DNA of 64,000 nucleotides from an uncultured Gemmataceae bacterium. GTDB lineage: Bacteria; Planctomycetota; Planctomycetia; Gemmatales; Gemmataceae. Made by a program: the position numbers and the translations under genes. The stretch spans positions 269,557-333,556 of the forward strand of contig CAVVFU010000003.1 of assembly GCA_963747575.1 (NCBI GenBank), in the 5' to 3' direction. Positions within the stretch are counted from its first letter, which is position 1, and each line of letters starts with the position of its first letter. The notes under the pieces were generated by a model that saw nothing but the letters and a program-made list of their open reading frames with translations, made no database searches and had not been told where the DNA came from. Shown one piece after another: positions 1 to 64,000 of the stretch.

Positions 1-41
1 CCGGCCCCGTCTGCTGCAACGCGATTATTAGGCCCTTGCCG

Positions 42-677
42 CTACTTGTCCTTATCGGCGCGATCTTTCACGGGGCCAGACTTCTGCATATTCGGCTGCC
101 CGATCCGTGTGAGCGTCTCGGCCATTATTCGGATGACATCGGGAAGCATCATCTTCCATTCCGTGCCGCTTCGCTTCAAAGCGATAACCTCAACTTTTGT
201 CATCTCGGCTCCGTCGAATTTCCAGCGTGTGCGGACCACGACGTAGGCTTGGTCATCGCCTTCATGCACTGTGCCGATGATCTTTTCATCGACGTTGAGA
301 GGGCTCGGGATCCCTTTACGAAGGGATGCCATTCCCTTCATGGAGCTAACGAAGAATTCCTTCGGCTTCAGGGCAATGACCGATTTGAAATCAGCGGCCT
401 TATCAAAGGCGGGCAGCCAGTCGGCTTGCTTTTCCGGCCCTTCCTTGGCGGCGGCAGTCAAGAGCGGTTGCCACATTTTCTTGTATTCTTCAAGGCTCTC
501 GGGGTGCATAACATCGGCGTACCTCCTCCAGTCCCCCTTTCTGGCTGCCTCCATGCCGTCTGCGACAACCTTTTCGATGGCGGCGTCAGCGCGTTGCGCA
601 TTTGCATCTCCCGCTCGGCACAGCGTCGAAAAGACCGGGAGCAGAAACACCACCGTGAACAGCCACTTTGTCATCAC
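42..677 (-). CDS. hypothetical secreted protein (N-terminal signal peptide)
   Basis: 211-aa ORF starting MMTKWLFTVVFLLPVFSTLCRAG (hydrophobic signal-like N-terminus); lower-GC region; opposite-strand ORF 36..755 looks like antisense noise. Confidence 0.55.
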   Translation of the reverse strand: MMTKWLFTVVFLLPVFSTLCRAGDANAQRADAAIEKVVADGMEAARKGDWRRYADVMHPESLEEYKKMWQPLLTAAAKEGPEKQADWLPAFDKAADFKSVIALKPKEFFVSSMKGMASLRKGIPSPLNVDEKIIGTVHEGDDQAYVVVRTRWKFDGAEMTKVEVIALKRSGTEWKMMLPDVIRIMAETLTRIGQPNMQKSGPVKDRADKDK

Positions 678-792
678 CGTCCTCCTTTGTTTGAAGCCAA
701 TCGCCGGCGCTCAAAGGCGGCGGTCTGCTTAGCGAAAACTCGCGGAAACAGATAATAGGGCCGCTTCTGCTGCAGCGTTTGGTTCGGCGGCC

Positions 793-1560
793 TTACTTGG
801 CAGCGAATTCCACCGGCGCGTACGACTCAAGGAATGCGCAGCCCGAGCAGCGGAAGGTGCCCACAGGAACGGTCTGTTCGGTAGGCGCTTTCGTCCCGGT
901 CCAGGGGGACTTCTTCGGTGCGCCCTTCAACCCAGCTGCTGACCATGCGCCGTGCCAGGTTGAAATCGACGATGAACCCCTGGACCATTTCGCTGTTGCA
1001 CTTCGGGGTCGAGGCTGTTTTTCTCGCTCGCGCTCGTCCGCCCTGGTGCTGACGTTGGGAGTCTCCACTCCAAGGGCAGTTGCCAGGGCGATTTGATGGT
1101 CTTGTTCTTGCACCAGAATGTCCCGGATGTGTTCGGCCAGCGCATACTCGCCCAATGTTTCGCATTCGCGTACGCGCAGGCGATAGTTCCGGATCGTCTC
1201 ATTTTCGTTGTCCAGGTCGAACCGAAGCATGTCTTCTGCTTTCTCGGAAGTCTTCACGGGCTTCGGCATCACCTTCGGCATCCCACCCAGATAGTCGATT
1301 TGTTTGGCGAGAATCAGAGCGTGCTGAAGCTCTTCCCCGGCATGTTTTTCCAGCTCCGCGGCGATGTTCATGTACTGCGCGCCCTTCATCACCTGCGAAT
1401 AGACCACGTAGGAAATGATGGCCTGGTATTCCCGGGCGAGGTCTTCGTTGAGCAGATCAACGAGAGCTTCTCGTGTCACCGCGGAGTTGTTGGCGGACTC
1501 TGAATGTTGAATCGCCACGTCGTTAGCTTGCGCATGCGGCATCGTCTTTAGCGTCGGCAT
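793..1560 (-). CDS. bacterioferritin-like ferritin-domain protein with C-terminal extension
   Basis: N-terminal ~160 aa show ferritin/bacterioferritin pattern (LNEDLAREYQAI..Y, EELQHA diiron-type EExxH); C-terminal ~90 aa unusual (CSGC), end uncertain. Confidence 0.55.
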   Translation of the reverse strand: MPTLKTMPHAQANDVAIQHSESANNSAVTREALVDLLNEDLAREYQAIISYVVYSQVMKGAQYMNIAAELEKHAGEELQHALILAKQIDYLGGMPKVMPKPVKTSEKAEDMLRFDLDNENETIRNYRLRVRECETLGEYALAEHIRDILVQEQDHQIALATALGVETPNVSTRADEREREKQPRPRSATAKWSRGSSSISTWHGAWSAAGLKGAPKKSPWTGTKAPTEQTVPVGTFRCSGCAFLESYAPVEFAAK

Positions 1561-1774
1561 GGTACAACCCTCCGTTAAGTTCTCAAGTGGAGCGACTTTG
1601 GCCGAGAACCCGATTCCCGGCTAAATTCGCCTTGTCTTTTCCCTGTCAGATCGCAACGGCGGCTTCCTCGGCCTGTTTGCCTTGGACCGTCGTTGTTTTC
1701 GCTTTGGTCTGATCCAGCAGCTCCTTTTCGCCCTCCTATGTTTCCGTCTTACCGCACACTTCAGTCACGTCGGC

Positions 1775-2188
1775 CTAACCATTAACGAGTCTCCCAGAAG
1801 AGCCGGGCTTACGTTCCATGTCGCTTTGGTGCCTCCGCAGTGCCGCCTCAGCTTCCCTCGCTTTGTCGTACTCAGCGTCGGCGCCAGGCAACGGCGCGTC
1901 GTCCTCCAGGGCGGCTGCAGCCAGTTGCAGAATTAGCTGGCGGCGCGCAGCCAGCAACTCCTGGGTCGAGTCGCCGGCAGCCTCGGGCCGGCGCAATTGC
2001 TCTTCAACGGCGCTGATCCTCGCCCCCAGCTCGCCGTCATCAATACCTGCCGCATACATGCGCTCGCCCAAGGCTGCCTTGGCCTGGACGAAGGCATAGT
2101 TCAACCGACGATTGCGCCACAGGTTCATGACGTGGATCGCTAGCCGGAGAGGCTTGCTCAGAGTAGCCATTGCAGTCAGCATAATCAT
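1775..2188 (-). CDS. hypothetical protein (Ala/Glu-rich, coiled-coil-like)
   Basis: ORF only; no recognisable family. Confidence 0.3.
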   Translation of the reverse strand: MIMLTAMATLSKPLRLAIHVMNLWRNRRLNYAFVQAKAALGERMYAAGIDDGELGARISAVEEQLRRPEAAGDSTQELLAARRQLILQLAAAALEDDAPLPGADAEYDKAREAEAALRRHQSDMERKPGSSGRLVNG

Positions 2189-2374
2189 CTCCCAAACGAA
2201 AAAAGCCGACCGGGCGGAACACCTGCAATGGTGCTCCACCCGGTCGGCTTACTCGTCAACCGGCCCCCGCCTCACGGCGGTTGCCGTTCGTTTAGTCTTC
2301 CGACATTCCTAGCTGTCTCTATTAGCATACGTCTCTTGCTTCCGGAGGCAAGGTTTCGCGGCAGAGCAAGGCTT

Positions 2375-2749
2375 TCATTTCTTCGCGTGGTGGCACACGG
2401 GCGGCTCGGCCAGGGTGAAGACAATGAACGCTTCACCGGTCACCGTGCTGATGTCGTGGTGCAGGCTCACCACTTTGACACCCGTGACCTCCTGGACGGC
2501 CGCTAGCAGGAGCGGCCTTGCTGTTTCTATCAGCTGGGTCCGCACTTGTTTGAGCAAGTCCCTCCCCTTCGAAGAGGGGATTTTGGCAAGTTGCTGTTCG
2601 GCGGCTGTCAGCAAGCCCTGAAGCCGAACGACGACGAAATCGCCGAGCAAGTAGGCGTGAATGGCCTTCGGGCCTCGGCCCCTGCATTCCTGCTCAAAGC
2701 GACTGATCCCTGCACAGATCGCAGCCTCGATTTCGCCTTGGGTTTTCAT
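2375..2749 (-). CDS. DUF2294 family protein
   Basis: MKTQGEIEAAICAGISRFEQECRGRGPK..VVVRLQGLLTAAEQQL matches DUF2294 consensus; overlaps upstream HK stop by 4 nt (operon). Confidence 0.65.
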   Translation of the reverse strand: MKTQGEIEAAICAGISRFEQECRGRGPKAIHAYLLGDFVVVRLQGLLTAAEQQLAKIPSSKGRDLLKQVRTQLIETARPLLLAAVQEVTGVKVVSLHHDISTVTGEAFIVFTLAEPPVCHHAKK

Positions 2750-4302
2750 CGCGGTTGCAACTCCGAGACTGTCGCCAAGATTTGCAGCAGCTTCCCGAAA
2801 TCGCCCGGCTTGACCAGGTGGTGATCGAACCCCGCCGCCTTCGAGTGCTGGCGGTCGCTCGCCTGTCCATAGCCAGTCATGGCCACCAGCACGACGTCCT
2901 TGAGCGTGGGTTGCTGACGAAGCCGCTTCGCCAACTCAAAGCCATTGAGTCCCGGCAAACCGATGTCCAGCAGCACTACATTCGGCCGGTAATCGAGGGC
3001 TACTTCCAGCACCGCGGAGCCGTCATAAGCCGTCCGAACGTCATGGCCTGATTCTTGCACCAGCATTGCCAGGGTGGTCACTGTATCGACATTGTCATCC
3101 ACCACCATTACCCGCAAAGATGAAGGATGAGGGATCAGGGATGAATCGGTCGGAGAAATGCTCGATTCATCCTTCATCCTTCCGCCTTCATCCTTGGCAA
3201 GAGGCAAACGCACGACGAACTCGCTGCCGTGCCCCAATACGCTGGAAGCCGTCACTGTGCCCCCGTGCATTTCCACCAGCCGTTGCACCAATGCCAGTCC
3301 GATGCCCAAGCCACCTTGTGCACGGTCCAATGACCGTTCCGCCTGCGTGAACAGGTCGAAAATGCGGGGCAGGATTTCGGGGGCGATGCCGATGCCCGTG
3401 TCTCGCACGCGCAGCACCGCCACCTCGCCCTCGCGCTGGACAGTCAGCCAGATATGCCCACCTTGGTCGGTGTATTTGGCGGCATTGGTAAGCAGGTTCA
3501 CCACCACCTGTTCCAACCGGGCGGCGTCGGCGTGCAGCCAGTTTATTTGTGCCGGCAATGACATCGTGAGTTCATGCTTGCGCTGGTCGATCAGCGCCCG
3601 GACAGTCGCCACCGCATGTTCCACGACGGCGCACAGGGCGATCCGCTCTTTGTGAAGCTGAATCCTCCCAGTGGTAATGCGCGAGACTTCGAGCAGGTCA
3701 TCAACGATCCGCGCCAGTTGGCCCACCTGACGCTCAATGATGGCGGCGGATTGCTGGAGCACCGGGTTCTCGATGCCGTGCAGACGATTCCGATTGCTGT
3801 GCAGACGCAGCAGCAGAGCGGCATTGAGGATGGGTGCGAGGGGGTTGCGCAATTCATGGCTGAGCATCGCCAGGAATTCATCCTTGCGGCGGTCCAGGTC
3901 GGCCAAAGCCGCCGCCTGCTCCTGGGTCAGACGCTGCAAGCGGCTGCGTTCGGTGATGTCGCGGATGTTGCATTGAACGACCTGGTGATGGTTCTCCGCG
4001 TAGACATTGCTGACGAACTCGACTTCGACCTTTTGCCCATTTCTGCTTTCCAGGGGCAAATTCTCGTAGCGGACGTAACCTTTCTCTTGCAGATCCCGGT
4101 AAGCGGCCCGGCTCTCGTTGATGTCGCGGAACAGGCCGATCTCCCACAATTCCTTGCCAAGGAACTCGTCATGGTCATAGCCCAGCAACTCGCTCATGAA
4201 CGGGTTGGCTTCGATTACCTTCCCCGTGCCGGCGTCGAGGATCAGGATGCCGTCCTTGGCCGATTGGAACAGCCGCCGATAGCGGACTTCGGAGTTCCGC
4301 AT
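2746..4302 (-). CDS. hybrid sensor histidine kinase / response regulator (PAS-HisKA-HATPase_c-REC)
   Basis: PAS N-terminus, H-box HELRNPL, HATPase_c G-boxes (DTGIGI, GGLGIGL), C-terminal receiver VMVVDDNVD..LLDIGLPGLNG. Confidence 0.85.
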   Translation of the reverse strand: MRNSEVRYRRLFQSAKDGILILDAGTGKVIEANPFMSELLGYDHDEFLGKELWEIGLFRDINESRAAYRDLQEKGYVRYENLPLESRNGQKVEVEFVSNVYAENHHQVVQCNIRDITERSRLQRLTQEQAAALADLDRRKDEFLAMLSHELRNPLAPILNAALLLRLHSNRNRLHGIENPVLQQSAAIIERQVGQLARIVDDLLEVSRITTGRIQLHKERIALCAVVEHAVATVRALIDQRKHELTMSLPAQINWLHADAARLEQVVVNLLTNAAKYTDQGGHIWLTVQREGEVAVLRVRDTGIGIAPEILPRIFDLFTQAERSLDRAQGGLGIGLALVQRLVEMHGGTVTASSVLGHGSEFVVRLPLAKDEGGRMKDESSISPTDSSLIPHPSSLRVMVVDDNVDTVTTLAMLVQESGHDVRTAYDGSAVLEVALDYRPNVVLLDIGLPGLNGFELAKRLRQQPTLKDVVLVAMTGYGQASDRQHSKAAGFDHHLVKPGDFGKLLQILATVSELQPR

Positions 4303-4685
4303 GGCGACTTCCGCGCTCTGCGCTCGGTAATGTCCTCAATGGCAAGGAGGACCAAATGCGGGTCGTCGCTCTCGGGTGGGAACCTGCGGGCATTGAGCAG
4401 CATGTTCCGTCGTCCAAGGTCGGGGAAGGCGTGGTCAACCTCGAAGTCTTCAACGGGATGGCTGTTGGCCAAAACTTGGAGCAGCAACGTCCGCAGTGCA
4501 GGGATGTCCCATTGACCGTTACCCAGGTCGTAGACGAAGCGGCCCTCCGTATCTTCTTTCGAGGCGTGGAAGTCCCGGTAGAAGGCGGCATTTGCAGTGC
4601 GCACCCGCAGGCTCTTGTCGAGGACCACGAACGGCTCTCGCAAGGTCGCAATGATGTTCTCGGCGTAGGCAAGCGCAAGCTGCAC
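4242..4685 (-). CDS. PAS domain protein (possibly N-terminal part of the downstream kinase separated by a frameshift)
   Basis: PAS-like sequence ending LLAIEDITERR; overlaps HK ORF by 61 nt in a different frame. Confidence 0.5.
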   Translation of the reverse strand: MQLALAYAENIIATLREPFVVLDKSLRVRTANAAFYRDFHASKEDTEGRFVYDLGNGQWDIPALRTLLLQVLANSHPVEDFEVDHAFPDLGRRNMLLNARRFPPESDDPHLVLLAIEDITERRARKSPCGTPKSAIGGCSNRPRTAS

Positions 4686-4872
4686 ATCCTAGTTTGAAAG
4701 TGGAGGTTCGGTCATAACCTCCCCATCTTTGAGTTCACGATGGCTAGCCTTTAATGTTGAGCCGGTAAGGCGTTTCGTGAGCGGCAAAACCCTCTTTCTG
4801 TCTGCCAGCGTACCGTACTACGGCTTCCTATGGCAAGCATTAATGTTCGTCTGTACGCTCGCCGACAGACTC

Positions 4873-5607
4873 TCAGACCGTGGACTCATGGGAGGATCCG
4901 AACAAGCGCTCGAATTCCTTGGCGATCACCCGGTAGCACTCGCAAGAACCTGCCTTCAGGCCTTCCCGGTCGAGGACGGTGCATTTCCCCCGGTTGTAGC
5001 GGATCATGCCTTCCTCCTGGAAGGGTTCGAGAACCTCGGAGACGGTGGAACGGCGCACGCCGAGCATCTCGGCCAGGAACTCGTGCGTCATCGGGAACAC
5101 GTCCGAATGCGCCCGGTCCTGGGTCATGAGCAGCCAGCGGCAGCAACGCTGGTGAACCGAGTGCAGGCCGTTGCAAGCCACCGCCTGCGATACCTGGACC
5201 AGAAAGGCACAGTGGTAGAGGACCAGCAGCCGGCGCAAGGGGCTGTCCCTGCTGACCTCTTCCAGCAGCACGTCCTTCGGCATGCGCATGGCTTCGCCTG
5301 GAACCTGCACGATCACCCGGTTGGCCGTTGTTTTGGCGCCGACGAGCAGCGGCAGGCCCACCATGCCCTCGTCCCCTATCGTTGCGACCTCGATGGCCCT
5401 GCCGTCTTCCATCACGGTCAGAGCCGAGACGACGCCCCGGTTTGGGAAATAGGCGTGGTCAATAGGCGACCGGGCCTCATAGAGTACGTGCTTGAGCGCC
5501 AGCGGCACGAGTTGCAGGCTTGGGAGGAGACGATGGTACTCGGCCGGGGGCAGCCGGGCCAGCAGCCGGTTGCCGGGCGGCCCAGCAGGCGATTTAGACT
5601 TCGACAT
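4873..5607 (-). CDS. Crp/Fnr family transcriptional regulator
   Basis: cNMP-binding domain plus C-terminal HTH (MLGVRRSTVSEVL); paralog of 5820..6530. Confidence 0.8.
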   Translation of the reverse strand: MSKSKSPAGPPGNRLLARLPPAEYHRLLPSLQLVPLALKHVLYEARSPIDHAYFPNRGVVSALTVMEDGRAIEVATIGDEGMVGLPLLVGAKTTANRVIVQVPGEAMRMPKDVLLEEVSRDSPLRRLLVLYHCAFLVQVSQAVACNGLHSVHQRCCRWLLMTQDRAHSDVFPMTHEFLAEMLGVRRSTVSEVLEPFQEEGMIRYNRGKCTVLDREGLKAGSCECYRVIAKEFERLFGSSHESTV

Positions 5608-5819
5608 GGCTCACCACCCCGTAGCCGTGGTTCGTGTAATGGCCCGTGTGTCTGTCAGCAGACCATTCTATCCTTTTGTCTGCTGGCAGACACACGGCGT
5701 CTGTACGGTTTCCGACATGACAGCAAGAATTTCTTTGCGATAATAGACCCAGAAGAATAAGGGCCGGGGCCTGGCGCAGCGCACCGTCCCCGGTCCCTAC
5801 CGCAACAAGGAAGCGTGCA

Positions 5820-6530
5820 ATGACCAAACTTCGCAGAATTCACGATCCCGGCGAGAACCGGTTGTTAACAGCTTTGCCGAGGGACGAGCATGACCGCTTG
5901 CTGCCCCATTTGGAAAAGGTGTCCTTGGCCTTGAGGGACATCCTCTACGAGGCGCACGGGCCGATTACGCATGTGTTTTTTCCGCTCAGGGGCGTGGTTT
6001 CCCTGGTCATCATGGATAGCGGCTTCACCCTCGAAGTGGGCATCATCGGCAACGAGGGCCTGGTGGGCACTCCGGCCTTCCTGGGAGCCGACAGCAGCCC
6101 CACCAGGGCCATTGTGCAGATTCCAGGCGAGGCCCTGCGGATGGAGGCCAAGGTCTTTCAGACGGAGATGAAGCGGGGTGGCCCGTTGCATGGCCTGGTC
6201 CAGCGCTACACGCAGTCGATGATTAACCAGATATCGCAGTCCATCGTTTGCAACCACCGGCACTCGGTCGAGAAACGCATGTGCCGTTGGCTGCTGATGA
6301 GCCACAACCGCGTGGGGGCCGACGAGTTCCCGCTCACCCATGAGTTCCTGGCTCAGATGCTTGGCGTGCGCCGTCCCACCGTGACCGCCGTGGCGGGCAC
6401 CCTCCACAAGGCGGGGCTGATTAGGTACCACCGGGGCCGCATTACCGTCCTCGACCGCAAGGGGTTGGAAGCGGCTTCCTGCAAATGCTACGAAGTGGTC
6501 GCAAAGGCGCTGGACCGCTTGCTGGGCTGA
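5820..6530 (+). CDS. Crp/Fnr family transcriptional regulator
   Basis: Same architecture and ~50% identity to the divergent neighbour (HEFLAQMLGVRRPTVTAV). Confidence 0.8.
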   Translation: MTKLRRIHDPGENRLLTALPRDEHDRLLPHLEKVSLALRDILYEAHGPITHVFFPLRGVVSLVIMDSGFTLEVGIIGNEGLVGTPAFLGADSSPTRAIVQIPGEALRMEAKVFQTEMKRGGPLHGLVQRYTQSMINQISQSIVCNHRHSVEKRMCRWLLMSHNRVGADEFPLTHEFLAQMLGVRRPTVTAVAGTLHKAGLIRYHRGRITVLDRKGLEAASCKCYEVVAKALDRLLG

Positions 6531-6555
6531 CGCCGATGGCGAGATTCTCTCGTAC

Positions 6556-6587
6556 TCTCGTTCCCAAACTCCTGTTTGGGAACGAGG
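6556..6587. repeat. palindromic REP-like unit CTCGTTCCCAAACTCCTGTTTGGGAACGAG
   Basis: Perfect inverted repeat GTTCCCAAAC/GTTTGGGAAC around a 5-nt loop; same unit recurs four times at 10211..10383. Confidence 0.6.
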
Positions 6588-6602
6588 GGAGGAAGGAACG
6601 TG

Positions 6603-7154
6603 ATGCGCACCGAAAAAGAAAAAATGCTGGCCGGCGAACTCTACGATCCCCTGGACGCGGAGTTGGTTCAAGCCAGACGGCGTGCCCGAGACTTGTGCCA
6701 GACGCTGAATGCAAGCGGTGAGAAAGACCAGGACGTGCGCCGCCAAATCCTGAAGGAACTTTTCGCCAAGGGTGGGGATACTGTATGGATGCAGCCGCCG
6801 TTCTTTTGCGATTACGGGTCGAATATTTCGTTGGGGGAGCGTGTCTACTTCAACTTCAACTGCGTCATCCTGGACGTGTGCTTGGTGAAGATCGGCAGCT
6901 TCACGCTGTTTGGCCCCGCGGTGCAAATCTACACCGCCGCGCACCCGATGAGCGCCGAGCTACGTCGGCAGCAAGAATTCGGCAAGCCGATCGAAATCGG
7001 CTCCGATGTGTGGGTCGGGGGCGGAGCGATCATTTGTCCCGGAGTGGTCATCGGGTCAAAAACCGTTATCGGGGCTGGCAGCGTGGTCACGAGGGACATC
7101 CCGGAGGGGGTGCTCGCGGCGGGGAATCCGTGCCGGGTCATCAGGGAGATTTGA
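6603..7154 (+). CDS. maltose/galactoside O-acetyltransferase (hexapeptide-repeat family)
   Basis: LacA/Maa-like N-terminus (MLAGELYDP..DLCQTLN) and left-handed beta-helix hexapeptide repeats (IGSDVWVGGGAIICPGVVIGSKTVIGAGSVV). Confidence 0.8.
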   Translation: MRTEKEKMLAGELYDPLDAELVQARRRARDLCQTLNASGEKDQDVRRQILKELFAKGGDTVWMQPPFFCDYGSNISLGERVYFNFNCVILDVCLVKIGSFTLFGPAVQIYTAAHPMSAELRRQQEFGKPIEIGSDVWVGGGAIICPGVVIGSKTVIGAGSVVTRDIPEGVLAAGNPCRVIREI

Positions 7155-9787
7155 TAGTCTGCCTGCGCACCAGCGCTGCTCGCGCGCAGCTGGGTAACCC
7201 GTGCTTCAGGAGCGCCGTTGGCAATTGTGCCGAGCAATTCGAATGCCTCGGCAGTGCCGATCCACTCCAATGCGGCAATCGCCCTTACGCGCTGCAATTG
7301 CTCAGGCGTAAGCTTGGCGTTGTCGGATTTATCGAGCAGCAACTCCGCTCGTTGCCGAGTTTCCAGCGAAGGATTGCCGGCCAGGACATCGCGGAGCCTC
7401 AGTTCAGGCAATTCGCCTAATTTCTCCAGGTCAAGCATGGCTTTTTGCCGTTCCTTGTAAACAGGACTGTCCAAGCTGTTGATCAGCAGCGCAATGCGTT
7501 CACCGTCAACGGGCGGCGCCGGCTTAAGATGCGCACCAATACACTTGATAGCTTCGCTGGGGTGAGCGACCAGCTCGACCATCGATTCCCGAGCTTGAGC
7601 AGTTGGCCCGGTTAATTTGTCCCACCAGTCTTTTACTTGCGTTTCGGCGGGCTTCGAATTGGACGATTTGAAAGCGGGGGGCTGCACGTTATTCCAGACG
7701 ACGAGGGTGTGATCGAGGCTACCTGACGCTAGCAGCTTTCCGTCCGGCGAAAAGGCGACACAGCTGACGGAGTTGATATGGCCGTTGAAGGTACGAATCG
7801 ATTCGCCAGTCACCATGTCCCAAAGCGTGACGCGGCTGTCAATGGAGTGATTGTGAAAGGTCACCGTGTTGCCGTGACCCGCCGCAAGAATGCGGCCGGT
7901 GGGTGAAAACGCCAGGGCATGCACTTTCGTTTTGGGAAATATGTGTAATTCCTGGCCCGTACAACGTTCCCAAACACGAAGGGTGTCGTCGGCATACATC
8001 GTGCCGCGCAAGGTCAGTGACCCGCGGCTGTGGCTGGCTGAGACCAATCGCGCGTCGGAGGAGAGGGCCGCTGTCCAGCAGACGATCTGGTCGCGGTTTT
8101 TCTCGCCGTTGCGCATTTCCACAGTCTGCGACTCCTTGCGCCGGGCATTTTCCACAAGCGCAGCTTCTCGTTGGAAAGATCGTTACGGACTTCGCCATTC
8201 ACGGAGAGCGCGAGTTTTCCGTCGTTGCTGAGGGAAAAGACGGTCCCGTCAGGGCCAAGCGCAGCGGACACGGATTTGGGGATGCCGGTCAGGTTCCACA
8301 CCTGCAGCACGGCGGTACGGCCGCCGACAGTTAGAATCTGCCCATCATTTGAAAAGAGAAGTGCGGCCGCGCCGCCGGCAGGGCCATCAAGGCTAGCGAT
8401 TTCATTGCGGTTGGCCGTGTCCCAAAGGCGAATGACGCCATCCAGACTCGACGAGGCCAGCACTTTGCCGTCGGGAGCAAAGGCGACTGCGGTGATTGCT
8501 GTCTTGTGGCCGTCCAAGCTTTCCAATTGCTTGCCGCTTAATGGGTCCCAAAGTCGCACGGACGCGTCCTTGCCCCCCGACGCCAACACTTTGCCGTCGG
8601 GCCGGAATGCAACAGCAGTCACAGCGTCCATGTGACCGCTATTGCGATTGATCGGCTCCGCGGTGGCGACATTCCAGAGGATAACCGAACCGTCGAGATT
8701 GAATTCTCCAGCCAAAGTCGCCAGTATTTTGCCGTCGGCGGATAGCGCCCCGAAACGCTGTTTAATGTCATGGAGACCCTCGAAACGCCGCAGGCAGCTT
8801 GCCGGTGGCTACATCCCACAAACAGGGCGACTCTCTGCCCTGGAAATCGACCGTGATCAACTCCTTGCTGTCAGGAGTGAACTGCAGGATGTAGCCGCGC
8901 GGGGTGAAGGTGGAGAGTGTTTGACCTGTGCTTAAGCGCTTGACAGCGACTTCTCCAACATTTGGAGCTTGAATGGCAATCGTGTCAAAGTCGGGCGCAT
9001 TCGCAAACCCATATGAATCCATGCTGATTTCATGCAGCATCTTGCCGGTGGTCAGGTCCCAAACACACAAGGAGCCCTCCGTGGCCTCTCGCCCTTTAGC
9101 CTTGGATTGGCTCGACACTGTGGAGGTGACGCTAATCAGACGCTTGCCATCCGCGCTGAATTCGCACCTTCGAAGGCTGCCGCTCTGACCCGACAAAGCG
9201 ATTCGCTCGCCGCCGGTAGCGATTTCCTTGATGTGAATGACTGGATGCCAGGCCGTTTCATCCGAGTTGATCGCGAGCATTTTGCCGTCCGCCGACACGG
9301 CAAAAGCAAAGGAATGGCGGGCTTGAGTCGTAGTGAATACGCGCAGTTTCTTGCCGGATTTCCAATCGTACAGCTCGACGGTGTCACGGCGACCCACATA
9401 AATAGTTTTACCATTGGGCGCAAAAGTCAGGCCATTTAGCTCGAATTCTTGTAAATCCAAGCGACCAACCTCCTTGCCCGTATCCGTTTCCCAAAATCGC
9501 AACGATAGCCCGCCGTTGCCGTTGCCAACGCCGGCCGCGACGCCATCGCCAAACCCAGCCGCGACTAATGTTTTTCCGTCCGGTGAAAACGCAGCGGCAA
9601 TCACGCCGCCCTGGTGATGAAAACGGACCGAACCCATCCGGGCGACGGCTCCTTCAGGCAGCAGGTCGCCGTATTGATCGACCGGCCGTGCCTGGTCCGT
9701 TGCTACTGGTCCTGCATTAGGCGTTGACGGAAACGTGGGAAGCAGAGGCAAGCACACCGCCATCAAAAACACGTATCGCCGCGGCAT
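6929..9787 (-). CDS. large secreted WD40-repeat beta-propeller protein, interrupted by at least two frameshifts (ORF pieces 8768..9787, 8014..8715, 6929..8155)
   Basis: Signal peptide MPRRYVFLMAVCLPLLP; WD40 repeats continue across three consecutive ORFs in different frames (..RLWD, ..LWDT, ..VWNN); 3' tail overlaps the convergent acetyltransferase by ~225 nt, suggesting a further frame error near 7150-7250. Confidence 0.5.
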
Positions 9788-9994
9788 GACGTTTTCCCCT
9801 TTGCTGGTGTTCGGGGTAGGCGGCTAGGCAGCATGCTCTGAAAAAGGGCGTGCTTCCTGTCCAATAATTGAAAATCCCGCCCACTGCATGCCACCATTGT
9901 ATGCTTCGGGCACTGCTGCGCTTCGCGTCTAGTCGCGTAATTGCTAAAATGCCACGACAGGTATGAGCAGTTGATCCATTAATGGAACGACGCC

Positions 9995-10210
9995 ATGAAA
10001 ACAGTGAACATCTTGCAAACGGCCGCTGGTCAAGCAGTGTCGCTGCCGGAGGAATTCCGGTTCAGCACCGCCATGGTGTCCATTCGCCGGGAGGGGGATG
10101 CCGTCATTCTGGAACCCATCAAACCGCAACAGTGGCCTGTAGGGTTTTTTGAAAGCATCCGCATCGACGATCCAGCGTTTACCCGCCCAGGTCAGGGCTC
10201 ACTTGCCTGA
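9995..10210 (+). CDS. AbrB/MazE-fold antitoxin (VapB/VagC-like), no cognate toxin present
   Basis: MKTVNILQTAAGQAVSLPEEFRF..REGDAVILEPIKPQQW is typical VagC/VapB; gene abuts the composite palindromic element instead of a PIN toxin. Confidence 0.65.
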   Translation: MKTVNILQTAAGQAVSLPEEFRFSTAMVSIRREGDAVILEPIKPQQWPVGFFESIRIDDPAFTRPGQGSLA

Positions 10211-10383
10211 CTCTCGTTCCCAAACTCCCGTTTGGGAACGATTGCTTTCCAAACTCCTGTTTGGCGACCTGCGAATGCGTATTCACCGTGGGGTCCACGA
10301 ATGAGCACTCTGGTCGGGTGGTGTGTCGGCAAACGGGAGTTTGCAAAACGGACGTTCCCAAACAGGAGTTTGGGAACGAGGGC
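10211..10383. repeat. composite BIME/MITE-like element: two REP units at each end in inverted orientation (~55-bp terminal inverted repeats) around a ~60-bp unique core
   Basis: Left CTCTCGTTCCCAAACTCCCGTTTGGGAACGA plus degenerate TTTCCAAACTCCTGTTTGGCGACC; right TCGGCAAACGGGAGTTTGCAAAACG plus CGTTCCCAAACAGGAGTTTGGGAACGAGGG (loop inverted: TCCTG vs CAGGA). Confidence 0.6.
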
Positions 10384-10389
10384 TGGTGT

Positions 10390-10628
10390 TCATTTCCTCA
10401 ATCGGCTTCCCACCGCATCCAGAACCCATTTCTCATCCGGAAACTTTCCGGTTTTGAGCTTGGAGTAAATCAGGTCGCCGTCGAGCGACAGCTCGAAACA
10501 ACCACCTCCGCCTGGCGTCAGCTTCAGGTCCTCGATTTTTTGCTTGTAAGTGCTGAGCAGCTTGGCCGTCAAACTGACAGCCTGGGGCTCGTAGTTTCAC
10601 ATCGAGCAGTATTTCAGTTCCACGTGCA
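10390..10628 (-). CDS. SelW/Rdx-family protein with in-frame TGA in the CxxU motif (candidate selenoprotein)
   Basis: Minus-strand reading from ATG 10628: MHVELKYCSM-TGA-NYEPQAVSLTAKLLSTYKQKIEDLKLTPGGGGCFELSLDGDLIYSKLKTGKFPDEKWVLDAVGSRLRK; TGA at 10596..10598 sits exactly where Rdx/SelW proteins have Cys/Sec (CxxU); hairpin GGCUGUCA-GUU-UGACGGCC starts ~14 nt after the UGA. Confidence 0.6.
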
Positions 10629-10804
10629 TGGCGGTTTCCTCGTTCGGTGTGCGGCAGGTCAGGCTGGAAGCCTGACCTGCTTGGATTGCTCTGTCCGTTC
10701 GCATTTACGGACCGTAGGGTGAAGGCTGGTCCAGTGGCATTCTATCATACCTGGCGGGCCCTGCAAGGACGCGGCCAGGGCCGGCGTTGCGTCCAGAGGA
10801 GGCG

Positions 10805-11252
10805 ATGAGCGAGGATTATCCACCCACCGTCATTGTTCGGCATTCCAGGGAGAATCCGCAAGTGCTCGATTTTGCCGTTGCGCGGCCGACCCGGCATCGT
10901 CATTCTCGGCTATCCGGTCAAGAAGATGCCGGACTTGACCAATTATGTGCGATTGGCCGCCGATGGGCCGGAGCTATCGCCGGCGGATGCTGCCAGCGGC
11001 CTGCTGCTGCTCGACGGCAGCTGGCGCTGGGCTGGCGCCATGACACGCCACTTCGAAAACGTGACGCCGCGCTCGCTGCACGGCTACCAGACGGCCTATC
11101 CGCGCGTCTCCAAGCAGGGAACCGACCCCGACAACGGCTTGGCGTCGGTCGAGGCGCTTTACGTCGCTTATCGCATTCTCGGCCGGCCGGTGGAGGGGTT
11201 GCTCGATCACTACCGATGGCGCGAGGAGTTCTTGCGCCAATGTCAGGCTTGA
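10805..11252 (+). CDS. DTW-domain protein (tRNA aminocarboxypropyltransferase-like), probable frameshift near 10860-10890
   Basis: LLLLDGSWRWAGAMTRHF = DTW-type DxSW motif, C-terminal LASVEALYVAYRILG; N-terminal VIVRHSRENPQ is in a different frame. Confidence 0.45.
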
Positions 11253-11378
11253 AAGCCCGACCTACGGTTGACAAATCCCACGGAATCCGTATCAATTCGT
11301 TTACGATCCAGCGATTGAACATGGATAAGTTCCTTTACGGTCATGGGCGGCCAATGCCATCCTGGGGGACCGTGCCTG

Positions 11379-12209
11379 ATGAGTGTGTCGAACAACGCTG
11401 AATGCCGAGGCGTCCTGTCTCGAGTTTACGCTCTTTATCGCGATTATTTTGATCTCGCCGAAAAAAAGCGGCGCTGGCGGCTCCGCGAGGACATTCCCTG
11501 GCATCAGTGCAACCCCGGCGTCACGCTCGCGCTCGCCGATGTCGTGCAGACTCTTTGCGGCATCGAAATGTATTTGCCCGATTACCTCGGCAAGCTTATC
11601 CCGCAGGTGCGCGCCAGCCGTGGCCTGACGTGGTTCCTGGCCACCTGGGGCTACGAGGAATCGAAACACTCCCTGGCCCTGGGCGATTGGCTGCTGCAAT
11701 CCGGCCAGCGCACCGAGGAAGAGATGGCCGACCTCGAGGCCTTTGTGTTTTCCAAGGCGTGGCGTCTGCCCAATGACAGCGCCCTGGGCATGCTTTGCCG
11801 CATGATGCTCCAGGAACGGACCGCCTGGCTGACGTACAAAAACCTGCGGACTCTCGTGGCCGGCACCGATCCCGCCCTGGATCGCACGCTTTACTTCCTG
11901 GGGATCGACGAATGCGCTCATTACGATTTTTGCCGCAGGCTCGCCCTGATTTACCTTGAAGATGACCGCGAGGAGACGCTGGAGCAGCTGCGAATGGCCT
12001 CCAGCGAATTTGCCATGCCGGCCCTGCGCCTGTTCGCGGACTCGGACCAGCGCGAACGGCAGCTCAAGGAATTGCGGCTGTTCGACGAGGATATTTTTTA
12101 CTTCCAGGTTTTCGAGCCGACGCTGGCCGATCTTGGCCTGACCAGGAAAGACCTTCGACAGCGTCAAGACAAGCGTGAAATCATGGCCGTGAGTTACTCG
12201 CCGACATGA
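11379..12209 (+). CDS. soluble acyl-ACP desaturase (plant-type diiron FA_desaturase_2 family)
   Basis: Motifs LPDYL, WGYEESKH (EExxH), LQERTAWLTYKN, LGIDECAHYDF (DExxH) match the stearoyl-ACP desaturase / DesA1-like pattern; 8 nt upstream of KS-like gene. Confidence 0.8.
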   Translation: MSVSNNAECRGVLSRVYALYRDYFDLAEKKRRWRLREDIPWHQCNPGVTLALADVVQTLCGIEMYLPDYLGKLIPQVRASRGLTWFLATWGYEESKHSLALGDWLLQSGQRTEEEMADLEAFVFSKAWRLPNDSALGMLCRMMLQERTAWLTYKNLRTLVAGTDPALDRTLYFLGIDECAHYDFCRRLALIYLEDDREETLEQLRMASSEFAMPALRLFADSDQRERQLKELRLFDEDIFYFQVFEPTLADLGLTRKDLRQRQDKREIMAVSYSPT

Positions 12210-12216
12210 GGCGACC

Positions 12217-13497
12217 ATGCATACTACCCAGCGACGCACTGTCATCACCGGTTGCGGAGTCGTGGCTCCGCCCGGCAGCGATTTGCCCGCATTCTGGGAC
12301 AGCTTGATCGCTCAGCGGAGCTGTGTCGCTCCCATTCAGGCCTACGACGTATCAACTCTTCCGGTGCGTTTCGGCGGCGAGGTCCGCGATTTCGACGCCA
12401 GGCTGTACATCGACAAGAAAGAGCGCAAACGGCTGGCGATCATGCCCCGGCCGCTGCAATTGGGAGCGGCCGCGGCGTTTTTGGCATTGCAGGACGCGGC
12501 GCTGGACAAAACCCAGCGCGATCCCGAGCGCTTTGGTGTGATCGTCGGCGGCGGCACCGTTCCGGCTGATCAGATCGGCCTCGCTCAGGCTGCCCAGCTC
12601 AGCACGGCCGGCCGGGGCAGGATCGACATGAAGAAATGGGGCTCGGTTGGCATTCCCACAGTGCCGCCGATGTGGATGCTTCATTTCGTGCCCAACATGC
12701 TCGCTTGCCATGTGTCGATCCTGCACGACGCGTGCGGGCCGGTGAACACGATGACGCAGACCGAGGCCGGCGGACTTTTGGCGCTGGGCGAAGCCTGTCG
12801 GATGATTCGCCGGGACAGGGCCGACGTCATTCTTGTGGGCGGGGGCGACAGCCGCATCAACGGCATCAGTGGCGTTCGCCAATGCTTGTTTGCACCGTTG
12901 TCGCGGCGCAACGAAAATCCGGCGGAAGCTTGCAAGCCTTTTGATCGCCGGCGCGATGGATCAGTCCTGGGCGAAGGCGGGGGATTCCTTGTTATCGAGG
13001 AACTGCAGCACGCGCGGCGGCGGGGCGCTCGGATTTGGGCAGAGGTCATTGGTTTTGGCGCGGGCCTCGATCCTGGCCGGAGCGGCGAAGGGCTAGGGCG
13101 GACAATTCGCCTGGCCATGACCGGCGCGAGCATCGCGGCTTCGGAGCTCGATCACGTCAACGCTCACGGACTCAGCACTCGCGAGGACGACGCCTGGGAA
13201 GCGCGCGGCTTGCGGCGCGGCGTCGGCGAGACAACATTGCCGGTCCCGGTCATGGCCGTCAAGAGTTATATGGGGAACCTTGGCAGCAGCAGCGGGTTGG
13301 TTGAGATGATGGCCAGTTTGCTCGCGCTTGACAAGGGCACCGTGCCGGGAACGCTCAATTACCGCCAGTACGATCCGGATTGTCCAGTCCATGTTCCGCG
13401 TGAGCCATGGGCGGCTGCCAAACGCTGTTTTTTGAAGGTCAGTTTGACCGAGTTGGGGCAGTGTGCGGCAGTGGTTTGCCGGCGGTGGGAGGGTTGA
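12217..13497 (+). CDS. beta-ketoacyl synthase-like protein lacking the catalytic Cys (chain-length-factor / KS-beta-like)
   Basis: Full KAS I/II fold, but at the active-site position GPVNTMTQTEAGGLLAL has Thr/Gln/Glu instead of TACxSG Cys; HGLST retained; KSxxGH is KSYMGNLG (His lost), as in type II PKS CLFs. Confidence 0.8.
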   Translation: MHTTQRRTVITGCGVVAPPGSDLPAFWDSLIAQRSCVAPIQAYDVSTLPVRFGGEVRDFDARLYIDKKERKRLAIMPRPLQLGAAAAFLALQDAALDKTQRDPERFGVIVGGGTVPADQIGLAQAAQLSTAGRGRIDMKKWGSVGIPTVPPMWMLHFVPNMLACHVSILHDACGPVNTMTQTEAGGLLALGEACRMIRRDRADVILVGGGDSRINGISGVRQCLFAPLSRRNENPAEACKPFDRRRDGSVLGEGGGFLVIEELQHARRRGARIWAEVIGFGAGLDPGRSGEGLGRTIRLAMTGASIAASELDHVNAHGLSTREDDAWEARGLRRGVGETTLPVPVMAVKSYMGNLGSSSGLVEMMASLLALDKGTVPGTLNYRQYDPDCPVHVPREPWAAAKRCFLKVSLTELGQCAAVVCRRWEG

Positions 13498-13504
13498 ACT
13501 CGGA

Positions 13505-13633
13505 GACGGCACATGGAGTGTGCCTACTGCGAAAAAAGACGGCACACGGAGTGTGCCTACTGCGAAAAAAGACGGCACACGGAGTGTGCCTACTGCGAAA
13601 AAAGACGGCACACGGAGTGTGCCTACTACTAAC
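13505..13633. repeat. tandem array of four 33-bp units GACGGCACACGGAGTGTGCCTACTGCGAAAAAA, each with a GGCACAC-GGA-GTGTGCC palindrome
   Basis: Direct tandem copies with no spacers, lying between KS-like stop (13497) and KAS start (13634); first unit has ACATGG variant, last unit truncated; related copies at 21276..21340, 27168..27182, 27905..27932. Confidence 0.8.
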
Positions 13634-14922
13634 ATGAATCGTCGCATCGTTATTACTGGGATGGGAGTTATTACGCCGCTGGGCGACAGCGTGGAAGGTC
13701 TGTTCGCGGCGCAGATCGCGGGGCGGAGCGGCGTCGGACCGATCACGCGCTTTGACGCCAGCACTTTTCCGACGACGTTTGCCGCCGAGGTGCGCAGATT
13801 TCGACCTGGCCCGCTACGTGCCGCGCTGCGAGCGCTGGCGTGACGCTGCCCTGAACAGCCAGTTCGCCGCCGCAGCCGCGCAGCTGGCACTGCGCCATGC
13901 CGGACTGCTTTTCGACACGCGCGTCGACCGCAACCGTTTCGGCGTCTACCTTGGGACCGGCGAGGCATTTACGAATTTTCATGGCCTGATGTCGATGCTG
14001 GTCGAAAGCTATCGCCCGCAAGAACAGGCCATAGACTATGCGGCTTTCGGCGCCGCGGGCCTCGAAATGCTCCAGGCAGGTTATGAGCTGGAGTTCGAGC
14101 TGCATCGCCCGGCCGGCCACCTCGGCGCTCACTTCGAATTGCGCGGCCCGAATGAAAGCTGCCTGACGGCATGCGCGGCCGGCAGCCAGGCGGTCGGCGA
14201 GGCCATGGAGCTGATCCGCGATGATGCCGCCGATATGATGCTGGCCGGCGGTTCGCACAGCATGGTTTATCCCCTGGGCGTTATGGGTTTCAACCTGCTG
14301 ACGGCGCTGTCGACCCGCAACGACGACCCGCAGCGCGCCTCGCGGCCGTTCGACCTGCACCGCGACGGCTTCGTCGTCGGCGAAGGCGCCGGCATGCTGG
14401 TGCTGGAGGAATTGGAGCATGCCCGACGGCGCGGCGCCGAGATTCACGCGGAGCTGACCGGTTATGGCACCAGTGCCGACGCCTATCGCATCACCGATTG
14501 CCATCCCGAAGGCCGCGGCGCCATCTCCTGCATGCGGGCAGCAATCGCCGACGCCGGCCTGGCGCCGGAGGACATCGGCTACATCAACGCCCACGGCACC
14601 AGCACCCAGGTCAACGACCGGGTCGAGACGCTGGCCATCAAGCAGGTTTTCGGCGACCATGCCGGCTAGGCTGCCGATCAGCAGCAGCAAGAGCATGCTG
14701 GGCCATCTGATCGCCGCGGCCGGCGCCGTGGAACTGATCATCAGCGTGCTGGCGATGCAGCGCGGCATTTTGCCGCCGACGATCAATTACGAAGAGCCCG
14801 ATCCCGCTTGCGATCTGGATTACATCCCCAACAAAGCTCGCGAGGCACGGGTGCGGCATGTGCTCAGCAACAGCTTCGGCTTTGGCGGGCAGAATGTGTC
14901 GCTGGTCGCATCGGGCATTTGA
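13634..14922 (+). CDS. beta-ketoacyl-ACP synthase (KAS II/FabF-like, intact Cys-His-His), reading frame broken twice (~13800 and ~14650)
   Basis: [17 protein letters not shown]; active site [14 protein letters not shown]; [13 protein letters not shown]; [15 protein letters not shown]; protein continuous only when ORFs 13463..13843, 13752..14669 and 14464..14922 are joined. Confidence 0.75.
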
Positions 14923-14949
14923 GTCGACGTGCGCCGTTTGGGAGCGGGT

Positions 14950-15030
14950 GTAGCGTAAGGAGAGGAGAAAGATCAAGAGTAGGACTAAGAGTAGGAAGAG
15001 GATTAGGAGGAAGATCAAGAGCAGGATGCG
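14950..15030. repeat. purine-rich (GA) low-complexity tract with short direct repeats (AAGATCAAGAG, TAAGAGTAGGA)
   Basis: aggagaggagaaagatcaagagtaggactaagagtaggaagaggattaggaggaagatcaagagcagg between convergent KAS and desaturase genes; locally lower GC. Confidence 0.4.
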
Positions 15031-15094
15031 TCGGACGTGAATCTGTCCTTCTCGTACTCTTACTCGTTTTCGGATTCGCACGGAGCGCAGGGCA

Positions 15095-15919
15095 TCACGT
15101 CGCCAGCGATTTCTTCACCTTCGGCCCGCGCAGCTCGCTTTTGGTGATACCCAGCACTTCCATGAAATGGGTATAGACATCCCGGAAGAAGATCTCCTCG
15201 TTGAAGATCTCCAGCTCGCGGATGCGGGCGATGCGTTTGGCGTTTTCGTCGAGCAAATCGTGAATGGCCGGCATCTGAAAATGGTTGAGCACGGGCCGCA
15301 TGGCAGCAATGGCGGCATCACGGTCCACTTCCATGAACAGCTCCATGAACGACTTGAACAGGCCGTAATGGGCGGCCTCGTCGACCGTCACCAGGTTCAG
15401 CAATTTCTCCAGAGCCGGGTCGCCGCCCTTGGCCTGAACGCGGGCGCGGAGATTGCGATAGTTCAGGAAGGTCGCATGCTCCTGCACCATGGCGTAGGCG
15501 AGCATGCCCAGGGAGCTGTCCTGCGGCAAGTTCCATTCGCGCTCGAAGACCTTCTCCTCCAGGTCGGCCATGTATTCCTCACTGCGATGGCCCGAACGCA
15601 GCAGCCAGTCGTTGAGCACCAGGGAATGCTTCGATTCCTCATAGCCCCAGTTGGCGTAAAACCACGACCGGCCTTTGCTGTTGCGAACCAGCGGCAGCAC
15701 CTTGGAGACATAATCGGGCAGATAAAGCTCGACGGCGCAAAAGGTCTCGACCACGTCGGCGATGGCGGGATCGAGATTGGGATTGCACTCGTTCCAGGGG
15801 ATGTCCTCGCTGATGCTCCAGCGTCGTTTCCGCTCGGCGGTGTCGAAGAAATCGCGGTAGAGCCGCCAAAGCTTGGCTTCGAGTTGTGGACTTTCGAGCG
15901 GTTCGAATCCTTGCATCAA
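15095..15919 (-). CDS. soluble acyl-ACP desaturase, paralog of 11379..12209
   Basis: Same motif set (LPDYV, WGYEESKH, VQEHATFLNYRN, VDEAAHYGLF); ~55% identity to the first copy; convergent with the KAS gene. Confidence 0.8.
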   Translation of the reverse strand: MMQGFEPLESPQLEAKLWRLYRDFFDTAERKRRWSISEDIPWNECNPNLDPAIADVVETFCAVELYLPDYVSKVLPLVRNSKGRSWFYANWGYEESKHSLVLNDWLLRSGHRSEEYMADLEEKVFEREWNLPQDSSLGMLAYAMVQEHATFLNYRNLRARVQAKGGDPALEKLLNLVTVDEAAHYGLFKSFMELFMEVDRDAAIAAMRPVLNHFQMPAIHDLLDENAKRIARIRELEIFNEEIFFRDVYTHFMEVLGITKSELRGPKVKKSLAT

Positions 15920-16303
15920 GGGATCCTAGCTGAGCCGGCAAGGCACGAAAACACGCGCACCGGCGGGGATTGCCGAACTAGGGGCTGGGTGGTAGGGATA
16001 TTATCGGTTTTTGAAATGATTTGGCAAGTGGTTGTGGGGCGGTAGTGGAGCAATCCTGCCAAATGGGTATTGAATAGGTATTCATCCCTTGGATCGGCGA
16101 TTTTTTCGCGTGCTGCTTCGTTTCCTGCTTTTGGCGGCGTTCTTCGCCTCGATTATTTTCCAGAAAGTTTCATGGGGAATACCTTCTCCCGCTCGAAACC
16201 GTTTCCGAGCTGCTTCCAGAATCGTTTGCAGCCTTGCCGACGGGCCCATGTGCTGGCGTTCCAGGAAGGTGTCATCGCACACCGCGAGTTACTCCGGTTT
16301 TGC

Positions 16304-16594
16304 TTAAAGCATCCGCCCGCGCTGACGGGCAAGTTTGGCGCACAACCCGTATTGCTCGACAAGATTCCAATCCAGGGGCCAGATTCGCAGGTCATTCATC
16401 AGGGCATTTAAGGTTCTCCTGTATTGGCCGGCATCTGTCAGATAAACGATCCCTTCTTCCAGTTCACACAGCACGGACCAGCAGGTGGCCAGACGAAATC
16501 CCTGCCGCTGGGCTTGGCGCAGCCGTTCGCGCAGGGGAGAGACGGCTCGGATGGCGTGGCTCAAATGGTTAGTGTCGAGCAGGTAGCCTCTCAT
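16304..16594 (-). CDS. PIN-domain toxin (VapC-like), short and possibly C-terminally truncated
   Basis: MRGYLLDTNHLSHAI..CWSVLCELEEG PIN signatures; start ATG overlaps antitoxin stop (ATGA at 16591..16594); only 97 aa versus ~130 typical. Confidence 0.6.
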   Translation of the reverse strand: MRGYLLDTNHLSHAIRAVSPLRERLRQAQRQGFRLATCWSVLCELEEGIVYLTDAGQYRRTLNALMNDLRIWPLDWNLVEQYGLCAKLARQRGRML

Positions 16595-16863
16595 TGATCC
16601 AGGCCAAGTTTCATTCGAGCCAATTCCTTCTCTCGCCGGCGAATTTGTTGGATTGCGGCGTCCAACCTGGCGTCGTCTTCCTGATTGCCTTGGCGAGCGA
16701 TGGCCTCCACTTCGTTCATCCAAGCATCGGCGGGATGAATGTCCTTGGCAAAGGCGGTATTGGCAGCCAGTTTTTCCACGGCGACCTCTGTTCCCTCTTC
16801 CCAATCCTCGGGCAGGGGATCGCGTGGCAAAAGCACTCCCTTGGTCACGATGGCTTTGATCAT
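16591..16863 (-). CDS. antitoxin (DUF104/AF2212-like, PIN-associated)
   Basis: MIKAIVTKGVLLPRDPLPEDWEEGTEVAV resembles the PIN-partner antitoxin family; translationally coupled to VapC. Confidence 0.6.
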   Translation of the reverse strand: MIKAIVTKGVLLPRDPLPEDWEEGTEVAVEKLAANTAFAKDIHPADAWMNEVEAIARQGNQEDDARLDAAIQQIRRREKELARMKLGLDQ

Positions 16864-16933
16864 GTCAGCCCCCTCTCCTGGATTGTGGCGAATCGTTGCT
16901 TGAATTTTAGCGTCCGGCAGGGGAAATAACAGG

Positions 16934-18299
16934 TCAATCGACCCTTTTCAACCTCTGCAAATCGACTGCCTCGCCGCCGCGGGGCGTGACCGCGCCCGCA
17001 ACAGGGCCGGATCGAGAATCCGGCGGGGTGAGCCGAACCGTGCCGTCGCAGAAAAGCAGGTTGGTGCCGACTTTTTGCACAGCGGCTTGGGCTTCGATGA
17101 ACCGCCATTGGCCTTCGATTTTTTGCAGGTGGATGTTGGCGTCGGCCGTGCGCTGGACCGCGGCGTCGACCTGGACCTGGCTTATCGCGCCTTGATCTGC
17201 CAAGCTGCGATACCGCGATGCTATTTCTTGCAAGTGCTCTAGGTCTGCGCGGGCAGTCTCAAGACGTGAAGTGGTTTCTATCAGGTTTACGGCCAACTGC
17301 GAATGCCAGTCTCGCTGCAGTTTATTCAGGGTGAGGCGGGCTGCGTCCGCGCGATAGGCGTCGGCGGCGGCCTGGGCCTGGTTCAATAGACCTTTGGCGA
17401 ACATGCGGGCTGACCAGGCTGCTCGGTCTTGCCAGTCGCGCAGGTCGGCGCGGGCAGGCTCAGACGCGCTGAGAAGTTTTTCAGTGCTTCGGCGAACTCG
17501 GGACTCGGCCTGTCGACGGCGGTCAAGGCAAAGTGCAAATCCGCCGGCTTCGTCCAGAACACGGGTTCGTTGGCCTCGACGACCAGGATAGTGCGATCTG
17601 GACCGTGGCGAATGGCGGCCAGGCGGGTCATTTTGGTACCTTCGAACAACATCTCCGGGCCCGTGAACACCTGGAAAAACGTCAGACCCGCGTCGATTTT
17701 GTCCGCGGCCGCGGGTGCGAAAATCGGCGGCATTTTGGCGATGAGCTTTTTGTTATGCGGGCTGTCCCACGGCTCGTCGAGCTTGAACTCCTTGAAAAGT
17801 TCTTCCTGGCCGATGAAAGGCAATAGAGCTACGCGCAGCTCAACAGTGGCGTGGTGCCGGCTTTGTCGTAGATCGCGTGCAGCGGCAAGGCGTCGTGGGC
17901 CAAATGGTATTTGTGCATCGCCCAGCCGATGTCGCGGAGTTTGTCGGCGTCGCGCTTCTGGGACACCTGTTTGGGCGTTTTCTCCTCGCCTGGCTGGTCG
18001 CGCTGGAGGATGTACCATTCCTTGGCGTCAGACTTGCCGGTGGGACGCTTGCCTTCAATGCCGACATAGATGGTTAACTTGTTGTCGCCGTCGAACTTGT
18101 AAATGCCTGGCCGCAGCTTGTCGGTTCCAGGCCAGCCCAAATCGATTTGTCCTGGCCCGACAAGTTTGTAGGTGGTTTCTTTTGGCCGATTAATTACCGT
18201 GATGGTCGCCTTTCCGCCTTTGGCAAACGTCATAGACCCTTCCTCGTCCATGCTTATGGCATCAAGGACATGGCTATTACCTTCGATAATGTCCTCCAA
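16934..18299 (-). CDS. planctomycete-type DUF1559 (H-X9-DG) protein with N-terminal TIGR03067-like domain, fragmented over three frames
   Basis: TIGR03067-like GIYKFDGDNKLTIYVG..RPTG; DUF1559 motifs LRDIGWAMHKYH, ALLPFIGQEELFKEFKLDEPWDSPHNK, NLLFCDGTVR (DG box) each in a different ORF; no prepilin-like N-helix found. Confidence 0.35.
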
Positions 18300-18336
18300 C
18301 TCGAGCAGTTTTGCGCTTATTTTTTGCTTAGTCGCT

Positions 18337-19431
18337 TCAGCCTGTGTCCGTTTTCACTTCGGCGGAAAGGGCATCGCGTTGTTTTTGCAAAGCAGCTATG
18401 TCGGCTCGCAAGCCGCTGACAATTTTTGCATGTCCTGCATCGCGCCAGGTGCCAATCAAACGCTCTTGATCCGTTCTGTTTGCCTCTTTTACTTGCGTCG
18501 TAGGCCGTAGCGAGTTGTTCTTGGCGGGTCCAACATCATTCCCCGTGTTCAGCGCAGGCGCGTATTGCACATAGCCGCTACCCAGGCCGAGTCCGCAAAC
18601 CGTCAAGAAAATCGCCGTCACGCATTTGAGCTTGGTCAACAACATGGTTTTCAACATCCTCTCCGCAAGCACTGTGGCCCGGGTTGACAGCACCGCCGCA
18701 CAGGCCGCCTTTCCGCTGGCAGCCAAAGCGACTGCTTTGATCGTGCCAGAAAGCACTGCGGTGGGCACGTTCGCCGACGCCGTGCTTTTTGTCAGCAGCA
18801 TCGCCAATGAAGCGGCCGACACCGGCAAGCCGTGGCGGGCGAGCCGTTTGGCCAGCAAGGCCCTGGCCCGCGCTAGCCGGGCGGAGAGCGTCCCCTGCGG
18901 GCAGTTCAGTTGGCGAGCGGCTTGCTTATGGGTCTTGCCCTCCAGATCGCAAAGGACGATGGCCGCTCTATAGATTTCAGGCAACCGCTGCAGCTCGGCA
19001 TCCAAAAGCGGCTGCAAATCGCGCCAAACGTCTTCCTCGACTTGAGGCTCGGGCATGTCCGCAACCTGCCTTTCTCTCGCGCTTTTCCGGGCGGCCGTGG
19101 CACTGGCTTTGCGGGCCGTGTGATAGGCCACGCCGTGCAGCCAGTTGGCGACCATTTCACGCGGCATGATCGATGCCGCCTTGCGAAATAGGATAAGAAA
19201 GGTGGCCTGGAACGCGTCCTCGGCGTCGTGGTGCCGGCGCAACAGTCGCCGGCACACGCCCCAGACCATAGGGCCATGGCGGCGCACCAACGCTTCAAAA
19301 GCCGCCGGTTCGCGACGGCTGAGGTAATAGTCGAGCAGCTGCCCGTCGGTCAAGCCGCCCCCATCGCGCAGCAGTGCTCCGCGCCGGAGCTGTTCGACGA
19401 GCTTTGACAAAGGACTTGTTGCCATGGCCAT
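18337..19431 (-). CDS. ECF RNA polymerase sigma factor fused to a C-terminal membrane-anchored extension
   Basis: Sigma70 region 2 ([30 protein letters not shown]) and region 4 ([26 protein letters not shown]), then hydrophobic helix ([14 protein letters not shown]) and tail starting RLIGTW (TIGR03067-like start). Confidence 0.7.
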
Positions 19432-19494
19432 TGCCCTTGAGTGGGTGATGCAAGCCTCCACATACAATTGCCTGGCCAACGGCAATTTCTTGCA

Positions 19495-21093
19495 TCAAAA
19501 TGAGGACAAAGCTGCCATCCCTATGCAATCTGCTCCCTCGGCGGCGGCTCCGTCGGCCGGATTCGATCCCCGTGCGCTGGCGCATGGCGATGCGGTTGAT
19601 GACCTGCAGAAACGCCAGGGCGCTGGCCTCGATGATGTCGGTGCTCGCCGCCGGCCTCGGAAGGTCTTGCCGTTGTACTCGACCTCGACGTGGGCCTCGC
19701 CCTGGGCGTCCTCGCCGATCGTGACGCTGCGCACCAGATAGTCGCGCACCTCGACGTCGATGCCGGTGATCCGCTCGATGGTCTTGAAGACGGCGTCGAC
19801 CGGGCCATCGCCGATGGCTGGCTTCGCGGTGGATCGTGCCGTCGTTGTGCCAGAGACAGACGGCCGCCGAGGGAATCGTGCCCGAGCCGGCGTTGCAGGT
19901 GACGGCCTCCAGCGTCCACATGGCCGGGCCGCTGTGGATCTGGTCCTCGGCCAGGGCTTCGATGTCGGCGTCGTAGATCGTCTTCTTGCGATCGGCCAGC
20001 GCCTTGAAGCCTCGAAGACGCGTCTGCAGCTGCTCGTCGTCGAGGTGATAGCCCAGCTCGCGGATGCGCTGCCGCAGGGCGTGCCGGCCGCTGTGCTTGC
20101 CCAGCACCAGCTCGGTCTGCTGCAGGCCGACGTCCTCGGGCTGCATGATTTCGTAGGTCGTGCGTTCCTTGAGCATGCCGTCCTGATGGATGCCGGCTTC
20201 GTGGGCGAAGGCGTTCTGGCCGACGATGGCCTTGTTGCGCTGCACCTGCATGCCGGTGATGTGCGACACCAGCCGGCTGGTCGGGCAGAGCCGCTGGGTG
20301 TTGATGCTCGTGGTGCAGGTTGAAGTAATCGGCGCGGGTCCTGCAGGGCCATGACGATTTCTTCCAGGGCGCAGTTGCCGGCCCGCTCGCCGATGCCGTT
20401 GATGGTGCACTCGACCTGGCGGGCCCCTTCTTGCACGGCGGCCAGGCTGTTGGCCACGGCCAGGCCCAGGTCGTTGTGGCAGTGGACGCTGATGACGGCC
20501 TTGTCGATGTTGCGGCACGTTCTTCTTGAGATGGCGAATGGCCGCCGCGTACTGCTCCGGCATGGCGTAGCCGACCGTGTCGGGAATGTTGACCGTGGTG
20601 GCGCCGGCCTCGATGGCGCGCTCGACGACCTCGGCGAGGAAATCGAGCTCGGTGCGGGCGGCGTCCTCGGGCGAGAACTCGACGTCGTCGACAATAGTCC
20701 TTGGCCCGCTTGACGCCCTCGACGGCCCGGCGGATGATCTCCTCCTTGGTCCATGTTGAGCTTGAACTCGCGATGGATGGCGCTGGTGGCCAGGAAGACG
20801 TGGATGCGCGGCCGGTCGGCGTCCTTCGAGCGCCTCCCCGGCGCGGTCGATGTCGTCGGCGTTGCAGCGGGCCAGGCCGCAGATGACCGGGCCGTGCGAC
20901 CTCGCGGGCGATGGCCTGCACCGCCTCGAAATCGCCCGGCGAGGCGATGGGGAAGCCGGCCTCGATGACGTCGACGCCAAGGTCCTTGAGCGCGTGGGCG
21001 ATCTCCAGCTTCTCGGCGCAGGTTCATGCTGGCGCCGGGCGATTGCTCGCCGTCGCGGAGCGTGGTGTCGAAGATGATCAGGCGGTCGTCCAT
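19495..21093 (-). CDS. leuA: 2-isopropylmalate synthase, coding sequence spread over three reading frames
   Basis: [23 protein letters not shown]; [30 protein letters not shown]; LeuA C-terminal regulatory domain ([21 protein letters not shown]); conserved segments alternate between ORFs 19495..21093, 19521..20921 and 19295..20980. Confidence 0.8.
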
Positions 21094-21126
21094 CGGCGGA
21101 TCCTTTCGCCTGGCAACACCGTTAAC

Positions 21127-21156
21127 GAAAAAACCCCGGCACTAAGTTCCGGGGTT
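21127..21156 (-). terminator. GC hairpin AACCCCGG-N9-CCGGGGTT followed on the minus strand by a U6 run, ~35 nt upstream of the leuA start
   Basis: Minus-strand RNA ..AACCCCGGAACUUAGUGCCGGGGUUUUUUCG..AAAGGA..AUG; could terminate the upstream DUF2617 gene or act as a leuA leader attenuator. Confidence 0.4.
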
Positions 21157-21275
21157 CGTTGTCAGCTGCCAGCGTGTTAGGCTTGTCGCTTCATGTACCC
21201 GGAACACCACTCCCCGGAAGGGGGAACGTTAGACCCAGGATAAGGAAGTCGACCAAATACATGGCTTTTCTCACA

Positions 21276-21340
21276 TAGTAGTAGGCACAGTCCGTGTGCC
21301 GTTTGCGAAAACAACGGCACACGGACTGTGCCTACTACTA
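21276..21340. repeat. inverted pair of TAGTAGGCACAGTCCGTGTGCC units (same family as the 13505 tandem array) separated by 15 bp
   Basis: tagtagtaggcacagtccgtgtgcc gtttgcgaaaacaac ggcacacggactgtgcctactacta; intergenic. Confidence 0.6.
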
Positions 21341-21390
21341 TGAGCATGGTAAACGACGTTTTTCGGCTTGGCAAGGTTAATCCGGTGAAT

Positions 21391-21984
21391 TCACGAGACT
21401 TTCTCGATGAGCGATTGCGATTTCACCACGGTGTGCTCATCGGGAAAGGTGTGAAACGTGGAAATAAACAGGCAGCCCGCGCGGGACTCGATGGCGATCA
21501 TGCCCAGCGGGGCGACGATGAGGCGATGATCGGCCTGGAAGTTATGCAAGAGGCCCCACTTCTCGCCGTCGTTCAGGATTTCATCGTGGACTTGCAGGAA
21601 TATCTCCGGGGACAGCATCTCGACCTGGAACGTCGTCTGGTATTTGATGCCGTGGGCACAAAGCAGGGCGCCGCTGTGCTCTCCACGAAGGCGGTAGCTG
21701 AGCAGCCGGCGTTTCTCGGGCAGTTCCTGGTCGGCGGCGGCGGCGACTTCGGTGAGCAGGACATCTTCATTTTCCCAGGTGATGACGTGGCCGGTCCGCG
21801 TAATGCGCAGCGTCAATTCGTAGTCTTCCCGCTGCACCTTGCACCAGGTGAGGATATCGAACAACTCGGGGTGCAGTGGTCTTCCATAAAGCTGGAAGAT
21901 CAGGTCGCCAACCCGAGGTCGGACAATCTCAACACTCATGACACGCCATCCGCGCCTCTTCCAGGGAAAGGGCTTCAAACACAA
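21391..21984 (-). CDS. DUF2617-like hypothetical protein
   Basis: MSVEIVRPRVGDLIFQLYGRPLHPELF N-terminus resembles DUF2617; opposite-strand ORF 21328..22131 is low-complexity and judged antisense. Confidence 0.5.
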   Translation of the reverse strand: MCLKPFPWKRRGWRVMSVEIVRPRVGDLIFQLYGRPLHPELFDILTWCKVQREDYELTLRITRTGHVITWENEDVLLTEVAAAADQELPEKRRLLSYRLRGEHSGALLCAHGIKYQTTFQVEMLSPEIFLQVHDEILNDGEKWGLLHNFQADHRLIVAPLGMIAIESRAGCLFISTFHTFPDEHTVVKSQSLIEKVS

Positions 21985-22040
21985 TGCTTCGATTATAGGC
22001 GTGTGCGTTGTCGATCACAATGCAAAAAGACCGCATGGTT

Positions 22041-22130
22041 CAAAAAGGGGTCAGGCACCTTTTGCCGGGCTCGCCCCGCTATTTCGAATGCGGAGGGTGC
22101 TTCGCACAAAAGGTGCCTGACCCCTTTTTG
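22041..22130. repeat. structured palindromic element (arms AAAAAGGGGTCAGGCACC / GGTGCCTGACCCCTTTTT, core containing GGGTGCTTCGCAC)
   Basis: Long inverted repeat with A/T-run flanks; related copies at 51158..51245, 56434..56510, 33484..33591. Confidence 0.6.
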
Positions 22131-22207
22131 AACCATGCCGCTGGAAACGAGATTGGGAAGGCTGTGACGATTTGGGAATCGCGTGCGGCCCATGAAAACG
22201 GCGCTGG

Positions 22208-23068
22208 CTACGCGCTTTGCGCCATTGGCCTGATTCTCCCAAATTGCCCATTTACCTCGCTCTCGGCAGCTGGCGAGGGCGCAAGCCGCAGCCAAACCTG
22301 CTCCAAATTGCCGGCGACCAGGTCCCAATCCGGCTGACGACTCGCCCAACCGCACTCGATGATGTCTACGTTCGGCGCCCCGAAGGCGTACTGAACAAGG
22401 GCTCCATCGTCGGGATGCAAGGCGACCGTCGTCAAGGCACTGGTGAACACGCATCGTTCCATACTCAAATACCTGCGCAGTTGCTTGGCCAGGTGCCAGC
22501 GTTGCACCAATTTCGTTTCGAGATCGAACCGGCTTTTTTGCAGGCGCGACTCGAGTTGATGGGCCATCGCCAACCAACGAATGCCGGGCAGTTTCCGCAG
22601 TGCCTTGGCGCAAAACGCCGACTCGCATTGCCACAAATCGACCGGATTCTGCGCGGCATGCTGACGCAAGGCTTGCCGGAATGCTCTGCCGCGGACATTC
22701 GGCTCGGTCCACGGTTGCAAGGAAAACAGGTTGGCCGCCAGGCGGGCATATAGGCCGATGCCGGATTGCGGTGGGGCCGCGCCATGGACGAGCACGGTGC
22801 GAATCCCCTGACTAAGGAGGTAAAGCTGAGCCCGCAAGGATTCGTTGCGGTCGTTGCTGGGCGGGCAGATGAGGGTGATGCGATGGCGCTTGGCCAAACG
22901 CAACGCCAGGTTGAGCGTTTGCGTCTGCTTGGGCGATCGGGCCGGATAGGGCGGCGCCTCGTCGACAAGCACGACGTCCAGCGGCCGCGCCGCGTTGTTG
23001 CCGGCGGCGGCTTGACCGGGAACGACGGAATCGGTCAGGATTGGAGTGGTGTTCACGATGGCCTCCAT
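22208..23068 (-). CDS. hypothetical protein, weak glycosyltransferase-family-4 N-terminal-domain-like
   Basis: VVLVDEAPPYPARSPKQTQTLNLALRLAKRHRITLI loosely resembles GT4 N-domain; no clear catalytic C-domain. Confidence 0.35.
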   Translation of the reverse strand: MEAIVNTTPILTDSVVPGQAAAGNNAARPLDVVLVDEAPPYPARSPKQTQTLNLALRLAKRHRITLICPPSNDRNESLRAQLYLLSQGIRTVLVHGAAPPQSGIGLYARLAANLFSLQPWTEPNVRGRAFRQALRQHAAQNPVDLWQCESAFCAKALRKLPGIRWLAMAHQLESRLQKSRFDLETKLVQRWHLAKQLRRYLSMERCVFTSALTTVALHPDDGALVQYAFGAPNVDIIECGWASRQPDWDLVAGNLEQVWLRLAPSPAAESEVNGQFGRIRPMAQSA

Positions 23069-23257
23069 GCATGACAACGAGCTTGTAGCACAGGCTTCCA
23101 GCCTTTGCCACGAAGGTGACAAGTGTACTGTCTCGCCGCTGGCGGTGTAAAGTGGAGTTGCGGACTCCTTGCCATCTGGGCGAAGGCGTGCCATAGTGAC
23201 AAGTGCGTATCGGCCGTTCCCGGCGTGAATTACGCAATAGTCAGGGAGGTCGCTGAG

Positions 23258-24019
23258 ATGTTACCGTTGATTCCTCCGCTGGCAGTTGACCAACCCAAGC
23301 GGGAGTCCGTGGATTGGGTCGATGACACTGAAAGCTCGCTTAATCCAGCCCCTATCGACATTTCGTCCATCAACCTTGGCCCCGCCATCCAGAAAGCTCG
23401 GCGACTGAATTTCTTTTTTTGCATTGTGTGTTTGCTTTCGTTGCTCATGGCCGGGGTATGCCTGTCCGTTTCGTGCTGTATCGCCGCCTTCACTCCACAG
23501 CCGAAAAACAAGGTAACTTACATTGGGCTGTGGGATCCCAATCTTGCGCCTCTCACCCCAGAAGAACAAGCAGCTCTTGACCGTCTTGACCGCGAAAATG
23601 CTAAAGTCGATGCAATGCGTGGATGTGGGGTATCATGTTCGCTGGCCATGTTGGGATTCGTTGTGCTCGGACTTTCGTACCCGTTGTTTCATGCGCGCCT
23701 GCGCCAACCGCCAAGGGCGATACCATTACCGAGGGGCGGGTTATGCAATTGCCACGCCCGCCCTTTTGTTTGTGCGGACCGGATTCGGCCTGAGCTTGCG
23801 GTGGTTGATCACCTTGCTCCTAATCTGACAGCCCTTAGCTCACCAGCGGAAACCCCTTCTCGCGCCAGCCGCGAATGCCGCCGTCCATCGACCAGATATT
23901 CGTGTAACCCATTTTCTGCAGATTATCCGCCGCCAGCGCCGAGCGAAAGCCGCCGCCGCAGTAGAGCACGATCAGGGCATCGAGCTGGGGAATCTGCTGC
24001 TCGACGTCGCGCTCGATGA
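23258..24019 (+). CDS. hypothetical membrane protein in an AT-rich patch (3' end uncertain)
   Basis: Two predicted TM helices (FFFCIVCLLSLLMAGVCLSV, SLAMLGFVVLGLSYPLF); base composition switches to GC-rich ~23830 where the ORF runs antisense into the rhodanese gene. Confidence 0.3.
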   Translation: MLPLIPPLAVDQPKRESVDWVDDTESSLNPAPIDISSINLGPAIQKARRLNFFFCIVCLLSLLMAGVCLSVSCCIAAFTPQPKNKVTYIGLWDPNLAPLTPEEQAALDRLDRENAKVDAMRGCGVSCSLAMLGFVVLGLSYPLFHARLRQPPRAIPLPRGGLCNCHARPFVCADRIRPELAVVDHLAPNLTALSSPAETPSRASRECRRPSTRYSCNPFSADYPPPAPSESRRRSRARSGHRAGESAARRRAR

Positions 24020-24206
24020 CGCCTTTGCCCATGTGGATCGCCTGCGGGAGATGGTCCTTCGCCCATTCGCTTTCTTCACGCACATCGACGAGATGAAACG
24101 TCTCCTTGCGGTCGAGCTTGGCCTTGACGTCGTCAATCGTCAGTTCGCGGACGCGCCGCTTGGTGTCGTGGCACAGTTGCTCAAAACGGGGGGAGTGCTT
24201 TGCCAT
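23835..24206 (-). CDS. single-domain rhodanese-like sulfurtransferase
   Basis: Rhodanese fold with active-site Cys loop VLYCGGGFRSA. Confidence 0.75.
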   Translation of the reverse strand: MAKHSPRFEQLCHDTKRRVRELTIDDVKAKLDRKETFHLVDVREESEWAKDHLPQAIHMGKGVIERDVEQQIPQLDALIVLYCGGGFRSALAADNLQKMGYTNIWSMDGGIRGWREKGFPLVS

Positions 24207-24346
24207 TTTTCGGGACTCCGTACATTCTCTTTAGCTGTTGTTGAGTCTTTTGTTGATTGTGGTGCGATCATTGTATGTATGAACCGAGCGTGAAGCCGCA
24301 AGCGGCCGAGCGCGAAGCCGCAAGCGGCTCGTGAGGAAGGTGAACC

Positions 24347-25651
<1,305 letters not shown>

Positions 25652-25657
<6 letters not shown>

Positions 25658-27166
25658 CATCGCCTGCACGACTCCGTCCATGGTGTAGGTTGCCGCTTCC
25701 GCTCCCACGGGCCAACCGAGTTCGCGGATTGCAGCGCTGGTCACCGGGCTGATGCTGACAATTCGCGGCCGTCCGGACCGCATCCGATCCAGGCACGCAT
25801 CATCCAGCAAACGCGCCAACGCCTTGGCGATATTGGAGCTGGTCAGCACCACGTCGTCAACTTCTCCTCGCCGCAGACGCTCCAGAACATGGGCGTCGTG
25901 TTCCACCGCGTCCACCTGGGAATAAACCCCCACCTGTTGCACATCGGCCACAGCACTCAACTCGTCGCGCAAAAGCTCACGCCCTCGATCCGCGCGTGCC
26001 AGCAAAACTCGTTTACCAACGACGTGCGGTTTCAAGGCCGCGGCCAGGCTTTCACTGCGATACTCATCCGGGACCAGGTCGGGGTTGAGATGATAGCCGC
26101 GCAGCGCCGCGGCAGTGCTCGGCCCGATCGCAGCCAGTCGCAGGTGGCCCAGCGCACGCAGATCGCGGCCGCATAGGGGCAGACGACCGAGGAACGAATG
26201 AACGCCGTTGACGCTGGTGAATACCAACCAGTGATAGTCCCCCAGTCGCTCGATGACGGCATCCACCGGCGCCCAATCCAACGGCGGGCCAATCTCGACC
26301 ACCGGGAGCAACAGCGGCACGGCGCCCAACTCTTCGAGTCGCCCCGCCAGCTCGGCGGCCTGACCGCGCGGCCGGCATAACAAGATACGCCGGCCGCGCA
26401 ACGGCAAGCTGTCAAACCACGCCAAATCCTGACGCAGCGCGACGACGGGGCCGATCAGCACCAACGCCGGCGAGGTCAGCCCTGCCGCCTTGACTGCATC
26501 GGCAATGCCGCCGAGCGTGCCCGTGATGGTGCGTTGCTCGGGCGTGGTGCCGGCATGGATGGCCGCGGCGGGAGTGTCGCCGGCTTTGCCGTGGCCGATC
26601 AGCGTCTGGGCAATCGCCGCCAGGCGGGCCATGCCCATGTAAATCGCCAGGGTGCCGGGGAAACTCGCAAGAGCTTTCCAGTCGACGTGCTCCTCGCCCT
26701 TGTCCGGATTTTCGTGGCCGGTGACGAATGCCACGCCGCTGGCGAAAGTGCGATGCGTCAGGGGAATGCCTGCAAAAGCGGCAGCGCCAGGCGCGGCGGT
26801 CACGCCCGGCACCACTTCAAAGGGAATGCCGGCGTCATGCAAGGCCTGGGCCTCCTCGCCGCCCCGGCCGAACATGAACGGATCGCCGCCCTTGAGACGC
26901 ACCACGCATTGGCCCCGGCGGGCGGCCTCGATCAGCTTCTCCTGGATAAAGCTGTAGCGCTCGACATGGCATGGGCCAAGCTCGGTGACGCAAATGCGCT
27001 CGGCGTGGGCTGGGGCAAAGTCGAGCATGCGCACCGGCACCAGGCGGTCATAAACCACCACGTCGGCTCGGCGGAGGCATTCGACGGCACGCAGCGTCAG
27101 CAGGCCAGGATGACCGGGGCCGGCGCCGACCAGGAAAACGCGAGGTAATTCCATAGCAGTAGGCAC
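25652..27166 (-). CDS. cobA-hemD: bifunctional uroporphyrinogen-III C-methyltransferase / uroporphyrinogen-III synthase
   Basis: N-terminal SUMT ([28 protein letters not shown]), C-terminal HemD-like domain. Confidence 0.85.
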
Positions 27167-27396
27167 ACTCCGGGCTTTGATGCGAAATACCCGTGAAACG
27201 CTGAATTACGTCTCAGGCGGTGGTATTTCGTATCAGGGCGAAAATGGCGTCGGGCCGACACGGTTTCGTCACCGGCATTGTACTTGACAAGGAGGCAACG
27301 GACACGACAATGTTGGCATGAGTAGGGACTCAAAAATAGCCCTGGCCTTGTTAATCGTCGGGTGGCTTTTGGTGTGGGACAAAAGGAGGGATTTCA

Positions 27397-27897
27397 ATGA
27401 GCATTCTGGTTCAGCGTTATTTCAAGCGTTCTCGTGCAGTCGTGGATCTGGCAGAGGAATGGAAAATTCACCACGAATACGCGATGCTTGTTTTGGATCT
27501 CGAAGAGCTTATTTGCGAGTGTATCGAATTAGGAAAACTGGCCACGCATGTTTGGACCTCACTTGCTGATCTGCTTGTTACCGCGAAAATAACCGAAATC
27601 GACGAGGTTGGCGACAAATTTCGGATGGCAGTTGAGAGAACAAAAGAAGCGCTCGCGCTAGTCCAGCAAGGCGTCGTCAAGGCAAAAAAGGATTACAAAA
27701 TCGACAAAGCCGACGAACTCTTGGAGACCATGCATGCCATCGAAAGCATGTCGGAGGATTTTGAAAAAGTGTGGCCAAAAGCGAATGAGCAAATGGCGAA
27801 AGAGGCACTAGAGGACTATCAAAGGGGAGATTTCAAGGACTCCGGAGAGCTTCTCGCCAATGCGCAAGGCTATAGTTCCGAAAAGAATCTCAATTGA
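27397..27897 (+). CDS. hypothetical protein on a low-GC islet
   Basis: 166-aa acidic/helical ORF in an AT-rich ~700 bp segment flanked by copies of the GGCACAC..GTGTGCC repeat (27168..27182 half copy, 27905..27932 full copy). Confidence 0.5.
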   Translation: MSILVQRYFKRSRAVVDLAEEWKIHHEYAMLVLDLEELICECIELGKLATHVWTSLADLLVTAKITEIDEVGDKFRMAVERTKEALALVQQGVVKAKKDYKIDKADELLETMHAIESMSEDFEKVWPKANEQMAKEALEDYQRGDFKDSGELLANAQGYSSEKNLN

Positions 27898-27904
27898 AAC
27901 GCTA

Positions 27905-27932
27905 AACGGCACACGGAGTGTGCCTACTACTA
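27905..27932. repeat. single copy AAACGGCACACGGAGTGTGCCTACTACTA of the 33-bp repeat family, just downstream of ligA stop
   Basis: Identical palindrome to units at 13538..13633; partial inverted arm GTAGGCACACTCCG at 27168..27182 on the other side of the low-GC islet. Confidence 0.5.
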
Positions 27933-27937
27933 TGTGC

Positions 27938-30277
<2,340 letters not shown>

Positions 30278-30331
30278 GCGGGTTTACTTCTCATGATTTG
30301 CTCGAAGGACTCGGTGGGCGTAAGGCCACGC

Positions 30332-30589
30332 TCATCCCGCCTTGCGAAGCTTGGCGTCGAACTCCGTGGGATCGGCGATGCCGAAATCATCCAATTCCAT
30401 CCGGGCGGCCACCAAATGGTGCTCATAAACCTTATCGGTCTCCAGGAAAGCGGGCAGCATCACGATCGCGCCGGTCTTCTTGTGTTCGTAAATGCGGCCT
30501 GGCGGATCATTGTTGCCTGGACGGCAGGTAAAGCCCAGCGCCCGCAGGACGTTTTCCAGTTGCCCGTAAGTAACATTGGTCCTTTTCAT
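30332..30589 (-). CDS. small protein with HicA/YcfA-like (dsRBD-fold) sequence features, function unknown
   Basis: MKRTNVTYGQLENVLRALGFTCRPG..YEHKKTGAIVMLP resembles the HicA-type layout but lacks GSHxxF; start ATG overlaps the DUF4365 stop (ATGA). Confidence 0.45.
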   Translation of the reverse strand: MKRTNVTYGQLENVLRALGFTCRPGNNDPPGRIYEHKKTGAIVMLPAFLETDKVYEHHLVAARMELDDFGIADPTEFDAKLRKAG

Positions 30590-31098
30590 GTTTGCACTCC
30601 CAAACGGGGCCCTTGCATTTGGCCTCTCCATTCACGCATTCTCCTGATGGCCGATCGCGTCAGCGCCTGGTGCCCTGGCACGCGCACGCGTATGGTCTTT
30701 GCCCCTTTCTGGGGTTGGCGAGCCGCGTCCTCCTTAAAGTAACGTTGCACGGCTAGCCAGTAAGCCCTCCTGCGGGATGCGTCGAACAGAATCAGCACAA
30801 CCAGCATTTCTTCTTGTATCCACAGGTTATAATCGCGAATGTCCACGTCGAAAAGAAAGGCCGATCCAAAAGCTTGCAAGGATTCCGATGCTTTGAGCTG
30901 GAAATACACAACACCTGGTTCCGCGTAGCCTTCGTCGTCAAATGTGCGCATGATCAGGTCATAGCTGTAATCGGTGCTCAATCGCTGGGCAATATGGCCC
31001 TCGTCCAGAATAAATCGCTCAACGTGATGCACGCTGAGGTCCGCGATCACGTGTTGTCGCGTTCGCCGCTTTCGTGGTCCAAAAACCCCGTTGGCCAT
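30586..31098 (-). CDS. DUF4365-like protein (predicted PD-(D/E)xK restriction-endonuclease-like fold)
   Basis: HVIADLSVHHVERFIL..STDYSYDLIM..VYFQLKAS spacing fits E..D..(Q/E)xK nuclease-like motif; locally lower GC than neighbours. Confidence 0.5.
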   Translation of the reverse strand: MANGVFGPRKRRTRQHVIADLSVHHVERFILDEGHIAQRLSTDYSYDLIMRTFDDEGYAEPGVVYFQLKASESLQAFGSAFLFDVDIRDYNLWIQEEMLVVLILFDASRRRAYWLAVQRYFKEDAARQPQKGAKTIRVRVPGHQALTRSAIRRMREWRGQMQGPRLGVQT

Positions 31099-31196
31099 GA
31101 ATTATCCTGACGTGCAGGGTTCAAGGGACACTACGAGTTAAGTATATCCGAAATTGACTTTTTCAGCAGTGCGCTCGATCAGGTTGCCGCGCTGCC

Positions 31197-32804
31197 TTAG
31201 CCTTTCGCCGGCTTGGTCTCCGGCGCCCCATTTGGCATTTCTGGGCTCAGCCGAGCGATGTACTCTGGCAGCTCGACTCCGCCGATGTCCTTGAGGATTT
31301 GCATCATGGGAGGCATCGCCCTGGCCATGCTCTGCAGGAAGCGCGTGGTGTTGCTTGCCCCATCGCCGTTGGCGGCGCCATTGCCGCCACCTTCCCAGAC
31401 GATGACCTTGTCGAACTTGATATTCGAGATAGCCTGTGCCGCGGTAGTGGCCAAGGTGTCCAGATGCTCCAGCATCAAAAGCTGGAATGCCTGCTGTGAG
31501 CCGCCGCAGGCTTCGATGATCTTGCGAAGACCGTCGCCCTTTTTGGCGAGGATCTCGTAAGAGCCGCGTGCCTCGGCGTCGAGCTTGGCGAAAATGGCCG
31601 ACGCCTGGCCTTCCGCTTCGATGCGGCGTTTTTCGGCCTCGGCTTCGGCTTCGACGATGATCCGCGCCTTCTCGGCCTTGGCCGGCGCCTCGACCGCCGC
31701 ACGCCGCTCGGCCTCGACGCGGTCCGCCTGGGCCAGGGCAGCTTTCGCCATCGCCTTGTTTTGCGCCTCCTGGACGGCTGCCTCCGCTTCCCGTCGGCGC
31801 GTCTCGCCCAGCTGGTAGGCATCGGCTTGCTTGACTTGCAGCGTCGCCTGGGCGGCGGCAATCTGCGCCTGCGATTCCGCTTCGCCGCTGATCGCCTTGG
31901 CATTGGCCTCGGCAATGGCAATACGCATCTTGCGCTCGGCGTCCTTGACCTGGGCATCGCGCTCCAGGACGGCTGTCTGCTCGCCGATCTTCTGCTCCTT
32001 GTCGAGCTGGGCCACCTTGACGGCCTGCTCGCGCATCGCATCGCGGGTGCCGATTTCCTTGAGCTTGACCGCGTTGGCCACACTAATCGCCTGTTCGCGC
32101 TCCGCCTCTGCCACGCCGATCTTGCCGAGCTTTTCCTGCTCCGCCACGTCGACTCTGGCTTGCTGGACGGCCTGCGACGCGGCTTTGCGTCCGATCGCCT
32201 CGATATAGCCGGATTCATCGGTGATGTCGGTAATGTTGACGTTGATCAGGACCAGGCCGATTTTGCGCAGCTCAGGTTCCAACCCCATGAGAATGCTGTG
32301 CAGGAACTTCTCGCGATCGCGGTTGATGTCCTCGATTCGCATCGAGGCAATCACCTGCCGCAGCTGGCCGAAAATGATATCCGAGGCCTGGTGGGTGATT
32401 TCGTCTGACGTAAGGCCAAGCATGCGGATGGCGGCGTTTTGCATCACTTCCGGCTCGGTGCCGATGGCCACCGTGAACACGCTGGGAACGTTGACGCGGA
32501 TGTTCTCGATCGACAGCGCCCCCTTGAGCGGCACCTCGATTTGCATGGGTTCGAGGCTGAGGTAGGCGTGATCCTGGATCAGCGGCAGCACGAAGGCCGC
32601 CCCGCCATGGATGCACTTGGAAGTGTTGCCGCCGCCGACTTTGCCGTAAATGACCAGAATGCGGTTGCTCGGGCAACGCTTGTAGCGTTTGACCAGCATC
32701 AGCACGAAGCTGCAAAACAGCAGCGCCGCGGCCAGGACGCTGAAGGTGACCCAAACATAGGCTTCTGGCATGTTGATTTCAGCAAGGACATTGAGGCTGG
32801 ACAT
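31197..32804 (-). CDS. flotillin / SPFH (band 7) family protein
   Basis: N-terminal TM helix, SPFH domain, long Ala/Glu-rich coiled coil (AEAEREQAI..AEQEKLG repeats), flotillin-type C-terminus. Confidence 0.8.
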   Translation of the reverse strand: MSSLNVLAEINMPEAYVWVTFSVLAAALLFCSFVLMLVKRYKRCPSNRILVIYGKVGGGNTSKCIHGGAAFVLPLIQDHAYLSLEPMQIEVPLKGALSIENIRVNVPSVFTVAIGTEPEVMQNAAIRMLGLTSDEITHQASDIIFGQLRQVIASMRIEDINRDREKFLHSILMGLEPELRKIGLVLINVNITDITDESGYIEAIGRKAASQAVQQARVDVAEQEKLGKIGVAEAEREQAISVANAVKLKEIGTRDAMREQAVKVAQLDKEQKIGEQTAVLERDAQVKDAERKMRIAIAEANAKAISGEAESQAQIAAAQATLQVKQADAYQLGETRRREAEAAVQEAQNKAMAKAALAQADRVEAERRAAVEAPAKAEKARIIVEAEAEAEKRRIEAEGQASAIFAKLDAEARGSYEILAKKGDGLRKIIEACGGSQQAFQLLMLEHLDTLATTAAQAISNIKFDKVIVWEGGGNGAANGDGASNTTRFLQSMARAMPPMMQILKDIGGVELPEYIARLSPEMPNGAPETKPAKG

Positions 32805-32814
32805 GGTTGCTCCT

Positions 32815-33390
32815 CTAGGATTGGGCTGCGGAAACCACCTCGACAGTGTCTGGTCCGACCACGGCAACGACCTGAATGGCCGTGCCGGTAGCCAGCGCTT
32901 CTTGACTGGTCACAGCTTGATATTCTACCGTGCGGTTTTGGAGCTTCACGGTGACTTTGCCGGCGCCGCCGTTTTTGCCGGGGACCGACAGGTACACGGT
33001 GCCGGTTTTGCCAACGGCGCGGTCAATGTGCAATGTGCCCTCGGCCTTGAGCTGCTGCATCAGCTTCATGATCCATCCCACCACGAGCAAGGCAGCCACG
33101 CCCGATACGGTCGCGACGCCAAGGTGAAAAACCGGGTCGTCGTCGGTGCCATGGAAGGCGACCATTCCGCCCAACCCGAAAAAGGTCAGGGCGGCAACCA
33201 ACGAACGAAACGTCAGCAGGCTGAAGAACCACCATTCGCGCTCATGACTGTGTTCATTATCGCCCTCGTGATGGCCGACATCGTGGTCGTGGTCGAAGTC
33301 GTGGTGGCCCATCCCCAGCAGGCTGAGCACGAATTGGCAGACCAGCAACGTGCCGCCGACAGCAGCACAGATCATAAAAACAGTATCCAT
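32815..33390 (-). CDS. NfeD-like membrane protein (YqiJ/YuaF-type partner of flotillin)
   Basis: N-terminal TM helices, His/Asp-rich loop, C-terminal OB-fold-like segment (GKVTVKLQNRTVEYQAV); immediately upstream of flotillin. Confidence 0.7.
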   Translation of the reverse strand: MDTVFMICAAVGGTLLVCQFVLSLLGMGHHDFDHDHDVGHHEGDNEHSHEREWWFFSLLTFRSLVAALTFFGLGGMVAFHGTDDDPVFHLGVATVSGVAALLVVGWIMKLMQQLKAEGTLHIDRAVGKTGTVYLSVPGKNGGAGKVTVKLQNRTVEYQAVTSQEALATGTAIQVVAVVGPDTVEVVSAAQS

Positions 33391-33483
33391 GGGTGCACCT
33401 CCGTTCACCAACGGGCCGGGCCGAATGGTTTGCGCCCGCAGGTAATTCGCTGGGGAGCTGTCGATCTTTGCTTTGTTGCCCTA

Positions 33484-33591
33484 AAAAAAGGGGAAAGGCC
33501 CCGTTGCGGGAACGGCACAGGCTGGAAGCCTGTGCTACAGGTAGCACAGGCTTCCAGCCTGTGCCGCTTCGCACAGCGGGGCCTGTCCCCC
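33484..33591. repeat. nested palindromic element (arms AAAAAAAGGGGAAAGGCCCCG / CGGGGCCTGTCCCCCT; inner CACAGGCTGGAAGCCTGTG x2)
   Basis: Shares arm sequences with the 56434 copy and the GTCAGGC/GCCTGAC-type inner hairpin with 10653..10679 and 57188..57253. Confidence 0.5.
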
Positions 33592-34746
33592 TATAGCAAT
33601 TCGCGAATCGGCGCCGCGTCAACGAGCGGCACGGATAGCCCACCGGGCACCGGCAACTGGGTTGCTGGATCAATGCCCAGGCAATGGTAAATGGTTGCCG
33701 CCACTTCCGGGGGACTTACCGGCCGCTCACGCGGCTCGGCTCCCCAGGCATCGGAGGAGCCGATCACCTGGCCGCCACGGATGCCGCCGCCGGCGAGCAG
33801 GATTGACCAGACGCCAGGCCAATGATCGCGGCCGCCGCGCGGGTTCAAACACGGCGTGCGGCCGAACTCGCCCATCGCCACCACCAGCGTCGTATCCAAA
33901 AGCCCGCGCTGATGCAAGTCTTCCAAGAGGGCCGAATAGGCCCGATCGAACAGGGGGCAGAGCGTGGTGCGGTAATCATCCAGGCAGGAATCGAGGGAGT
34001 CGCCATCCGCATGGCTGTCCCATGTCACCTTGTTGAACACCGTGTCGAACATGTTGACCGTGACGATTCCCACGCCGCGCTCCACGAGGCGGCGGGCATG
34101 CAGGCATGAGCGGCCAAATTGATTCAAGCCGTAACGACTCGCCGCAGGGTCTGACCGATCGACTGTGCATGGTCAGAGGTTCGTGCCGTGGTCCAAGAAA
34201 CGCAGCGTCCTGGCCGTGGCTGAGGTCCGCGCCGGTGTCGCCAATTGGCCCCGGAAGAATGACGTGGGATGATGTCCCACGCAGATACGACAACACCGTG
34301 CCGTAGTGCGGGTGGGTTGAGCCCGACTTGAAGACGCGCCCCGTCTGCATCAATTGCAGGCCCGTTTCATGGATTGCCGCCTCTTCATGGTGCAGCGAAC
34401 GCACAATGGCGAAGCGATCCGCCATCTTGGCCATCAGCGGGAAATGCTCGCAAACATCGATTCCGGGAACGGCTGTGCGTATGGGCCTGAATGGGCCGCG
34501 GATGTGGCTGGGAGCATTCGGCTTCAAATCCCAGGTGTCGAGCTGACTGGGGCCGCCCACAAGGATTAGCAGGATGCAATGCTTCGCCTGCCCGCCGCCG
34601 CTTTGAGCTTGGAGAACACCACTGCTAACAAGCGTGGCAGCCCCCACGGCGCTGATGCGCAGGAAATCACGGCGATTCAAGGCACCACAAGGTCGACGGC
34701 TTAGAGAATTCAACATGCTTGACGTCTCCCCTGCCGCGCGGACCAA
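33591..34746 (-). CDS. DUF1501 (sulfatase-like) protein with Tat signal, one frameshift near 34100
   Basis: RRDFLRISAVGAATL twin-arginine motif; DUF1501 N-part in ORF 33976..34746 and C-part (DHWPGVWSILLAGGGIRGGQVIGSSD) in ORF 33591..34127. Confidence 0.75.
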
Positions 34747-34790
34747 ATCAAGCCCACGGGCGACTGCCCGTGGGCTTGGCGGGGAACTGG

Positions 34791-35174
34791 CTAGCTCCCC
34801 TTCTTCTTGTCGTCTGTTTTATCATCCTTGCCCTTGCCTGGATCAACCTTGTCGAGGGCATTCTTCTTGAGCTGGTCTTTCTGCAGGTCGGTAAGCAGCT
34901 TGTAGGCCTCCGCGTACTCATCCTTCTTCAGCTGGTCCATTTGATCCTTCAAGGCGCCGATCTTGGCCTGGTAAGAGCTTACGACAGCCAGGATCGATTT
35001 TTTCTGGTCGCCCGTGATTCCCAGTTTCCCAAACCCCTGCGGCAACGCAGCAGCTTTGGCCGGGGCCTGTGCGTCCTTCTTGGCATCGTCCTTCTTGTCC
35101 TGACCATAACCGTTTTCAGAAAAAAGCACCGCCATTGACGCCAACAGGGCGACGATTAAAGGAAGGCGTTTCAC
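34791..35174 (-). CDS. secreted lysine/aspartate-rich hypothetical protein
   Basis: Signal peptide MKRLPLIVALLASMAVLFS; KKDD-rich low-complexity. Confidence 0.45.
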   Translation of the reverse strand: MKRLPLIVALLASMAVLFSENGYGQDKKDDAKKDAQAPAKAAALPQGFGKLGITGDQKKSILAVVSSYQAKIGALKDQMDQLKKDEYAEAYKLLTDLQKDQLKKNALDKVDPGKGKDDKTDDKKKGS

Positions 35175-35291
35175 AGACTTCTCCTTGACATAGGGTGGAC
35201 GCTGGCACTATCCAATACTACAAACGCGCCGGGGGCCTACGTCAAGAAAAAACCGGGAGAAAAAATGTGGAAGGCAAGAAAAATTGGGGTA

Positions 35292-36134
35292 CTACCGAAA
35301 CTCGTGCTCCTCGGCGGGAAATGTTCCTTCCCGCACCTCCCGGCAAAACTCCTGGACGGCGTTGGTGATGGCCGTCCCTAAATCCGCATACTGCTTGGCG
35401 AAGCGTGGCTGCAGGTCGGCGAACAAGCCCAGCAAGTCGTGCATGACCACGACCTGGCCATCGCAATCGGCTCCCGCGCCGATGCCGATGGTGGGAATCT
35501 TGACCGCCGCCGTCAACTTGGCCGCCACCGCCGCTGGCACGCATTCCACGACCAACGCGAAGGCACCCGCTTTTTCAATCGCCAGGGCATCTTCGAGCAA
35601 TTGCTTTTCGTCCCGCTGCACGCGAAAACCGCCCAGGCGGTTGACCGATTGCGGCGTCAGGCCAACGTGCCCCATCACCGGAATGTCGGCGGCCGCGATG
35701 GCCGCCACGGCCGCCGCGCTGCGGACGCCGCCTTCCAGCTTGACCGCATGGGCGCCGCCTTCCTTGACGAGCCGGCCCGCATTTTCCAGGGCCTGCTGGG
35801 GGCTGAGCTGGAAGCTCATGAATGGCATATCGGCAATCAACAAACTGCGGCGGATGCCACGAGCCACCAGACGCGTGTGATAGATGACCTCTTCGAGAGT
35901 CACCGCCAGCGAATGCGGTTGCCCCTGCACCACCATGCCGAGCGAGTCGCCGACCAGCAGCGCATCAATACCCGCGCCGTCCAGCAATCGAGCCATGGCA
36001 TAATCGTAGCAGGTCAGCACGGTCAAGCGTTGACCGCGAGCCTTGGCGGCAAGGAAATCGGGAACCGTCACCGGCCGCGACGAGGCCGGGGGCCCTGACA
36101 CCCCGTTGACAGTGGATTTTCGCGTCAAAGGCAT
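35292..36134 (-). CDS. panB: 3-methyl-2-oxobutanoate hydroxymethyltransferase
   Basis: LTVLTCYDYAMARLLDGAGIDALLVGDSLGMV..LIADMPF..KLEGG canonical PanB. Confidence 0.85.
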   Translation of the reverse strand: MPLTRKSTVNGVSGPPASSRPVTVPDFLAAKARGQRLTVLTCYDYAMARLLDGAGIDALLVGDSLGMVVQGQPHSLAVTLEEVIYHTRLVARGIRRSLLIADMPFMSFQLSPQQALENAGRLVKEGGAHAVKLEGGVRSAAAVAAIAAADIPVMGHVGLTPQSVNRLGGFRVQRDEKQLLEDALAIEKAGAFALVVECVPAAVAAKLTAAVKIPTIGIGAGADCDGQVVVMHDLLGLFADLQPRFAKQYADLGTAITNAVQEFCREVREGTFPAEEHEFR

Positions 36135-36136
36135 TC

Positions 36137-36682
36137 CTACTTCTTCATTGCCTCAAATGTGCCTGTGAATCCCTTTTTTTGCATGGTCTCGAGGACCTTC
36201 TGGCCATCGAGGTTTTTACCGGTGACCGTCACGTTTTTCATGCTCCCGCCGCCCGTGATTTTGACGGCAACGTCATCATTCTTGAACAGATTCACCATGG
36301 CGGTCTGGCATGAATTGCAGCACATGTGAACGCCCTTGAAGGTCAATTCATCGCCCTTGGCGTCCACCTTGGGCGTGGCAATCGGCACATCTTTGCCGCG
36401 GGCGGTGAACTTCCCGTAAAAGCCCCCGTTCACCAGCGCGGTGAAAGCGTTCTTGGCCACCTCGTCGGATTTGGCCTCGAAGGTGATCTTTTCATCCGCC
36501 TTGCGATCCACCTTGACAGCCGTGAGGCCGTCGACTTTATCGAGGATTCTCCGCACTGACGTCTCGCACGTGCCGCAGCAAAGATGCGTGCCTTCGGCTT
36601 TGCAATTGACCGAACCGGCATCCTGGGCGGCCACCACGCCTGCCGCCAAGGTAAAAACTGCTAAAACCATGAGTTGGCGCAT
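36137..36682 (-). CDS. secreted protein with two tandem HMA-like domains each carrying a CCxxC motif
   Basis: Signal peptide; internal duplication (HLCCGTCETSVRRILDKVDGLT / VHMCCNSCQTAMVNLFKNDDV). Confidence 0.5.
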   Translation of the reverse strand: MRQLMVLAVFTLAAGVVAAQDAGSVNCKAEGTHLCCGTCETSVRRILDKVDGLTAVKVDRKADEKITFEAKSDEVAKNAFTALVNGGFYGKFTARGKDVPIATPKVDAKGDELTFKGVHMCCNSCQTAMVNLFKNDDVAVKITGGGSMKNVTVTGKNLDGQKVLETMQKKGFTGTFEAMKK

Positions 36683-36783
36683 CGCTTAACTCCCTGTAAA
36701 AGAAACCACAGCCCGCCATCTGGCGGGAATGTTAACAAACGCCGGAAAACTTACAAGGACACCTCGCCAAGAGAACCACCATC

Positions 36784-37852
36784 ATGACAACTGAGCGACT
36801 GCGAATCGGTTTGATCGGCGCCGGGGCCAATACCCGTCTGAGGCACATTCCAGGCCTGCTGGCCCAGGAAGGCATCGACATTGTCGCGGTTTGCAATCGC
36901 CGGCCAGAGTCCACGGCAGCCGTGGCCCGCGAGTTTGGCATTCCCCGCACATTCGCCCAGTGGCAAGACCTGGTCGCCGACGACAAGATCGACGCCATCG
37001 TCATCGGCACCTGGCCTTACCTGCATTGCCCCATTACCCTGGCCGCGCTCGAGGCCGGCAAGCATGTCCTCACCGAGGCCCGGCTGGCCATGAATGCCGC
37101 CGAGGCCCTCCAAATGCTCGCCGCCTCCCGCATGTATCCTAATCTAGTGACGCAGGTCGTGCCCAGTCCATTCGGATTAAAAGGCAACGATCTGATGCGG
37201 AAGCTGATCGCCGCGGGTTTCATCGGCGAGTTGCGCGAAGCCCACGTCGTCGGACTCAACGCCGCCCTGGCCGATCCCGCCGGCCCGCTGTCCTGGCGCC
37301 AGGACGCCGCCCTTTCAGGTTACAATATGCTGACGCTGGGCATTGTCCACGAGACGATGCTGCGTTGGTCGCCGCCGCCCGTGAGGGTGCTGGCCCAGGT
37401 CCATGCTTTCGTGCCGACGCCGCATCGACCCGCAAAGCGGCGTCCGTCGGCAGGTTGGGACCCCCGACAGCGTCCAGGTCTTGGCCATTTTAGAAAACGG
37501 CGCGCGGACGGCATACCAATTCAGCGGCGTCATGCCGTTTGGTCAGCGTGCGGGGATTCACCTCTTCGGCACCGAGGGCGTGCTGCATTACGACTTGCTG
37601 GAAGACCGGATTTTCGGCGCCAGCCGCCAGCGCGGCGATGCACCGGGAAAAGATCTGCGTGAGATCCCCATCCCGCCCGAAGATGCCGGCGACTGGCGGG
37701 TCGAGGAGGAATTCGTCGAGGCGATCCGCAAAGGCACGCCGATCCAGCTGACCGATTTTGCTTCCGGGGTAAGGTACATGGAGTTTGCCGAGGCGGTGGC
37801 GCTGAGTGCAGAGCGCGGCGAGGCAGTGGACTTGCCGCTGGGGGAAGACTAA
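36784..37852 (+). CDS. Gfo/Idh/MocA family oxidoreductase, one frameshift near 37420
   Basis: Rossmann N-terminus RIGLIGAGANTRLRHIP; C-terminal domain continues in ORF 37403..37852. Confidence 0.8.
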
Positions 37853-37867
37853 GTTTGGGCCTAGTGT

Positions 37868-39325
37868 TTAGTACTACAGCGCTAGATTACCAGCGTTCGT
37901 CGCTGCTTCTGACGCGATAGTCGGGCGGCTCGATTACGCAACTGATGGTAAACAATGACCTCCGACGTGTGCACGATGGCCGTTGTCCTGCGTCGGATTT
38001 TCTCCTGCCACATCCGGCAGCGTTGGTTCAGCGCACGGCTGACCTGCTCCATCGTGATCTCCGGATTTTTCCCCCCGGAGCCGATCGGTATGTTCGGCGA
38101 CAAATCCCATCACGACCAAGCACAAGATCATGTGCCTCATCAACCCCACGTAGCTGCGCCCTTCGAAATGGCTGAAGCCGATTTCGCTCTTGGCCACGCG
38201 AAAGGCGTGTTCGACATTCCAGCGACTGAACGCCACGCGCAACAGCCGTTCGACTGGCGTGCCGGCCGGCGCGTTGGAGACGAAATACTTTACCTCGTTG
38301 GTTGTCAAATTACGCGCCACGATCAGCCAATGGGGGCGTCCCAACAATCGGCCACGGCGCAGCAAATAAATCGGTCCGGCACGCACGTCCCATTCGTGGT
38401 CGTCCAATGTCAAACGTGCCAGGGCAACCGTGCGCCACGCCGTTCGGTTCAGGGCCGAGCTGAAGCGTGCCAGGTTGTCCACCCGCTTTCCTTTCCAGCC
38501 GTTGCGAGGCCTCTGGCCGCGCGGCTGCACCGCCAAACAGCGGAAATTACGGGGGATTTCGCCGACGTAATACATCCCGGGCCGCGTTTCGAGATTTTCC
38601 AGGAACCCCGGCTTGGCGCCGTAATATTCGTCGAAGGTCAACCAGTCCAACACCAGGCCATTGCCGGCGGCGCGATCCAATTGTTCCAGGGCGATGCACC
38701 ACTTGGATCGATAAACCACGTCCTCGGGAATGGCGGCCGCGCGACAACGGTCGCGGTCCGCGCTCCAGACTTTGGGCAAATACAGGTCCGCGTCAACCAA
38801 CGTCTTGAAGCGTCCGCGGACAACGCCCAGGTGCACCGTGACGATGCAGTTCTCGACCTTGCCGAGCGAGCCACACCATTGCCGGTTGACGCCAGGCGTC
38901 TTCGCTCCTTTCTTGGCGGTCGAGGTTTCATCGATCACGCCAATGGTGCCCAGTTCGTCGACGACCGTCAGCAGCGGTTGTTCGGGCCAGGCGTTGTTGC
39001 AACTGATCGCGCATGCGAAAATGATTCCACACGTGATCGCGCAAAAACTCCTGAAGCGTTCGAACCGCCGTGCCGCACACCAGGGCGATCGGTTCGATGC
39101 TCTTGCGCGGCAGGTCCGAGAGCAGCCCTCGGCAATACGCATGCAAGTGCTCAGCGGTACGGCCCTGACCGAAACAATCCATGAACAGCCGAAGGTAAGC
39201 GGTAAAAGCTTTACCCAAACTAATCATTTGTTTAGGCGTCATGCCAAACCTCCTTGTATTGAAGGAGGTTATATTAATTATCTGTCAGCTGGTATCAGGC
39301 TGAAGTCAGCGCTGTAGTATTAGAT
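37868..39325. mobile_element. IS701-family insertion sequence (~1.46 kb) with imperfect terminal inverted repeats (C/T)AGCGCTGTAGTA(T/C)TA
   Basis: IR at 39308..39325 (cagcgctgtagtattaga) and reverse-complement tagcgctgtagtactaaa at 37868..37885; encloses the transposase gene; AT-rich ends. Confidence 0.7.
37934..39242 (-). CDS. IS701-family DDE transposase, frameshifted (N-term in ORF 38928..39242, remainder in 37934..39142)
   Basis: VIDETSTAKKGAKTPGVNRQWCGSLGKVENCIV..VEHAFRVAKSEIGFSHFEGRS typical IS701 transposase. Confidence 0.75.
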
Positions 39326-39382
39326 GGGTACTATCGCAATAAGACTTCACGTAAGGGCGCCAACTTTAAGAAGGAGACTATC

Positions 39383-40069
39383 GTGCCTTCACCATTCCCG
39401 GGGATGAACCCCTTCTTGGAGCAGGACGATACCTGGTCCGACTTTCACGGCAACTTCATAGTCTGCGCACGGGAAGCAATAAACCGACAACTCGGGGCGA
39501 ATTACTGTGCCAAGATCATGGTGCGGTCAATTCCCCACGAGCTTTCAGCTGAAGAGCGACGCTTCCTTGGTCATGGATCGCCTGTCGTCGACGTCGAGCG
39601 GCAGCGTTTTCTTGAAATCCGAGACCTCCGAAATCGGCCGGTTGTCACTGTCATCGAAGTGCTAAGTCCGCCAAACAAGACTCCGGGATTGCACCAAGAC
39701 GAGTACCTGGCAATGCGCCGGCAAGTGTTGGCCGGATCGACTCATCTTGTGGAGATAGACCTTCGTCGTGGCGGCACGAAGCTTAGTCCTCCAGAATTGC
39801 CGCCCAGTGATTATGGTTTGTTGGTTAGCCGCTACGAAAAACGGCCGATGATGGACTTCTGGCCCGTATCCCTACGGCAGCGACTGCCAGCAATCCCCAT
39901 TCCGCTCATTGCCCCTGACGCCGATATCACTCTGGACTTGCAGGCGGTGCTGGACAGCGCCTACGATGCGGCTCAGTATGGCAAGTACATCTACAGCGAG
40001 GTGCCGGACCCCGCCTTGTTAGGTGATGATGCTAACTGGGCGAATCAGTTTGTTCCCGCGATGGGCTGA
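39383..40069 (+). CDS. DUF4058 family protein
   Basis: Starts MPSPFPGMNPFLEQDDTW, the hallmark DUF4058 N-terminus; paralog at 58687..59445. Confidence 0.7.
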   Translation: MPSPFPGMNPFLEQDDTWSDFHGNFIVCAREAINRQLGANYCAKIMVRSIPHELSAEERRFLGHGSPVVDVERQRFLEIRDLRNRPVVTVIEVLSPPNKTPGLHQDEYLAMRRQVLAGSTHLVEIDLRRGGTKLSPPELPPSDYGLLVSRYEKRPMMDFWPVSLRQRLPAIPIPLIAPDADITLDLQAVLDSAYDAAQYGKYIYSEVPDPALLGDDANWANQFVPAMG

Positions 40070-40080
40070 CATCCGGAACT

Positions 40081-41950
40081 TCATTTTCCCGCCTTCATCA
40101 CCGGCAAACTCACATGTGTCGGAAACTCCGCAGACCGGTACACCCGTTGTTCCGCCGACTGAAAATCCGCATCCTTCGCCGCGAAGATATTGTCGACAAA
40201 TTTTTGCGGGTTCCGATCGATGAGCGGGAACCAGGAACTGGCCACCTGCACCATGATCCGGTGGCCCTTTTGGAAGCAGTGGTGACTGCCGTGCAGGTCG
40301 ATCGTGAACGGCGTCACCTGTCCGGGCACCAGCGGCTCGGGTTTCTCAAAGCTCTTGTGGAAGCGGGCCCGCAGAACCTCGCCGGCCACCAGAAGCTGAT
40401 AGCCGCCCAGCGACGGATCCTTGGGGTAGCTCTCGGGATAGACATCGATAAGGCGCACGATCCAGTCGCAGTCGGTGCCCGTCGTTGACGCAAAGAGACG
40501 GGCGGCGAGGTTGCCGGCCACGACCACGTCTTCTTTGAGCGTCTCGGTTTCCCAGCTGAGCACGTCGGGGCGCTGGTGGGCGAAGCGCTGGTCTTCTACT
40601 TGCCACACAGGCCACTCGGGGCCTGGGTAGGTCGGGGCCACGGGCCGCGGCCGATACGGCACGGGACGCGCCGGATCGGAGACGTAGGTGTCAAATGGAG
40701 CTGACGCTGCCGCGGGCGGCGGCTCGAATGACAGCTTGCCGTTTGCCTGGCAGTAGAGCTTGTGCTCGGTGGTCTCAGCCAAAGGCGGCCATTTGTCGTG
40801 CGTGAGCCAGCGATTGGTGCCGGTCTCGAAGACCAGAGCTTCGGGCTGCTCCAGTTTGCCCTTATCCTTGAGGTGGAAGGCGAACCACGGCGCCTGCACT
40901 TTTTCGCGGAAATGCTTGGCCGTGGCGCTGTCGAAGGCAATCTTGCCGAGCTTGTCGCCCTTGCCGGCTGACCAGCCGCCGTGGTTCCACGGGCCGACGA
41001 CAAGAAAGTTCTGGTTCCTGGCGTCGTGCTTTTCCAACAGTTCGTAAATCTTGAGCGGGCCGTAAAAATCCTCCTGGTCGAACCAGCCGGCCACGTTGAG
41101 CGTCGGCACCGTGACCTTGGTCAGATAGGGAGCGAAGGCTTGCTTTTGCCAGAAGGCGTCGTAATTGGGATGGCCGACGAAGTCGTTCCAGGTCGGCATT
41201 TTGCCGTGAAAGTATTTGTCATTGACGTTGGACAGGGCGCCGAGCCGCAGAAACCAGTCGAAGGTGTCGTGCCGATCGAACTTGAAAGTGAAATTGACCT
41301 TGCTCGTCTCCATCCTGGCGACATATTCGAAACCGTAGCTCAGCCGAAACGCCCCATTGTGATGAAAATCGTCGCCAAGAAACTGGTCGGCCGGCGAGGC
41401 CTGCGGCGACACCGCTTTGAGCGCCGGGTGCGGCTCGAGCATGGCCATCACCGTCAACCAGCCGTCGTAGGACACGCCAAGCATGCCGACCCGGCCATTG
41501 TGGCCCTGGACGTTTTTCAAAAGCCAGTCGATGGTGTCGTAGGCATCGGTGCCTTCGTCGATGGCCTTGGGATCGGCCTTGTCGCGCGGGCTGCGCGACA
41601 TGACGAATTGCCCTTCGGAATTGTGCCGGCCACGGATGTCCTGAAACACGAAGATGTAGCCTTCCTTGTCGAGGTCTTCAAGATACGCCTGCATAAAGCG
41701 TTCGGGCCGGCCATCGATGCCGTAAGGGGTGCGCAAGAAGACAAAGGGCAGCGGGCCTTTACTGCCCTTGGGCACATAGACGGCAGTGTTCGAGCTGAAC
41801 GCCGTCACGCATGGCGACCATGGCTTTGGTCGCGGTGTAGCGTTGGCCGAAGCTCGGCAGCGGTTGGGCTGGGGCCGACCCCACCAAGAGAAAGGCGAGC
41901 ATGGAAAAGGGCAAGACAAACAGCAAGCCTGCACGAGTTTTGAGTTTCAT
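40081..41950 (-). CDS. secreted CocE/NonD-family hydrolase (S15 X-Pro dipeptidyl-peptidase-like), frameshift near 41800
   Basis: Signal peptide in ORF 41759..41950; alpha/beta hydrolase with GVSYDG nucleophile elbow-like motif; start overlaps upstream MBL gene stop (ATGA). Confidence 0.8.
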
Positions 41951-42842
41951 GGTGATTTTTCCTTATGCAGTGTCAAACCGAGCACGAGACCAGCGTAACT
42001 GATTTGGCCTGTATCGACGTCTAGCTTCATCAGATCCTCGCCCAGCACAATGGGACCGGCGAAGTCGCGGCGGATTTCCGACAGCAGCGCGGATTTGTCG
42101 AAGCACACGGGAACAAAATGGTTGAGGAGCAGGCAGTGCACGCCGGCTGCCGTGGCGATTTTGCCGACTTCGCTCGACAGATGTGTGATAGCTGGCGACA
42201 TTGCGCAATCCCGCGGCGGTGCGGTTGCCCGTGACCACCGTCATGCCATCGTGGATGAAGCACTCGTGAACCAGGACGTCAGCGCCCTGCGCCGCTTCGA
42301 TCAACGCCGGGCAATATGCAGTATCGCCGCTGAAAACCAGCTTGCGCCCGCCGGCCTCAAAGACGAAACCGTAAGCGAATTGCACCGGCCGGTGATCGAC
42401 CTCGACCGCTGTGATTTGCACGCACTGTTTGGCCAGCACGACACCAGCCTGGAATTCGACGACCTCTAGCTCCAGGGCTCGCGTCGAACTTCGCTGCTCG
42501 TGGGTAATGCGTTGGTCGAGTTCCGCGCGCCACAGGGCCATCAGACCGTCACAATAATGGCGAGTGCCGGGCGGCCCAAAGATGCATTGAGGGCGGTCTC
42601 GTCCCTGGTGCCAGGCTGGAGATGATCAACTGGAACAGATCGACGATGTGATCAGAGTGCAAATGCGTCAAGAACACGGCATCGAGCTCCCGGCCGCTGC
42701 AGCCGGCAGCAAGCAGCCGCTGCGTCACACCTGAGCCGCAGTCCACCAGGAAAGCGAGGTCATTGTGGCACACGAGACTGGCTGGGCCGTGGCGCTCCGT
42801 GTCGGCTTGCGGGCAGCCTGTGCCAAGCAGAGTCAAATCCAT
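41947..42842 (-). CDS. MBL-fold metallo-hydrolase, split over three frames
   Basis: HLHSDH metal-binding motif in ORF 42549..42893; later motifs in 41963..42541 and 41947..42201. Confidence 0.65.
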
Positions 42843-42941
42843 GCGGCGGTCTCCATCGTGCCTGCGAATTCGCCATCGCCTGACATGTTCCATTGAGTAT
42901 CATATGGCCTGAAAGGGCCACTATCTTCAATCGAGGATGTC

Positions 42942-44148
42942 ATGCGCAAACTCATTCCACTTCTGTTCCTTGCCATTTTTGGGACTCTGTGTGGTCGCCT
43001 TCGACCGGATGAGGTTTCGCCTCAGCAGAAAGACCCGCCGCCAGCCGTCTCGGCAATCAGCGACCGGCTGCGCAAATATATCGCCGCCAATGAGATCGCC
43101 GGCGCGGTGACCCTGGTCGCGACGCCTGACCGAGTCGTTGACCTTGACGCGACGGGCAACGCGGGGCTCAATCCCGCCGAGGCGATGCGGACCGACGCCA
43201 TTTTCTGGATCGCGTCCATGAGCAAGCCGATTCTCGCGACGCTGCTGCTCATGCTCCAGGATGAAGGACTCCTTTCCGTCGACGATCCAGTCGAGAAATA
43301 CCTGCCGGAATTCAAGGCGCTCAAGACCGCTGACGGCAAACCGGCCCAGGTTACAATCCGTCACTTGCTTACGCATACGTCGGGCATGGGCGAAATCACG
43401 GGTGCCCAGGCACGCGAATGCAAAACCCTGGCCTCCGTCATCCCTCTGTATGTCGCCAAGCCGGTCGCGTTCACGCCGGGCTCGAAATGGGTTTACTGCC
43501 AATCGGGCATCAACACCGGCGGCCGGATCGCCGAGGTGGTCACGGGCGAACCGCTCGAAAAGTTGCTCGAGCGCCGGCTTTTCGGTCCGCTGGGGATGAA
43601 AGACACCACCTTTTATCTGACCGAGAAACAACTGCCGCGCCTGGCCAAGTCGTATCAAGCGCACGGCCAAGGGGGATCTCGAACCGACCGAAATCGGTTT
43701 CCTCAACGGCAAATCGCCCACGAGCGTGGATCGTTTCCCCGCGCCGAACGGCGGGCTCTTTTCCACCGCCTCCGATTACGCGCGCTTTTGCCAGATGGTC
43801 CTGCGCGGCGGCGAGCTTGACGGCAAGCGCTATCTCAAGCCGGAGACCGTCAAGCTCATGACGACGATCCAGACCGCTGGCCTTAAAACCGGCTTCACCG
43901 ACGGCAACGGCTGGGGCCTCGGCTGGTGCGTCGTCCGCGAGCCTCAGGGCGTTACCGGCATGCTTTCGCCGGGGACATTCGGCCACGGGGGAGCTTACGG
44001 CACGCAGGCGTGGATCGATCCGGTCGCGAAGCGAGCCTACATCCTCATGGTGCAGAGGGCGAATTTCCCGAATTCGGATGCGTCGGAGGTGAGGAAAGGA
44101 TTTCAGGAGGCGGCGAGCAGGGCGTTTGCTAACGAGAAAAGCAAGTAA
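42942..44148 (+). CDS. serine hydrolase / class C beta-lactamase-family protein, one frameshift near 43670
   Basis: Signal peptide; SMSK (SxxK) active-site motif; C-terminal part in ORF 43726..44148. Confidence 0.8.
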
Positions 44149-44149
44149 C

Positions 44150-44641
44150 ATGGCAACTGCAGAGTTCCAGTTTAAGGAACGAACCATGGATCACCTGCCG
44201 CAAATCGTCGGATTGAAGTGTTCAGCCTGTAATCGGCTCATCAATTCGATCACCGAGGGTGACTTTTGCGATCTTTGCTACAACCCCGTCCACAACGCAT
44301 GCAGGCCGGCGGACGGTTCGGTCGTGGCCGAGGATCGATGTCCCACTTGCGGAGCGGACCCGAAAATGCATTCGGCCCTTGCGGTCAAGGCGGAAGTCGA
44401 CAAGGAGATGGCCAGTGGCAAAAGCAGCCTTCTGTGTCCTAACTGCGGCAGCACCCGCGGATTCAAGCCTTACGGCCATCACGACGATTCCAAGCCGGCA
44501 GGCGGTCTGATGATTTTTTCTCTGTTTTGGTTCATGTTTTTCGCTTTTTTCCAGATTATTACGGGGTTGAGTCGGGTGTTGGACAAAGGGGAATATGAGT
44601 GCTTGAAGTGCGGGCACGTGTTCCGAGCTGGTAGCGGGTAG
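44150..44641 (+). CDS. cysteine-rich zinc-ribbon protein with C-terminal TM helix
   Basis: Three to four CxxC pairs (CSACN, CDLCYNPVHNAC, CPTCG, CPNCG, CLKCG) and hydrophobic LMIFSLFWFMFFAFFQII. Confidence 0.45.
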   Translation: MATAEFQFKERTMDHLPQIVGLKCSACNRLINSITEGDFCDLCYNPVHNACRPADGSVVAEDRCPTCGADPKMHSALAVKAEVDKEMASGKSSLLCPNCGSTRGFKPYGHHDDSKPAGGLMIFSLFWFMFFAFFQIITGLSRVLDKGEYECLKCGHVFRAGSG

Positions 44642-44743
44642 GACCAAGGCGGACCCGAACAGCCGGAGGTCCGAGCTGACAAATGGTTCCTGCCACTTTT
44701 TTTCCCGAGAATACGGCTCACGTTTGAATGACCGGCAACTGAG

Positions 44744-45316
44744 TCAAGCACTTTGCTTACCGCTTTCCGCGCTGAGCGGAGAAAGTCGAAAGCGGGACAG
44801 TAACACGCTACGAAACGGTATGGTCATCACGACTCCGGTGCTTAGCAGAATTAGATGAGTAAACCTGCCGCGGTCGCCCTGTTGCCAATGGACTTCATCG
44901 TAGAGCCAGTGCTCATGCTTCTTGGAAAATGGCCAATCCTTAGCGGCCGGTTGCTCAGTCATGTGATCGCATAAAAAGTAGAATATCGTCACCAACTCAT
45001 CATCAACGCGGACAGCAAGCGTCGCCACCCCGAAAGGCCGGATCGGCCGAGCACCTGCCCTATCCTCAAAACACCAGTTGTTCAACGGATCTTGCTGCTC
45101 TTGGCGACACAGGATTTCGCCATCGTGAAGGCAAAGCTTTGACAGCTCGGCCACCGGTGACGGCATCTCCACTGGCAGCGTAGCCAAGTATTGATGATAC
45201 CTGACTATGGCGGCTTCCCATTCCGCATCCGCCGCTAGCGCTAAATTCTCGTCCTGCGAGTTGTAACGCCGGTATAGTTCTGGTGTAAAAAACAGCATTT
45301 TGTTCTTAACGGGCAT
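44744..45316 (-). CDS. hypothetical protein (lower-GC)
   Basis: ORF from MPVKNKMLFFTPELYRRY; no family recognised. Confidence 0.4.
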   Translation of the reverse strand: MPVKNKMLFFTPELYRRYNSQDENLALAADAEWEAAIVRYHQYLATLPVEMPSPVAELSKLCLHDGEILCRQEQQDPLNNWCFEDRAGARPIRPFGVATLAVRVDDELVTIFYFLCDHMTEQPAAKDWPFSKKHEHWLYDEVHWQQGDRGRFTHLILLSTGVVMTIPFRSVLLSRFRLSPLSAESGKQSA

Positions 45317-45680
45317 TTCTGTTCGCCGTTTCGTAAAAAGTATGCCCCGTCGGTGGTCTCGGGTCAGGCTGGTAGTGCGGCAATCCATTTGGTCCGGCCC
45401 ACGGGTGCGGACCACAACGCTTGTAAGGTCCATTTGCGTTGCGTTCAATGTCGTGCGCAAGATTCATATTTGCACCGTGTTGCGGCCCGCACACTACCAC
45501 ATCTTGACCATTTCGACGCAAGGCTTCTGCCTGCGCTTGGGTGATGGCTTTTCCTCTCCTTACGGCACCGCCTGGAAGCAGCGTTGCTTCATGAATTACC
45601 GGCGGACTCGGTGGGGCTGCCGGCGTTTCTGCTGGCTGAGCAGGCAGTTGGACCGACTTTTTTTGTCCTTTGCCCCCCAT
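45306..45680 (-). CDS. hypothetical protein whose start codon abuts the ISNCY terminal repeat
   Basis: 124-aa ORF; ATG at 45678..45680 immediately flanks IS end at 45680; may be the 3' remnant of a disrupted gene. Confidence 0.35.
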   Translation of the reverse strand: MGGKGQKKSVQLPAQPAETPAAPPSPPVIHEATLLPGGAVRRGKAITQAQAEALRRNGQDVVVCGPQHGANMNLAHDIERNANGPYKRCGPHPWAGPNGLPHYQPDPRPPTGHTFYETANRNAR

Positions 45681-47516
45681 AATTAGTGTCCGTCCGGAAA
45701 CGGCACTTTTTCAGTTTTGTGGCCGGCCTGATAGCAGTGGCGTCTCGTTGACAATTCATTATTTTATCTTTTTCGATTGGTTTGGCGGCGAATGCGCCGC
45801 GAGGGTGCCTTTGGCGATGGATTTTCTCCCCTCCGCTTCCCTCGGCTCGTGGATTCCCGCAATTTCCGCGACCGAAAGGCCCTGCTAACCGGTTTTCTTC
45901 TTGCGTTTGGACTTGGCCGCCTCGCACTTCGCGTTGTCTTGGGCTAAAAGGAGCTTGCCCAATGCTTGCAGGTTGCGGCCTAGGATGCCCAAGCCCACGT
46001 AGCGCTCGTAGCCCAGCTCGCTCTTGTCACGAGAACGCTCCAAGCCGTTGCCTGCTTGCAGGGCACCAATCGCTGACTCTATGCCCGGATGGCTCTGTCG
46101 TGCTTCACGGAATTCCACGGTTGCTTCCTTCTGTTGTTGGCGGCCAAGGTTTTGGCCTTTTTTGGGAATACATGGATGCGCCACGATCTGGGCCAGCTCT
46201 TCCTGGTTTTCTGGCGTGTGAAAGGCCCGGTCAAATGACGCCCGCTCGATCTTGCCTCCTAAACGTTTTTGCAACTTTTTCATGGTCGGCACCACCAAGT
46301 CCTGATCCAATACTCCATTGGCCACCACCTCATAATGACAGATGAAACCGGCGGCATCCTCGATGACCAGCACCCTATGACCATATTGGATCGGGTTGGG
46401 CACCTTGCCCCGCATGATTAGTTCCGTGTGCGGCTCAAAGATGCTGAAAATCTTTTCTTCGTTGGGTACGGTTTCCCCCAGCAGCACACGCCGCTTGGCT
46501 GTCCCGCACACTTTCTCCGTCAACTCCAGGTAATGGCGCAATTTCAGTTCCGCTCCCGCCGCCAGCCGGTCCACCTCACGGGGTTCGACCTGGAAAATCA
46601 AGGTCGCGAGCAGTTGGCGGGCTCGGCCCATCAGGTCCTCCGCCAATCTCAATAACTTCTGATATCCGCGCTTGACACGGTTGGCCCCTTGACGCTTGGA
46701 CCGCGACGCTTGACTAACCTCCCGCACGATATCCTTGATGTTTTTCAGCAAATGCTCATGCTGACGCCAGCCCGGCTGATCGTGGGCCACGGCCAGCTCC
46801 GCCGCCAACGTCACCACCTTGCGCAAGCCATCGCCAATCAGACTCGACTCCGTGGGATAATGAATGTTCGTCTCGACCACGAACGAATCACCACGCACCG
46901 CCTCGGCCGCCTGGGGTTTCAACTTATGCCCCGTGCCAACAATCAACTGGTTGAGCTTTACCAACGTCTTCGGCTGCAGCAGGCAAAGGTTGGCGCGAAT
47001 TCGCCGCCAATCAAAATCCTCGACCTTGTCCCAATCCCCAATCCCCATGAGCAACCGCAGATTCCGATGTTGTTCGGCCAAATCTTGCAGCTTGTCATAA
47101 TCCAAATTGCAACCCAGACGTACACCCGCCAGCACAATAATCGGCCAATAGTCGAGCCCGGGCCGACCCAGATCGTCACTGGTCGTTGCGTTCACATCTT
47201 CTGCCACCAAGGCCACAATCTCCCGGCGCAGCTTCGCGTCTTTGTAGACATGCTGCAACGCTCGCAGAATGGGGATGATTTCATCCCGGCAATTCACGTT
47301 CAGTTCCACTTCATCGATCGGGAAGTAACCCAACCGCAATTCCGAATTGAAAGCCTGACGCATAACGATTCTTCCGTGAAGATCGGAGGCCGGTTTCTTG
47401 TAAATCCCGGATTTCTACTCCTATTGTAGGATTCCCAACTACAATCTTCGAGGGAGGATTCGGTCGAAAACCCAAGAAAACACCAGGTTTTCACATTCCA
47501 GGACGGACACTAATTA
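45680..47516. mobile_element. ISNCY-family insertion sequence (~1.84 kb) with 16-bp terminal inverted repeats TAATTAGTGTCCGTCC
   Basis: taattagtgtccgtcc at 45680..45695 and its reverse complement ggacggacactaatta at 47501..47516 bracket the transposase gene. Confidence 0.7.
45885..47363 (-). CDS. ISNCY-family transposase
   Basis: 492-aa intact ORF with FVVETNIHYPTESSLIGDG and DDE-type catalytic region typical of ISNCY transposases. Confidence 0.8.
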   Translation of the reverse strand: MRQAFNSELRLGYFPIDEVELNVNCRDEIIPILRALQHVYKDAKLRREIVALVAEDVNATTSDDLGRPGLDYWPIIVLAGVRLGCNLDYDKLQDLAEQHRNLRLLMGIGDWDKVEDFDWRRIRANLCLLQPKTLVKLNQLIVGTGHKLKPQAAEAVRGDSFVVETNIHYPTESSLIGDGLRKVVTLAAELAVAHDQPGWRQHEHLLKNIKDIVREVSQASRSKRQGANRVKRGYQKLLRLAEDLMGRARQLLATLIFQVEPREVDRLAAGAELKLRHYLELTEKVCGTAKRRVLLGETVPNEEKIFSIFEPHTELIMRGKVPNPIQYGHRVLVIEDAAGFICHYEVVANGVLDQDLVVPTMKKLQKRLGGKIERASFDRAFHTPENQEELAQIVAHPCIPKKGQNLGRQQQKEATVEFREARQSHPGIESAIGALQAGNGLERSRDKSELGYERYVGLGILGRNLQALGKLLLAQDNAKCEAAKSKRKKKTG

Positions 47517-47679
47517 GCCTTTCCAACACCGACCAGCCCGATCCCCTCACGACAACCAGTGTGCCGTATTGTATCGCGTCTTTGCATCGTTCGCAGCTGG
47601 AAATCCAAAACGAGCGGCGTACACTGTGCCATGGCGACACTGCCTGGCAAGGTTCGAAAATACCCAAGAGAAAGAAACG

Positions 47680-49338
47680 ATGCCTGTGAACACTCGCGAT
47701 TGCTCGCGGCCATTCCGCACCTGGCCCACCATCACGCTGTCGCTCATTGTCCTGATCGGCCTGGGCGCGTTTCTCCAACCGAAATCCGCAACCGCTCAGT
47801 CGAAAGCCGACCTCCTGCGCGGCGAATACGGCCGCTATCGCGCCAACAGCCATCTGCTTTACTACCATCTCGACGTGCGTGTCGATCCCGAAAAGAAAAG
47901 GATCAGCGGCAAGAACACCATCCGCTTCAAGATGCTCAAGGACGATAACCGCATCCAGCTCGACCTGCATGCCGCGCTCGCCATCGACAAAATCCTCCTC
48001 GGCGAAACCGAGCTCATGTACCAGCGCGACAGCGGCGCGGTCTTCGTTGACTTTCCGGAAACGCTGAAGGCGGGCCGCGACGTTTCCATTGATTTTTACT
48101 ACTCCGGCACGCCCACCCAGGGGGGCCGATTCGGCGGCTTCACATTCGGCAAGGATCCGAAGGGCCGGCACTGGATTTTTACCTCCTGCGAGGGTCAAGG
48201 CGCCAGTGTCTGGTGGCCGAACAAGGACCAGTGGCGCGACAAGGTCGAGTCGATGGACATCAGCGTGGCGATCCCCAACGGCTTGGTGGATGTTTCCAAC
48301 GGAAAATTCGTCGGCAAAAAAGACCTCGGCGACGGCTTTACCCGCTGGGATTGGCACGTGCACTATCCCATCAACAATTACTGTGTTTCGTTGAATATCG
48401 GCGCCTATGAGCATTTCTCCGAAAAGCTGGGTGATCTGGACATGGACTTCTACGCCCTCCCCGAAGACCTGGACCGTGCCAGGATACAATTCGCCCAGGC
48501 CAGGGGAATGCTCGAGGCGTTTCAGCACTACTTCGGCGAGTATCCATTCAAGAAAGACGGTTACAAGCTCATTCAGGTGCCCTATTCCGGCATGGAGCAT
48601 CAGAGTGCCGTGACCTATGGCAACGGCTTCAAGAACGGCTACCTGGGTCGCGATTGGACGGGCGTCGGCATCAGCCCGCGTTTCGATTTCATCATCATTC
48701 ACGAAAGTGGCCACGAGTGGTTCGGCAACAGCGTCAGCGCCGCCGACCGCTCCGATATGTGGATTCACGAAGGCTGGACGACCTATCTCGAAAGCCTGTA
48801 CGTCGAGCACCGCTGGGGCAAGGCCGACGCCCTCAAGTACCTGAGCGGTTACAAGTCGAAAGTGAAGAATACCCAACCGATTGTGCCCCGCCGCGGCATC
48901 AATGCCAACCCGCCTGCGGACCAATATTTCAAAGGCGCCCTCTTCATCAACACGCTGCGCAGCATCGTGGACGACGACAAACGCTGGTGGACGCTGCTGC
49001 GTGACTTCTACCAGCACTTCAAGTACAAGGCGATCATGACCGAGGACGTCGTCGAGTATTTCAACAAGCAAACCGGCAAGAACCTGACGCCGATTTTCGA
49101 CCAGTATCTGCGTCACGCCGCGTTGCCGGTCCTGGAGCTGAAATTCGGCGAGGGCGAGCTTAGCTATCGCTGGAAGGCCGATGAGAAGGGGTTTGCCATG
49201 CCGATCCGCGTCGGCACGCAAGGATAGCTGGCAGACCATTACACCCACGGCCGATTGGCAGTCGCTGAAATCGCCGCTTCCGAAGGACCAATTTCAGGTC
49301 GCTACCGACTTGTATTACGTGGTGGTGAACAAGTCGTA
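47680..49338 (+). CDS. secreted M1-family zinc metallopeptidase, frameshift ~49220 before the last ~35 codons
   Basis: Signal peptide; HEXXH-E18-E (IIHESGHEWFGN ... WIHEGWTTY); C-terminus continues SWQTITPTADWQSLKSPLPKDQFQVATDLYYVVVNKS* in another frame. Confidence 0.85.
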
Positions 49339-49426
49339 GGGCGACGTCACGGATGAAACGATAGCCGATTTTGGCGAGTGCTCACTCGACACAGTGGGTG
49401 CTCGTTTACCGGTGAGAACTTTAAGC

Positions 49427-50203
49427 ATGAACGACGACACCGACCTCGGCGGCCACGCCATTGCTTTCCCGGCAACACAAGGTTACCTTGTCCGGGCGGC
49501 CGCCGACCCGGATCCGGCCGTCCGCAGGCAAGCATATGAGACGCTGCTCTCAGCATACTGGAAACCCGTTTACAAGTATCTCCGGGCCCACTGGGGCCGA
49601 GGCAACGAAGACGCCAAGGATCTCACTCAGGCATTTTTCGTGGAAGTGCTGGAAAAGGGCTTCTTCACGCACTTCGACGCCTCCCGGGCGCGTTTTCGCA
49701 CTTTTGTCCGACTCTGTGTTGACGGATTCGTCGCCAAGGATCTTCGGGCGGCCAATCGTCAGAAGCGAGGAGGCCTTGTCCGGTTGCTACCGCTTGTTGA
49801 TAGCAGTAACGAACTGGAATTGGTGCGCCACGAACAGCTCGCCGGCACGGATCCTGACGAATTCTTTCGAAGCGAATGGCTCCGCGAGTTATTCGCGTCG
49901 GCCGTCGAGGATCTGCGGCAGTGGTGTGAAGAGGCCGGGAAACAGATTCATTTCACAATGTTCCAGCGCTATGATTTGCTTGAACCCTCCACCGGGGCCG
50001 AAGGCGCGGGCGAGACCGCCGCACCGAGCTATGCGGAAATGGCCGAGGAGTTCGGCTTGCCGACGACTCAGGTGACGAATTACCTTGCTCTGGCTCGCCG
50101 GCAATTCCGGCGCCTGGTGCTTGAGCGGCTTCGTGCCGCCACCGGCACCGCGGAGGAGTATCAGCAAGAGGTAGACCGGTTGTTCGGAGAACGCGGCCCA
50201 TGA
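49427..50203 (+). CDS. ECF-type RNA polymerase sigma factor
   Basis: Region 2 (YETLLSAYWKPVYKYL..DAKDLTQAFF) and region 4 (APSYAEMAEEFGLPTTQVTNYL); stop overlaps kinase start (ATGA at 50200..50206). Confidence 0.75.
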   Translation: MNDDTDLGGHAIAFPATQGYLVRAAADPDPAVRRQAYETLLSAYWKPVYKYLRAHWGRGNEDAKDLTQAFFVEVLEKGFFTHFDASRARFRTFVRLCVDGFVAKDLRAANRQKRGGLVRLLPLVDSSNELELVRHEQLAGTDPDEFFRSEWLRELFASAVEDLRQWCEEAGKQIHFTMFQRYDLLEPSTGAEGAGETAAPSYAEMAEEFGLPTTQVTNYLALARRQFRRLVLERLRAATGTAEEYQQEVDRLFGERGP

Positions 50204-51154
50204 GTGAGCTTTCCGACGCGGCCCTGGCTCGCCTGTGCAAGATCGCGGCCGCGCCGGATCCGGAGGAACCTCGCTACGAGTTGGCCGAGCCGATTGGCCG
50301 CGGCGGCATGGGTACCGTCTTCCGCGCCCACGACCGCGTGCTCGACCGCACTGTGGCCCTCAAGGTTCTGCATACAGCGCCCGCCGACGCCGGCGCGGAT
50401 GCTGCGGGAGGCTCGCGTCCTTGCCCGAGTCGAACACCCCGGCATTGTCCCCGTCCACGATGCCGGCGAGTTGCCCGATGGCCGTTATTACTGCGCCATG
50501 AAACTGGTGCACGGCCGCAGGCTCGACGAGGAGGCAGTGCTGCAGACCGGTCTGGAAGAACGGCTTCGACTATTTCAAAAAATCTGCGAGGCCGTGGCAT
50601 TTGCCCATGCTCGGGGTGTGCTGCACCGCGACCTGAAGCCGCAGAACGTCATGGTCGGCGAATTTGGCGAAGTCCTGGTCATGGACTGGGGGGTTGCCAA
50701 GGAAATCGGCAATCGCCCCGCCGATGCCTGTCCCGGGACCGTCGTCGGCACACCCGGCTACATGGCGCCAGAACAGGCGCGAGGCGAATTGGACCGGATC
50801 GACGAACGTGCCGACGTCTACGGTCTGGGCGGTATCCTTTATTTCCTCCTTGCGGGGCGCCCAGCCAATAGGGGGCCGGGGACCGTTTGGCATTGGCAGG
50901 GCGTGCCCACCCCGCGGCCATTGAAATCGGTGTGTCTCAAAGCGCTGGCGTCCGAACCGCACGACCGCCACGCCAGCGTCACGGAGCTGGCGGGGGAAAT
51001 CACGGATTTCCTGGCCCATCGGCCCATCCGGTCTCACCCGGAGGGAGTCGTGGGAGCGGCTTTGCGCCTGGCCGCGAAGTACCGCATGCCCGTGGTGCTG
51101 ATCCTTGCTTACGTCGTCATGCGTGTTTTGTTGCTGATTTTCGCCAACACCTAA
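50204..51154 (+). CDS. serine/threonine protein kinase with C-terminal TM anchor (frame break ~50400)
   Basis: GxGxxG (IGRGGMGTV), VALK, HRDLKPQNV, DWG, GTPGYMAPE; C-terminal helix PVVLILAYVVMRVLLLIF; N-lobe beta3 region in ORF 50200..50871. Confidence 0.75.
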   Translation: MSFPTRPWLACARSRPRRIRRNLATSWPSRLAAAAWVPSSAPTTACSTALWPSRFCIQRPPTPARMLREARVLARVEHPGIVPVHDAGELPDGRYYCAMKLVHGRRLDEEAVLQTGLEERLRLFQKICEAVAFAHARGVLHRDLKPQNVMVGEFGEVLVMDWGVAKEIGNRPADACPGTVVGTPGYMAPEQARGELDRIDERADVYGLGGILYFLLAGRPANRGPGTVWHWQGVPTPRPLKSVCLKALASEPHDRHASVTELAGEITDFLAHRPIRSHPEGVVGAALRLAAKYRMPVVLILAYVVMRVLLLIFANT

Positions 51155-51157
51155 GAG

Positions 51158-51245
51158 CCTATCCGAAAAAGGGGTCAGGCACCGTTGTGCGAAGCACCCT
51201 CCGGGCCGTTCCGGCAACGGTGCCTGACCCCTTTTTCGGATAGGT
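51158..51245. repeat. structured palindromic element: 30-bp perfect arms CCTATCCGAAAAAGGGGTCAGGCACCGTTG around core TGCGAAGCACCCTCCGGGCCGTTCCGG
   Basis: Core nearly identical to the 56434..56510 copy while arm bases differ with compensatory changes (GGTCAGGCACC/GGTGCCTGACC vs GGACAGGCCCC/GGGGCCTGTCC). Confidence 0.6.
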
Positions 51246-51311
51246 TCTAAAGGAATTTCGCCCTTGGGGTAATAGAACAAAAGACCGCGCTACCACCAAC
51301 TGGAGTTTTCC

Positions 51312-51686
51312 ATGAAAAAATGGCAACTTGGCATCATCCTGGGCGGAATACTGGGGATTTTTGACGGCTTGACGGCACCGCTATCGGCGCCGGAGACGGC
51401 GCCGGAACTTGGGGGCATTGTGGTCGGCTCGGTAATCAAGGGCATTATCGCGGGCGCGATCATCGGCTTCTTCGCCCACAAGGTTGTCTCGGTGAAACTC
51501 GGCATCATCTTCGGCCTTGTCGTCGGTGCTCTGTTGGCTTTTGGCGTGGCCTTGATGCAGTACATCGGATTGGGTCGAGTCTACTTCTGGCAAATCATGC
51601 TGCCGGGAGCCGTGGTCGGCTTGATCGTTGGCTATGTTACTCAAACTCACGGCCAAAGGGCGGCAACCAAGGGAGAGCAATTATGA
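51312..51686 (+). CDS. small integral membrane protein (4 predicted TM helices, Gly-rich)
   Basis: WQLGIILGGILGIF, IVVGSVIKGIIAGAIIGFF, LGIIFGLVVGALLAFGVAL, IMLPGAVVGLIVGYV. Confidence 0.5.
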   Translation: MKKWQLGIILGGILGIFDGLTAPLSAPETAPELGGIVVGSVIKGIIAGAIIGFFAHKVVSVKLGIIFGLVVGALLAFGVALMQYIGLGRVYFWQIMLPGAVVGLIVGYVTQTHGQRAATKGEQL

Positions 51687-52201
51687 GCTTGATAAAGCGG
51701 TCAATGGTGGCAATAGTATTACTGGCGGCGGTCGTCCCAATCCGTGCCGGCGGGCAGACGGCAGACGACAAACTGGCCGCGCTGGCCCGCTTTGCCGGCG
51801 AATGGGAAGTAGCAGGCAAATGGGCCGACGGCCAAACCTTGCAAGCCCGCGGCATCTACGCCTGGAGCCTGGGCAAAAAAATCATGACAACTAAAACCAT
51901 GGTGCGCGACGGCGACAAGGAGTACCAGCGCTACGAGGGCGTGATGGCCTGGCACCCAGAGAAGAAGAGTCTCTTCCAGATCAGCTTTGCCTTCGATGGC
52001 ACCATTACCGAGACGATCATGGAAAGCAAGGACGCCAACACCCTGCACATTGGTTGGGTGCCCTTTACTCCAGAAAAGCTGTCGTCAGTCCGTCAGGTGA
52101 TCCGCTTCCTCGACAACGATAGCTTTCAGTGGATCGTGTCGGTCAAGGATGGGGAAGCGTGGAAGCAATTGATCGACGCCACCTGGAAGCGGAAAAGGTG
52201 A
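51683..52201 (+). CDS. secreted hypothetical protein
   Basis: Signal peptide MSLIKRSMVAIVLLAAVVPIRAGG; start overlaps previous stop (ATGA). Confidence 0.5.
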   Translation: MSLIKRSMVAIVLLAAVVPIRAGGQTADDKLAALARFAGEWEVAGKWADGQTLQARGIYAWSLGKKIMTTKTMVRDGDKEYQRYEGVMAWHPEKKSLFQISFAFDGTITETIMESKDANTLHIGWVPFTPEKLSSVRQVIRFLDNDSFQWIVSVKDGEAWKQLIDATWKRKR

Positions 52202-52216
52202 GCGGCGAAGCCGCTT

Positions 52217-53863
52217 GTGCGGAAAGCTTTTTTGGGTTACCTCACCTGCATGGATCACCCCATGCCCGTCCAACCCACACCTGAACGACAACCCGCATCC
52301 AGGCGGTCGGTGCGTCGCGTTGCCGTCGTCCTCCTGGCCCTGTTCGCCGTGAGCTTAGCCCTCGCGTGGTGGTTGACGCCTGTACGACCTTACGCGACCT
52401 TGAAACTCGATGACACCTGTGGTCTGTTCCTTTTCTCTCCTGATGGCACCATGCTCGTTACCTCGGGTAGTGGAGTGGGTGCCGGCCGATCCGCTGGGCC
52501 GCTTCGGGTTTGGGACGTCGCGACTGGACGCGAGCGCTTTGTCCTGGCCATTGGCTGGAAAGCCATTGAAACGGTGGCCTTTTCCCCTGACAGCGCGTTG
52601 GTCGCTGCCCACGAAAAGGAAGCCGAACTCACCCTGTGGAATTTGAATACCGGCGAAGAAGCGGCAAGTCTTCGGCCTCCAACGAAAGTTGGCCTTTGGT
52701 CCGCGCCCTGGGTGGCTTTCCGATTTTCCCCCGATGGACGTTTTGTCGTTTTTCCGAACTACAGAGATTGGCCGAAAAAGGAATACGTCACGTTTTGGAA
52801 CATCGAAACCTGGCAAGAACAGTTTACGGTCGAGGGCTCCTTCGACACGCTGGCTTTCGCACCTGATGGAAATACGTTTGGGTCATTCCACCGAAAGGAC
52901 ATTCGCAGGGACACCGAAGTCCTCCTTTGGAAAATCGGCAAGGATGCTGTAGTGTTAAAACAGCTTCGAACTCCAGCCACCATCGTTGCATTTTCGCCGG
53001 ACTTGCGGACGTTTGCCGCCGCCGCCGATCTGCCGGATGGCAATGGCGAGGTTGTCCTGTTCGACATCATGACAGGCGAAAGGCGTTGGTCAGTGACGTT
53101 TAAGGCATTTGTTGGCGAGCGATTGCAGCGGCTTTCATTTAGTGCCAACGGCAAAACTCTTGGGGCGTATGGCGCCAGCCCCACGCAGAGTTTGCAAACG
53201 ACGTTGTGGGATGTAACCTCGACCCCAAAGGAGATTGCGTCGTTCTCCGATTACGCGCACTTCTTACCTAACGCCAAGTGGGTGATAATCCCGATGTCAG
53301 CAGGCGCTAAACTCATCCACCTTTCAGCGCCGGAACGTGGCATCGACCTCGTCGTCAATGGCGATTTTGGACGGTTTGGACCCTGGGCCATGGACACGGA
53401 GGGCCAAGAGTCTCAGTCCTCGTTTTCTCGGGACAGCAAGATGTTCATTGCAAAGGGAATTAGTCAACTTGGACAGGAACCGTTTCTGGCGAAATGGCTG
53501 CCTGACAAATTCAACCCCTTTCCAGACAGTCCAGGCGGTCCAATCGTCCGCGTGTGGCAAACCGCCGATGGCCGGCAACTGCGGGCTTTTCCCCAATGCA
53601 CCGACGCCGAGTTTTCGCCCGACGGCAAAGTCCTGGCAACGCTCCGGGACGGCAAAGCAATTGACCTTTGGAAGCTTCCGTTCCGCGTGTCGCCTGGGCG
53701 GGTAGTTGGCTGGTCAGTAGTTATCTGGTTGATCGCCGTGCCGATTTGCTGGGTAGCCTTCACAGCAATCAGAATGGTGGTATCACCCAGCGGCTGGCTT
53801 TTTCGCTTTATGAAACCCAAGGGTGAAAGAAGGAAATCGACCAAGGGCGCGTCGGGCAAGTAG
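52217..53863 (+). CDS. membrane-anchored WD40/beta-propeller protein (N- and C-terminal TM helices)
   Basis: VAVVLLALFAVSLALAWWL helix, seven or more WD-like blades (FSPDG.. repeats), C-terminal WSVVIWLIAVPICWVAF helix. Confidence 0.7.
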   Translation: MRKAFLGYLTCMDHPMPVQPTPERQPASRRSVRRVAVVLLALFAVSLALAWWLTPVRPYATLKLDDTCGLFLFSPDGTMLVTSGSGVGAGRSAGPLRVWDVATGRERFVLAIGWKAIETVAFSPDSALVAAHEKEAELTLWNLNTGEEAASLRPPTKVGLWSAPWVAFRFSPDGRFVVFPNYRDWPKKEYVTFWNIETWQEQFTVEGSFDTLAFAPDGNTFGSFHRKDIRRDTEVLLWKIGKDAVVLKQLRTPATIVAFSPDLRTFAAAADLPDGNGEVVLFDIMTGERRWSVTFKAFVGERLQRLSFSANGKTLGAYGASPTQSLQTTLWDVTSTPKEIASFSDYAHFLPNAKWVIIPMSAGAKLIHLSAPERGIDLVVNGDFGRFGPWAMDTEGQESQSSFSRDSKMFIAKGISQLGQEPFLAKWLPDKFNPFPDSPGGPIVRVWQTADGRQLRAFPQCTDAEFSPDGKVLATLRDGKAIDLWKLPFRVSPGRVVGWSVVIWLIAVPICWVAFTAIRMVVSPSGWLFRFMKPKGERRKSTKGASGK

Positions 53864-53871
53864 TTCCAAGT

Positions 53872-54306
53872 TCAGATCGTTGAACCCCGTCCTTCCTCCA
53901 CGACAGTTTCTGCCGCTTCCCATAGCGCAGGGGACACATCTGCCGGGCAATGCTCGGTGACCTGCTTCAAACACTCGTCTGCGGATTGCCCCAAGACCAA
54001 GGCCATTGCAGCGGCAGCGATGACTGGCGAACGGCTCAGTCCCGCCCCACAGCAGACAAGAGTAGGCATGTCCATTTTCAGCAAGTTTCCTACGGTCGTA
54101 ATCGCCAGCTGAAGCAGCTTCCTGTCGTTGCCTGGCCCGTCTACCAACGGAAAGCGGCAAAAAACCAAGTCACGAGGCACATCCTTGACTGGCTCCTCGG
54201 CGGCAAGGTGGACCACGGCTTGAATGCCAGCGTCGAATATGCGGCGAAAGTTTCGGCCATCACCAGCATGACCCAACCAAAGTAGATGGTGCGGAATCGG
54301 TCGCAT
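53872..54306 (-). CDS. dual-specificity/tyrosine protein phosphatase
   Basis: CX5R P-loop VCCGAGLSRSP and upstream Asp (FPLVDG). Confidence 0.65.
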   Translation of the reverse strand: MRPIPHHLLWLGHAGDGRNFRRIFDAGIQAVVHLAAEEPVKDVPRDLVFCRFPLVDGPGNDRKLLQLAITTVGNLLKMDMPTLVCCGAGLSRSPVIAAAAMALVLGQSADECLKQVTEHCPADVSPALWEAAETVVEEGRGSTI

Positions 54307-54367
54307 GACGATACTCCGGCCCAATGGGTAACTGGAAGGGGCATTGCAGGGTCAACTTCGTCTCACC

Positions 54368-54586
54368 CTACTTGATCGCAACACTTACAAGGCCCGCCTC
54401 GATACTCGGTTTTGGGATGGTCTCTCCTCGTGCACTCAAGCCTTCGATGTGGTACGCGACGGCCTCACGGATAACTCGCTCGAGCTGCTTGCGCGTCTTT
54501 GCTGTCGCGATACAACCGGGAAGGTCTGGTACGTAGGCCGACCAGTTGCGCTTGCCCGATTCGTAGATTACGGTGTACTGCTTCAT
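54368..54586 (-). CDS. hicB: HicB-family antitoxin
   Basis: MKQYTVIYESGKRNWSAYVPDLPGCIATAKTRKQLERVIREAV typical HicB/UPF0150. Confidence 0.75.
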   Translation of the reverse strand: MKQYTVIYESGKRNWSAYVPDLPGCIATAKTRKQLERVIREAVAYHIEGLSARGETIPKPSIEAGLVSVAIK

Positions 54587-54777
54587 TTTTCGTCCTCCAA
54601 ATCTGCCTGGCGCAGAACGCTCTTCAAGGTCTTGGGATGAATATCGTCATTTTGATGACCCGAGACCGTTACTGTGCCAGGTTTGCTCGGGTGGAACAGC
54701 TGGCGATGGCTCCCGCGTGTTCGGTCCAAAACCCATCCATCCTCTTCCAGCATCTTCGGCAATGCTCTGACTTTCAA
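54583..54777 (-). CDS. hicA: HicA-family toxin (probable TTG start)
   Basis: KVRALPKMLEEDGWVLDRTRGSHRQLFHPSKPGTVTVSGHQNDDIHPKTLKSVLRQA with GSHRQxFHP..G.VTV..H signature; 4-nt overlap with hicB; in-frame alternative ATG at 54750. Confidence 0.7.
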   Translation of the reverse strand: MKVRALPKMLEEDGWVLDRTRGSHRQLFHPSKPGTVTVSGHQNDDIHPKTLKSVLRQADLEDEK

Positions 54778-54962
54778 GCCCCAGCCTCCAGTCCTTACGT
54801 ATTCGCCTTCGATTTCGCGGCGCCGGCAGTCCCCTGCGCCGCATCCGCCTTCTTCGCCAGCCGTACTGCTTCCTTCTTTGCCCGTTTCAAACGTGCGGTC
54901 CGCCGCGCTCCTGGTCGATTGGCTCCCATGATATCCTCCTCTTGCAAAAAATAAAAAAGTGA

Positions 54963-56208
54963 TCAAAACCGCAACTGTAATCGTCCCAACCTTGCCGCCG
55001 TCTCCGTCATCAGCCGATCTTCCTCCGCCTCGTCCTTGGCCAGATACGTCGCCGAGAAGCGCAAATACGCCCCGGCGTTGTCCCAGGGCACGCAGATGAC
55101 CGACTGCTCCTGAATCAGGAACTGCGAGGCCTCTTCGGCGTTGGCGAATGCCTTGTCGCCGCAGCCCTTCGGCGACGCGCACATACAGGAAATAGGTGCC
55201 GCCCGGCATCTTCGCCTGGAAGCCGACTTTGTTCAGCGCCGCGACCAGTTTCCGCAAGCGGCGGCGATACTTCTCCCGGATGCGGTCCGCCAACTCCGGA
55301 TGCTCCAGGGCGGCTCGGGCGGCCTGCTGGATCGCCATGAACTGGCCGGAATCGCTGTTGTCCTTGACGTCGGCAAAGGCCTGCACGATCTTCGGATGGC
55401 CGCACACGAACGCCATGCGCCAGCCGATCATGTTGAAGCCCTTCGACATCGAGTGAATCTCGACGCCGACTTCCCTGGCCCCGTCGACTTGCAGGAAACT
55501 CAGCGGCGGGCCGTCGTAAGCTGAGCAGGACGTGGGCCGCGTCCTGCACGACCACGATCCGGTTGGTCAGGGCGAAGTCGATGACGCGCTTATAGAAATC
55601 GCGCGTGGCCACCGCCCCGGTCGGGCTGTTGGGGTAGTTGATGACCAGCAGCTTGGCCCGCTTTCTGATGTCGGCAGGGATGCCGTGCAAGGTCGGGATA
55701 GAAGCCGTTTTCCTCGAGCAACGGCAAGTTGTGGACCTCGCCGCCGTAATACCTGGTGTGGGTGCCGGCGACCGGGTAGCCGGGCACGGTCATCAGCGTG
55801 ACGTCGCCGGGATTGATGAAGCAGGCCGGCAGCATGGCCAGGGCCGGCTTGGAGCCGATGGCGTGGTTGATCTCGGTGGCCGGGTCGAGCGTGACGCCGA
55901 AGACCTTCTTCATGAAGGCGGCGGCGGCGTCCTTGAAGCGCTGGATGCCGTTGTCGGCGTAGCCGCGGTTTTCGAGCTGGTCGACCTCGCGTTTGACCTC
56001 TTCGCGCACCAGCGGGATCGGCCATGTCGTCGTTTTCGCCGATGCCGAAGTCGAGCAGCTGGCGCTCGGGATGGGCGGCCAGCACGGCCCGCTTGGCCCG
56101 CTTGATCTTCTCGAACTTGTAGATTTCGGTGCCCTTGCCGTAGTTGACGCCGCCGATGCGCTCGGCGAAAAGGGTTTGGAACCAGGGGTCAGCTGTGGTG
56201 GTGCTCAT
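54963..56208 (-). CDS. class I/II aminotransferase (LL-diaminopimelate aminotransferase-like), fragmented over about five frames
   Basis: N-terminus ADPWFQTLFAERIGGVNYGKGTEIYKFEKIKRAKRAVLAAHPERQLLDFGIGENDD; conserved middle and C-terminal blocks (KLLVINYPNSPTG, RVAEGL..) in ORFs 55590..56009, 55115..55690, 54583..55449, 54963..55184. Confidence 0.7.
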
Positions 56209-56433
56209 GGTCGGCAGCCGGGAACCAGGTGTCTGAGGTTGTGAAAAAACGCGGACATGTATCAACTATACCGATTCGACAGGCCAGCTAACAGAGGGCG
56301 CCGGCGCCGAAGAGTCCGGCTGGGCGACACAATAATCCGCATAAATGACGCGCATGCCCTACCCCTGGCGGCGCGGCGCGGGTAAAATGGAGCGGAAAGG
56401 GTGCGCGCTTTTCGGCCGTGAAAGGCTCCAAAA

Positions 56434-56510
56434 AAAGGGGACAGGCCCCGTTGTGCGAAGCACCCTTCGGGCCGTTCCGGCAACGGGGCCTGTCCCCTTT
56501 TTTTGGAGCC
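56434..56510. repeat. structured palindromic element (arms GGCTCCAAAAAAAGGGGACAGGCCCCGTTG, core TGCGAAGCACCCTTCGGGCCGTTCCGG)
   Basis: See 51158..51245; lies in the divergent intergenic region between the aminotransferase and an ECF sigma gene and overlaps the sigma gene's leader. Confidence 0.6.
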
Positions 56511-56544
56511 TTTAAGTGAACTCGCAGGAGACGGGGAAACCAAC

Positions 56545-57174
56545 GTGCCGCTGACCAATGTGGATCGTGAACTGCTCAAGCGCTGCCTTGGCCACCAGCC
56601 GGGTTCGTGGAATGAATTTGTCGACCGCTTTCTGGGGTTGATTTACCATGTCATTAACCACGCTGGGCATCTGCGCAGCGTCACCTTGCGGGCCGAAGAG
56701 GTCGAGGATCTGGCGTCCGAGGTGTTGCTGCAGATCGTCGCCAACGATTACGCCGTGCTCCGCCAGTTTCGCAAGGAGAGCAGCCTGGCCACCTATCTGA
56801 CGGTGATCGCGCGGCGCATCAGCGTGCAAGCCCTGGCCAAGCGCCAGGCCAACCGGGAAGTGCAGCTGCAAGCCGACGGCAAACACCACGACCACGAGCC
56901 TGAAGAGCCGTCGCGCGGCGTTGGTCTGGAAACGCTGGAGGAAGTCGCCAAGCTGCTCAAGAAACTGCCCTCGCGCGAACGGCGCGTGGTGCGCCTGGCC
57001 TACCTGGAAGGCCGCAGCTACGAAGAAATCAGCACGCTGCTGGGCATTCCCGTCAACACGATTGGCCCCATCCTGAGCCGCGCCAAAAAGAAGTTGCGCG
57101 AGGGAGTCAAGAGCACTACCCCGCGGGCGTCGGGGCCGGCACGGCGCCCTGCACAACCCAAGCCGCCGGAGTAG
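56545..57174 (+). CDS. ECF-type RNA polymerase sigma factor (GTG start proposed)
   Basis: DRELLKRCLGHQPGSWNEFVDRF (region 2 start), YLTVIARRISV, region 4 LPSRERRVVRLAYLEGRSYEEISTLLGIPVNTIGPILSRAKKKLRE; the ORF-track start at 56503 is inside the palindromic element. Confidence 0.7.
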   Translation: MPLTNVDRELLKRCLGHQPGSWNEFVDRFLGLIYHVINHAGHLRSVTLRAEEVEDLASEVLLQIVANDYAVLRQFRKESSLATYLTVIARRISVQALAKRQANREVQLQADGKHHDHEPEEPSRGVGLETLEEVAKLLKKLPSRERRVVRLAYLEGRSYEEISTLLGIPVNTIGPILSRAKKKLREGVKSTTPRASGPARRPAQPKPPE

Positions 57175-57187
57175 AATGCCGGCATTC

Positions 57188-57253
57188 GTAGGTCAGCCTT
57201 TCCAGGCTGACATGTCTCTGGCAGTTTAAGTCAGGCTGGAAAGCCTGACCTAC
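57188..57253. repeat. pair of GTCAG(C/G)C-loop-G(G/C)CTGAC hairpins in inverted arrangement (GTAGGTCAGCCTTTCCAGGCTGAC ... GTCAGGCTGGAAAGCCTGACCTAC)
   Basis: Same hairpin motif as 10653..10679 (GCAGGTCAGGCTGGAAGCCTGACCTGC) and inner units of 33484..33591. Confidence 0.5.
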
Positions 57254-57271
57254 ATTCCTAAAAAAGCCCTC

Positions 57272-58102
57272 ATGGATCATTTCGCAGATCGTCTTGCGGC
57301 TGCTGTCCGCCAGAAAGGGACCGCCCTGTGCGTGGGACTGGATCCCCGTTGGGACCAGCTTCCCAATGAACTGACAAAGCGCCACGTTGGCTCACCGCTC
57401 CAATCCGCGGCAGCGGCCTTTCAAGAACTGTGCTTCCGCGTGCTGGACATTGTGGCTCCGCTGGTCGCGGTGATCAAACCCCAGAGCGCCTTTTTCGAAG
57501 CCTGCGGACCGGCGGGTATGGCGGCCTTGCAACGCGTTCTGAGCCGGGCTCGCGAACTTGGCCTCGTCACCATTCTCGACAGCAAACGCAACGACATCGC
57601 CTCGACCGCTCAGGCCTACGCCGACGCGGCCTTTGGCGGCGTCAGCATTGGCAACCAGCTTCACACGGTTTGGGACGCGGATGCGATGACAGTCAACGCC
57701 TACCTGGGGCGCGACGCCGTCGAGCCATTCTTGAACGCCGCTCGCCGCGATGGCCGGGGAGTTTTCGTGCTGGTGCGGACCAGCAATCCCGGCGCGGGCC
57801 AATTCCAGGATTTGGTGTGCGACGGCAAGCCGCTCTTTCACCACGTCGCCGCGGCGGTCGGCCAGTGGACACACGAAAACCTGGGGCAATGCGGCCTGGG
57901 CGACGTGGGAGCGGTGGTCGGCGCTACCCATCCCGCGGAATTGGCCACTGTCCGGGGCTTGATACCCGAGGCATGGCTGCTGATGCCCGGCCTGGGCGCC
58001 CAAGGCGGCACGCCCAAGGACGTGGCGGCAGGATTTCGGCCGGACGGTCTTGGCGCGATCGTCAACAGCGCGCGGCATCACTGCCTGCTTTTCGCCGGGT
58101 GA
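57272..58102 (+). CDS. pyrF: orotidine 5'-phosphate decarboxylase (type 2, long form)
   Basis: LCVGLDP, VIKPQSAFFE, ILDSKRNDIASTA, DAMTVNAYLGRDAVEP consistent with the ODCase type 2 family. Confidence 0.8.
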   Translation: MDHFADRLAAAVRQKGTALCVGLDPRWDQLPNELTKRHVGSPLQSAAAAFQELCFRVLDIVAPLVAVIKPQSAFFEACGPAGMAALQRVLSRARELGLVTILDSKRNDIASTAQAYADAAFGGVSIGNQLHTVWDADAMTVNAYLGRDAVEPFLNAARRDGRGVFVLVRTSNPGAGQFQDLVCDGKPLFHHVAAAVGQWTHENLGQCGLGDVGAVVGATHPAELATVRGLIPEAWLLMPGLGAQGGTPKDVAAGFRPDGLGAIVNSARHHCLLFAG

Positions 58103-58686
58103 GCCGCGCTGGGAAGCAGCCGTTGAGGCCATGACCCGCTCGACCATTGCCGCTCTTAGGGATTTGTCAAAGTAGGGGGTTTCGTGAATCCTTGGGGGTG
58201 TTGTGGAACTGATTGGCGGACCGCATCCAAATCGGGGGGCAAGACACGAGACAGCGATAGCAAGCGGCCCAAACGCAAGCTAAGCTTGTATGGAGTTTCA
58301 ACAGGCCGCTAACTGAGGGGAAGGTGGCAGCATGAGTCGCTCCGACCACAGCCGACTATTGGATCATGGCCGCAAGGCGGGGCTCAATACCCGCGAAATC
58401 TACCGGGCATTGGCCACGCAACCGCCCGAAGCCAACGACAACAGCAATCGCATCGCCGACGGCAATGGGTTTGTCTCCGATTACACTGCGGGCGGTCGAC
58501 GGGTCTATCGGCCGTTCAGTGAAACCAGGCCAGTTTGACCTGATTCCACCCACGCACGCCGTTCAAGAGAAGGCTCTGCTGGCATGTTCGCCACGCAGGG
58601 CCTGTTTTTTTGGTCGGTGCCACTTCGAAGCGGGTCCGTGCATCTATAATGACCACATGCACAGTCACTTTCCGGAGGCCCACGCC

Positions 58687-59445
58687 ATGCCAATCCACGA
58701 CTGGACCCGTGTTGACGCCGGCATTTTTCACGACTTTCACCACGAGTGGATCTCGACGATCAAACACGCCGTTAATCTCCGTCTCAAGGGCACGGACTAT
58801 TACGCGCTGGCCGAGCAAATCGCCGGCGGCGTCGTGCCAGACGTGTTGACGCTGCAACATCCACTGGGCGGCAAAAAGCGGAAAAAATCGTCAGGACGTT
58901 CTAAACAGGGTGGTGTAGCCCTAGCTGATTCGCCGCCGCAGGCCCGCTTTCGGATCACCAATATCCCCCATTGGTACGCCACCAAGAAAAAAGCGGTGAC
59001 GATTCGCCATGTGAGCGAACACCGCGTCGTGGCCGTCCTTGAAATCCTCTCGCCCGGCAACAAGACTAGCCGCAGCGCCATGACCACCTTTGTGAGCAAG
59101 GCCCAGGATTTGTTGACGGCTGGCGTTCACCTGGCCCTGGTGGACTTGTTCCCGCCCACCTCGCGAGATCCGGCAGGAATTCACCCGCAGGTCTGGGGCG
59201 AGGACGAGGGCGAGGGCGACGACATCTTTCAATTCGACCCGGCCAAACCGCTGACTTGCGCGTCCTACATCGGCGGAGCGGCGGCGGCGGCGTTTGTCGA
59301 GCCGGTTGCGGTGGGGGAGGTGCTGCCCACCGTGGCGTTGTTCCTGACGCCGGAGGAATACGTCCCCGTGCCGCTGGAAGCCACCTACCTCGCCGCTTTC
59401 GAAGCCGTGCCGGATTTCTGGCGCGAGGTGTTGAAGCGCTGCTAA
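58687..59445 (+). CDS. DUF4058 family protein (paralog of 39383..40069)
   Basis: MPIHDWTRVDAGIFHDFHHEWI..VLEILSPGNKTS parallels MPSPFPGMNPFLEQDDTWSDFHGNFI..VIEVLSPPNKTP. Confidence 0.65.
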   Translation: MPIHDWTRVDAGIFHDFHHEWISTIKHAVNLRLKGTDYYALAEQIAGGVVPDVLTLQHPLGGKKRKKSSGRSKQGGVALADSPPQARFRITNIPHWYATKKKAVTIRHVSEHRVVAVLEILSPGNKTSRSAMTTFVSKAQDLLTAGVHLALVDLFPPTSRDPAGIHPQVWGEDEGEGDDIFQFDPAKPLTCASYIGGAAAAAFVEPVAVGEVLPTVALFLTPEEYVPVPLEATYLAAFEAVPDFWREVLKRC

Positions 59446-59480
59446 AATAACGGATTTTTCCTGGCCTCAGAGAACCTTCA

Positions 59481-60770
59481 ATGCCTACCGGCCCACAGGA
59501 CGAACAACAGACCGCCGCCTACCATCGCGCAGGCAAATTCGTGGCACCCTCGCCGGCGGAGTTGACAGCCCGCCTGCCCAACCTCGAGGCAACCGAGATT
59601 CTCGGCCACGGCGGCATGGGCGTCGTCTACAAGGGCCGGCAACCGTTTCTTAATCGTCCAGTCGCCATCAAGCTCATCCGCCCGGATTTCGACGACGAGG
59701 ATGCCCAGCGTCGCTTCATCCAGGAGGCTCGCGCTCTGGCCAAACTGACTCATCCCTACATCGTCACCGTTTTTGAGGGTGGCAAGGTCGACGGATTGTA
59801 TTACTTGGTGATGGAATACGTTGCTGGAAACACCCTGCGTAGCCTGATTGCCCAAAAGGCCGTCTCCGAGCGCGATGTGCTCGACTTCCTGCCTCAAATC
59901 GGCCAGGCCCTTCAGCATGCCCACGAAAGCGGCATTGTCCACCGCGACGTCAAGCCGGAGAACATTCTCGTTGACGACCGCAAACATGTGCGCCTGGTCG
60001 ATTTTGGCCTGGCAAAGTGGCTCGACCCAACCAAGCAAGCAGGTCTTGACGAAAGCCGAGTGGCCGGGACCTGGCGCTACATGGCTCCCGAGCAGCGTGC
60101 AATGCCCCAAAGCGTGGACCACCGCGCCGACATCTTCTCCACCGGGGTCGTGTGTTACGAGATGCTGACAGGCGAAACTCCGCGCGAAGTGCCGCAGCCG
60201 CCGTCGGCAAAGGCGCCGGCTGGCCTTCCGTTTGATCCCATCGTGATGCGCGCCCTCGAGCCCGATCGGGAACTCAGGTATCAACTGATGCGCGACATGA
60301 ACGCCGATGTGGCCGCTTTGACGCGGACGCCCGATTCCACGATTCGCCTCAACAGGACCATCCCCGCGCCGATCGAGAAGGTCTTCGCTGCCTGGACCGA
60401 CCCCGCGGTCATGGTCCGTTGGTTTGCGCCTACCGACGATTACACGACACCGGTCGCCGAGGTCGATCTCCGCGTGGGCGGCAGCTACCGCGTCGGGATG
60501 AAACATAAGGACCGCCCCGATGTCAGGCTCCACAGCGGCCAGTATTGCCGTATCGAGGCGCCGTTGTTGCTCAGCTTCACCTGGATTCAGGAGTCGCATG
60601 ATCCCGGGGCCCCTCTGACGCAGGTCACACTAGAGTTTCGACCCAACGAGCAGGCCACTGACCTGACGCTGATTCACGAACGCTTTCGAGATGAGCAGGG
60701 TCGCAAGGGCCATAACGATGGCTGGACGGGGTGTTTGAATAGATTGGCAAGCAAGCTTGGCGCCCACTGA
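59481..60770 (+). CDS. serine/threonine protein kinase fused to a C-terminal SRPBCC/AHSA1-like domain
   Basis: Kinase motifs GHGGMGVVYKG, VAIK, HRDVKPENIL, DFG, APE; C-terminal ~140 aa (IEKVFAAWTDPAVMVRWFAP..GGSYRVGM..GWTGCLNRL) match the Aha1/SRPBCC ligand-binding fold. Confidence 0.75.
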   Translation: MPTGPQDEQQTAAYHRAGKFVAPSPAELTARLPNLEATEILGHGGMGVVYKGRQPFLNRPVAIKLIRPDFDDEDAQRRFIQEARALAKLTHPYIVTVFEGGKVDGLYYLVMEYVAGNTLRSLIAQKAVSERDVLDFLPQIGQALQHAHESGIVHRDVKPENILVDDRKHVRLVDFGLAKWLDPTKQAGLDESRVAGTWRYMAPEQRAMPQSVDHRADIFSTGVVCYEMLTGETPREVPQPPSAKAPAGLPFDPIVMRALEPDRELRYQLMRDMNADVAALTRTPDSTIRLNRTIPAPIEKVFAAWTDPAVMVRWFAPTDDYTTPVAEVDLRVGGSYRVGMKHKDRPDVRLHSGQYCRIEAPLLLSFTWIQESHDPGAPLTQVTLEFRPNEQATDLTLIHERFRDEQGRKGHNDGWTGCLNRLASKLGAH

Positions 60771-62033
60771 ATGGAATTCGAGATGTCGGTCCCCTTACGT
60801 AATTTGCCCTTGATACAAAACTGGTCTTGCCATGGCTGCGGCGATTGCTGCCGGATCGAGGCGGCGATCAGCGACGAAGAGAAACAGCGCATCGAAGCGC
60901 TGGATCTGGCCAACGATCCTGAGGTTGGTGCCAAGCCGTGGTTCACGTCTGGTGGGTGGGGCTCCAGGAAATGGACGCTGGCCCATCGGCCTGACGGGAG
61001 TTGCGTCTTTCTGACAACCGGCAACCGCTGCCGTCTTCAAGAGCGCTTCGGCGCCCACGTCAAACCGTTCGCCTGCCGTTTGTTTCCTTTTGTGCTCATA
61101 CCGGCAGGCGACCATTGGCGCGTTGGCATGCGTTTCTCTTGCCCTTCGGTCGCGGCGAATCGGGGTCAGCCGATGGTTGACTCCGCGAAAGACGTGGCGA
61201 AGCTGTCGCGTTTGCTGGAGCAACACGTGGGCAGGTCGGCCGACAGTGCGCCGACTCCCTTGTTGGATACCGGTCGGGAGCTTTCGTGGCCGGATGTGTG
61301 CCGTTTAGTGCAGGTGCTGGTGGAGATTGTGCAAGACCGCGGCGATCGTCTGGAACGGCGGCTGCGCAAATGCCTGGCCCTGGCGCGCATTTGCGGCGAG
61401 ACGCGGGTGGAAGGCCTCAGTGGCGAGCAGTTGACTGAGTGTTTGCAGTTGCTGCGCGTCGGCGTGGACATGGAAGTGCCTCGCGAAGCCGCGGACTTGC
61501 CGCCGCCCTCGCGGCTTGGCAGGGTCCTGTTCCGCACCCTGCTGGCCATTTTTGCCCGCAGGGATCGCGGCATGCATCGGGCTTCAGGCATTTGGAGGCG
61601 GTTGGGCAGAGTGCGCGCCGGCTGGCGCTTCGTCAGGGGCCGTGGCTGCGTGCCTCGCGTCAACGAGTTTCTGGCGGCAACCAGCTTTGCCGAGGTTGAA
61701 CGATGCAGCCCGATGCTGCCGGAAATCGATGAGACTTTGGAGCGTTATTATGTGGTCAAACTGAATTCGCTGCAGTTTTTCGGCCCGCCCAATTTCGATT
61801 TGCCGTTCTGGGCCGGCCTTGACTCGCTCATTCTCACAATGCCGATGATTTTGTGGTTGAGGCGAGCGATTGCCGGCCTGTCTGGGGTCCAAGCAGTGCA
61901 ACAGGCGATTGAGCTTGTTGACGATCATTTCGCGGGCAACCCGTTGTTGGGCATGCCGCACATTCATTTCTTGCAGCGCACTCTTGCCCAGCGGGGTGAG
62001 TTGGAAAAACTCGTGGCCTGGTATGGCCGCTGA
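60771..62033 (+). CDS. YkgJ/UPF0153-type cysteine-cluster (CxxCxxCC) protein with long C-terminal extension
   Basis: SCHGCGDCCR motif plus downstream Cys (GNRCRLQ..FACRLFPF) typical of PF03692; ATG directly follows kinase stop TGA (60768..60770). Confidence 0.6.
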   Translation: MEFEMSVPLRNLPLIQNWSCHGCGDCCRIEAAISDEEKQRIEALDLANDPEVGAKPWFTSGGWGSRKWTLAHRPDGSCVFLTTGNRCRLQERFGAHVKPFACRLFPFVLIPAGDHWRVGMRFSCPSVAANRGQPMVDSAKDVAKLSRLLEQHVGRSADSAPTPLLDTGRELSWPDVCRLVQVLVEIVQDRGDRLERRLRKCLALARICGETRVEGLSGEQLTECLQLLRVGVDMEVPREAADLPPPSRLGRVLFRTLLAIFARRDRGMHRASGIWRRLGRVRAGWRFVRGRGCVPRVNEFLAATSFAEVERCSPMLPEIDETLERYYVVKLNSLQFFGPPNFDLPFWAGLDSLILTMPMILWLRRAIAGLSGVQAVQQAIELVDDHFAGNPLLGMPHIHFLQRTLAQRGELEKLVAWYGR

Positions 62034-62140
62034 AGGCGCGTTTTTGCATCGGTTGCGTTTATGACCTATGCTAGCGGTCAGCTAGCGGAAGACTTGACGA
62101 ATGACACCTCGGTTGCTCCGAGTGGTCCGTTGAAGAGTAA

Positions 62141-62188
62141 GCCGGCGTGGTCGACACTGCATGTGTCAGTCCACGCCGGCTTTTTTTT
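62141..62188 (+). terminator. Rho-independent terminator (10-bp GC stem GCCGGCGTGG/CCACGCCGGC, inner GACAC/GTGTC stem, then T8)
   Basis: gccggcgtggtcgacactgcatgtgtcagtccacgccggctttttttt about 110 nt after the YkgJ-like stop. Confidence 0.6.
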
Positions 62189-62229
62189 GCTTCTGGCGGG
62201 GGAAAAATAAGGGCCCAACTAACTCTGGC

Positions 62230-64000
62230 GATGCGAAGGGTGCGCGGCATGGATTACAGGACGTGGTGGAGCTGGCTGACGGGCTTGGTTCAAACTAAAA
62301 CGCGAAGCAAGCCTCGCCGCGCCCCCAAGCTTGGACCTCGCCGGCGCTTGAGCCTGGAGGAGTTCGAAGCGCGCGTGGTGCCAGCTTCGATTCTGTCCGT
62401 CGGCGACGCCACGTTCAACCTGGCCGCGGGGGCTGCCGGATTCCAGGTCACCCGCAGTGGCGACCTGACGCCGGTCGTCGATGTTGGTTATGCCATCACC
62501 AATGGCGCCGCGACCAGCGGCACAAACTTTACCTCAACCGCCCCGACTGGCGTGGTGCACTTTGCCTCGGGGCAGACGACAGCCACGATTCCGCTGACGA
62601 TTTTGTCGAACAATTTTGCCGTACCCAGTGAGTCGTTCACTATCGATCTGACCGGCGTGGTTGACACCTTCGGGCCGCCGGCGACCTTCGCCGCCCAGCA
62701 ATCCTTTAACGCCGGGCGCATCCCTTCTCGGTGACGACGGCGAACATCAACGGCGACGGTAAGCCCGACATTATTGTCGCCAATTATGGCTCCGACACGG
62801 TGTCGGTGATGATGAATACCACGGCCCCTGGCGCGGCCGTTCCCACTTTCGCCTCGCAGCAAACCTTTGCCACCGGCAACGGACCTTTCTCCGTAACCTT
62901 GGCGGATGTGAACGGCGACGGCCTGCCCGATATCATCGTCGCCAATGCCGGGTCCGACACGGTGTCGGTGCTGCTCAACACCACGGCGCCGGGTGCTGCT
63001 GCCGCTAGCTTCGCGACGCAGCGGACCTTCGCCACCGCGAGCGGCCCTGTTTCCGTGACTACATCCGACCTGAACGGCTCCGGCCTGGCCGACCTCATTG
63101 TCGCCGACGAAGGCGCCAATGTCGTTTCGGTGCTGATGAACACGATGGCGCCGGGTGCCACAACCGCCAGTTTTGCCGCCCAACGGACCTTCGCGACCGG
63201 CAGCGCGCCCCGTTCGGTGACGGCAGCAGATGTGAACGGCGACGGCCTTCCTGACATCATCGTCGACGATTATGGAAGCTCTTCAGTGGCGGTCCTGCTG
63301 AACACGACCGTACCGGGCGCCGCTTTGCCCACCTTCGCCGCGCAGCAGGAATTCGCCACGGGCAGCACTCCCTCGTCGCTGGTGACGGCGGACCTGAACG
63401 GCGACGGCCGGCCTGATGTGATAGTAGCCAACTACGGCTCCGGCACCGTGTCGGTGCTGCTGAACACGACGGCGCCGGGCGCCACGACCGCCAGTTTCGC
63501 CACTCAGCGGACCTTCGCCACGGGCAATGGGCCCCGTTCGGTGGCCGTGGTGGACCTGAACGGCGACGGCGTGCCCGATCTCATCGTCGCCAACTACAAC
63601 TCCTTCGACCTGTCGGTGCTGCAGAACACCACGGTGCCTGGTTCCGCCACGGCGACCTTTGCGCCCCAGCAGACTTTCCTCGCCGGCAATGGGCCCTTTT
63701 CCGTGGCGGCGGCGGACCTGAATGGCGATGGCCGCGCTGACATCATCGTTGCGAACTATACCTCCGACACCGTTGGCGTGTTGCTGAACACGACGTCTCA
63801 CGTCGAAGCGTCGTCCGTCGGTGTTCCTACCCCAGTGTTCACCGCGGTTGCCCCGGTTGACGTCAATAATGCTCCTTCATCGGTGACGGTGGCGGACATC
63901 AACGGCGATGGCAAACCCGATATCATCTTGGTGAACTCGGTCCTCGACACCGTGTCGGTGCTGCTGAACACGACGGCGCCAGGAGCCTCCTTCCCCAGCT
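62230..64000 (+). CDS. large secreted Calx-beta plus FG-GAP/VCBS-repeat protein (partial, runs off the window; frameshift ~62720)
   Basis: N-part in ORF 62147..62734 with Calx-beta-like GVVHFASGQTTATIPLTI; after a frame change, ~10 tandem ~75-aa repeats NGDG(K/L)PDIIVANYGSDTVSVLLNTTAPGA..FATGNGP. with no stop before 64000; minus-strand ORFs here are antisense. Confidence 0.65.

Follow-up and report, generated by a model that had tools for sequence, protein, structure and literature searches.

Does a 4.5-kb block in which two soluble diiron acyl-ACP desaturase genes enclose two beta-ketoacyl synthase (KS) genes encode a single lipid pathway, and, if not, which of its genes belong together? The question was raised by a first-pass annotation of 64,000 nucleotides of DNA from an uncultured Gemmataceae bacterium (the window hereafter), which read the four genes as one dedicated route to an unusual long-chain unsaturated lipid. 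Here, the genes were compared with protein families, solved structures and homologous loci in other Planctomycetota. With a probability of roughly 0.55, we propose that the block combines two separate units: an operon of three genes, des1-KSL-KS2, whose KS pair would elongate a desaturated acyl-ACP, and an unrelated gene, des2, transcribed towards the operon. The four genes are real, and the features of the block are as follows.

des1, 11379..12209, plus strand: soluble diiron acyl-ACP desaturase paralogue, member of the KS-linked clade; the ATG at 11379 gives a product of 276 aa
KSL, 12217..13497, plus strand: FabF-like ketosynthase paralogue with Cys replaced by Glu and the second His by Asn; presumed non-catalytic, chain-length factor (CLF)-like subunit
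REP-like repeat, 13504..13627, no strand assigned: 33-nt unit with a hairpin, in 3.8 tandem copies (TRF)
KS2, 13634..14922, plus strand: FabF-type beta-ketoacyl-ACP synthase with Cys-His-Lys-His intact; frame broken at 13796 and 14667
des2, 15095..15916, minus strand: acyl-ACP desaturase paralogue of the solitary clade; convergent neighbour of the operon

The desaturase genes lie, as annotated, at the two ends of the block on opposite strands. Their products share 47% identity and match the Pfam family PF03405 with 26.8 bits (des1) and 68.1 bits (des2) at a cut-off of 22.7, the matches spanning only model positions ~98-239 of 325 for the two proteins and 101-238 for des1. The longest open reading frame of des1 begins at 11343, upstream of the ATG. 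In the numbering from 11343, the diiron ligands E75, E106/H109, E158 and E190/H193 are invariant among 35 aligned sequences, and their pattern (E, ExxH, E, ExxH) aligns with the ligand motifs of the castor enzyme; the motifs EESKH and DE(C/A)AHY, named in the first-pass annotation, were both found. In a Foldseek search of the PDB with an AF2 model of des1 (pLDDT 84.8), the top 20 matches are acyl-ACP desaturases only, and R2-like ligand-binding oxidases (R2lox) rank after them. By Pfam and iron ligands, des1 and des2 are therefore members of the acyl-ACP desaturase family, with which the fold of the des1 model agrees, and do not group with unrelated ferritin-like families. Pfam family, six-ligand diiron site and fold (TM-scores 0.54-0.75) are shared with the characterised soluble desaturases of castor (delta-9; 1afr/1oq4), ivy (2uw1), Thunbergia (7t63/7pp7) and M. 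tuberculosis (DesA2, 1za0). The planctomycete proteins, at ~275 aa, have the size of DesA2, whereas the plant enzymes have 330-360 aa; they also differ from the known enzymes in their low identity (14-17%) and in a Pfam match limited to the central part. Within the lineage, des1 aligns without gaps to a 276-aa homologue (68% identity), and a 273-aa JGI protein is 100% identical to des2. The family had been called uncommon in bacteria; in this lineage it is not, since thousands of homologues exist under the NCBI name acyl-ACP desaturase.

The two KS proteins are of different kinds. KSL is a full-length PF00109/PF02801 protein that scores 290 and 289 bits on the fabF models TIGR03150 and PRK07314, under both cut-offs (493.75 and 387). 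In the alignment to FabF structures, its catalytic Cys is replaced by Glu and its second His by Asn, whereas the first His and the Lys are retained; the loss of the Cys and of one His suspected in the first-pass annotation is thus confirmed. Asp or Glu occupies the Cys position in every KSL among ~80 aligned family members. In pairwise comparison, KSL scores 220 bits against FabF, 175 against the actinorhodin KS and 128 against the actinorhodin CLF. With its sub-cut-off scores and broken triad, KSL is predicted not to be a FabF. The second KS had been described as complete. As given, however, the region 13634-14922 has 1289 nt, a length not divisible by three, and the gene is split over three frames; removal of an extra A at 13796 and an extra T at 14667 restores a 428-aa KS2 with Cys-His-Lys-His. 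The repaired protein reaches 472 bits (471.9) on PRK07314 (cut-off 387) and 492.9 bits on TIGR03150, just under the cut-off of 493.75.

The KSL/KS2 pair is found phylum-wide in Planctomycetota, in at least 597 species genomes. KS2 lies directly downstream of KSL in 53 of the 80 loci scored. Cys-His-Lys-His is kept in 48 of 54 KSL-adjacent KS2 sequences, the other six rows being gapped or fragmentary, and every sequence with readable active-site columns keeps it. Compared by eye, the KSL and KS2 trees mirror one another, as expected of obligate partners. The pair thus has the make-up of the heterodimeric class, in which an active KS and its Cys-less paralogue are encoded side by side in the same orientation and inherited together, and a role of KSL as the putative catalytically dead partner of KS2 in a KS/CLF-like pair is supported. 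In its usual context, the pair is preceded by genes for a FabZ-like dehydratase (DH), in some cases a KR, a dedicated ACP and another FabZ-like DH, and is followed by genes for an alpha/beta-hydrolase and a GH3-like adenylating enzyme. The hydrolase and GH3 genes follow KS2 in 30 DH-type loci and are absent from the loci with a desaturase gene (des-type). The ACPs of these clusters score 130-280 bits, versus 26-30 bits for acpP-type ACPs. Because a separate fabG-acpP-fabF cluster, with KSL just downstream, co-occurs in two Pirellulales loci (L080 and L084), KSL/KS2 is predicted to be an extra system and not the sole FabF.

The des-KSL-KS2 order recurs with varied flanking genes in L006, L016, L025, L034, L074, the P0299 contig, L091, L118 and L160. 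Tandem desaturase genes precede the pair in L074 (des-des-KSL-KS2) and the start of KSL in L145, and no KS2 lies within 10 kb of the des-KSL genes of L088. An operon had been deduced from the short desaturase-KS spacing; both the measured gap of 7 nt, from the stop of des1 at 12209 to the start of KSL at 12217, and the recurrence of the gene order in relatives bear this out, and des1-KSL-KS2 is, judged by gene order, a conserved operon. The des-linked KSLs, with the exception of L025, form one clade nested in the DH-linked Gemmataceae clades. The des-type arrangement is derived: in one Gemmataceae sublineage, the usual partner genes (DH, KR, ACP, hydrolase and GH3) have disappeared from the locus, and a desaturase precedes the pair. 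The lack of ACP, KR and DH genes remarked on for the block holds for cluster-type genes across the whole 64-kb window, in which none was detected. Two alternative contexts of the pair are known, one with its own ACP, dehydratases, hydrolase and GH3-like enzyme, the other with a soluble desaturase only.

The composition of the module could be read in two other ways. In the first-pass annotation, des1, KSL, KS2 and des2 were a single pathway with two cooperating desaturases, and conservation of desaturase-KS-CLF-desaturase synteny was to be looked for in relatives; the first three genes indeed stay together, but des2 is not part of the conserved order. The four-gene arrangement reappears in a 97%-identical sibling contig (L005), and two desaturases upstream of the KS pair have their precedent in L074 and L145, although both tandem copies there are des1-type and none falls into the des2 clade. 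Moreover, des2 is encoded on the opposite strand, and its orthologues (67-81% identity) stand alone in three relatives, Tuwongella and Telmatocola among them (four loci, two complete genomes); none of these four loci has a KS gene beside the des2 orthologue. Conversely, the trio occurs without des2 in a 74%-identical relative (L006) and in the P0299 contig. In a tree of 93 desaturase homologues, KSL lies directly downstream of the desaturase in 21 of the 34 informative cases in the des1-type clade, versus 1 of 38 in the des2-type clade (Fisher p = 3e-8). A four-gene pathway is improbable and largely refuted already; because the des2 orthologues stand alone in relatives, des2 is, on comparative evidence, a chance neighbour and not an operon member. 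Still less credit is due to the idea that KS2 is a real pseudogene and the block the relic of a decaying module. The two +1 frameshifts and the REP-like repeat inserted between KSL and KS2 would suit decay, but the sibling contig lacks both extra bases and bears different indels of its own, the housekeeping gene leuA in the same window is likewise frameshifted, and the repaired KS2, with all catalytic residues present, aligns without gaps to the intact KS2 of L006 at 80% identity. Since the breaks are absent from the sibling contig and leuA is affected too, they are very probably assembly errors.

The KS pair had been assigned to the type II polyketide synthase (PKS) or aryl-polyene kind. An active KS with an adjacent Cys-less paralogue, whose presumed role is tunnel shaping, is indeed common to KSL/KS2 and the PKS KS/CLF pairs. 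However, KS2 scores far better against its best solved relative, the FabF of T. thermophilus (404 bits), than against the actinorhodin KS/CLF (1tqy, 277 bits), Iga11/Iga12 (6kxd, 240 bits) or AntD/E (6smo, 245 bits), and the locus lacks cyclase, aromatase and other PKS tailoring genes. PKS CLFs typically have Gln at the KS cysteine position, whereas the KSL family is acidic there. A type II PKS chain-length factor was rejected for KSL, given Asp or Glu in every member and canonical FabFs that outscore the act, Iga and Ant proteins; the pair instead represents a FabF-derived planctomycete lineage.

In anammox bacteria, amxFabF2/amxFabFmut form a KS/CLF-like heterodimer, for which biochemical and structural proof has been given (Granatino et al., bioRxiv 2026, doi 10.64898/2026.05.19.726425). 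That pair was described as the first chain-length factor in a fatty-acid pathway, and its cluster was taken to be exclusive to ladderane producers; this putative ladderane 'Cluster I' comprises the FabF pair, amxACP, amxFabZ, a B12-radical SAM enzyme and a phytoene-dehydrogenase homologue (doi 10.64898/2026.05.19.726425). Like the anammox pair, KSL/KS2 belongs to the same phylum, is FabF-derived and has the dead copy directly upstream of the active one, and in most Planctomycetota its genes likewise cluster with those for a FabZ-like dehydratase and an ACP of its own. In contrast, amxFabFmut lacks both His residues and carries Val/Thr in place of the Cys, whereas KSL has Glu/Asp and often keeps the first His; the open reading frames of the 4.5-kb block are all accounted for, with no radical-SAM or phytoene-dehydrogenase-like gene among them. 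KS2 scores higher against canonical FabF (404 bits) than against 9s5h_B (317 bits), a chain of the PDB entry 9s5h, which is probably the amxFabF2/amxFabFmut complex. KSL has no special affinity to either chain, scoring 153 bits against the presumed amxFabFmut chain and 160 bits against the active one; because it is no closer to the former than to the latter, the anammox parallel is an analogy and not orthology.

Among the planctomycetes, a FabF paralogue of Rhodopirellula baltica, RB4527 (NP_866153), was noted for its odd active site by Rattray et al. 2009 (PMC2649909). It is only listed there as an odd paralogue; a partner, genomic context, function or desaturase link is not described in that paper (PMC2649909). 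Its active site (Glu163, His298, Lys328 and Asn333) has the KSL pattern, and RB4527 appears to belong to the planctomycete KSL family. The rhizobial very-long-chain fatty acid cluster acpXL-fabZXL-fabF2XL-fabF1XL makes a special long acyl chain with an ACP of its own, a FabZ and a side-by-side pair of FabF paralogues. It resembles the ancestral planctomycete cluster in gene content and is not known to include a desaturase. Scores on PRK06501 and PRK06519, presumably the rhizobial-type NCBIfam models, are far under their cut-offs.

In the proposed mechanism, KS2 would be the catalytic FabF-type condensing enzyme. KSL would form a heterodimer with it and, as chain-length factors do and as has been shown for amxFabF2/amxFabFmut, shape the acyl-binding tunnel, thereby determining the choice of acyl-ACPs for elongation and the extent of that elongation. 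As the O2-dependent diiron desaturase paralogue dedicated to the pair, des1 would place a double bond either into the acyl-ACP before elongation, the order that we infer, or into the product of the pair. Reduction, dehydration and the carrier protein would be taken from elsewhere, and the predicted outcome is a particular longer monounsaturated acyl chain. With des1-KSL-KS2, the bacterium probably carries a small module that yields a special unsaturated fatty acid, and the dedicated unusual long-chain unsaturated lipid suggested at the outset is a reasonable guess. A more far-reaching version, which we consider rather unlikely, holds that a phylum-wide KS/CLF-like system makes a specific unsaturated, possibly very long fatty acyl, and that the trio is a self-contained O2-dependent replacement of the eight-gene DH-(KR)-ACP-DH-KSL-KS2-hydrolase-GH3 pathway, Gemmataceae having swapped an O2-independent double-bond route for a desaturase. 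Candidate products would then be C20:1 or C30:1/C32:1 (omega-1)-hydroxy fatty acids, lipids on record for Gemmataceae and Isosphaeraceae.

The special product is what two further alternatives call into question. KSL/KS2 may be the main, housekeeping ketosynthase for elongation in fatty-acid synthesis and des1 the general desaturase for unsaturated membrane fatty acids: the pair is phylum-wide, the score of KS2 lies at the fabF equivalog cut-off, its best solved relative is a FabF, and Pirellulales place KSL just downstream of fabG-acpP-fabF. Being so close to a canonical FabF, KS2 could also function as a homodimer or in bulk synthesis. A purely housekeeping role is nevertheless unlikely, given that the pair mostly has its own distinctive ACP, dehydratases, hydrolase and GH3-like enzyme, that a distinct acpP-adjacent fabF exists alongside KSL in the same Pirellulales loci, and that bulk desaturation has a more widely conserved candidate in the solitary des2 clade. 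The other alternative concerns the reaction of des1. In the soluble desaturase family, small changes switch the reaction outcome, and des1 has QERTAW in place of QERATW, a Thr/Ala swap beside an iron ligand at the position equivalent to castor Thr199. Given this swap and an identity of only 14-17% to characterised desaturases, its chemistry could differ from theirs; the partial Pfam match and R2lox as the next-best folds would also fit a diiron oxidase of another kind, such as a hydroxylase acting on the chain of the KS pair. The odds of this are small: the six ligands and the overall fold fit desaturases best, and the swap is confined to the source species and its sibling, while the rest of the des1 clade retains the usual Ala-Thr.

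The three-gene operon offers a well-defined, testable hypothesis from sequence comparison and not a discovery. It widens the picture drawn from anammox bacteria, with a related FabF/dead-FabF pair, bearing an acidic residue for Cys, spread over the phylum. If the replacement version were true, a widespread orphan cluster would gain a function, and chain-length-factor-like FabF partners would be a general planctomycete trait beyond the ladderane producers. With only three genes, the module suits heterologous expression and provides a practical entry to the products of heterodimeric ketosynthases and to dead-subunit specificity.

The spacer between KSL and KS2 is filled by the 33-nt REP-like repeat, further copies of which are present at 21278-21338 and 27908-27930. 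Among 87 loci, it is shared only with the sibling contig. Its RNA fold has a z-score of -7.8, and the copies are terminator-like on the minus strand only.

Four lipid-related genes were called at 11379-15919 from an ORF listing and Pfam/NCBIfam scans:

11379-12209, + strand: des1, acyl-ACP desaturase paralogue (longest ORF begins at 11343)
12217-13497, + strand: KSL, FabF-like ketosynthase lacking the catalytic Cys (ORF and Pfam/NCBIfam)
13634-14922, + strand: KS2, second FabF-like ketosynthase (ORF and Pfam/NCBIfam; frame broken)
15095-15916, - strand: des2, second acyl-ACP desaturase paralogue (ORF and Pfam/NCBIfam)

Judged by gene linkage across relatives, the conserved unit is des1-KSL-KS2, with des2 a chance neighbour in the species of the window. 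A neighbour-joining tree built from 93 desaturase homologues has two clades, of the des1 and des2 types; KSL directly follows the desaturase gene in 21 of 34 informative cases in the des1 clade, against 1 of 38 in the des2 clade (Fisher p = 3e-8). Orthologues of des2 (67-81% identity) adjoin no ketosynthase gene in four loci of relatives. Two of the loci come from metagenomes and agree in their surrounding genes; the other two are in Tuwongella immobilis and Telmatocola sphagniphila, whose genomes are complete. In locus L006, the nearest relative with accurate sequence (KSL 74% identical), unrelated genes come after desaturase, KSL and KS2, and a second desaturase is absent; the genes flanking the trio vary from locus to locus. 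Together, these observations place des2 outside the unit, and its membership was rejected. The first-pass annotation had proposed one four-gene pathway with desaturases on both sides of a ketosynthase pair; in the comparison across relatives the first three genes of that synteny are conserved and the second desaturase is not. The des1-type clade is predicted to be co-transcribed with KSL-KS2, and in the window the des1-KSL intergenic gap is 7 nt.

A desaturase directly upstream of KSL is found in a minority of loci: the window, L005 (a 97%-identical sibling contig), L006, L016, L025, L034 and L074, and, from metagenomes, the P0299 contig, L088, L090, L091, L094-L096, L099, L115, L118, L119, L131, L133, L145, L160 and L168. 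Locus L016 lies on contig CAVXNL010000002.1 (3.19 Mb) of a metagenome-assembled genome. Two tandem des1-type genes precede KSL and KS2 in L074 (205-4563) and the start of KSL in L145 (3-2311), where the contig ends inside KSL; here the KS-linked desaturase has undergone lineage-specific duplication. Locus L088 (10001-12150) departs from the trio: its desaturase-KSL pair has no downstream KS2 and yidC is next on the opposite strand; KS2 of that genome may be located elsewhere. The DTW-like gene upstream of des1 (10833-11252; Pfam score under the cut-off) was rejected as part of the module: its conservation does not reach beyond the two closest relatives.

Alignment to solved FabF structures bore out the earlier observation that the first ketosynthase has lost the catalytic Cys and one His: KSL carries Glu at the Cys position and Asn at the second His, and retains the first His and the Lys. 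The Cys position is Asp or Glu in all of about 80 KSL relatives, and the second His is mostly Asn; with such residues KSL is predicted to be unable to form the acyl-Cys intermediate. KS2, once repaired, carries the full catalytic set, and KSL-adjacent KS2 proteins are Cys-His-Lys-His in 48 of 54 cases, that is, in every one readable at the active-site columns, the remaining 6 rows being gapped or fragmentary there. Both proteins are far nearer canonical FabF than the KS/CLF proteins of type II PKS, so the proposed PKS affinity of the pair did not hold; membership of KSL among type II PKS CLFs was rejected on its higher FabF similarity and the Asp/Glu at the Cys position.

The 1289-nt KS2 interval has no open frame, the gene being spread over three frames, and removal of one A (13796) and one T (14667) yields a 428-aa KS2 that aligns with the intact KS2 of L006 at 80% identity and without gaps, both repair sites included. 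Both extra bases are missing from L005, which carries other indels, and the housekeeping leuA (19295-21093) is likewise split between frames by single-base shifts. On these three grounds the KS2 frameshifts are very probably assembly errors, and a genuine pseudogene is unlikely; the complete second KAS of the first-pass annotation thus has its Cys-His-Lys-His set after repair and a broken frame in the window. Over 17 kb, 107 gap openings separate the window from L005; the assembly of the window looks error-prone, and other split ORFs in it should therefore be treated with caution.

The assignment of des1 and des2 (47% identical to each other) to the acyl-ACP desaturase family was confirmed. 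Both pass the PF03405 gathering threshold of 22.7 bits, des1 barely (26.8) and des2 clearly (68.1), with matches confined to the middle of the model. The six diiron-ligand positions are invariant in a 35-sequence alignment, and the ligand residues of the planctomycete proteins line up with the castor enzyme motifs. For the AlphaFold model of des1 (pLDDT 84.8), the best 20 PDB fold matches are all acyl-ACP desaturases (TM-score 0.54-0.75), among them the castor, ivy and Thunbergia enzymes and M. tuberculosis DesA2; R2-like oxidases rank below them, and this ranking argues against grouping with another ferritin-like family. The label "plant-type" is apt at the family level but not as closer kinship, as both proteins are short (about 275 aa) and distant from characterised acyl-ACP desaturases (14-17% identity). 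Nor is the family uncommon here: thousands of homologues exist, named acyl-ACP desaturase by NCBI. In the QERTAW motif of des1 (11808-11837), beside the fourth iron ligand, the window species and its sibling have Thr-Ala where at least 90% of the family have Ala-Thr; the swap corresponds in position to castor Thr199 and might affect the enzyme chemistry. A literature search on planctomycete acyl-ACP desaturases or Gemmataceae lipids returned nothing useful.

The ketosynthase pair extends well beyond the desaturase-linked loci. With each species represented by one genome, a scan detected KSL in at least 597 genomes; the best 80 matches are all from Planctomycetota, 53 of these loci have KS2 directly downstream, and none is a second KSL locus from an assembly with the desaturase-type operon. 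Ahead of KSL there is usually a gene for a 130-aa ACP set between two FabZ-like dehydratase genes, with a ketoreductase gene between the first of these and the ACP gene except in Isosphaeraceae and Phycisphaerae. An alpha/beta-hydrolase gene follows KS2 in 30 loci, with a GH3-like adenylating enzyme next in 26 of the 30. The full arrangement contains no enoyl reductase, and no description of this planctomycete cluster was found in the literature:

L007, 7474-15786: eight-gene cluster of FabZ-like dehydratase, ketoreductase, 130-aa ACP, FabZ-like dehydratase, KSL, KS2, alpha/beta-hydrolase and GH3-like enzyme; also in L009-L014, L043, L048 (Singulisphaera) and others

By eye, the KSL and KS2 trees mirror one another; the two genes are inherited together, as would fit obligate partners. 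Desaturase-linked KSLs, L025 excepted, form one clade nested among dehydratase-linked Gemmataceae clades, which makes the desaturase context the derived state.

As a working model, KSL would join KS2 in a heterodimer and shape the tunnel for the acyl chain; des1 would desaturate either an acyl-ACP that the pair then elongates or the product of the pair, giving a defined longer monoene, with ACP, ketoreductase, dehydratase and enoyl reductase provided in trans. The main rival explanation casts the pair as nothing more than the enzyme of bulk chain elongation. Bearing on the role of the pair, a separate fabG-acpP-fabF cluster lies beside KSL in the Pirellulales loci L080 and L084, which makes KSL/KS2 an additional system. 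In these two loci (L080, 5769-11323; L084, 5374-10049) KSL is solitary, without an adjacent KS2 and 1-2 kb from the housekeeping cluster, an arrangement that suggests the ordinary FabF as its possible partner. Apart from the KS2 frame, the first-pass observation largely stands, as does its operon that joins a desaturase to an active and a dead ketosynthase.

The active-site pattern of KSL is that of a Rhodopirellula baltica FabF paralogue (Glu163/His298/Lys328/Asn333), reported with no partner or function (Rattray et al. 2009, PMC2649909). The order of dead FabF before active FabF is shared with anammox amxFabFmut/amxFabF2, which a 2026 preprint (doi 10.64898/2026.05.19.726425) shows to be a KS/CLF-like heterodimer; it decarboxylates malonyl-ACP and favours short chains. 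From molecule names and scores we infer that PDB entry 9s5h is this heterodimer; a literature search on the code 9S5H gave one irrelevant paper only. KS2 scores 404 bits against T. thermophilus FabF and 317 bits against 9s5h_B (presumed amxFabF2 chain), and KSL has nearly the same score with either 9s5h chain. By these scores the anammox pair is best treated as a parallel, orthology not being demonstrable. The rhizobial fabF2XL/fabF1XL genes were considered as a possible analogue; a paper from that literature held nothing on active sites or dimers. We found no publication in which a desaturase accompanies such a pair, and searching for an exact match to the KSL protein gave no record.

The 136-nt KSL-KS2 spacer is filled with 3.8 tandem copies of a strongly folding repeat:

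13504-13627, also 21278-21338 and 27908-27930: 33-nt hairpin repeat with GGCACACGGAGTGTGCC core, terminator-like on the minus strand only

Outside the window it occurs only in L005 among 87 loci compared. Being dispersed in the window and missing from the other loci, it is a REP-like genomic repeat and no feature of the module, and a role as cluster-specific regulatory element was rejected. The window also carries genes for DUF1559, ECF sigma factor and WD40 proteins; these typical neighbours and the closest homologues identify its source as a Gemmataceae planctomycete. Just past des2, two small overlapping ORFs (16304-16863, - strand), one of 90 aa without a Pfam match and the other with a weak PIN-domain match below the cut-off (22.7 against 23.6 bits), may constitute a toxin-antitoxin pair.

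Follow-up and report, generated by a model that had tools for sequence, protein, structure and literature searches.

A phylum-wide family of degenerate FabF-like ketosynthases in Planctomycetota, encoded beside an active ketosynthase and putatively acting as its chain-length-factor-like partner

The product chain of an iterative synthase is decided by inactive ketosynthase (KS) partners, and every new family of such proteins therefore offers a handle on product control. The window analysed here, a 64,000-nucleotide stretch of contig CAVVFU010000003.1 from an uncultured Gemmataceae bacterium, encodes a full-length KS-fold protein, KS', which has lost its catalytic machinery, has a FabF-like fold and evolves under purifying selection. 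The FabF-like KS encoded immediately downstream (KS-alpha) retains its catalytic residues, and the adjacency of the two genes is conserved. KS' is probably the non-catalytic subunit of a heterodimeric KS formed with this neighbour, similar to the KS/chain-length-factor (CLF) pairs; in such a heterodimer it would act on the acyl tunnel, with a putative link to desaturation and a lipid product that can be proposed tentatively. Inactive KS partners are known from actinorhodin, Iga11/12, ApeO/ApeC, AmcF/AmcG and amxFabF. KS' would belong to this known kind but is distinctive in three respects: its Asp/Glu signature where the nucleophile once stood, the Glu that its partner carries at the back gate, and an association with desaturase-like genes. 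Literature searches on Planctomycetes/Gemmata ketosynthases and chain length factors found no description of the family. The features of the locus are as follows.

11379 to 12209, forward strand: Des1, a soluble acyl-ACP-desaturase-like di-iron protein (PF03405 FA_desaturase_2, 26.8 bits, cutoff 22.7)
12217 to 13497, forward strand: KS', a full-length KS-fold protein of 426 aa with a dead active site (Glu183, His317, Lys349, Asn354)
12763 to 12765, forward strand: Glu183 codon GAG, aligned with the nucleophile Cys163 of E. coli FabF (motif TQT-E-AGG)
13165 to 13167, forward strand: His317 codon, in the column of FabF His303 (motif NAHGLST)
13261 to 13263, forward strand: Lys349 codon, in the column of FabF Lys335
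13276 to 13278, forward strand: Asn354 codon AAC, in the column of FabF His340 (motif KSYMGNLG)
13447 to 13464, forward strand: T-E-L-G-Q-C, replacing the G-F-G-G-x-N oxyanion/gating loop, with Glu412 at the Phe400 gate position
13504 to 13627, no strand assigned: 33-bp tandem repeat of 3.8 copies, with the hairpin GGCACACGGAGTGTGCC in each copy, filling the KS'-KS spacer
13634 to 14922, forward strand: KS-alpha, the FabF-like partner KS, with intact Cys-His-Lys-His, Phe400 gate and GFGG, lying in three frames in the window
15095 to 15916, reverse strand: Des2, a second acyl-ACP-desaturase-like di-iron protein (273 aa; PF03405, 8e-19), convergent with the operon

The KS' frame runs uninterrupted through 426 codons to a TGA stop. 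Both PF00109 (5e-34) and PF02801 (2e-19) match it, which makes it a two-domain ketosynthase, and its top NCBIfam match is fabF at 290.1 bits, below the TIGR03150 equivalog cutoff of 493.75. Key positions were assigned by HMMER alignments to solved FabF structures and by a MAFFT alignment with E. coli FabF, and the two were concordant. They confirm what a first-pass annotation had read from this gene, namely that the active-site Cys is replaced (Glu183 occupies the Cys163 column) and that the His of the KSxxGH motif is lost (Asn354 occupies the His340 column, with Lys349 kept). No alternative alignment brings a Cys to the nucleophile elbow; the nearby Cys173 falls at a variable position before the GP turn. 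Further losses relative to FabF include the conversion of NSFGFGGxN to VSLTELGQC, the deletion of the six-residue Thr270 loop and the change of Thr305 to Leu. Where canonical FabF has a Cys-His-His triad, the Phe400 gate and GFGG, KS' has Glu/His/Asn, Glu and T-E-L-G. Its sequence thus supports classifying KS' as a catalytically degenerate KS. The first His motif, NAHGLST, had also been noted as kept; this is true of KS' itself, yet the residue is not conserved in the family, as 121 KS' sequences carry His in 75 cases and Gln in 35.

The acidic replacement of the nucleophile is shared by nearly all close members of the family. A homologue search over 5.8 billion proteins listed 120 KS' homologues with 53–76% identity, whose names go no further than generic KAS II or KS family proteins of Planctomycetes and Gemmataceae. 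Among these listed close homologues (121 sequences), the nucleophile column holds Asp in 95, Glu in 21, Ser in 3, Gly in 2 and Cys in none, and the second His column is Asn in 99. Of 83 family members from independent assemblies, 73 have Asp and 10 have Glu in the nucleophile column. Distant relatives with a single domain (74 proteins, 31–44% identity) came from a profile search of 1.84 billion representatives, one of them from the complete genome of Planctomycetales bacterium 10988. Glu or Asp stands at the nucleophile column in 53 of these 74, typically with His-Lys-Asn at the other three sites, and the Asp/Glu signature is therefore a phylum-wide mark of the family. Proteins of 800–880 aa found in the same search proved to be KS-inactive-KS fusions of other families rather than Rosetta-stone fusions of this one. 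Across 50 members the mean column identity of KS' is 66%; Cys416 is almost invariant, and Gln415 and Trp141/Trp153 are also conserved. Purifying selection is evident from dN/dS values of 0.157 (window versus locus L001) and 0.178 (L025 versus L034).

These data bear directly on whether KS' might be a decaying pseudogene, or its substitutions sequencing artefacts. Such a reading has some initial appeal: alignment with a 97%-identical contig shows 119 gap columns in 17 kb, a sign that the assembly is prone to indels, and the adjacent KS is frameshifted. The KS' ORF itself is intact and of the same length as its homologues, though, its base changes are common to more than 120 independent sequences, and dN/dS is about 0.16. 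The recurrence of the substitutions excludes an artefact in this region, and family-wide conservation together with dN/dS rules out both versions, leaving them a vanishingly small probability.

The partner requires more care. Two surplus bases, an A at 13796 and another near 14664–14667, spread its reading over three frames in the window; with both removed it becomes a protein of 428 aa, colinear with the intact 434-aa orthologue of L001. The contig with 97% identity to the window is L003; it does not have the surplus A (13796) but shows its own, different indels in the partner KS, KS' and Des1, which contribute to the 119 gap columns; its contig names are in long-read style. Fragmentation of a similar kind is seen in L004, L011 and L014, contigs whose names are alike and whose ENA accessions are neighbouring. 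The two frameshifts are most likely long-read assembly errors, although a strain-specific pseudogene is still conceivable; if the indels were real, the pair would not be functional in this strain. The first-pass annotation had named the immediately downstream KAS as the partner without noticing the two frameshifts; its pairing is supported, since the neighbour is a true KS with an intact Cys-His-His triad and a KS lies directly downstream in 80 of the 83 loci with enough sequence. With its frame restored, the partner scores 404 bits against Thermus thermophilus FabF and sits at the NCBIfam fabF cutoff (493.9 versus 493.75). All 69 partner KSs that are adjacent to KS' and were examined in alignment keep the Cys, His, Lys, His, Phe400, GFGG and Thr270 loop, and all 69 carry Glu at the position of Ile108, the back-gate residue of FabF (PMC9006962). 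By inference, this Glu disfavours a canonical long-chain pocket within one subunit.

To which known ketosynthases is KS' closest? By bit score the order is FabF (220), actinorhodin KS-alpha (175), the two chains of PDB 9s5h (153–160) and actinorhodin CLF (128). The AF2 single-chain model (pLDDT 85.4, pTM 0.85) predicts a FabF-like KS fold of full two-domain length and is poorly defined at residues 113–119, 154–160 and 175–180, which form the interface/pocket region. The top 50 PDB matches of this model in Foldseek are almost all FabF-type KAS II (TM 0.84–0.88, 29–34% identity; 30–37% identity for the best FabF matches in sequence and structure), with actinorhodin KS-alpha at rank 39 and no CLF chain among the 50. 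Structural comparison with KS and CLF thus places KS' nearest to the FabF-type KAS II.

Relationships were also examined by neighbour joining (NJ). The KS' clade is supported by 96/100 bootstraps for Gemmatales members and 99/100 with the distant representatives, and the partner KS clade by 100/100. KS' groups with a bona fide Streptomyces-plasmid CLF in 1/100 bootstraps, a weak negative given that deep NJ topology is unreliable. The type II PKS KS-beta/CLF substitution pattern that the first-pass annotation had ascribed to KS' is not what the residues show, as the four positions are Glu/His/Lys/Asn in KS' and Gln/Asp/Lys/Arg in the Streptomyces-plasmid CLF. Its description of KS' as chain-length-factor-like survives in the functional sense of a dead KS with a conserved active partner, but not in the sense of membership in the aromatic CLF clade. 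With three FabF outgroups only, KS' and its partner appeared as sister clades (99/100); this fell to 0/100 in a second tree to which a real KS-alpha/CLF pair, a Streptomyces HR-type cluster and the distant representatives had been added as outgroups, and in which the inactive subunits attracted each other. An origin by local duplication is therefore not claimed. Within type B loci (described below), the sub-clades of the KS' and KS-alpha trees mirror each other.

Both KS' and its partner have a helix-loop-helix segment, in the dimer-interface/pocket region, that is about 15 residues longer than that of FabF. As a synapomorphy of the pair this segment was rejected, for two other proteins have it as well: P0138, a Gemmatales KS that is active and stands alone, and a Streptomyces KS with Cys changed to Ala. 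P0138 comes from a Gemmatales MAG that also has a type A cluster. In the window pair the net charge of the segment is −6 in KS-alpha and +2 in KS', but this complementarity is weak family-wide, with KS' the more positive in just 44 of 69 pairs.

Gene neighbourhoods show how widely the pair is maintained. A scan of species-representative genomes found at least 126 KS' relatives, and the best 80 of the 126 were mapped by tblastn. These 80 are nearly all labelled Planctomycetota, mostly MAGs of Gemmatales/Gemmataceae; a few carry other labels and are probably mis-assigned. Two architectures were distinguished. The more common type A (about 65 of the 80 loci) is an eight-gene cluster encoding a FabA/FabZ-like dehydratase (DH), a FabG-like ketoreductase (KR), an ACP of 131 aa, a DH, KS', KS, an alpha/beta hydrolase and an adenylating GH3 enzyme, with no enoyl reductase (ER), and it recurs in distant KS' relatives. 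Type B, to which the window belongs, has the order acyl-ACP-desaturase-like gene (Des), KS', KS, and is represented by the window, L001, L003, L004, L011, L025, L034, L044, L065 and L072; one of its sub-clades has an extended SDR downstream. The Des gene stands directly ahead of KS' in 11 type B loci. At L013 and L018 only Des and KS' were seen, the contig of L013 ending there, and L020, L060 and L073 have the KS'/KS pair without a Des gene. Ten MAGs contain clusters of both types. The 80 of 83 loci with KS directly downstream correspond to 96% of the close loci; KS' lacks an adjacent KS at the close loci L018, L036 and L049 and at the distant loci L090 and L087, the latter from the complete Planctomycetales bacterium 10988 genome.

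At the window locus itself, the two desaturase-like genes flank the pair. The mechanical ORF of Des1 starts at 11343, but its likely start is the ATG at 11379, giving 276 aa, and its stop lies 7 nt ahead of the KS' start. Its sequence shows the two ExxH motifs, EESKH and DECAH, as well as both additional Glu ligands. In Des2, alignment with the castor delta-9 stearoyl-ACP desaturase matches EENRH with EESKH, QERATF with QEHATF and DEKRH with DEAAH. The two proteins are 47% identical, and each keeps all six di-iron ligands of the stearoyl-ACP desaturase family. Other neighbours are WD40, sigma factor and similar genes. The locus has no ACP, KR or DH gene, and no aromatase, cyclase, amxACP, amxFabZ, radical SAM or phytoene-dehydrogenase-like gene.

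Comparison with characterised systems helps to place the pair. The aromatic type II PKS KS-alpha/CLF (actinorhodin, PDB 1tqy) likewise sets a dead KS-fold subunit beside an active KS, the former being expected to set the bounds of the acyl tunnel where the two subunits meet. CLF is often translationally coupled to KS-alpha. KS' has an adjacent KS in 80/83 loci, with a 4-nt overlap in L001, but the gene order is reversed, inactive then active, the nucleophile is replaced by Glu rather than Gln, and the window lacks the aromatase, cyclase and ACP of aromatic clusters. CLFs are marked by Gln at the Cys position and are encoded downstream of KS-alpha (PMC9006962, PMC3691225). Canonical FabF (KAS II), the best match to KS' in both sequence and structure, forms a homodimer that has two active sites.

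Among described systems, the nearest precedent is the amxFabFmut/amxFabF2 heterodimer of the anammox bacteria Kuenenia, Brocadia and Scalindua (May 2026 preprint, bioRxiv 10.64898/2026.05.19.726425), to which PDB 9s5h/9s5i probably corresponds. It occurs in the same phylum, the inactive FabF paralogue is encoded immediately upstream of the active one, and amxFabFmut, like KS', is full length, structurally closest to FabF and remodelled at the helix-loop-helix interface. The charge asymmetry of the window pair also resembles that driving amxFabF2/amxFabFmut heterodimerisation (bioRxiv 10.64898/2026.05.19.726425). The two are not orthologous by score, judged from bit scores only (153–160 to the 9s5h chains versus 220 to FabF). 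The nucleophile position is Val or Thr in amxFabFmut and Asp or Glu in the KS' family, and the anammox genes lie in a ladderane cluster (amxACP, amxFabZ, radical SAM, phytoene-dehydrogenase-like), whereas KS' accompanies two desaturase-like genes.

Type A clusters, paralogous to the window locus, have the same parts list as the polyene systems Iga11/Iga12, ApeO/ApeC and a Streptomyces plasmid cluster (L092): two DH, KR, ACP, KS', KS, hydrolase and GH3 without ER, as in highly reducing type II PKS-like systems. The set of ACP, KR and DH without ER that marks those systems is present in type A (about 65 of 80 loci) and absent from the window locus, which has soluble desaturase-like genes in place of the ACP, KR and DH of the Iga and Ape systems. 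The Cys-to-Ala KS of L092 shares the longer helix-loop-helix with KS'. The acidic pocket residue of the partner recalls Asp113 of Iga11 in residue kind, and ApeC is half-size, in contrast to the full-length KS'.

If KS' and its neighbour do form a heterodimer, the downstream KS would provide the sole working Cys-His-His site, loading the acyl chain and carrying out decarboxylative Claisen condensation with malonyl-ACP. KS' would be the other half of the dimer, its remodelled helix-loop-helix shaping or closing the acyl tunnel at the interface, and would set the substrate or chain-length preference and aid ACP docking as chain-length factors do. In the window the pair would be coupled to two soluble acyl-ACP-desaturase-like di-iron enzymes, one co-oriented and the other convergent. 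The presence of the Des genes suggests a link between acyl-ACP desaturation and elongation, and the module would therefore probably elongate and desaturate acyl-ACP made by other fatty-acid synthesis enzymes.

A non-catalytic, CLF-like partner is the best reading because a dead KS' stands beside an intact KS, the two are paired in 80 of 83 loci and their sub-clades are mirrored. Several observations count against it, namely the five loci where KS' lacks an adjacent KS (L018, L036, L049, L087 and L090), the weak family-wide charge complementarity (44/69), the absence of ACP, KR and DH from the window locus and the twice-interrupted frame of the partner. In addition, if KS' were purely passive, the near-universal presence of an acidic residue where the nucleophile used to be would go unexplained. 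That residue, which has not drifted at random but is conserved as Asp/Glu, could instead mark KS' as a chain-initiation factor or malonyl-ACP decarboxylase, supplying its partner with an acetyl primer. A priming decarboxylase role has been proposed for the Gln of CLF and of KSQ domains, and KS' retains His317 and Lys349. On general chemical grounds, a carboxylate in the nucleophile position would be expected to repel the malonyl carboxylate, whereas Gln mimics the acyl-enzyme. About a quarter of KS' members have Gln instead of the first His, and priming decarboxylation is disfavoured because the second His and the oxyanion/gating loop are gone (Phe400 replaced by Glu/Gln/Asp, GFGG destroyed). 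The anammox heterodimer does decarboxylate malonyl-ACP and makes acetoacetyl-ACP, but that paper does not assign decarboxylation to the inactive subunit (bioRxiv 10.64898/2026.05.19.726425). On balance we regard a decarboxylase as quite unlikely.

The same acidic residue, together with the conserved Cys416, Gln415 and Trp141/Trp153, could also fit a KS' that works independently of the adjacent KS, as a homodimer or with the housekeeping FabF, in a different role such as acyl-ACP sequestering or regulation, or in a new reaction with Asp/Glu as base or nucleophile. Orphan members without a neighbouring KS (L087, L090 and L018) would accord with this, as would the KS'-like helix-loop-helix of the active stand-alone P0138 in a Gemmatales MAG with a type A cluster. 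We know of no precedent for carboxylate catalysis at the nucleophile elbow of the thiolase fold, and independence sits poorly with a KS placed immediately downstream in 96% of close loci, often tightly spaced or overlapping, and with two gene trees that mirror each other. We consider it unlikely, and the heterodimer with the downstream KS remains the preferred interpretation.

What might the pair make? Lipids with C26–C32 (omega-1)-hydroxy and omega-5 fatty acids have been reported in Telmatocola, Zavarzinella and Frigoriglobus (PMC3327967, PMC7534041), and the KS' family offers candidate genes for such unexplained Gemmataceae lipids. This link is speculative and serves as a lead. In its fullest form, the Asp/Glu-type KS'/KS pairs of planctomycetes would be dedicated elongation modules for these lipids: the desaturase-KS'-KS module of the window may make monounsaturated C26–C32 (omega-1)-hydroxy very-long-chain fatty acids, or omega-5 monoenes, KS' may serve as the chain-length ruler, and the conserved carboxylate may be mechanistically real rather than a dead residue. 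Taken as a whole, this proposal is a long shot. The family is large (at least 126 species-representative genomes, mostly Gemmatales), conserved across Planctomycetota in the eight-gene cluster and unusual in combining Asp/Glu at the KS' nucleophile position with Glu at the back gate of the active partner. Its members are annotated only as generic beta-ketoacyl-ACP synthases, and the FabF label on these genes is misleading. To judge by the recent FabF heterodimer of anammox bacteria, KS/CLF-like pairs assembled from FabF-like proteins may be a recurring feature of planctomycete lipid biosynthesis.

The spacer between KS' and KS is 136 nt in the window against a family median of 66 nt, and the two genes of L001 overlap by 4 nt. 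The 33-bp repeat that fills it in the window is a REP-like element of dispersed occurrence, separate from the enzyme system.

The active ketosynthase (KS) gene downstream of KS', the ketosynthase with a dead active site, occupies positions 13634-14922 of the window and is split into three frames by two one-base insertions, one at 13796 and the other at about 14664-14667. The 13796 insertion is absent from the 97%-identical contig L003, which has its own, different indels, a sign of long-read consensus errors throughout the assembly. Caution is therefore needed with other apparent pseudogenes in the window. Mismatches between the window and L003 also form a mosaic along the sequence, in which three divergent blocks (6500-7500, 14000-16000 and 19500-21000) carry roughly 3-15% mismatches against ~0% elsewhere; one of them contains the whole of the desaturase-like gene Des2 and the 3' half of the KS gene. 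Such a pattern suggests either inter-strain recombination or a consensus that is a chimera of several strains.

The spacer between the two KS genes is filled by a tandem repeat, every unit of which contains the hairpin GGCACACGGAGTGTGCC. This hairpin has 7 matches in the window versus 0.01 expected, and the repeat is a dispersed REP-like element, the translation of which yields the GTRSVPT-type peptide repeats of spurious ORFs. The repeat, the further hairpin sites and an ORF upstream of the operon are as follows:

13504-13627: repeat between the KS genes, 33-bp unit, 3.8 copies
21284-21300, 21316-21332 and 27908-27924: further sites of the hairpin
10833-11252, forward strand: ORF that matches the DTW domain and DUF367 weakly, in each case below the cutoff

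The upstream ORF probably has no connection with the KS module. Within KS', Cys416 (13462-13464), in the motif GQC-AA, is near-invariant in the family alignment A1 and stands where the GGxN motif of FabF has Asn, beside the destroyed gating loop.

Among the related loci, KS' homologues also occur in a highly conserved eight-gene arrangement (type A), DH-KR-ACP-DH-KS'-KS-alpha/beta hydrolase-GH3, which includes no enoyl reductase. Its parts list is similar to those of aryl-polyene and highly reducing type II PKS systems, and it ranges across Gemmatales and deeper planctomycete lineages. In one sub-clade of the desaturase-KS'-KS loci, the active KS is followed by an extended SDR, with matches to three families: Epimerase, 3Beta_HSD and the fatty-acyl-reductase-like NAD_binding_4; none is present at the window locus. 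Locations of these genes and of KS' relatives outside the usual pairing are:

L002/L005 5474-13786: type A cluster, present in about 65 further loci
L011 12658-13772, L020 12418-13676, L025 4717-5813 and L034 12806-13854: extended SDR
L087 9001-10272 (Planctomycetales bacterium 10988, CP043547) and L090 7001-8284: distant KS' family orphans
L093 2018-3307 (Gemmatales MAG La1_concoct.277): P0138, a stand-alone KS

Both orphans keep the Glu/Asp-His-Lys-Asn signature and no KS adjoins them at their loci; a strictly obligate adjacent-partner model leaves them unexplained. P0138 retains the full Cys-His-Lys-His set and also carries the KS'-like helix-loop-helix motif (PLWLLKYLPNM...); its sequence identity is 41% with KS' and 47% with the partner KS. 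It may represent the housekeeping FabF of Gemmatales, or else an active enzyme related to the KS' lineage.

Follow-up and report, generated by a model that had tools for sequence, protein, structure and literature searches.

Introduction

Bacterial MITEs, such as the Correia/NEMIS elements of Neisseria and the ERIC/IRU elements of enterobacteria, classically conserve the terminal repeats on which the transposase acts, while the interior drifts. A second kind of short repeat, the Rickettsia palindromic element (RPE), was reportedly first described by Ogata et al. RPE are interspersed repeats of 100–150 bp that are abundant in intergenic as well as protein-coding regions and include an insert in PheT (PMC1779305). 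REP/REPIN elements, which go with RAYT transposases, consist of GTAG/CGTC-tagged REPs (PMC3733652). From planctomycetes, the Rhodopirellula-1 motif is a repetitive hairpin with covariation (Weinberg et al. 2010, PMC2864571 supplement), the RNA status of which was left unsettled by its authors because of A-C pairs on both strands (PMC2864571). The oligonucleotide d(GCGNAGC) forms an extraordinarily stable DNA mini-hairpin (PMC13037366).

The window analysed here, the whole 64,000-nt stretch of DNA, contains three full copies and one rearranged copy of a single repeat family, class 1, for which Rfam, Pfam and the searchable literature yielded no description. These elements are most probably copies of a palindromic DNA repeat of Planctomycetia that is mobile but non-autonomous, with MITE-like behaviour and RPE as the closest analogue.

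Results

An earlier note on this DNA had described palindromic elements at 22041, 51158 and 56434 as one family, with a conserved core and with arm substitutions that compensate each other. The family is real, and the three copies are present there and share arms of the form AAAAAGGGG(T/A)CAGGC(A/C)CC and the core GTGCGAAGCACCCT(C/T)CG; those at 51158 and 56434 additionally have GGGCCGTTCCGGCAACGG in common, and where their arms differ from each other the opposite arm does change to match. The palindromes are wider than the note had them, spanning 22033–22138, 51154–51248 and 56421–56513. Arms of the three full copies are 32–34 nt long and 97–100% complementary, the RNA folds of the window copies are predicted to be very stable (z about -11 to -13), and the window has nine occurrences of the arm motif where 0.54 would be expected. 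The covariance model that the note had suggested, built from 90 copies outside the window, recovers all three full copies, at 56429–56505 (94.7 bits, E 3e-21), 51163–51239 (94.3 bits) and 22040–22131 on the minus strand (72.1 bits).

Copy 1 (22033–22138) carries its core on the minus strand, has 32-nt arms that are 100% complementary (predicted RNA fold -75 kcal/mol, z -11.9) and falls in the outer-module subfamily GCATGGTTC/GAACCATGC, the module being found in five other loci; it keeps an intact mini-hairpin 1 (TGCGAAGCA) and has ~16 nt of extra length in the hairpin 2–3 region. Both flanking genes, a DUF2617 gene (21391–21984) and a GT4-like gene (22208–23194), are on the minus strand. Copy 2 occupies 51146–51253 on the plus strand, and its outer module, CCTAAGAGCCTATCCG, recurs in four other loci. 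The TAA stop codon (51152–51154) of the adjacent kinase gene falls within this module, the C-terminal position of the kinase being the same as in its orthologs, and the 9-mers on either side, ATTTTCGCC (51137–51145) and AATTTCGCC (51254–51262), are a possible target-site duplication. Copy 3 (56421–56513, plus strand) has arms GGGGACAGGCCCC of 33 nt, 100% complementary, with the outer flank AAAGGCTCC/GGAGCCTTT. Copy 4 (33478–33590, minus strand; arms GGGGGACAGGCCCC / GGGGCCTTTCCCC) is rearranged: a T-run is present on one side only, hairpins 1 and 3 are kept, and the middle mini-hairpin has been swapped for a nested REP doublet (33513–33566). Set against copy 3, its minus strand reads GGGGACAGGCCCCG(C/T)TGTGCGAAGC[insert]CCGTTCC(C/G)GCAACGGGGCCT, and it adjoins the stop codon of a DUF1501 gene (33591–34127).

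The family was surveyed by two public scans, one in which the arms were fixed and one in which the core stems were, and these gave at least 127 unique copies with a stem of at least 15 bp from planctomycete MAGs, metagenomes and phages. A class-1 element is 75–110 bp long, with an inverted repeat of 25–35 bp around a 29-nt core, and is built in layers. Outermost is an inverted module specific to the subfamily; such modules recur at different loci and are therefore part of the element and not of the target. Inwards follow an A-run of 4–7 nt paired with a T-run, a G+C-rich arm of 13 nt mostly beginning GGGG, a linker of 3–5 bp and the core itself, G-[TGC GNA GCA][CCC NNN GGG][CCG TNC CGG]-C, which consists of three 9-nt mini-hairpins (3 bp and 3 nt each) closed by the long stem. 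Among the 127 listed copies the loops are GNA in mini-hairpin 1 (116), TNC or GNA in mini-hairpin 2 (117) and TNC in mini-hairpin 3 (121); in the arm-anchored set, where the core was unconstrained, loops vary and the core stems are almost invariant. Adjoining the core there are 71 distinct 18-mers among the at least 127 copies. Conservation in the arms is highest at the A-run/T-run abutting the GGGG/CCCC base of the stem (at least 87% of copies; arm columns 4–7 are 87–99% A and columns 71–73 are T), and the palindrome extends past the T-run. The class-1 matches in named genomes, among those listed, are all in Planctomycetota MAGs, with the labels Pirellulaceae, Pirellulales, Thermoguttaceae and 'Planctomycetaceae', and copies were also found in genuine tailed-phage contigs.

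Orthologous empty sites exist, which identifies the copies as insertions. Copy 3 lies in the 5' leader of an ECF sigma gene, as had been reported, with the GTG start codon at 56545 (the start of P0001, 100% identical) and a conserved TAAAAT box (56383–56388) 32 nt upstream of the element. In six orthologous sigma loci (L242–L247, 80–83% aa identity), syntenic with the window in the order aminotransferase, sigma, pyrF, the element is absent, and the intergenic region upstream of sigma measures 190–230 nt compared with ~336 nt in the window. A second case, and the best resolved, is the S49 prohead protease gene in the late operon of a phage: the protease genes of two related phages (86–89% aa identity) are without the element, 37 nt have been replaced by the 88-nt element without duplication, and the right flank of the insert repeats the left in inverted orientation. 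This event does not look like simple cut-and-paste. Perfect flanking 9-mers were observed 8 times against 0.3 expected and perfect 8-mers 11 times against 0.75, a significant enrichment, but a clean target duplication, of 7–12 nt, is seen in only ~10–15% of copies. In the 1.6 Mb of fetched loci there is no pair of arms 0.25–5 kb apart enclosing a transposase, and no neighbour family recurs among 306 flanking ORFs; the neighbours of the copies are mutually unrelated, and the association with particular gene classes for which the note had proposed a check is not seen. The varied duplication length, the phage case without a duplication and the lack of a transposase in 1.6 Mb are points against a mobile repeat.

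According to a home-made codon-model gene caller, on which the counts of orientation and of copies in ORFs rest, 25 of the 127 listed copies (~20%) lie in ORFs that read through them, with coding signal on both sides; 13 are sense and 12 antisense, with every one of the six reading frames represented. Pfam places inserts in kinase, DnaE, PheT B3_4, class II aaRS and aminotransferase domains, which they interrupt, and others in SNF2, YchF and GlcD linkers; when DnaE is aligned to E. coli DnaE (PDB 5fku), 37 aa are added at the insert site. Target duplications are visible here as three-residue repeats around the inserts (GLR..GLR, GAE..GAE and GGL..GGL). No stop occurs in any of the six frames in 53 of 90 copies, compared with 2.5 of 90 in palindrome-preserving shuffles, and pairing is 98.7% in the intragenic copies and 97.2% in the rest.

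Discussion

One explanation for the data is that class 1 is a dispersed bidirectional intrinsic terminator, the family spreading by supplying terminators. A G+C-rich stem is followed directly by the well-conserved T-run, the element in co-directional contexts mostly begins no more than ~30 nt after the upstream stop codon, and three of the four window copies are downstream of a same-strand gene. We nevertheless consider this unlikely. By the same gene calls, the 65 copies that could be classed against flanking genes comprise 26 sense, 16 antisense, 19 divergent and 4 convergent, and compared with a background of 418 regions (48 convergent, 62 divergent) they are depleted in convergent and enriched in divergent contexts. 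The window copies are three co-directional intergenic and one divergent (the ECF sigma leader), and the convergent locations that the note had listed beside these account for none of the four. Copies also lie within the genes for DnaE, PheT, aaRS and kinases and, in a phage late operon, within a protease gene that needs read-through, and copy 3 separates a conserved -10-like box from the start codon of the conserved sigma gene, while the palindrome beyond the T-run would be superfluous for termination. With coding copies, a 5' leader copy and depleted convergent contexts, the remark in the note that the elements are not simply terminators holds.

Another possibility is a structured non-coding or cis-regulatory RNA, in which the hairpin with its three-way tip would be transcribed and selected, for example as an element of untranslated regions that binds a protein or affects stability, and this was the reading that the note had drawn from the covariation. 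The long stem does covary very strongly: over 90 copies the 25-bp stem is paired in 98.1% of its 2250 cells and covariation is present at 23 of 25 outer-stem pairs, with 441 double changes. The very stable predicted folds, a loop repertoire reminiscent of stable RNA loops (GNA, C(UNCG)G and CUUG variants), the copy within a 5' leader and a sense orientation of ~2:1 between co-directional genes (sense:antisense rising to 17:6 when gene calls were strict) would also suit an RNA, and this sense bias, although modest, leaves room for some RNA-level effect. However, the changes are almost exclusively between Watson-Crick pairs. One-sided G.U-type cells make up less than 1% of the 2250, G.T pairs (41) are no commoner than A.C (43) among 3428 stem pairs, and strand-specific covariation, with G.U tolerated and A.C avoided, was looked for in these pairs and not seen; the arms are free in sequence, yet strictly complementary, and the core stems scarcely vary. 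The core reads nearly alike on either strand, and as a result of this pseudo-symmetry the antisense strand fits the class-1 covariance model too, at 59–75 bits; mini-hairpin 2 is found in both loop orientations. This lack of strand asymmetry weakens the RNA reading, and against it stand also the copies translated in six frames within essential genes, the presence/absence polymorphism with target duplications, and an orientation and position relative to genes that are inconsistent and without gene-class association. The Rfam scan gave 0 matches at gathering thresholds over the window, and at E<=10 only miRNA-precursor models at 19–44 bits against gathering scores of 69–150. The note had itself named covariation no greater than that expected for hairpin maintenance as part of what would tell against a structured RNA; on that count the reading fails, and we regard it as very unlikely. 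The evidence does not fit a strand-specific RNA, or an element that is primarily a terminator.

Hairpins of the form GTCAGGC-TGGAA-GCCTGAC had been grouped with these elements as related nested hairpins. They are a different family, GTAG-tagged REP/REPIN, and the grouping with class 1 was wrong since the hairpins in question are GTAG-type REPs. A single hairpin, GCAGGTCAGGCTGGAAGCCTGACCTGC, at 10653–10679, related to the REP family of 57188–57253, scores no more than 10 bits against the class-1 model. The GTAG-tagged REP doublet at 57188–57253 (GTAGGTCAGCCTTTCCAGGCTGAC ... GTCAGGCTGGAAAGCCTGACCTAC; layout GTAGGTCAGCC...GGCTGAC / GTCAGGC...GCCTGACCTAC) is located between the sigma gene and pyrF and is absent from the orthologous loci, where the spacer between these genes ranges from overlap to ~20 nt (L243–L247) or is 85 nt (L242), compared with 97 nt in the window. 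The third region so grouped, 33484–33591, is itself class 1, namely copy 4, and the GTCAGGC hairpin inside it is the nested, REPIN-like doublet at 33513–33566 (GTAGCACAGGCTTCCAGCCTGTGCC in an inverted pair), which to the class-1 model is no more than a generic hairpin (35.7 bits, both strands). GTAG-tagged hairpins or doublets also lie at 13505–13636, 21274–21342 and 27905–27970. That class 1 is an ordinary REP/REPIN family moved by RAYT (REP-associated tyrosine transposase) is extremely unlikely, for although the genome is REP-rich, with GTAG hairpins and doublets throughout the window, and an HUH enzyme acting on a folded single strand would account for free, complementary arms, class-1 ends are an A-run plus GGGG, the element is a single 75–110 nt hairpin with a complex tip and not an inverted pair of 20–40 nt, a subset has flanking duplications of 8–12 bp, and no Y1-transposase-like neighbour recurs among the 306 flanking ORFs.

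For the mobile palindromic repeat that we favour, we propose that the elements would depend for their mobility on an enzyme that is encoded elsewhere and acts in trans, and that this enzyme, or a copying process, may see a folded single strand or cruciform. What is recognised would be the core, which does not vary, together with the A-run/GGGG base, and not the arm sequence, which would account for arms that drift without losing complementarity; their exact pairing may also owe something to DNA-level processes, either mismatch correction within the hairpin or template switching. To the host, copies would be mostly neutral passengers, giving, if transcribed, RNA hairpins of 25–35 bp that are possible RNase III or terminator substrates and, if translated, an extra surface peptide of ~27 residues. 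Perhaps, and we offer this tentatively as the less probable part of the proposal, the 29-nt core is the recognition module of a Planctomycetia-specific system that acts on folded single strands, not on terminal repeats, and is spread between lineages by phages. In that case the family would be a second, independent instance of the Rickettsia-type 'protein-coding palindrome', continuing to equip essential proteins of free-living bacteria with extra peptides of ~27 residues.

Among known systems, identity with Rhodopirellula-1 was rejected, as sequence and ends differ (AAC...GUU, variable loop), and class-1 ends differ from the RYYYAAC ... GTTRRRY ends, around a variable centre, of integron attC and Rhodopirellula-1. 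Related 'class 2' hairpins have GTTGAA...TTCAAC, an arrangement opposite to that of attC and Rhodopirellula-1. In the core, mini-hairpin 1 reads GCGAAGC or one of the variants GCGCAGC and GCGGAGC, an exact match to the GCGNAGC consensus; d(GCGNAGC) is a biophysical motif, whereas class 1 is a genetic element, and from this match we infer that the core would fold as single-stranded DNA. With REP/REPIN elements class 1 shares the character of high-copy extragenic palindromes, and the two are co-resident in the window, one REP doublet being nested in copy 4; 'novel REP class', as the note had put it, came near the mark to the extent that class 1 is REP-like. However, class 1 carries no GTAG/CGTC tag, is unlike REPs in size and architecture, and inserts in-frame in coding sequence, some copies with target duplications.

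Class 1 also resembles MITEs. It is non-autonomous, dispersed and polymorphic for presence or absence, terminal inverted repeats bound a short unit, orthologous sites are empty, direct repeats flank a subset, and a long hairpin would form once transcribed. It differs in that variable arms and outer modules enclose an invariant interior, the opposite of the classical pattern, in that no parent insertion sequence is present in the 1.6 Mb fetched, and in its uneven duplication length. In RPE, as in class 1, a short palindromic repeat is found both between genes and in-frame within genes, including housekeeping genes, with PheT in both; host proteins tolerate the added peptide, and there are lineage-specific subfamilies. 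Class-1 hosts, in contrast, are free-living, large-genome Planctomycetia, an unrelated phylum, and phages; the element is shorter (~75–110 bp) and G+C-rich, with an invariant core of three mini-hairpins, arms that covary freely and all six frames open. Class 1 is thus comparable to an RPE-type protein-coding palindrome in its in-frame insertion, and because host phylum and composition differ from those of Rickettsia the relation is one of analogy, not of membership.

Copies in the window and sampling of the family

The element studied here, class 1, is a palindromic repeat. The three palindromes named in an earlier note made from the sequence of the window were found where that note placed them, but their inverted repeats run past the ends it assigned and reach 22033-22138 (copy 1, minus strand), 51154-51248 (copy 2, plus strand) and 56421-56513 (copy 3, plus strand). 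The arms are 32-34 nt long and 97-100% complementary around a centre of 27-42 nt, and the window contains nine occurrences of the arm motif GGGGWCAGGCMCC where 0.54 would be expected. A fourth, rearranged copy (33478-33590, minus strand) keeps the arms and parts 1 and 3 of the core, with a 54-nt palindrome replacing the middle part. This amounts to four copies per 64 kb, all of them intergenic according to our home-made gene calls. Copies 1 and 2 have the TCA-arm variant, in which TGA occurs. The 'related nested hairpins' previously counted in the same family are instead GTAG-tagged REPs or REP doublets and form separate families; one such doublet is nested within copy 4. Each window copy is predicted to fold, as RNA or DNA, into a single long hairpin (RNA about -75 kcal/mol, z -11 to -13), with both strands equal in folding. 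An Rfam scan of the window returned no family and, at E ≤ 10, generic miRNA-precursor hairpin models alone, far under their cut-offs.

Two public scans were run, each holding part of the sequence constant: the first fixed only parts of both arms and gave at least 112 loci from species-representative genomes, and the second fixed only the core stems and gave at least 120 metagenome contigs and nine viral contigs. The resulting collection holds at least 127 distinct copies with a stem of at least 15 bp. Among the matches listed, all 22 arm-anchored matches picked as bearing the core seen in the window come from Planctomycetota MAGs, labelled Pirellulaceae, Pirellulales, Thermoguttaceae, 'Planctomycetaceae' or Planctomycetia. 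Arm-anchored matches from other phyla are short GGGGCCnGGCCCC hairpins that look unrelated. The same scan also found class-1-type arms around other centres, for example in 'class 2' hairpins. Class 2 is present at fetched loci L002, L026, L029, L043, L063, L108 and about 50 more, in Planctomycetota including Phycisphaerae; its arms, GGGGACTGGCTCCGAGC ... GC(T/G)(C/A)GGTGCCTGTCCCC, match those of class 1 and contain two conserved T.T (or A.A) mismatches, a conserved asymmetry. Its interior differs, with a variable, non-conserved centre of about 40 nt, and GTTGAA/TTCAAC form its flanks. Other palindromic repeats (e.g. CCTTCGACAATGCTCAGGGCCGCCCTGAGG...) break the 3' arm or the middle hairpin of class-1 copies at L143, L148, L168, L188, L065 and L007, and copies at L219, L186 and L209 contain partial tandem arm duplications. 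Class-1 elements seem to be hot spots of nested insertion and slippage.

Anatomy of the core and arms

The core is 29 nt long, G-[TGC GNA GCA][CCC NNN GGG][CCG TNC CGG]-C, and consists of three hairpins of 3 bp with a 3-nt loop each, placed side by side without linkers and enclosed by the long stem. Core-anchored copies have GNA as the loop of hairpin 1 in 116 of 127 cases, TNC (83) or GNA (34) as that of hairpin 2 in 117 of 127, and TNC as that of hairpin 3 in 121 of 127. When the core was unconstrained, as in the arm-anchored set, substitutions fell nearly all in the loops, and the nine core stem pairs hardly varied: one wobble and, at L094, a compensatory change from CCG/CGG to CCT/AGG were all that occurred. 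Since loops 1 and 3 are complementary, the core reads nearly alike on both strands; against a covariance model built from the sense strand, the window copies score 59-75 bits in antisense and 72-95 bits in sense. With the sequence GCGNAGC, hairpin 1 follows the consensus of an extraordinarily stable DNA mini-hairpin (PMC13037366). An alternative fold, the RNA minimum-energy structure in which the GAA loop pairs with the UUC loop, was rejected for want of covariation between the loops: GCA, AAA and GGA all occur with TTC, and TCC occurs with GAA.

Outward from the core follow a linker of 3-5 bp, a 13-nt arm, a conserved A-run/T-run and a subfamily-specific outer inverted module. Two of the three outer modules in the window, GCATGGTTC and CTAAGAGCCTATCCG, recur on other contigs and are therefore part of the element and not of the target. 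For this reason we rejected, as a general rule, the idea that copy-specific palindromic flanks are target sequence copied in inverted form; such copying, seen in one phage case, may occur.

Covariation and gene context

Covariation was measured on 90 core-anchored copies aligned over 77 ungapped columns. Within the 25-bp stem, 23 pairs change on both sides, 441 cells are compensatory and 98.1% of cells are paired, and every covariation measure lies above 500 shuffles and slid controls; there are 71 different core-adjacent 18-mers. The pairs are nearly all Watson-Crick. An RNA helix that is selected on one strand should tolerate G.U and avoid A.C, a distinction that a DNA palindrome should not make. 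Here, fewer than 1% of cells show a one-sided change such as G-C to G-U, and G.T mismatches (41) are no commoner than A.C mismatches (43), so that the covariation is real but of DNA type. The covariation from which selection for a folded structure had been argued stands; selection on a folded RNA is not supported by it. A cis-acting RNA would also be expected to show a much stronger orientation bias than the 26 sense to 16 antisense copies found between co-directional genes (p = 0.16).

These contexts were counted after removal of intragenic copies, with genes called by a home-made, self-trained codon-usage caller. A GC3-based caller had been discarded, having produced 74 'inside ORF' artefacts and lost true genes where the stop fell in the mask. 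The co-directional copies compare with a background of 308 intergenic regions for both orientations together, and at the same loci 19 elements lie in divergent regions (background 62) and four in convergent regions (background 48). A terminator would give the opposite pattern, and a primary role of this kind is unlikely because copies sit in a leader, in an operon and within genes; the earlier note had also called the elements not simply terminators. Partial termination or RNase III cleavage may occur where an element is transcribed. No recurrent neighbour such as a transposase was found among the genes flanking the fetched copies; the top neighbour clusters were kinases, DUF1501 proteins and ECF sigmas, all of which are abundant in the phylum anyway. 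The flanking genes were also checked for a common functional class, as the earlier note had proposed, and none was found.

Insertion sites

Copy 3 lies upstream of an ECF sigma gene that starts at 56545 and is identical to protein record P0001. The locus was compared with six orthologous loci (L242-L247), in which the sigma protein is 80-83% identical and aminotransferase, sigma gene and pyrF follow one another as in the window. The six orthologs, which lack the element, have 190-230 nt between aminotransferase and sigma gene. This intergenic region is about 336 nt long in the window, and the alignment puts copy 3 between a conserved GGCTAAAATGG box and the sigma start codon, presumably in the 5' leader of the gene. 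Nor do the orthologs have the REP doublet found at 57188-57253. Upstream of the sigma gene, the motif CCTACCCC ... GCGCGG(C/G)TAAAATGG (56355-56392) is conserved in all of L242-L247 and is probably the promoter, with a TAAAAT -10-like box, possibly an ECF promoter under autoregulation. The aminotransferase gene adjoining copy 3 (54966-56208, minus strand) aligns with its ortholog from L242 (413 aa) in five pieces and three alternating frames, and so contains at least four frameshifts. Either it is a pseudogene or these are assembly indel errors, in which case caution is needed over homopolymer lengths across the window, those of the A/T runs among them.

Direct repeats bracketing the palindrome were sought in 113 copies with sufficient flank, with shuffled pairings as control. 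Perfect 9-mers were observed eight times against 0.3 expected, and perfect 8-mers 11 times against 0.75; clear cases are CCGGCAAGG (L149), CCATTTCGG (L157), GCCGGGCTT (L179) and CGCCTTGACGCC (L193). Copy 2 is bracketed by ATTTTCGCC (51137-51145) and AATTTCGCC (51254-51262), but a target duplication at this site is uncertain as the upstream kinase and its orthologs all terminate at an equivalent residue. The nearest of these orthologs are only about 63% identical, too distant for the empty site of copy 2 to be reconstructed at nucleotide level.

Copies within phage and cellular genes

The viral contigs that bear class 1 encode terminase, portal, protease, major head and tape-measure proteins and are genuine genomes of tailed phages. 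Their copies (L235, 3419-3495; L238, 2522-2608; L233, 1461-1537), on contigs of 64-66% G+C, adjoin or interrupt head-morphogenesis genes, and phages may carry class 1 between hosts. The gene for an S49 prohead protease contains the element in L238 and the relatives identical to it, with the reading frame continuing through the insert and encoding the peptide RKGDRTLLCEAPSGPFRQKGPVPFSRSD; proteases of related phages that are 86-89% identical lack it. At the DNA level 88 nt stand in place of 37 nt (net +51 nt), and the left flank GCTGCG is repeated in inverted form as the right flank, CGCAGC.

We screened the 127 copies for an ORF running through the element with a same-frame coding signal on both sides. 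This gave 25 intragenic copies (20%), 13 sense and 12 antisense and together using all six frames, although some of these calls were made without a homology check and may be wrong. For ten of the intragenic ORFs the insert was placed with Pfam: it lies inside the domain of a protein kinase (L014, L142), DNA polymerase III alpha (L165), PheT B3/4 (L172), a class II aminoacyl-tRNA synthetase core (L100) or an aminotransferase (L162), and in a linker of an SNF2 helicase (L153), YchF (L207) and a GlcD-like oxidase (L180). The polymerase segment that contains the element has 62 residues against 25 in Escherichia coli DnaE (PDB 5fku). Tripeptides duplicated around several inserts (GLR, GAE, GGL) would be the protein image of a 9-bp target duplication.

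Intragenic copies are paired as perfectly as other copies. No stop codon occurs in any of the six frames of 53 of 90 copies, compared with 2.5 of 90 in palindrome-preserving shuffles, a somewhat harsh control because shuffling breaks the A/T runs. None of six element-encoded peptides matched a Pfam family. A word-indexed protein search with an element peptide found three small ORFs, and a search of a representative library found 37 proteins (P0253-P0289), mostly hypothetical ORFs of 50-200 aa, a number that is uninformative as a census given the 32-aa query and 50% clustering. The predominance of such short ORFs suggests that spurious small proteins are routinely predicted by gene callers across class-1 repeats. 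In one of the records, P0259 (371 aa), seven stretches match the element's translation.

Other repeats in the window

The GTAG-tagged REP family GTAGGCACACTCCGTGTGCCGT forms four tandem 33-nt units (13505-13636) and a perfect 30-nt inverted doublet (21274-21342), with a further copy at 27905-27970. Another palindromic family, CTCGTTCCCAAACTCCTGTTTGGGAACGAG, occupies 6554-6585 and 10210-10380, the latter with a 56-nt inverted pair (10213-10268 / 10325-10380). At 3115-3196, CAAAGATGAAGGATGAGGGATCAGGGATGAATCG and its complement form an inverted repeat of 34 nt (82% complementary) in which the arm is repetitive and rich in purines. The opposed ORFs 11343-12209 (plus strand) and 15095-15919 (minus strand) contain the arms of a 307-nt inverted repeat that is 72% complementary (11433-11739 / 15556-15862), and are probably paralogs lying inverted to each other. 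A repeated protein domain is presumably encoded at 62720-63998, where 162-nt units (54 codons, 66-73% identity) stand at least eight times in tandem in an ORF (62731-63999, plus strand) that continues beyond the window.

Discussion

The evidence points to class 1 being a selfish mobile DNA element: copies are dispersed, form lineage subfamilies, face empty orthologous sites and, in a subset, have flanking duplications, and they tolerate any orientation, are present in phages and reside in frame in essential genes. Neither an autonomous parent with the same arms nor a mobilising enzyme was found in the fetched loci. The pattern of conservation is unusual in that the tip is invariant and the stem and ends are free but complementary, from which we infer that the copying agent would recognise a folded strand and not terminal sequences. 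The two arms may in addition be homogenised at the DNA level, by hairpin mismatch correction or template switching, which would account for the inverted flank of the phage protease insert as well. An invariant tip on a freely covarying stem is a concrete clue to the mechanism of mobilisation. In practical terms, class 1 is a source of spurious small ORFs in planctomycete annotation and of false 'structured RNA' candidates, and it probably causes assembly breaks.

Among known repeats, the hairpins of the window that were set apart from class 1 belong to the type of GTAG-tagged REPs and doublets surveyed previously (PMC3733652). The only planctomycete hairpin repeat that we found in the literature, the Rhodopirellula-1 motif, begins AAC.., ends ..GUU and has a variable loop (supplement alignment of PMC2864571), and differs from class 1 in both ends and sequence; this layout bears a resemblance to integron attC sites. 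The class-1 family was described in none of the papers found by searching the literature for its core sequence or for planctomycete repeats, and searches with GTGCGAAGCAC found mostly nucleic-acid and polymerase method papers and none on planctomycetes. We therefore regard class 1 as undescribed, provisionally so because sequence and literature libraries are incomplete.

To our knowledge, in-frame palindromic repeats have been described mainly in Rickettsia, and we know of no mechanism for mobilisation of the Rickettsia palindromic element (RPE). The RPE, a repeat of 100-150 bp that is abundant in intergenic and protein-coding regions and has an insert in PheT (PMC1779305), is the closest known analogue of class 1, by analogy and not homology: both have intergenic and protein-coding copies, and both have inserted in PheT. 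As a candidate second, unrelated family of protein-coding palindromes, class 1 offers many more copies in which to study how proteins absorb inserts, in genes that include dnaE, pheT, an aminoacyl-tRNA synthetase, kinases and a prohead protease. Its hosts are free-living, large-genome planctomycetes and their phages, so the phenomenon known from RPE would not be confined to reductive intracellular genomes.
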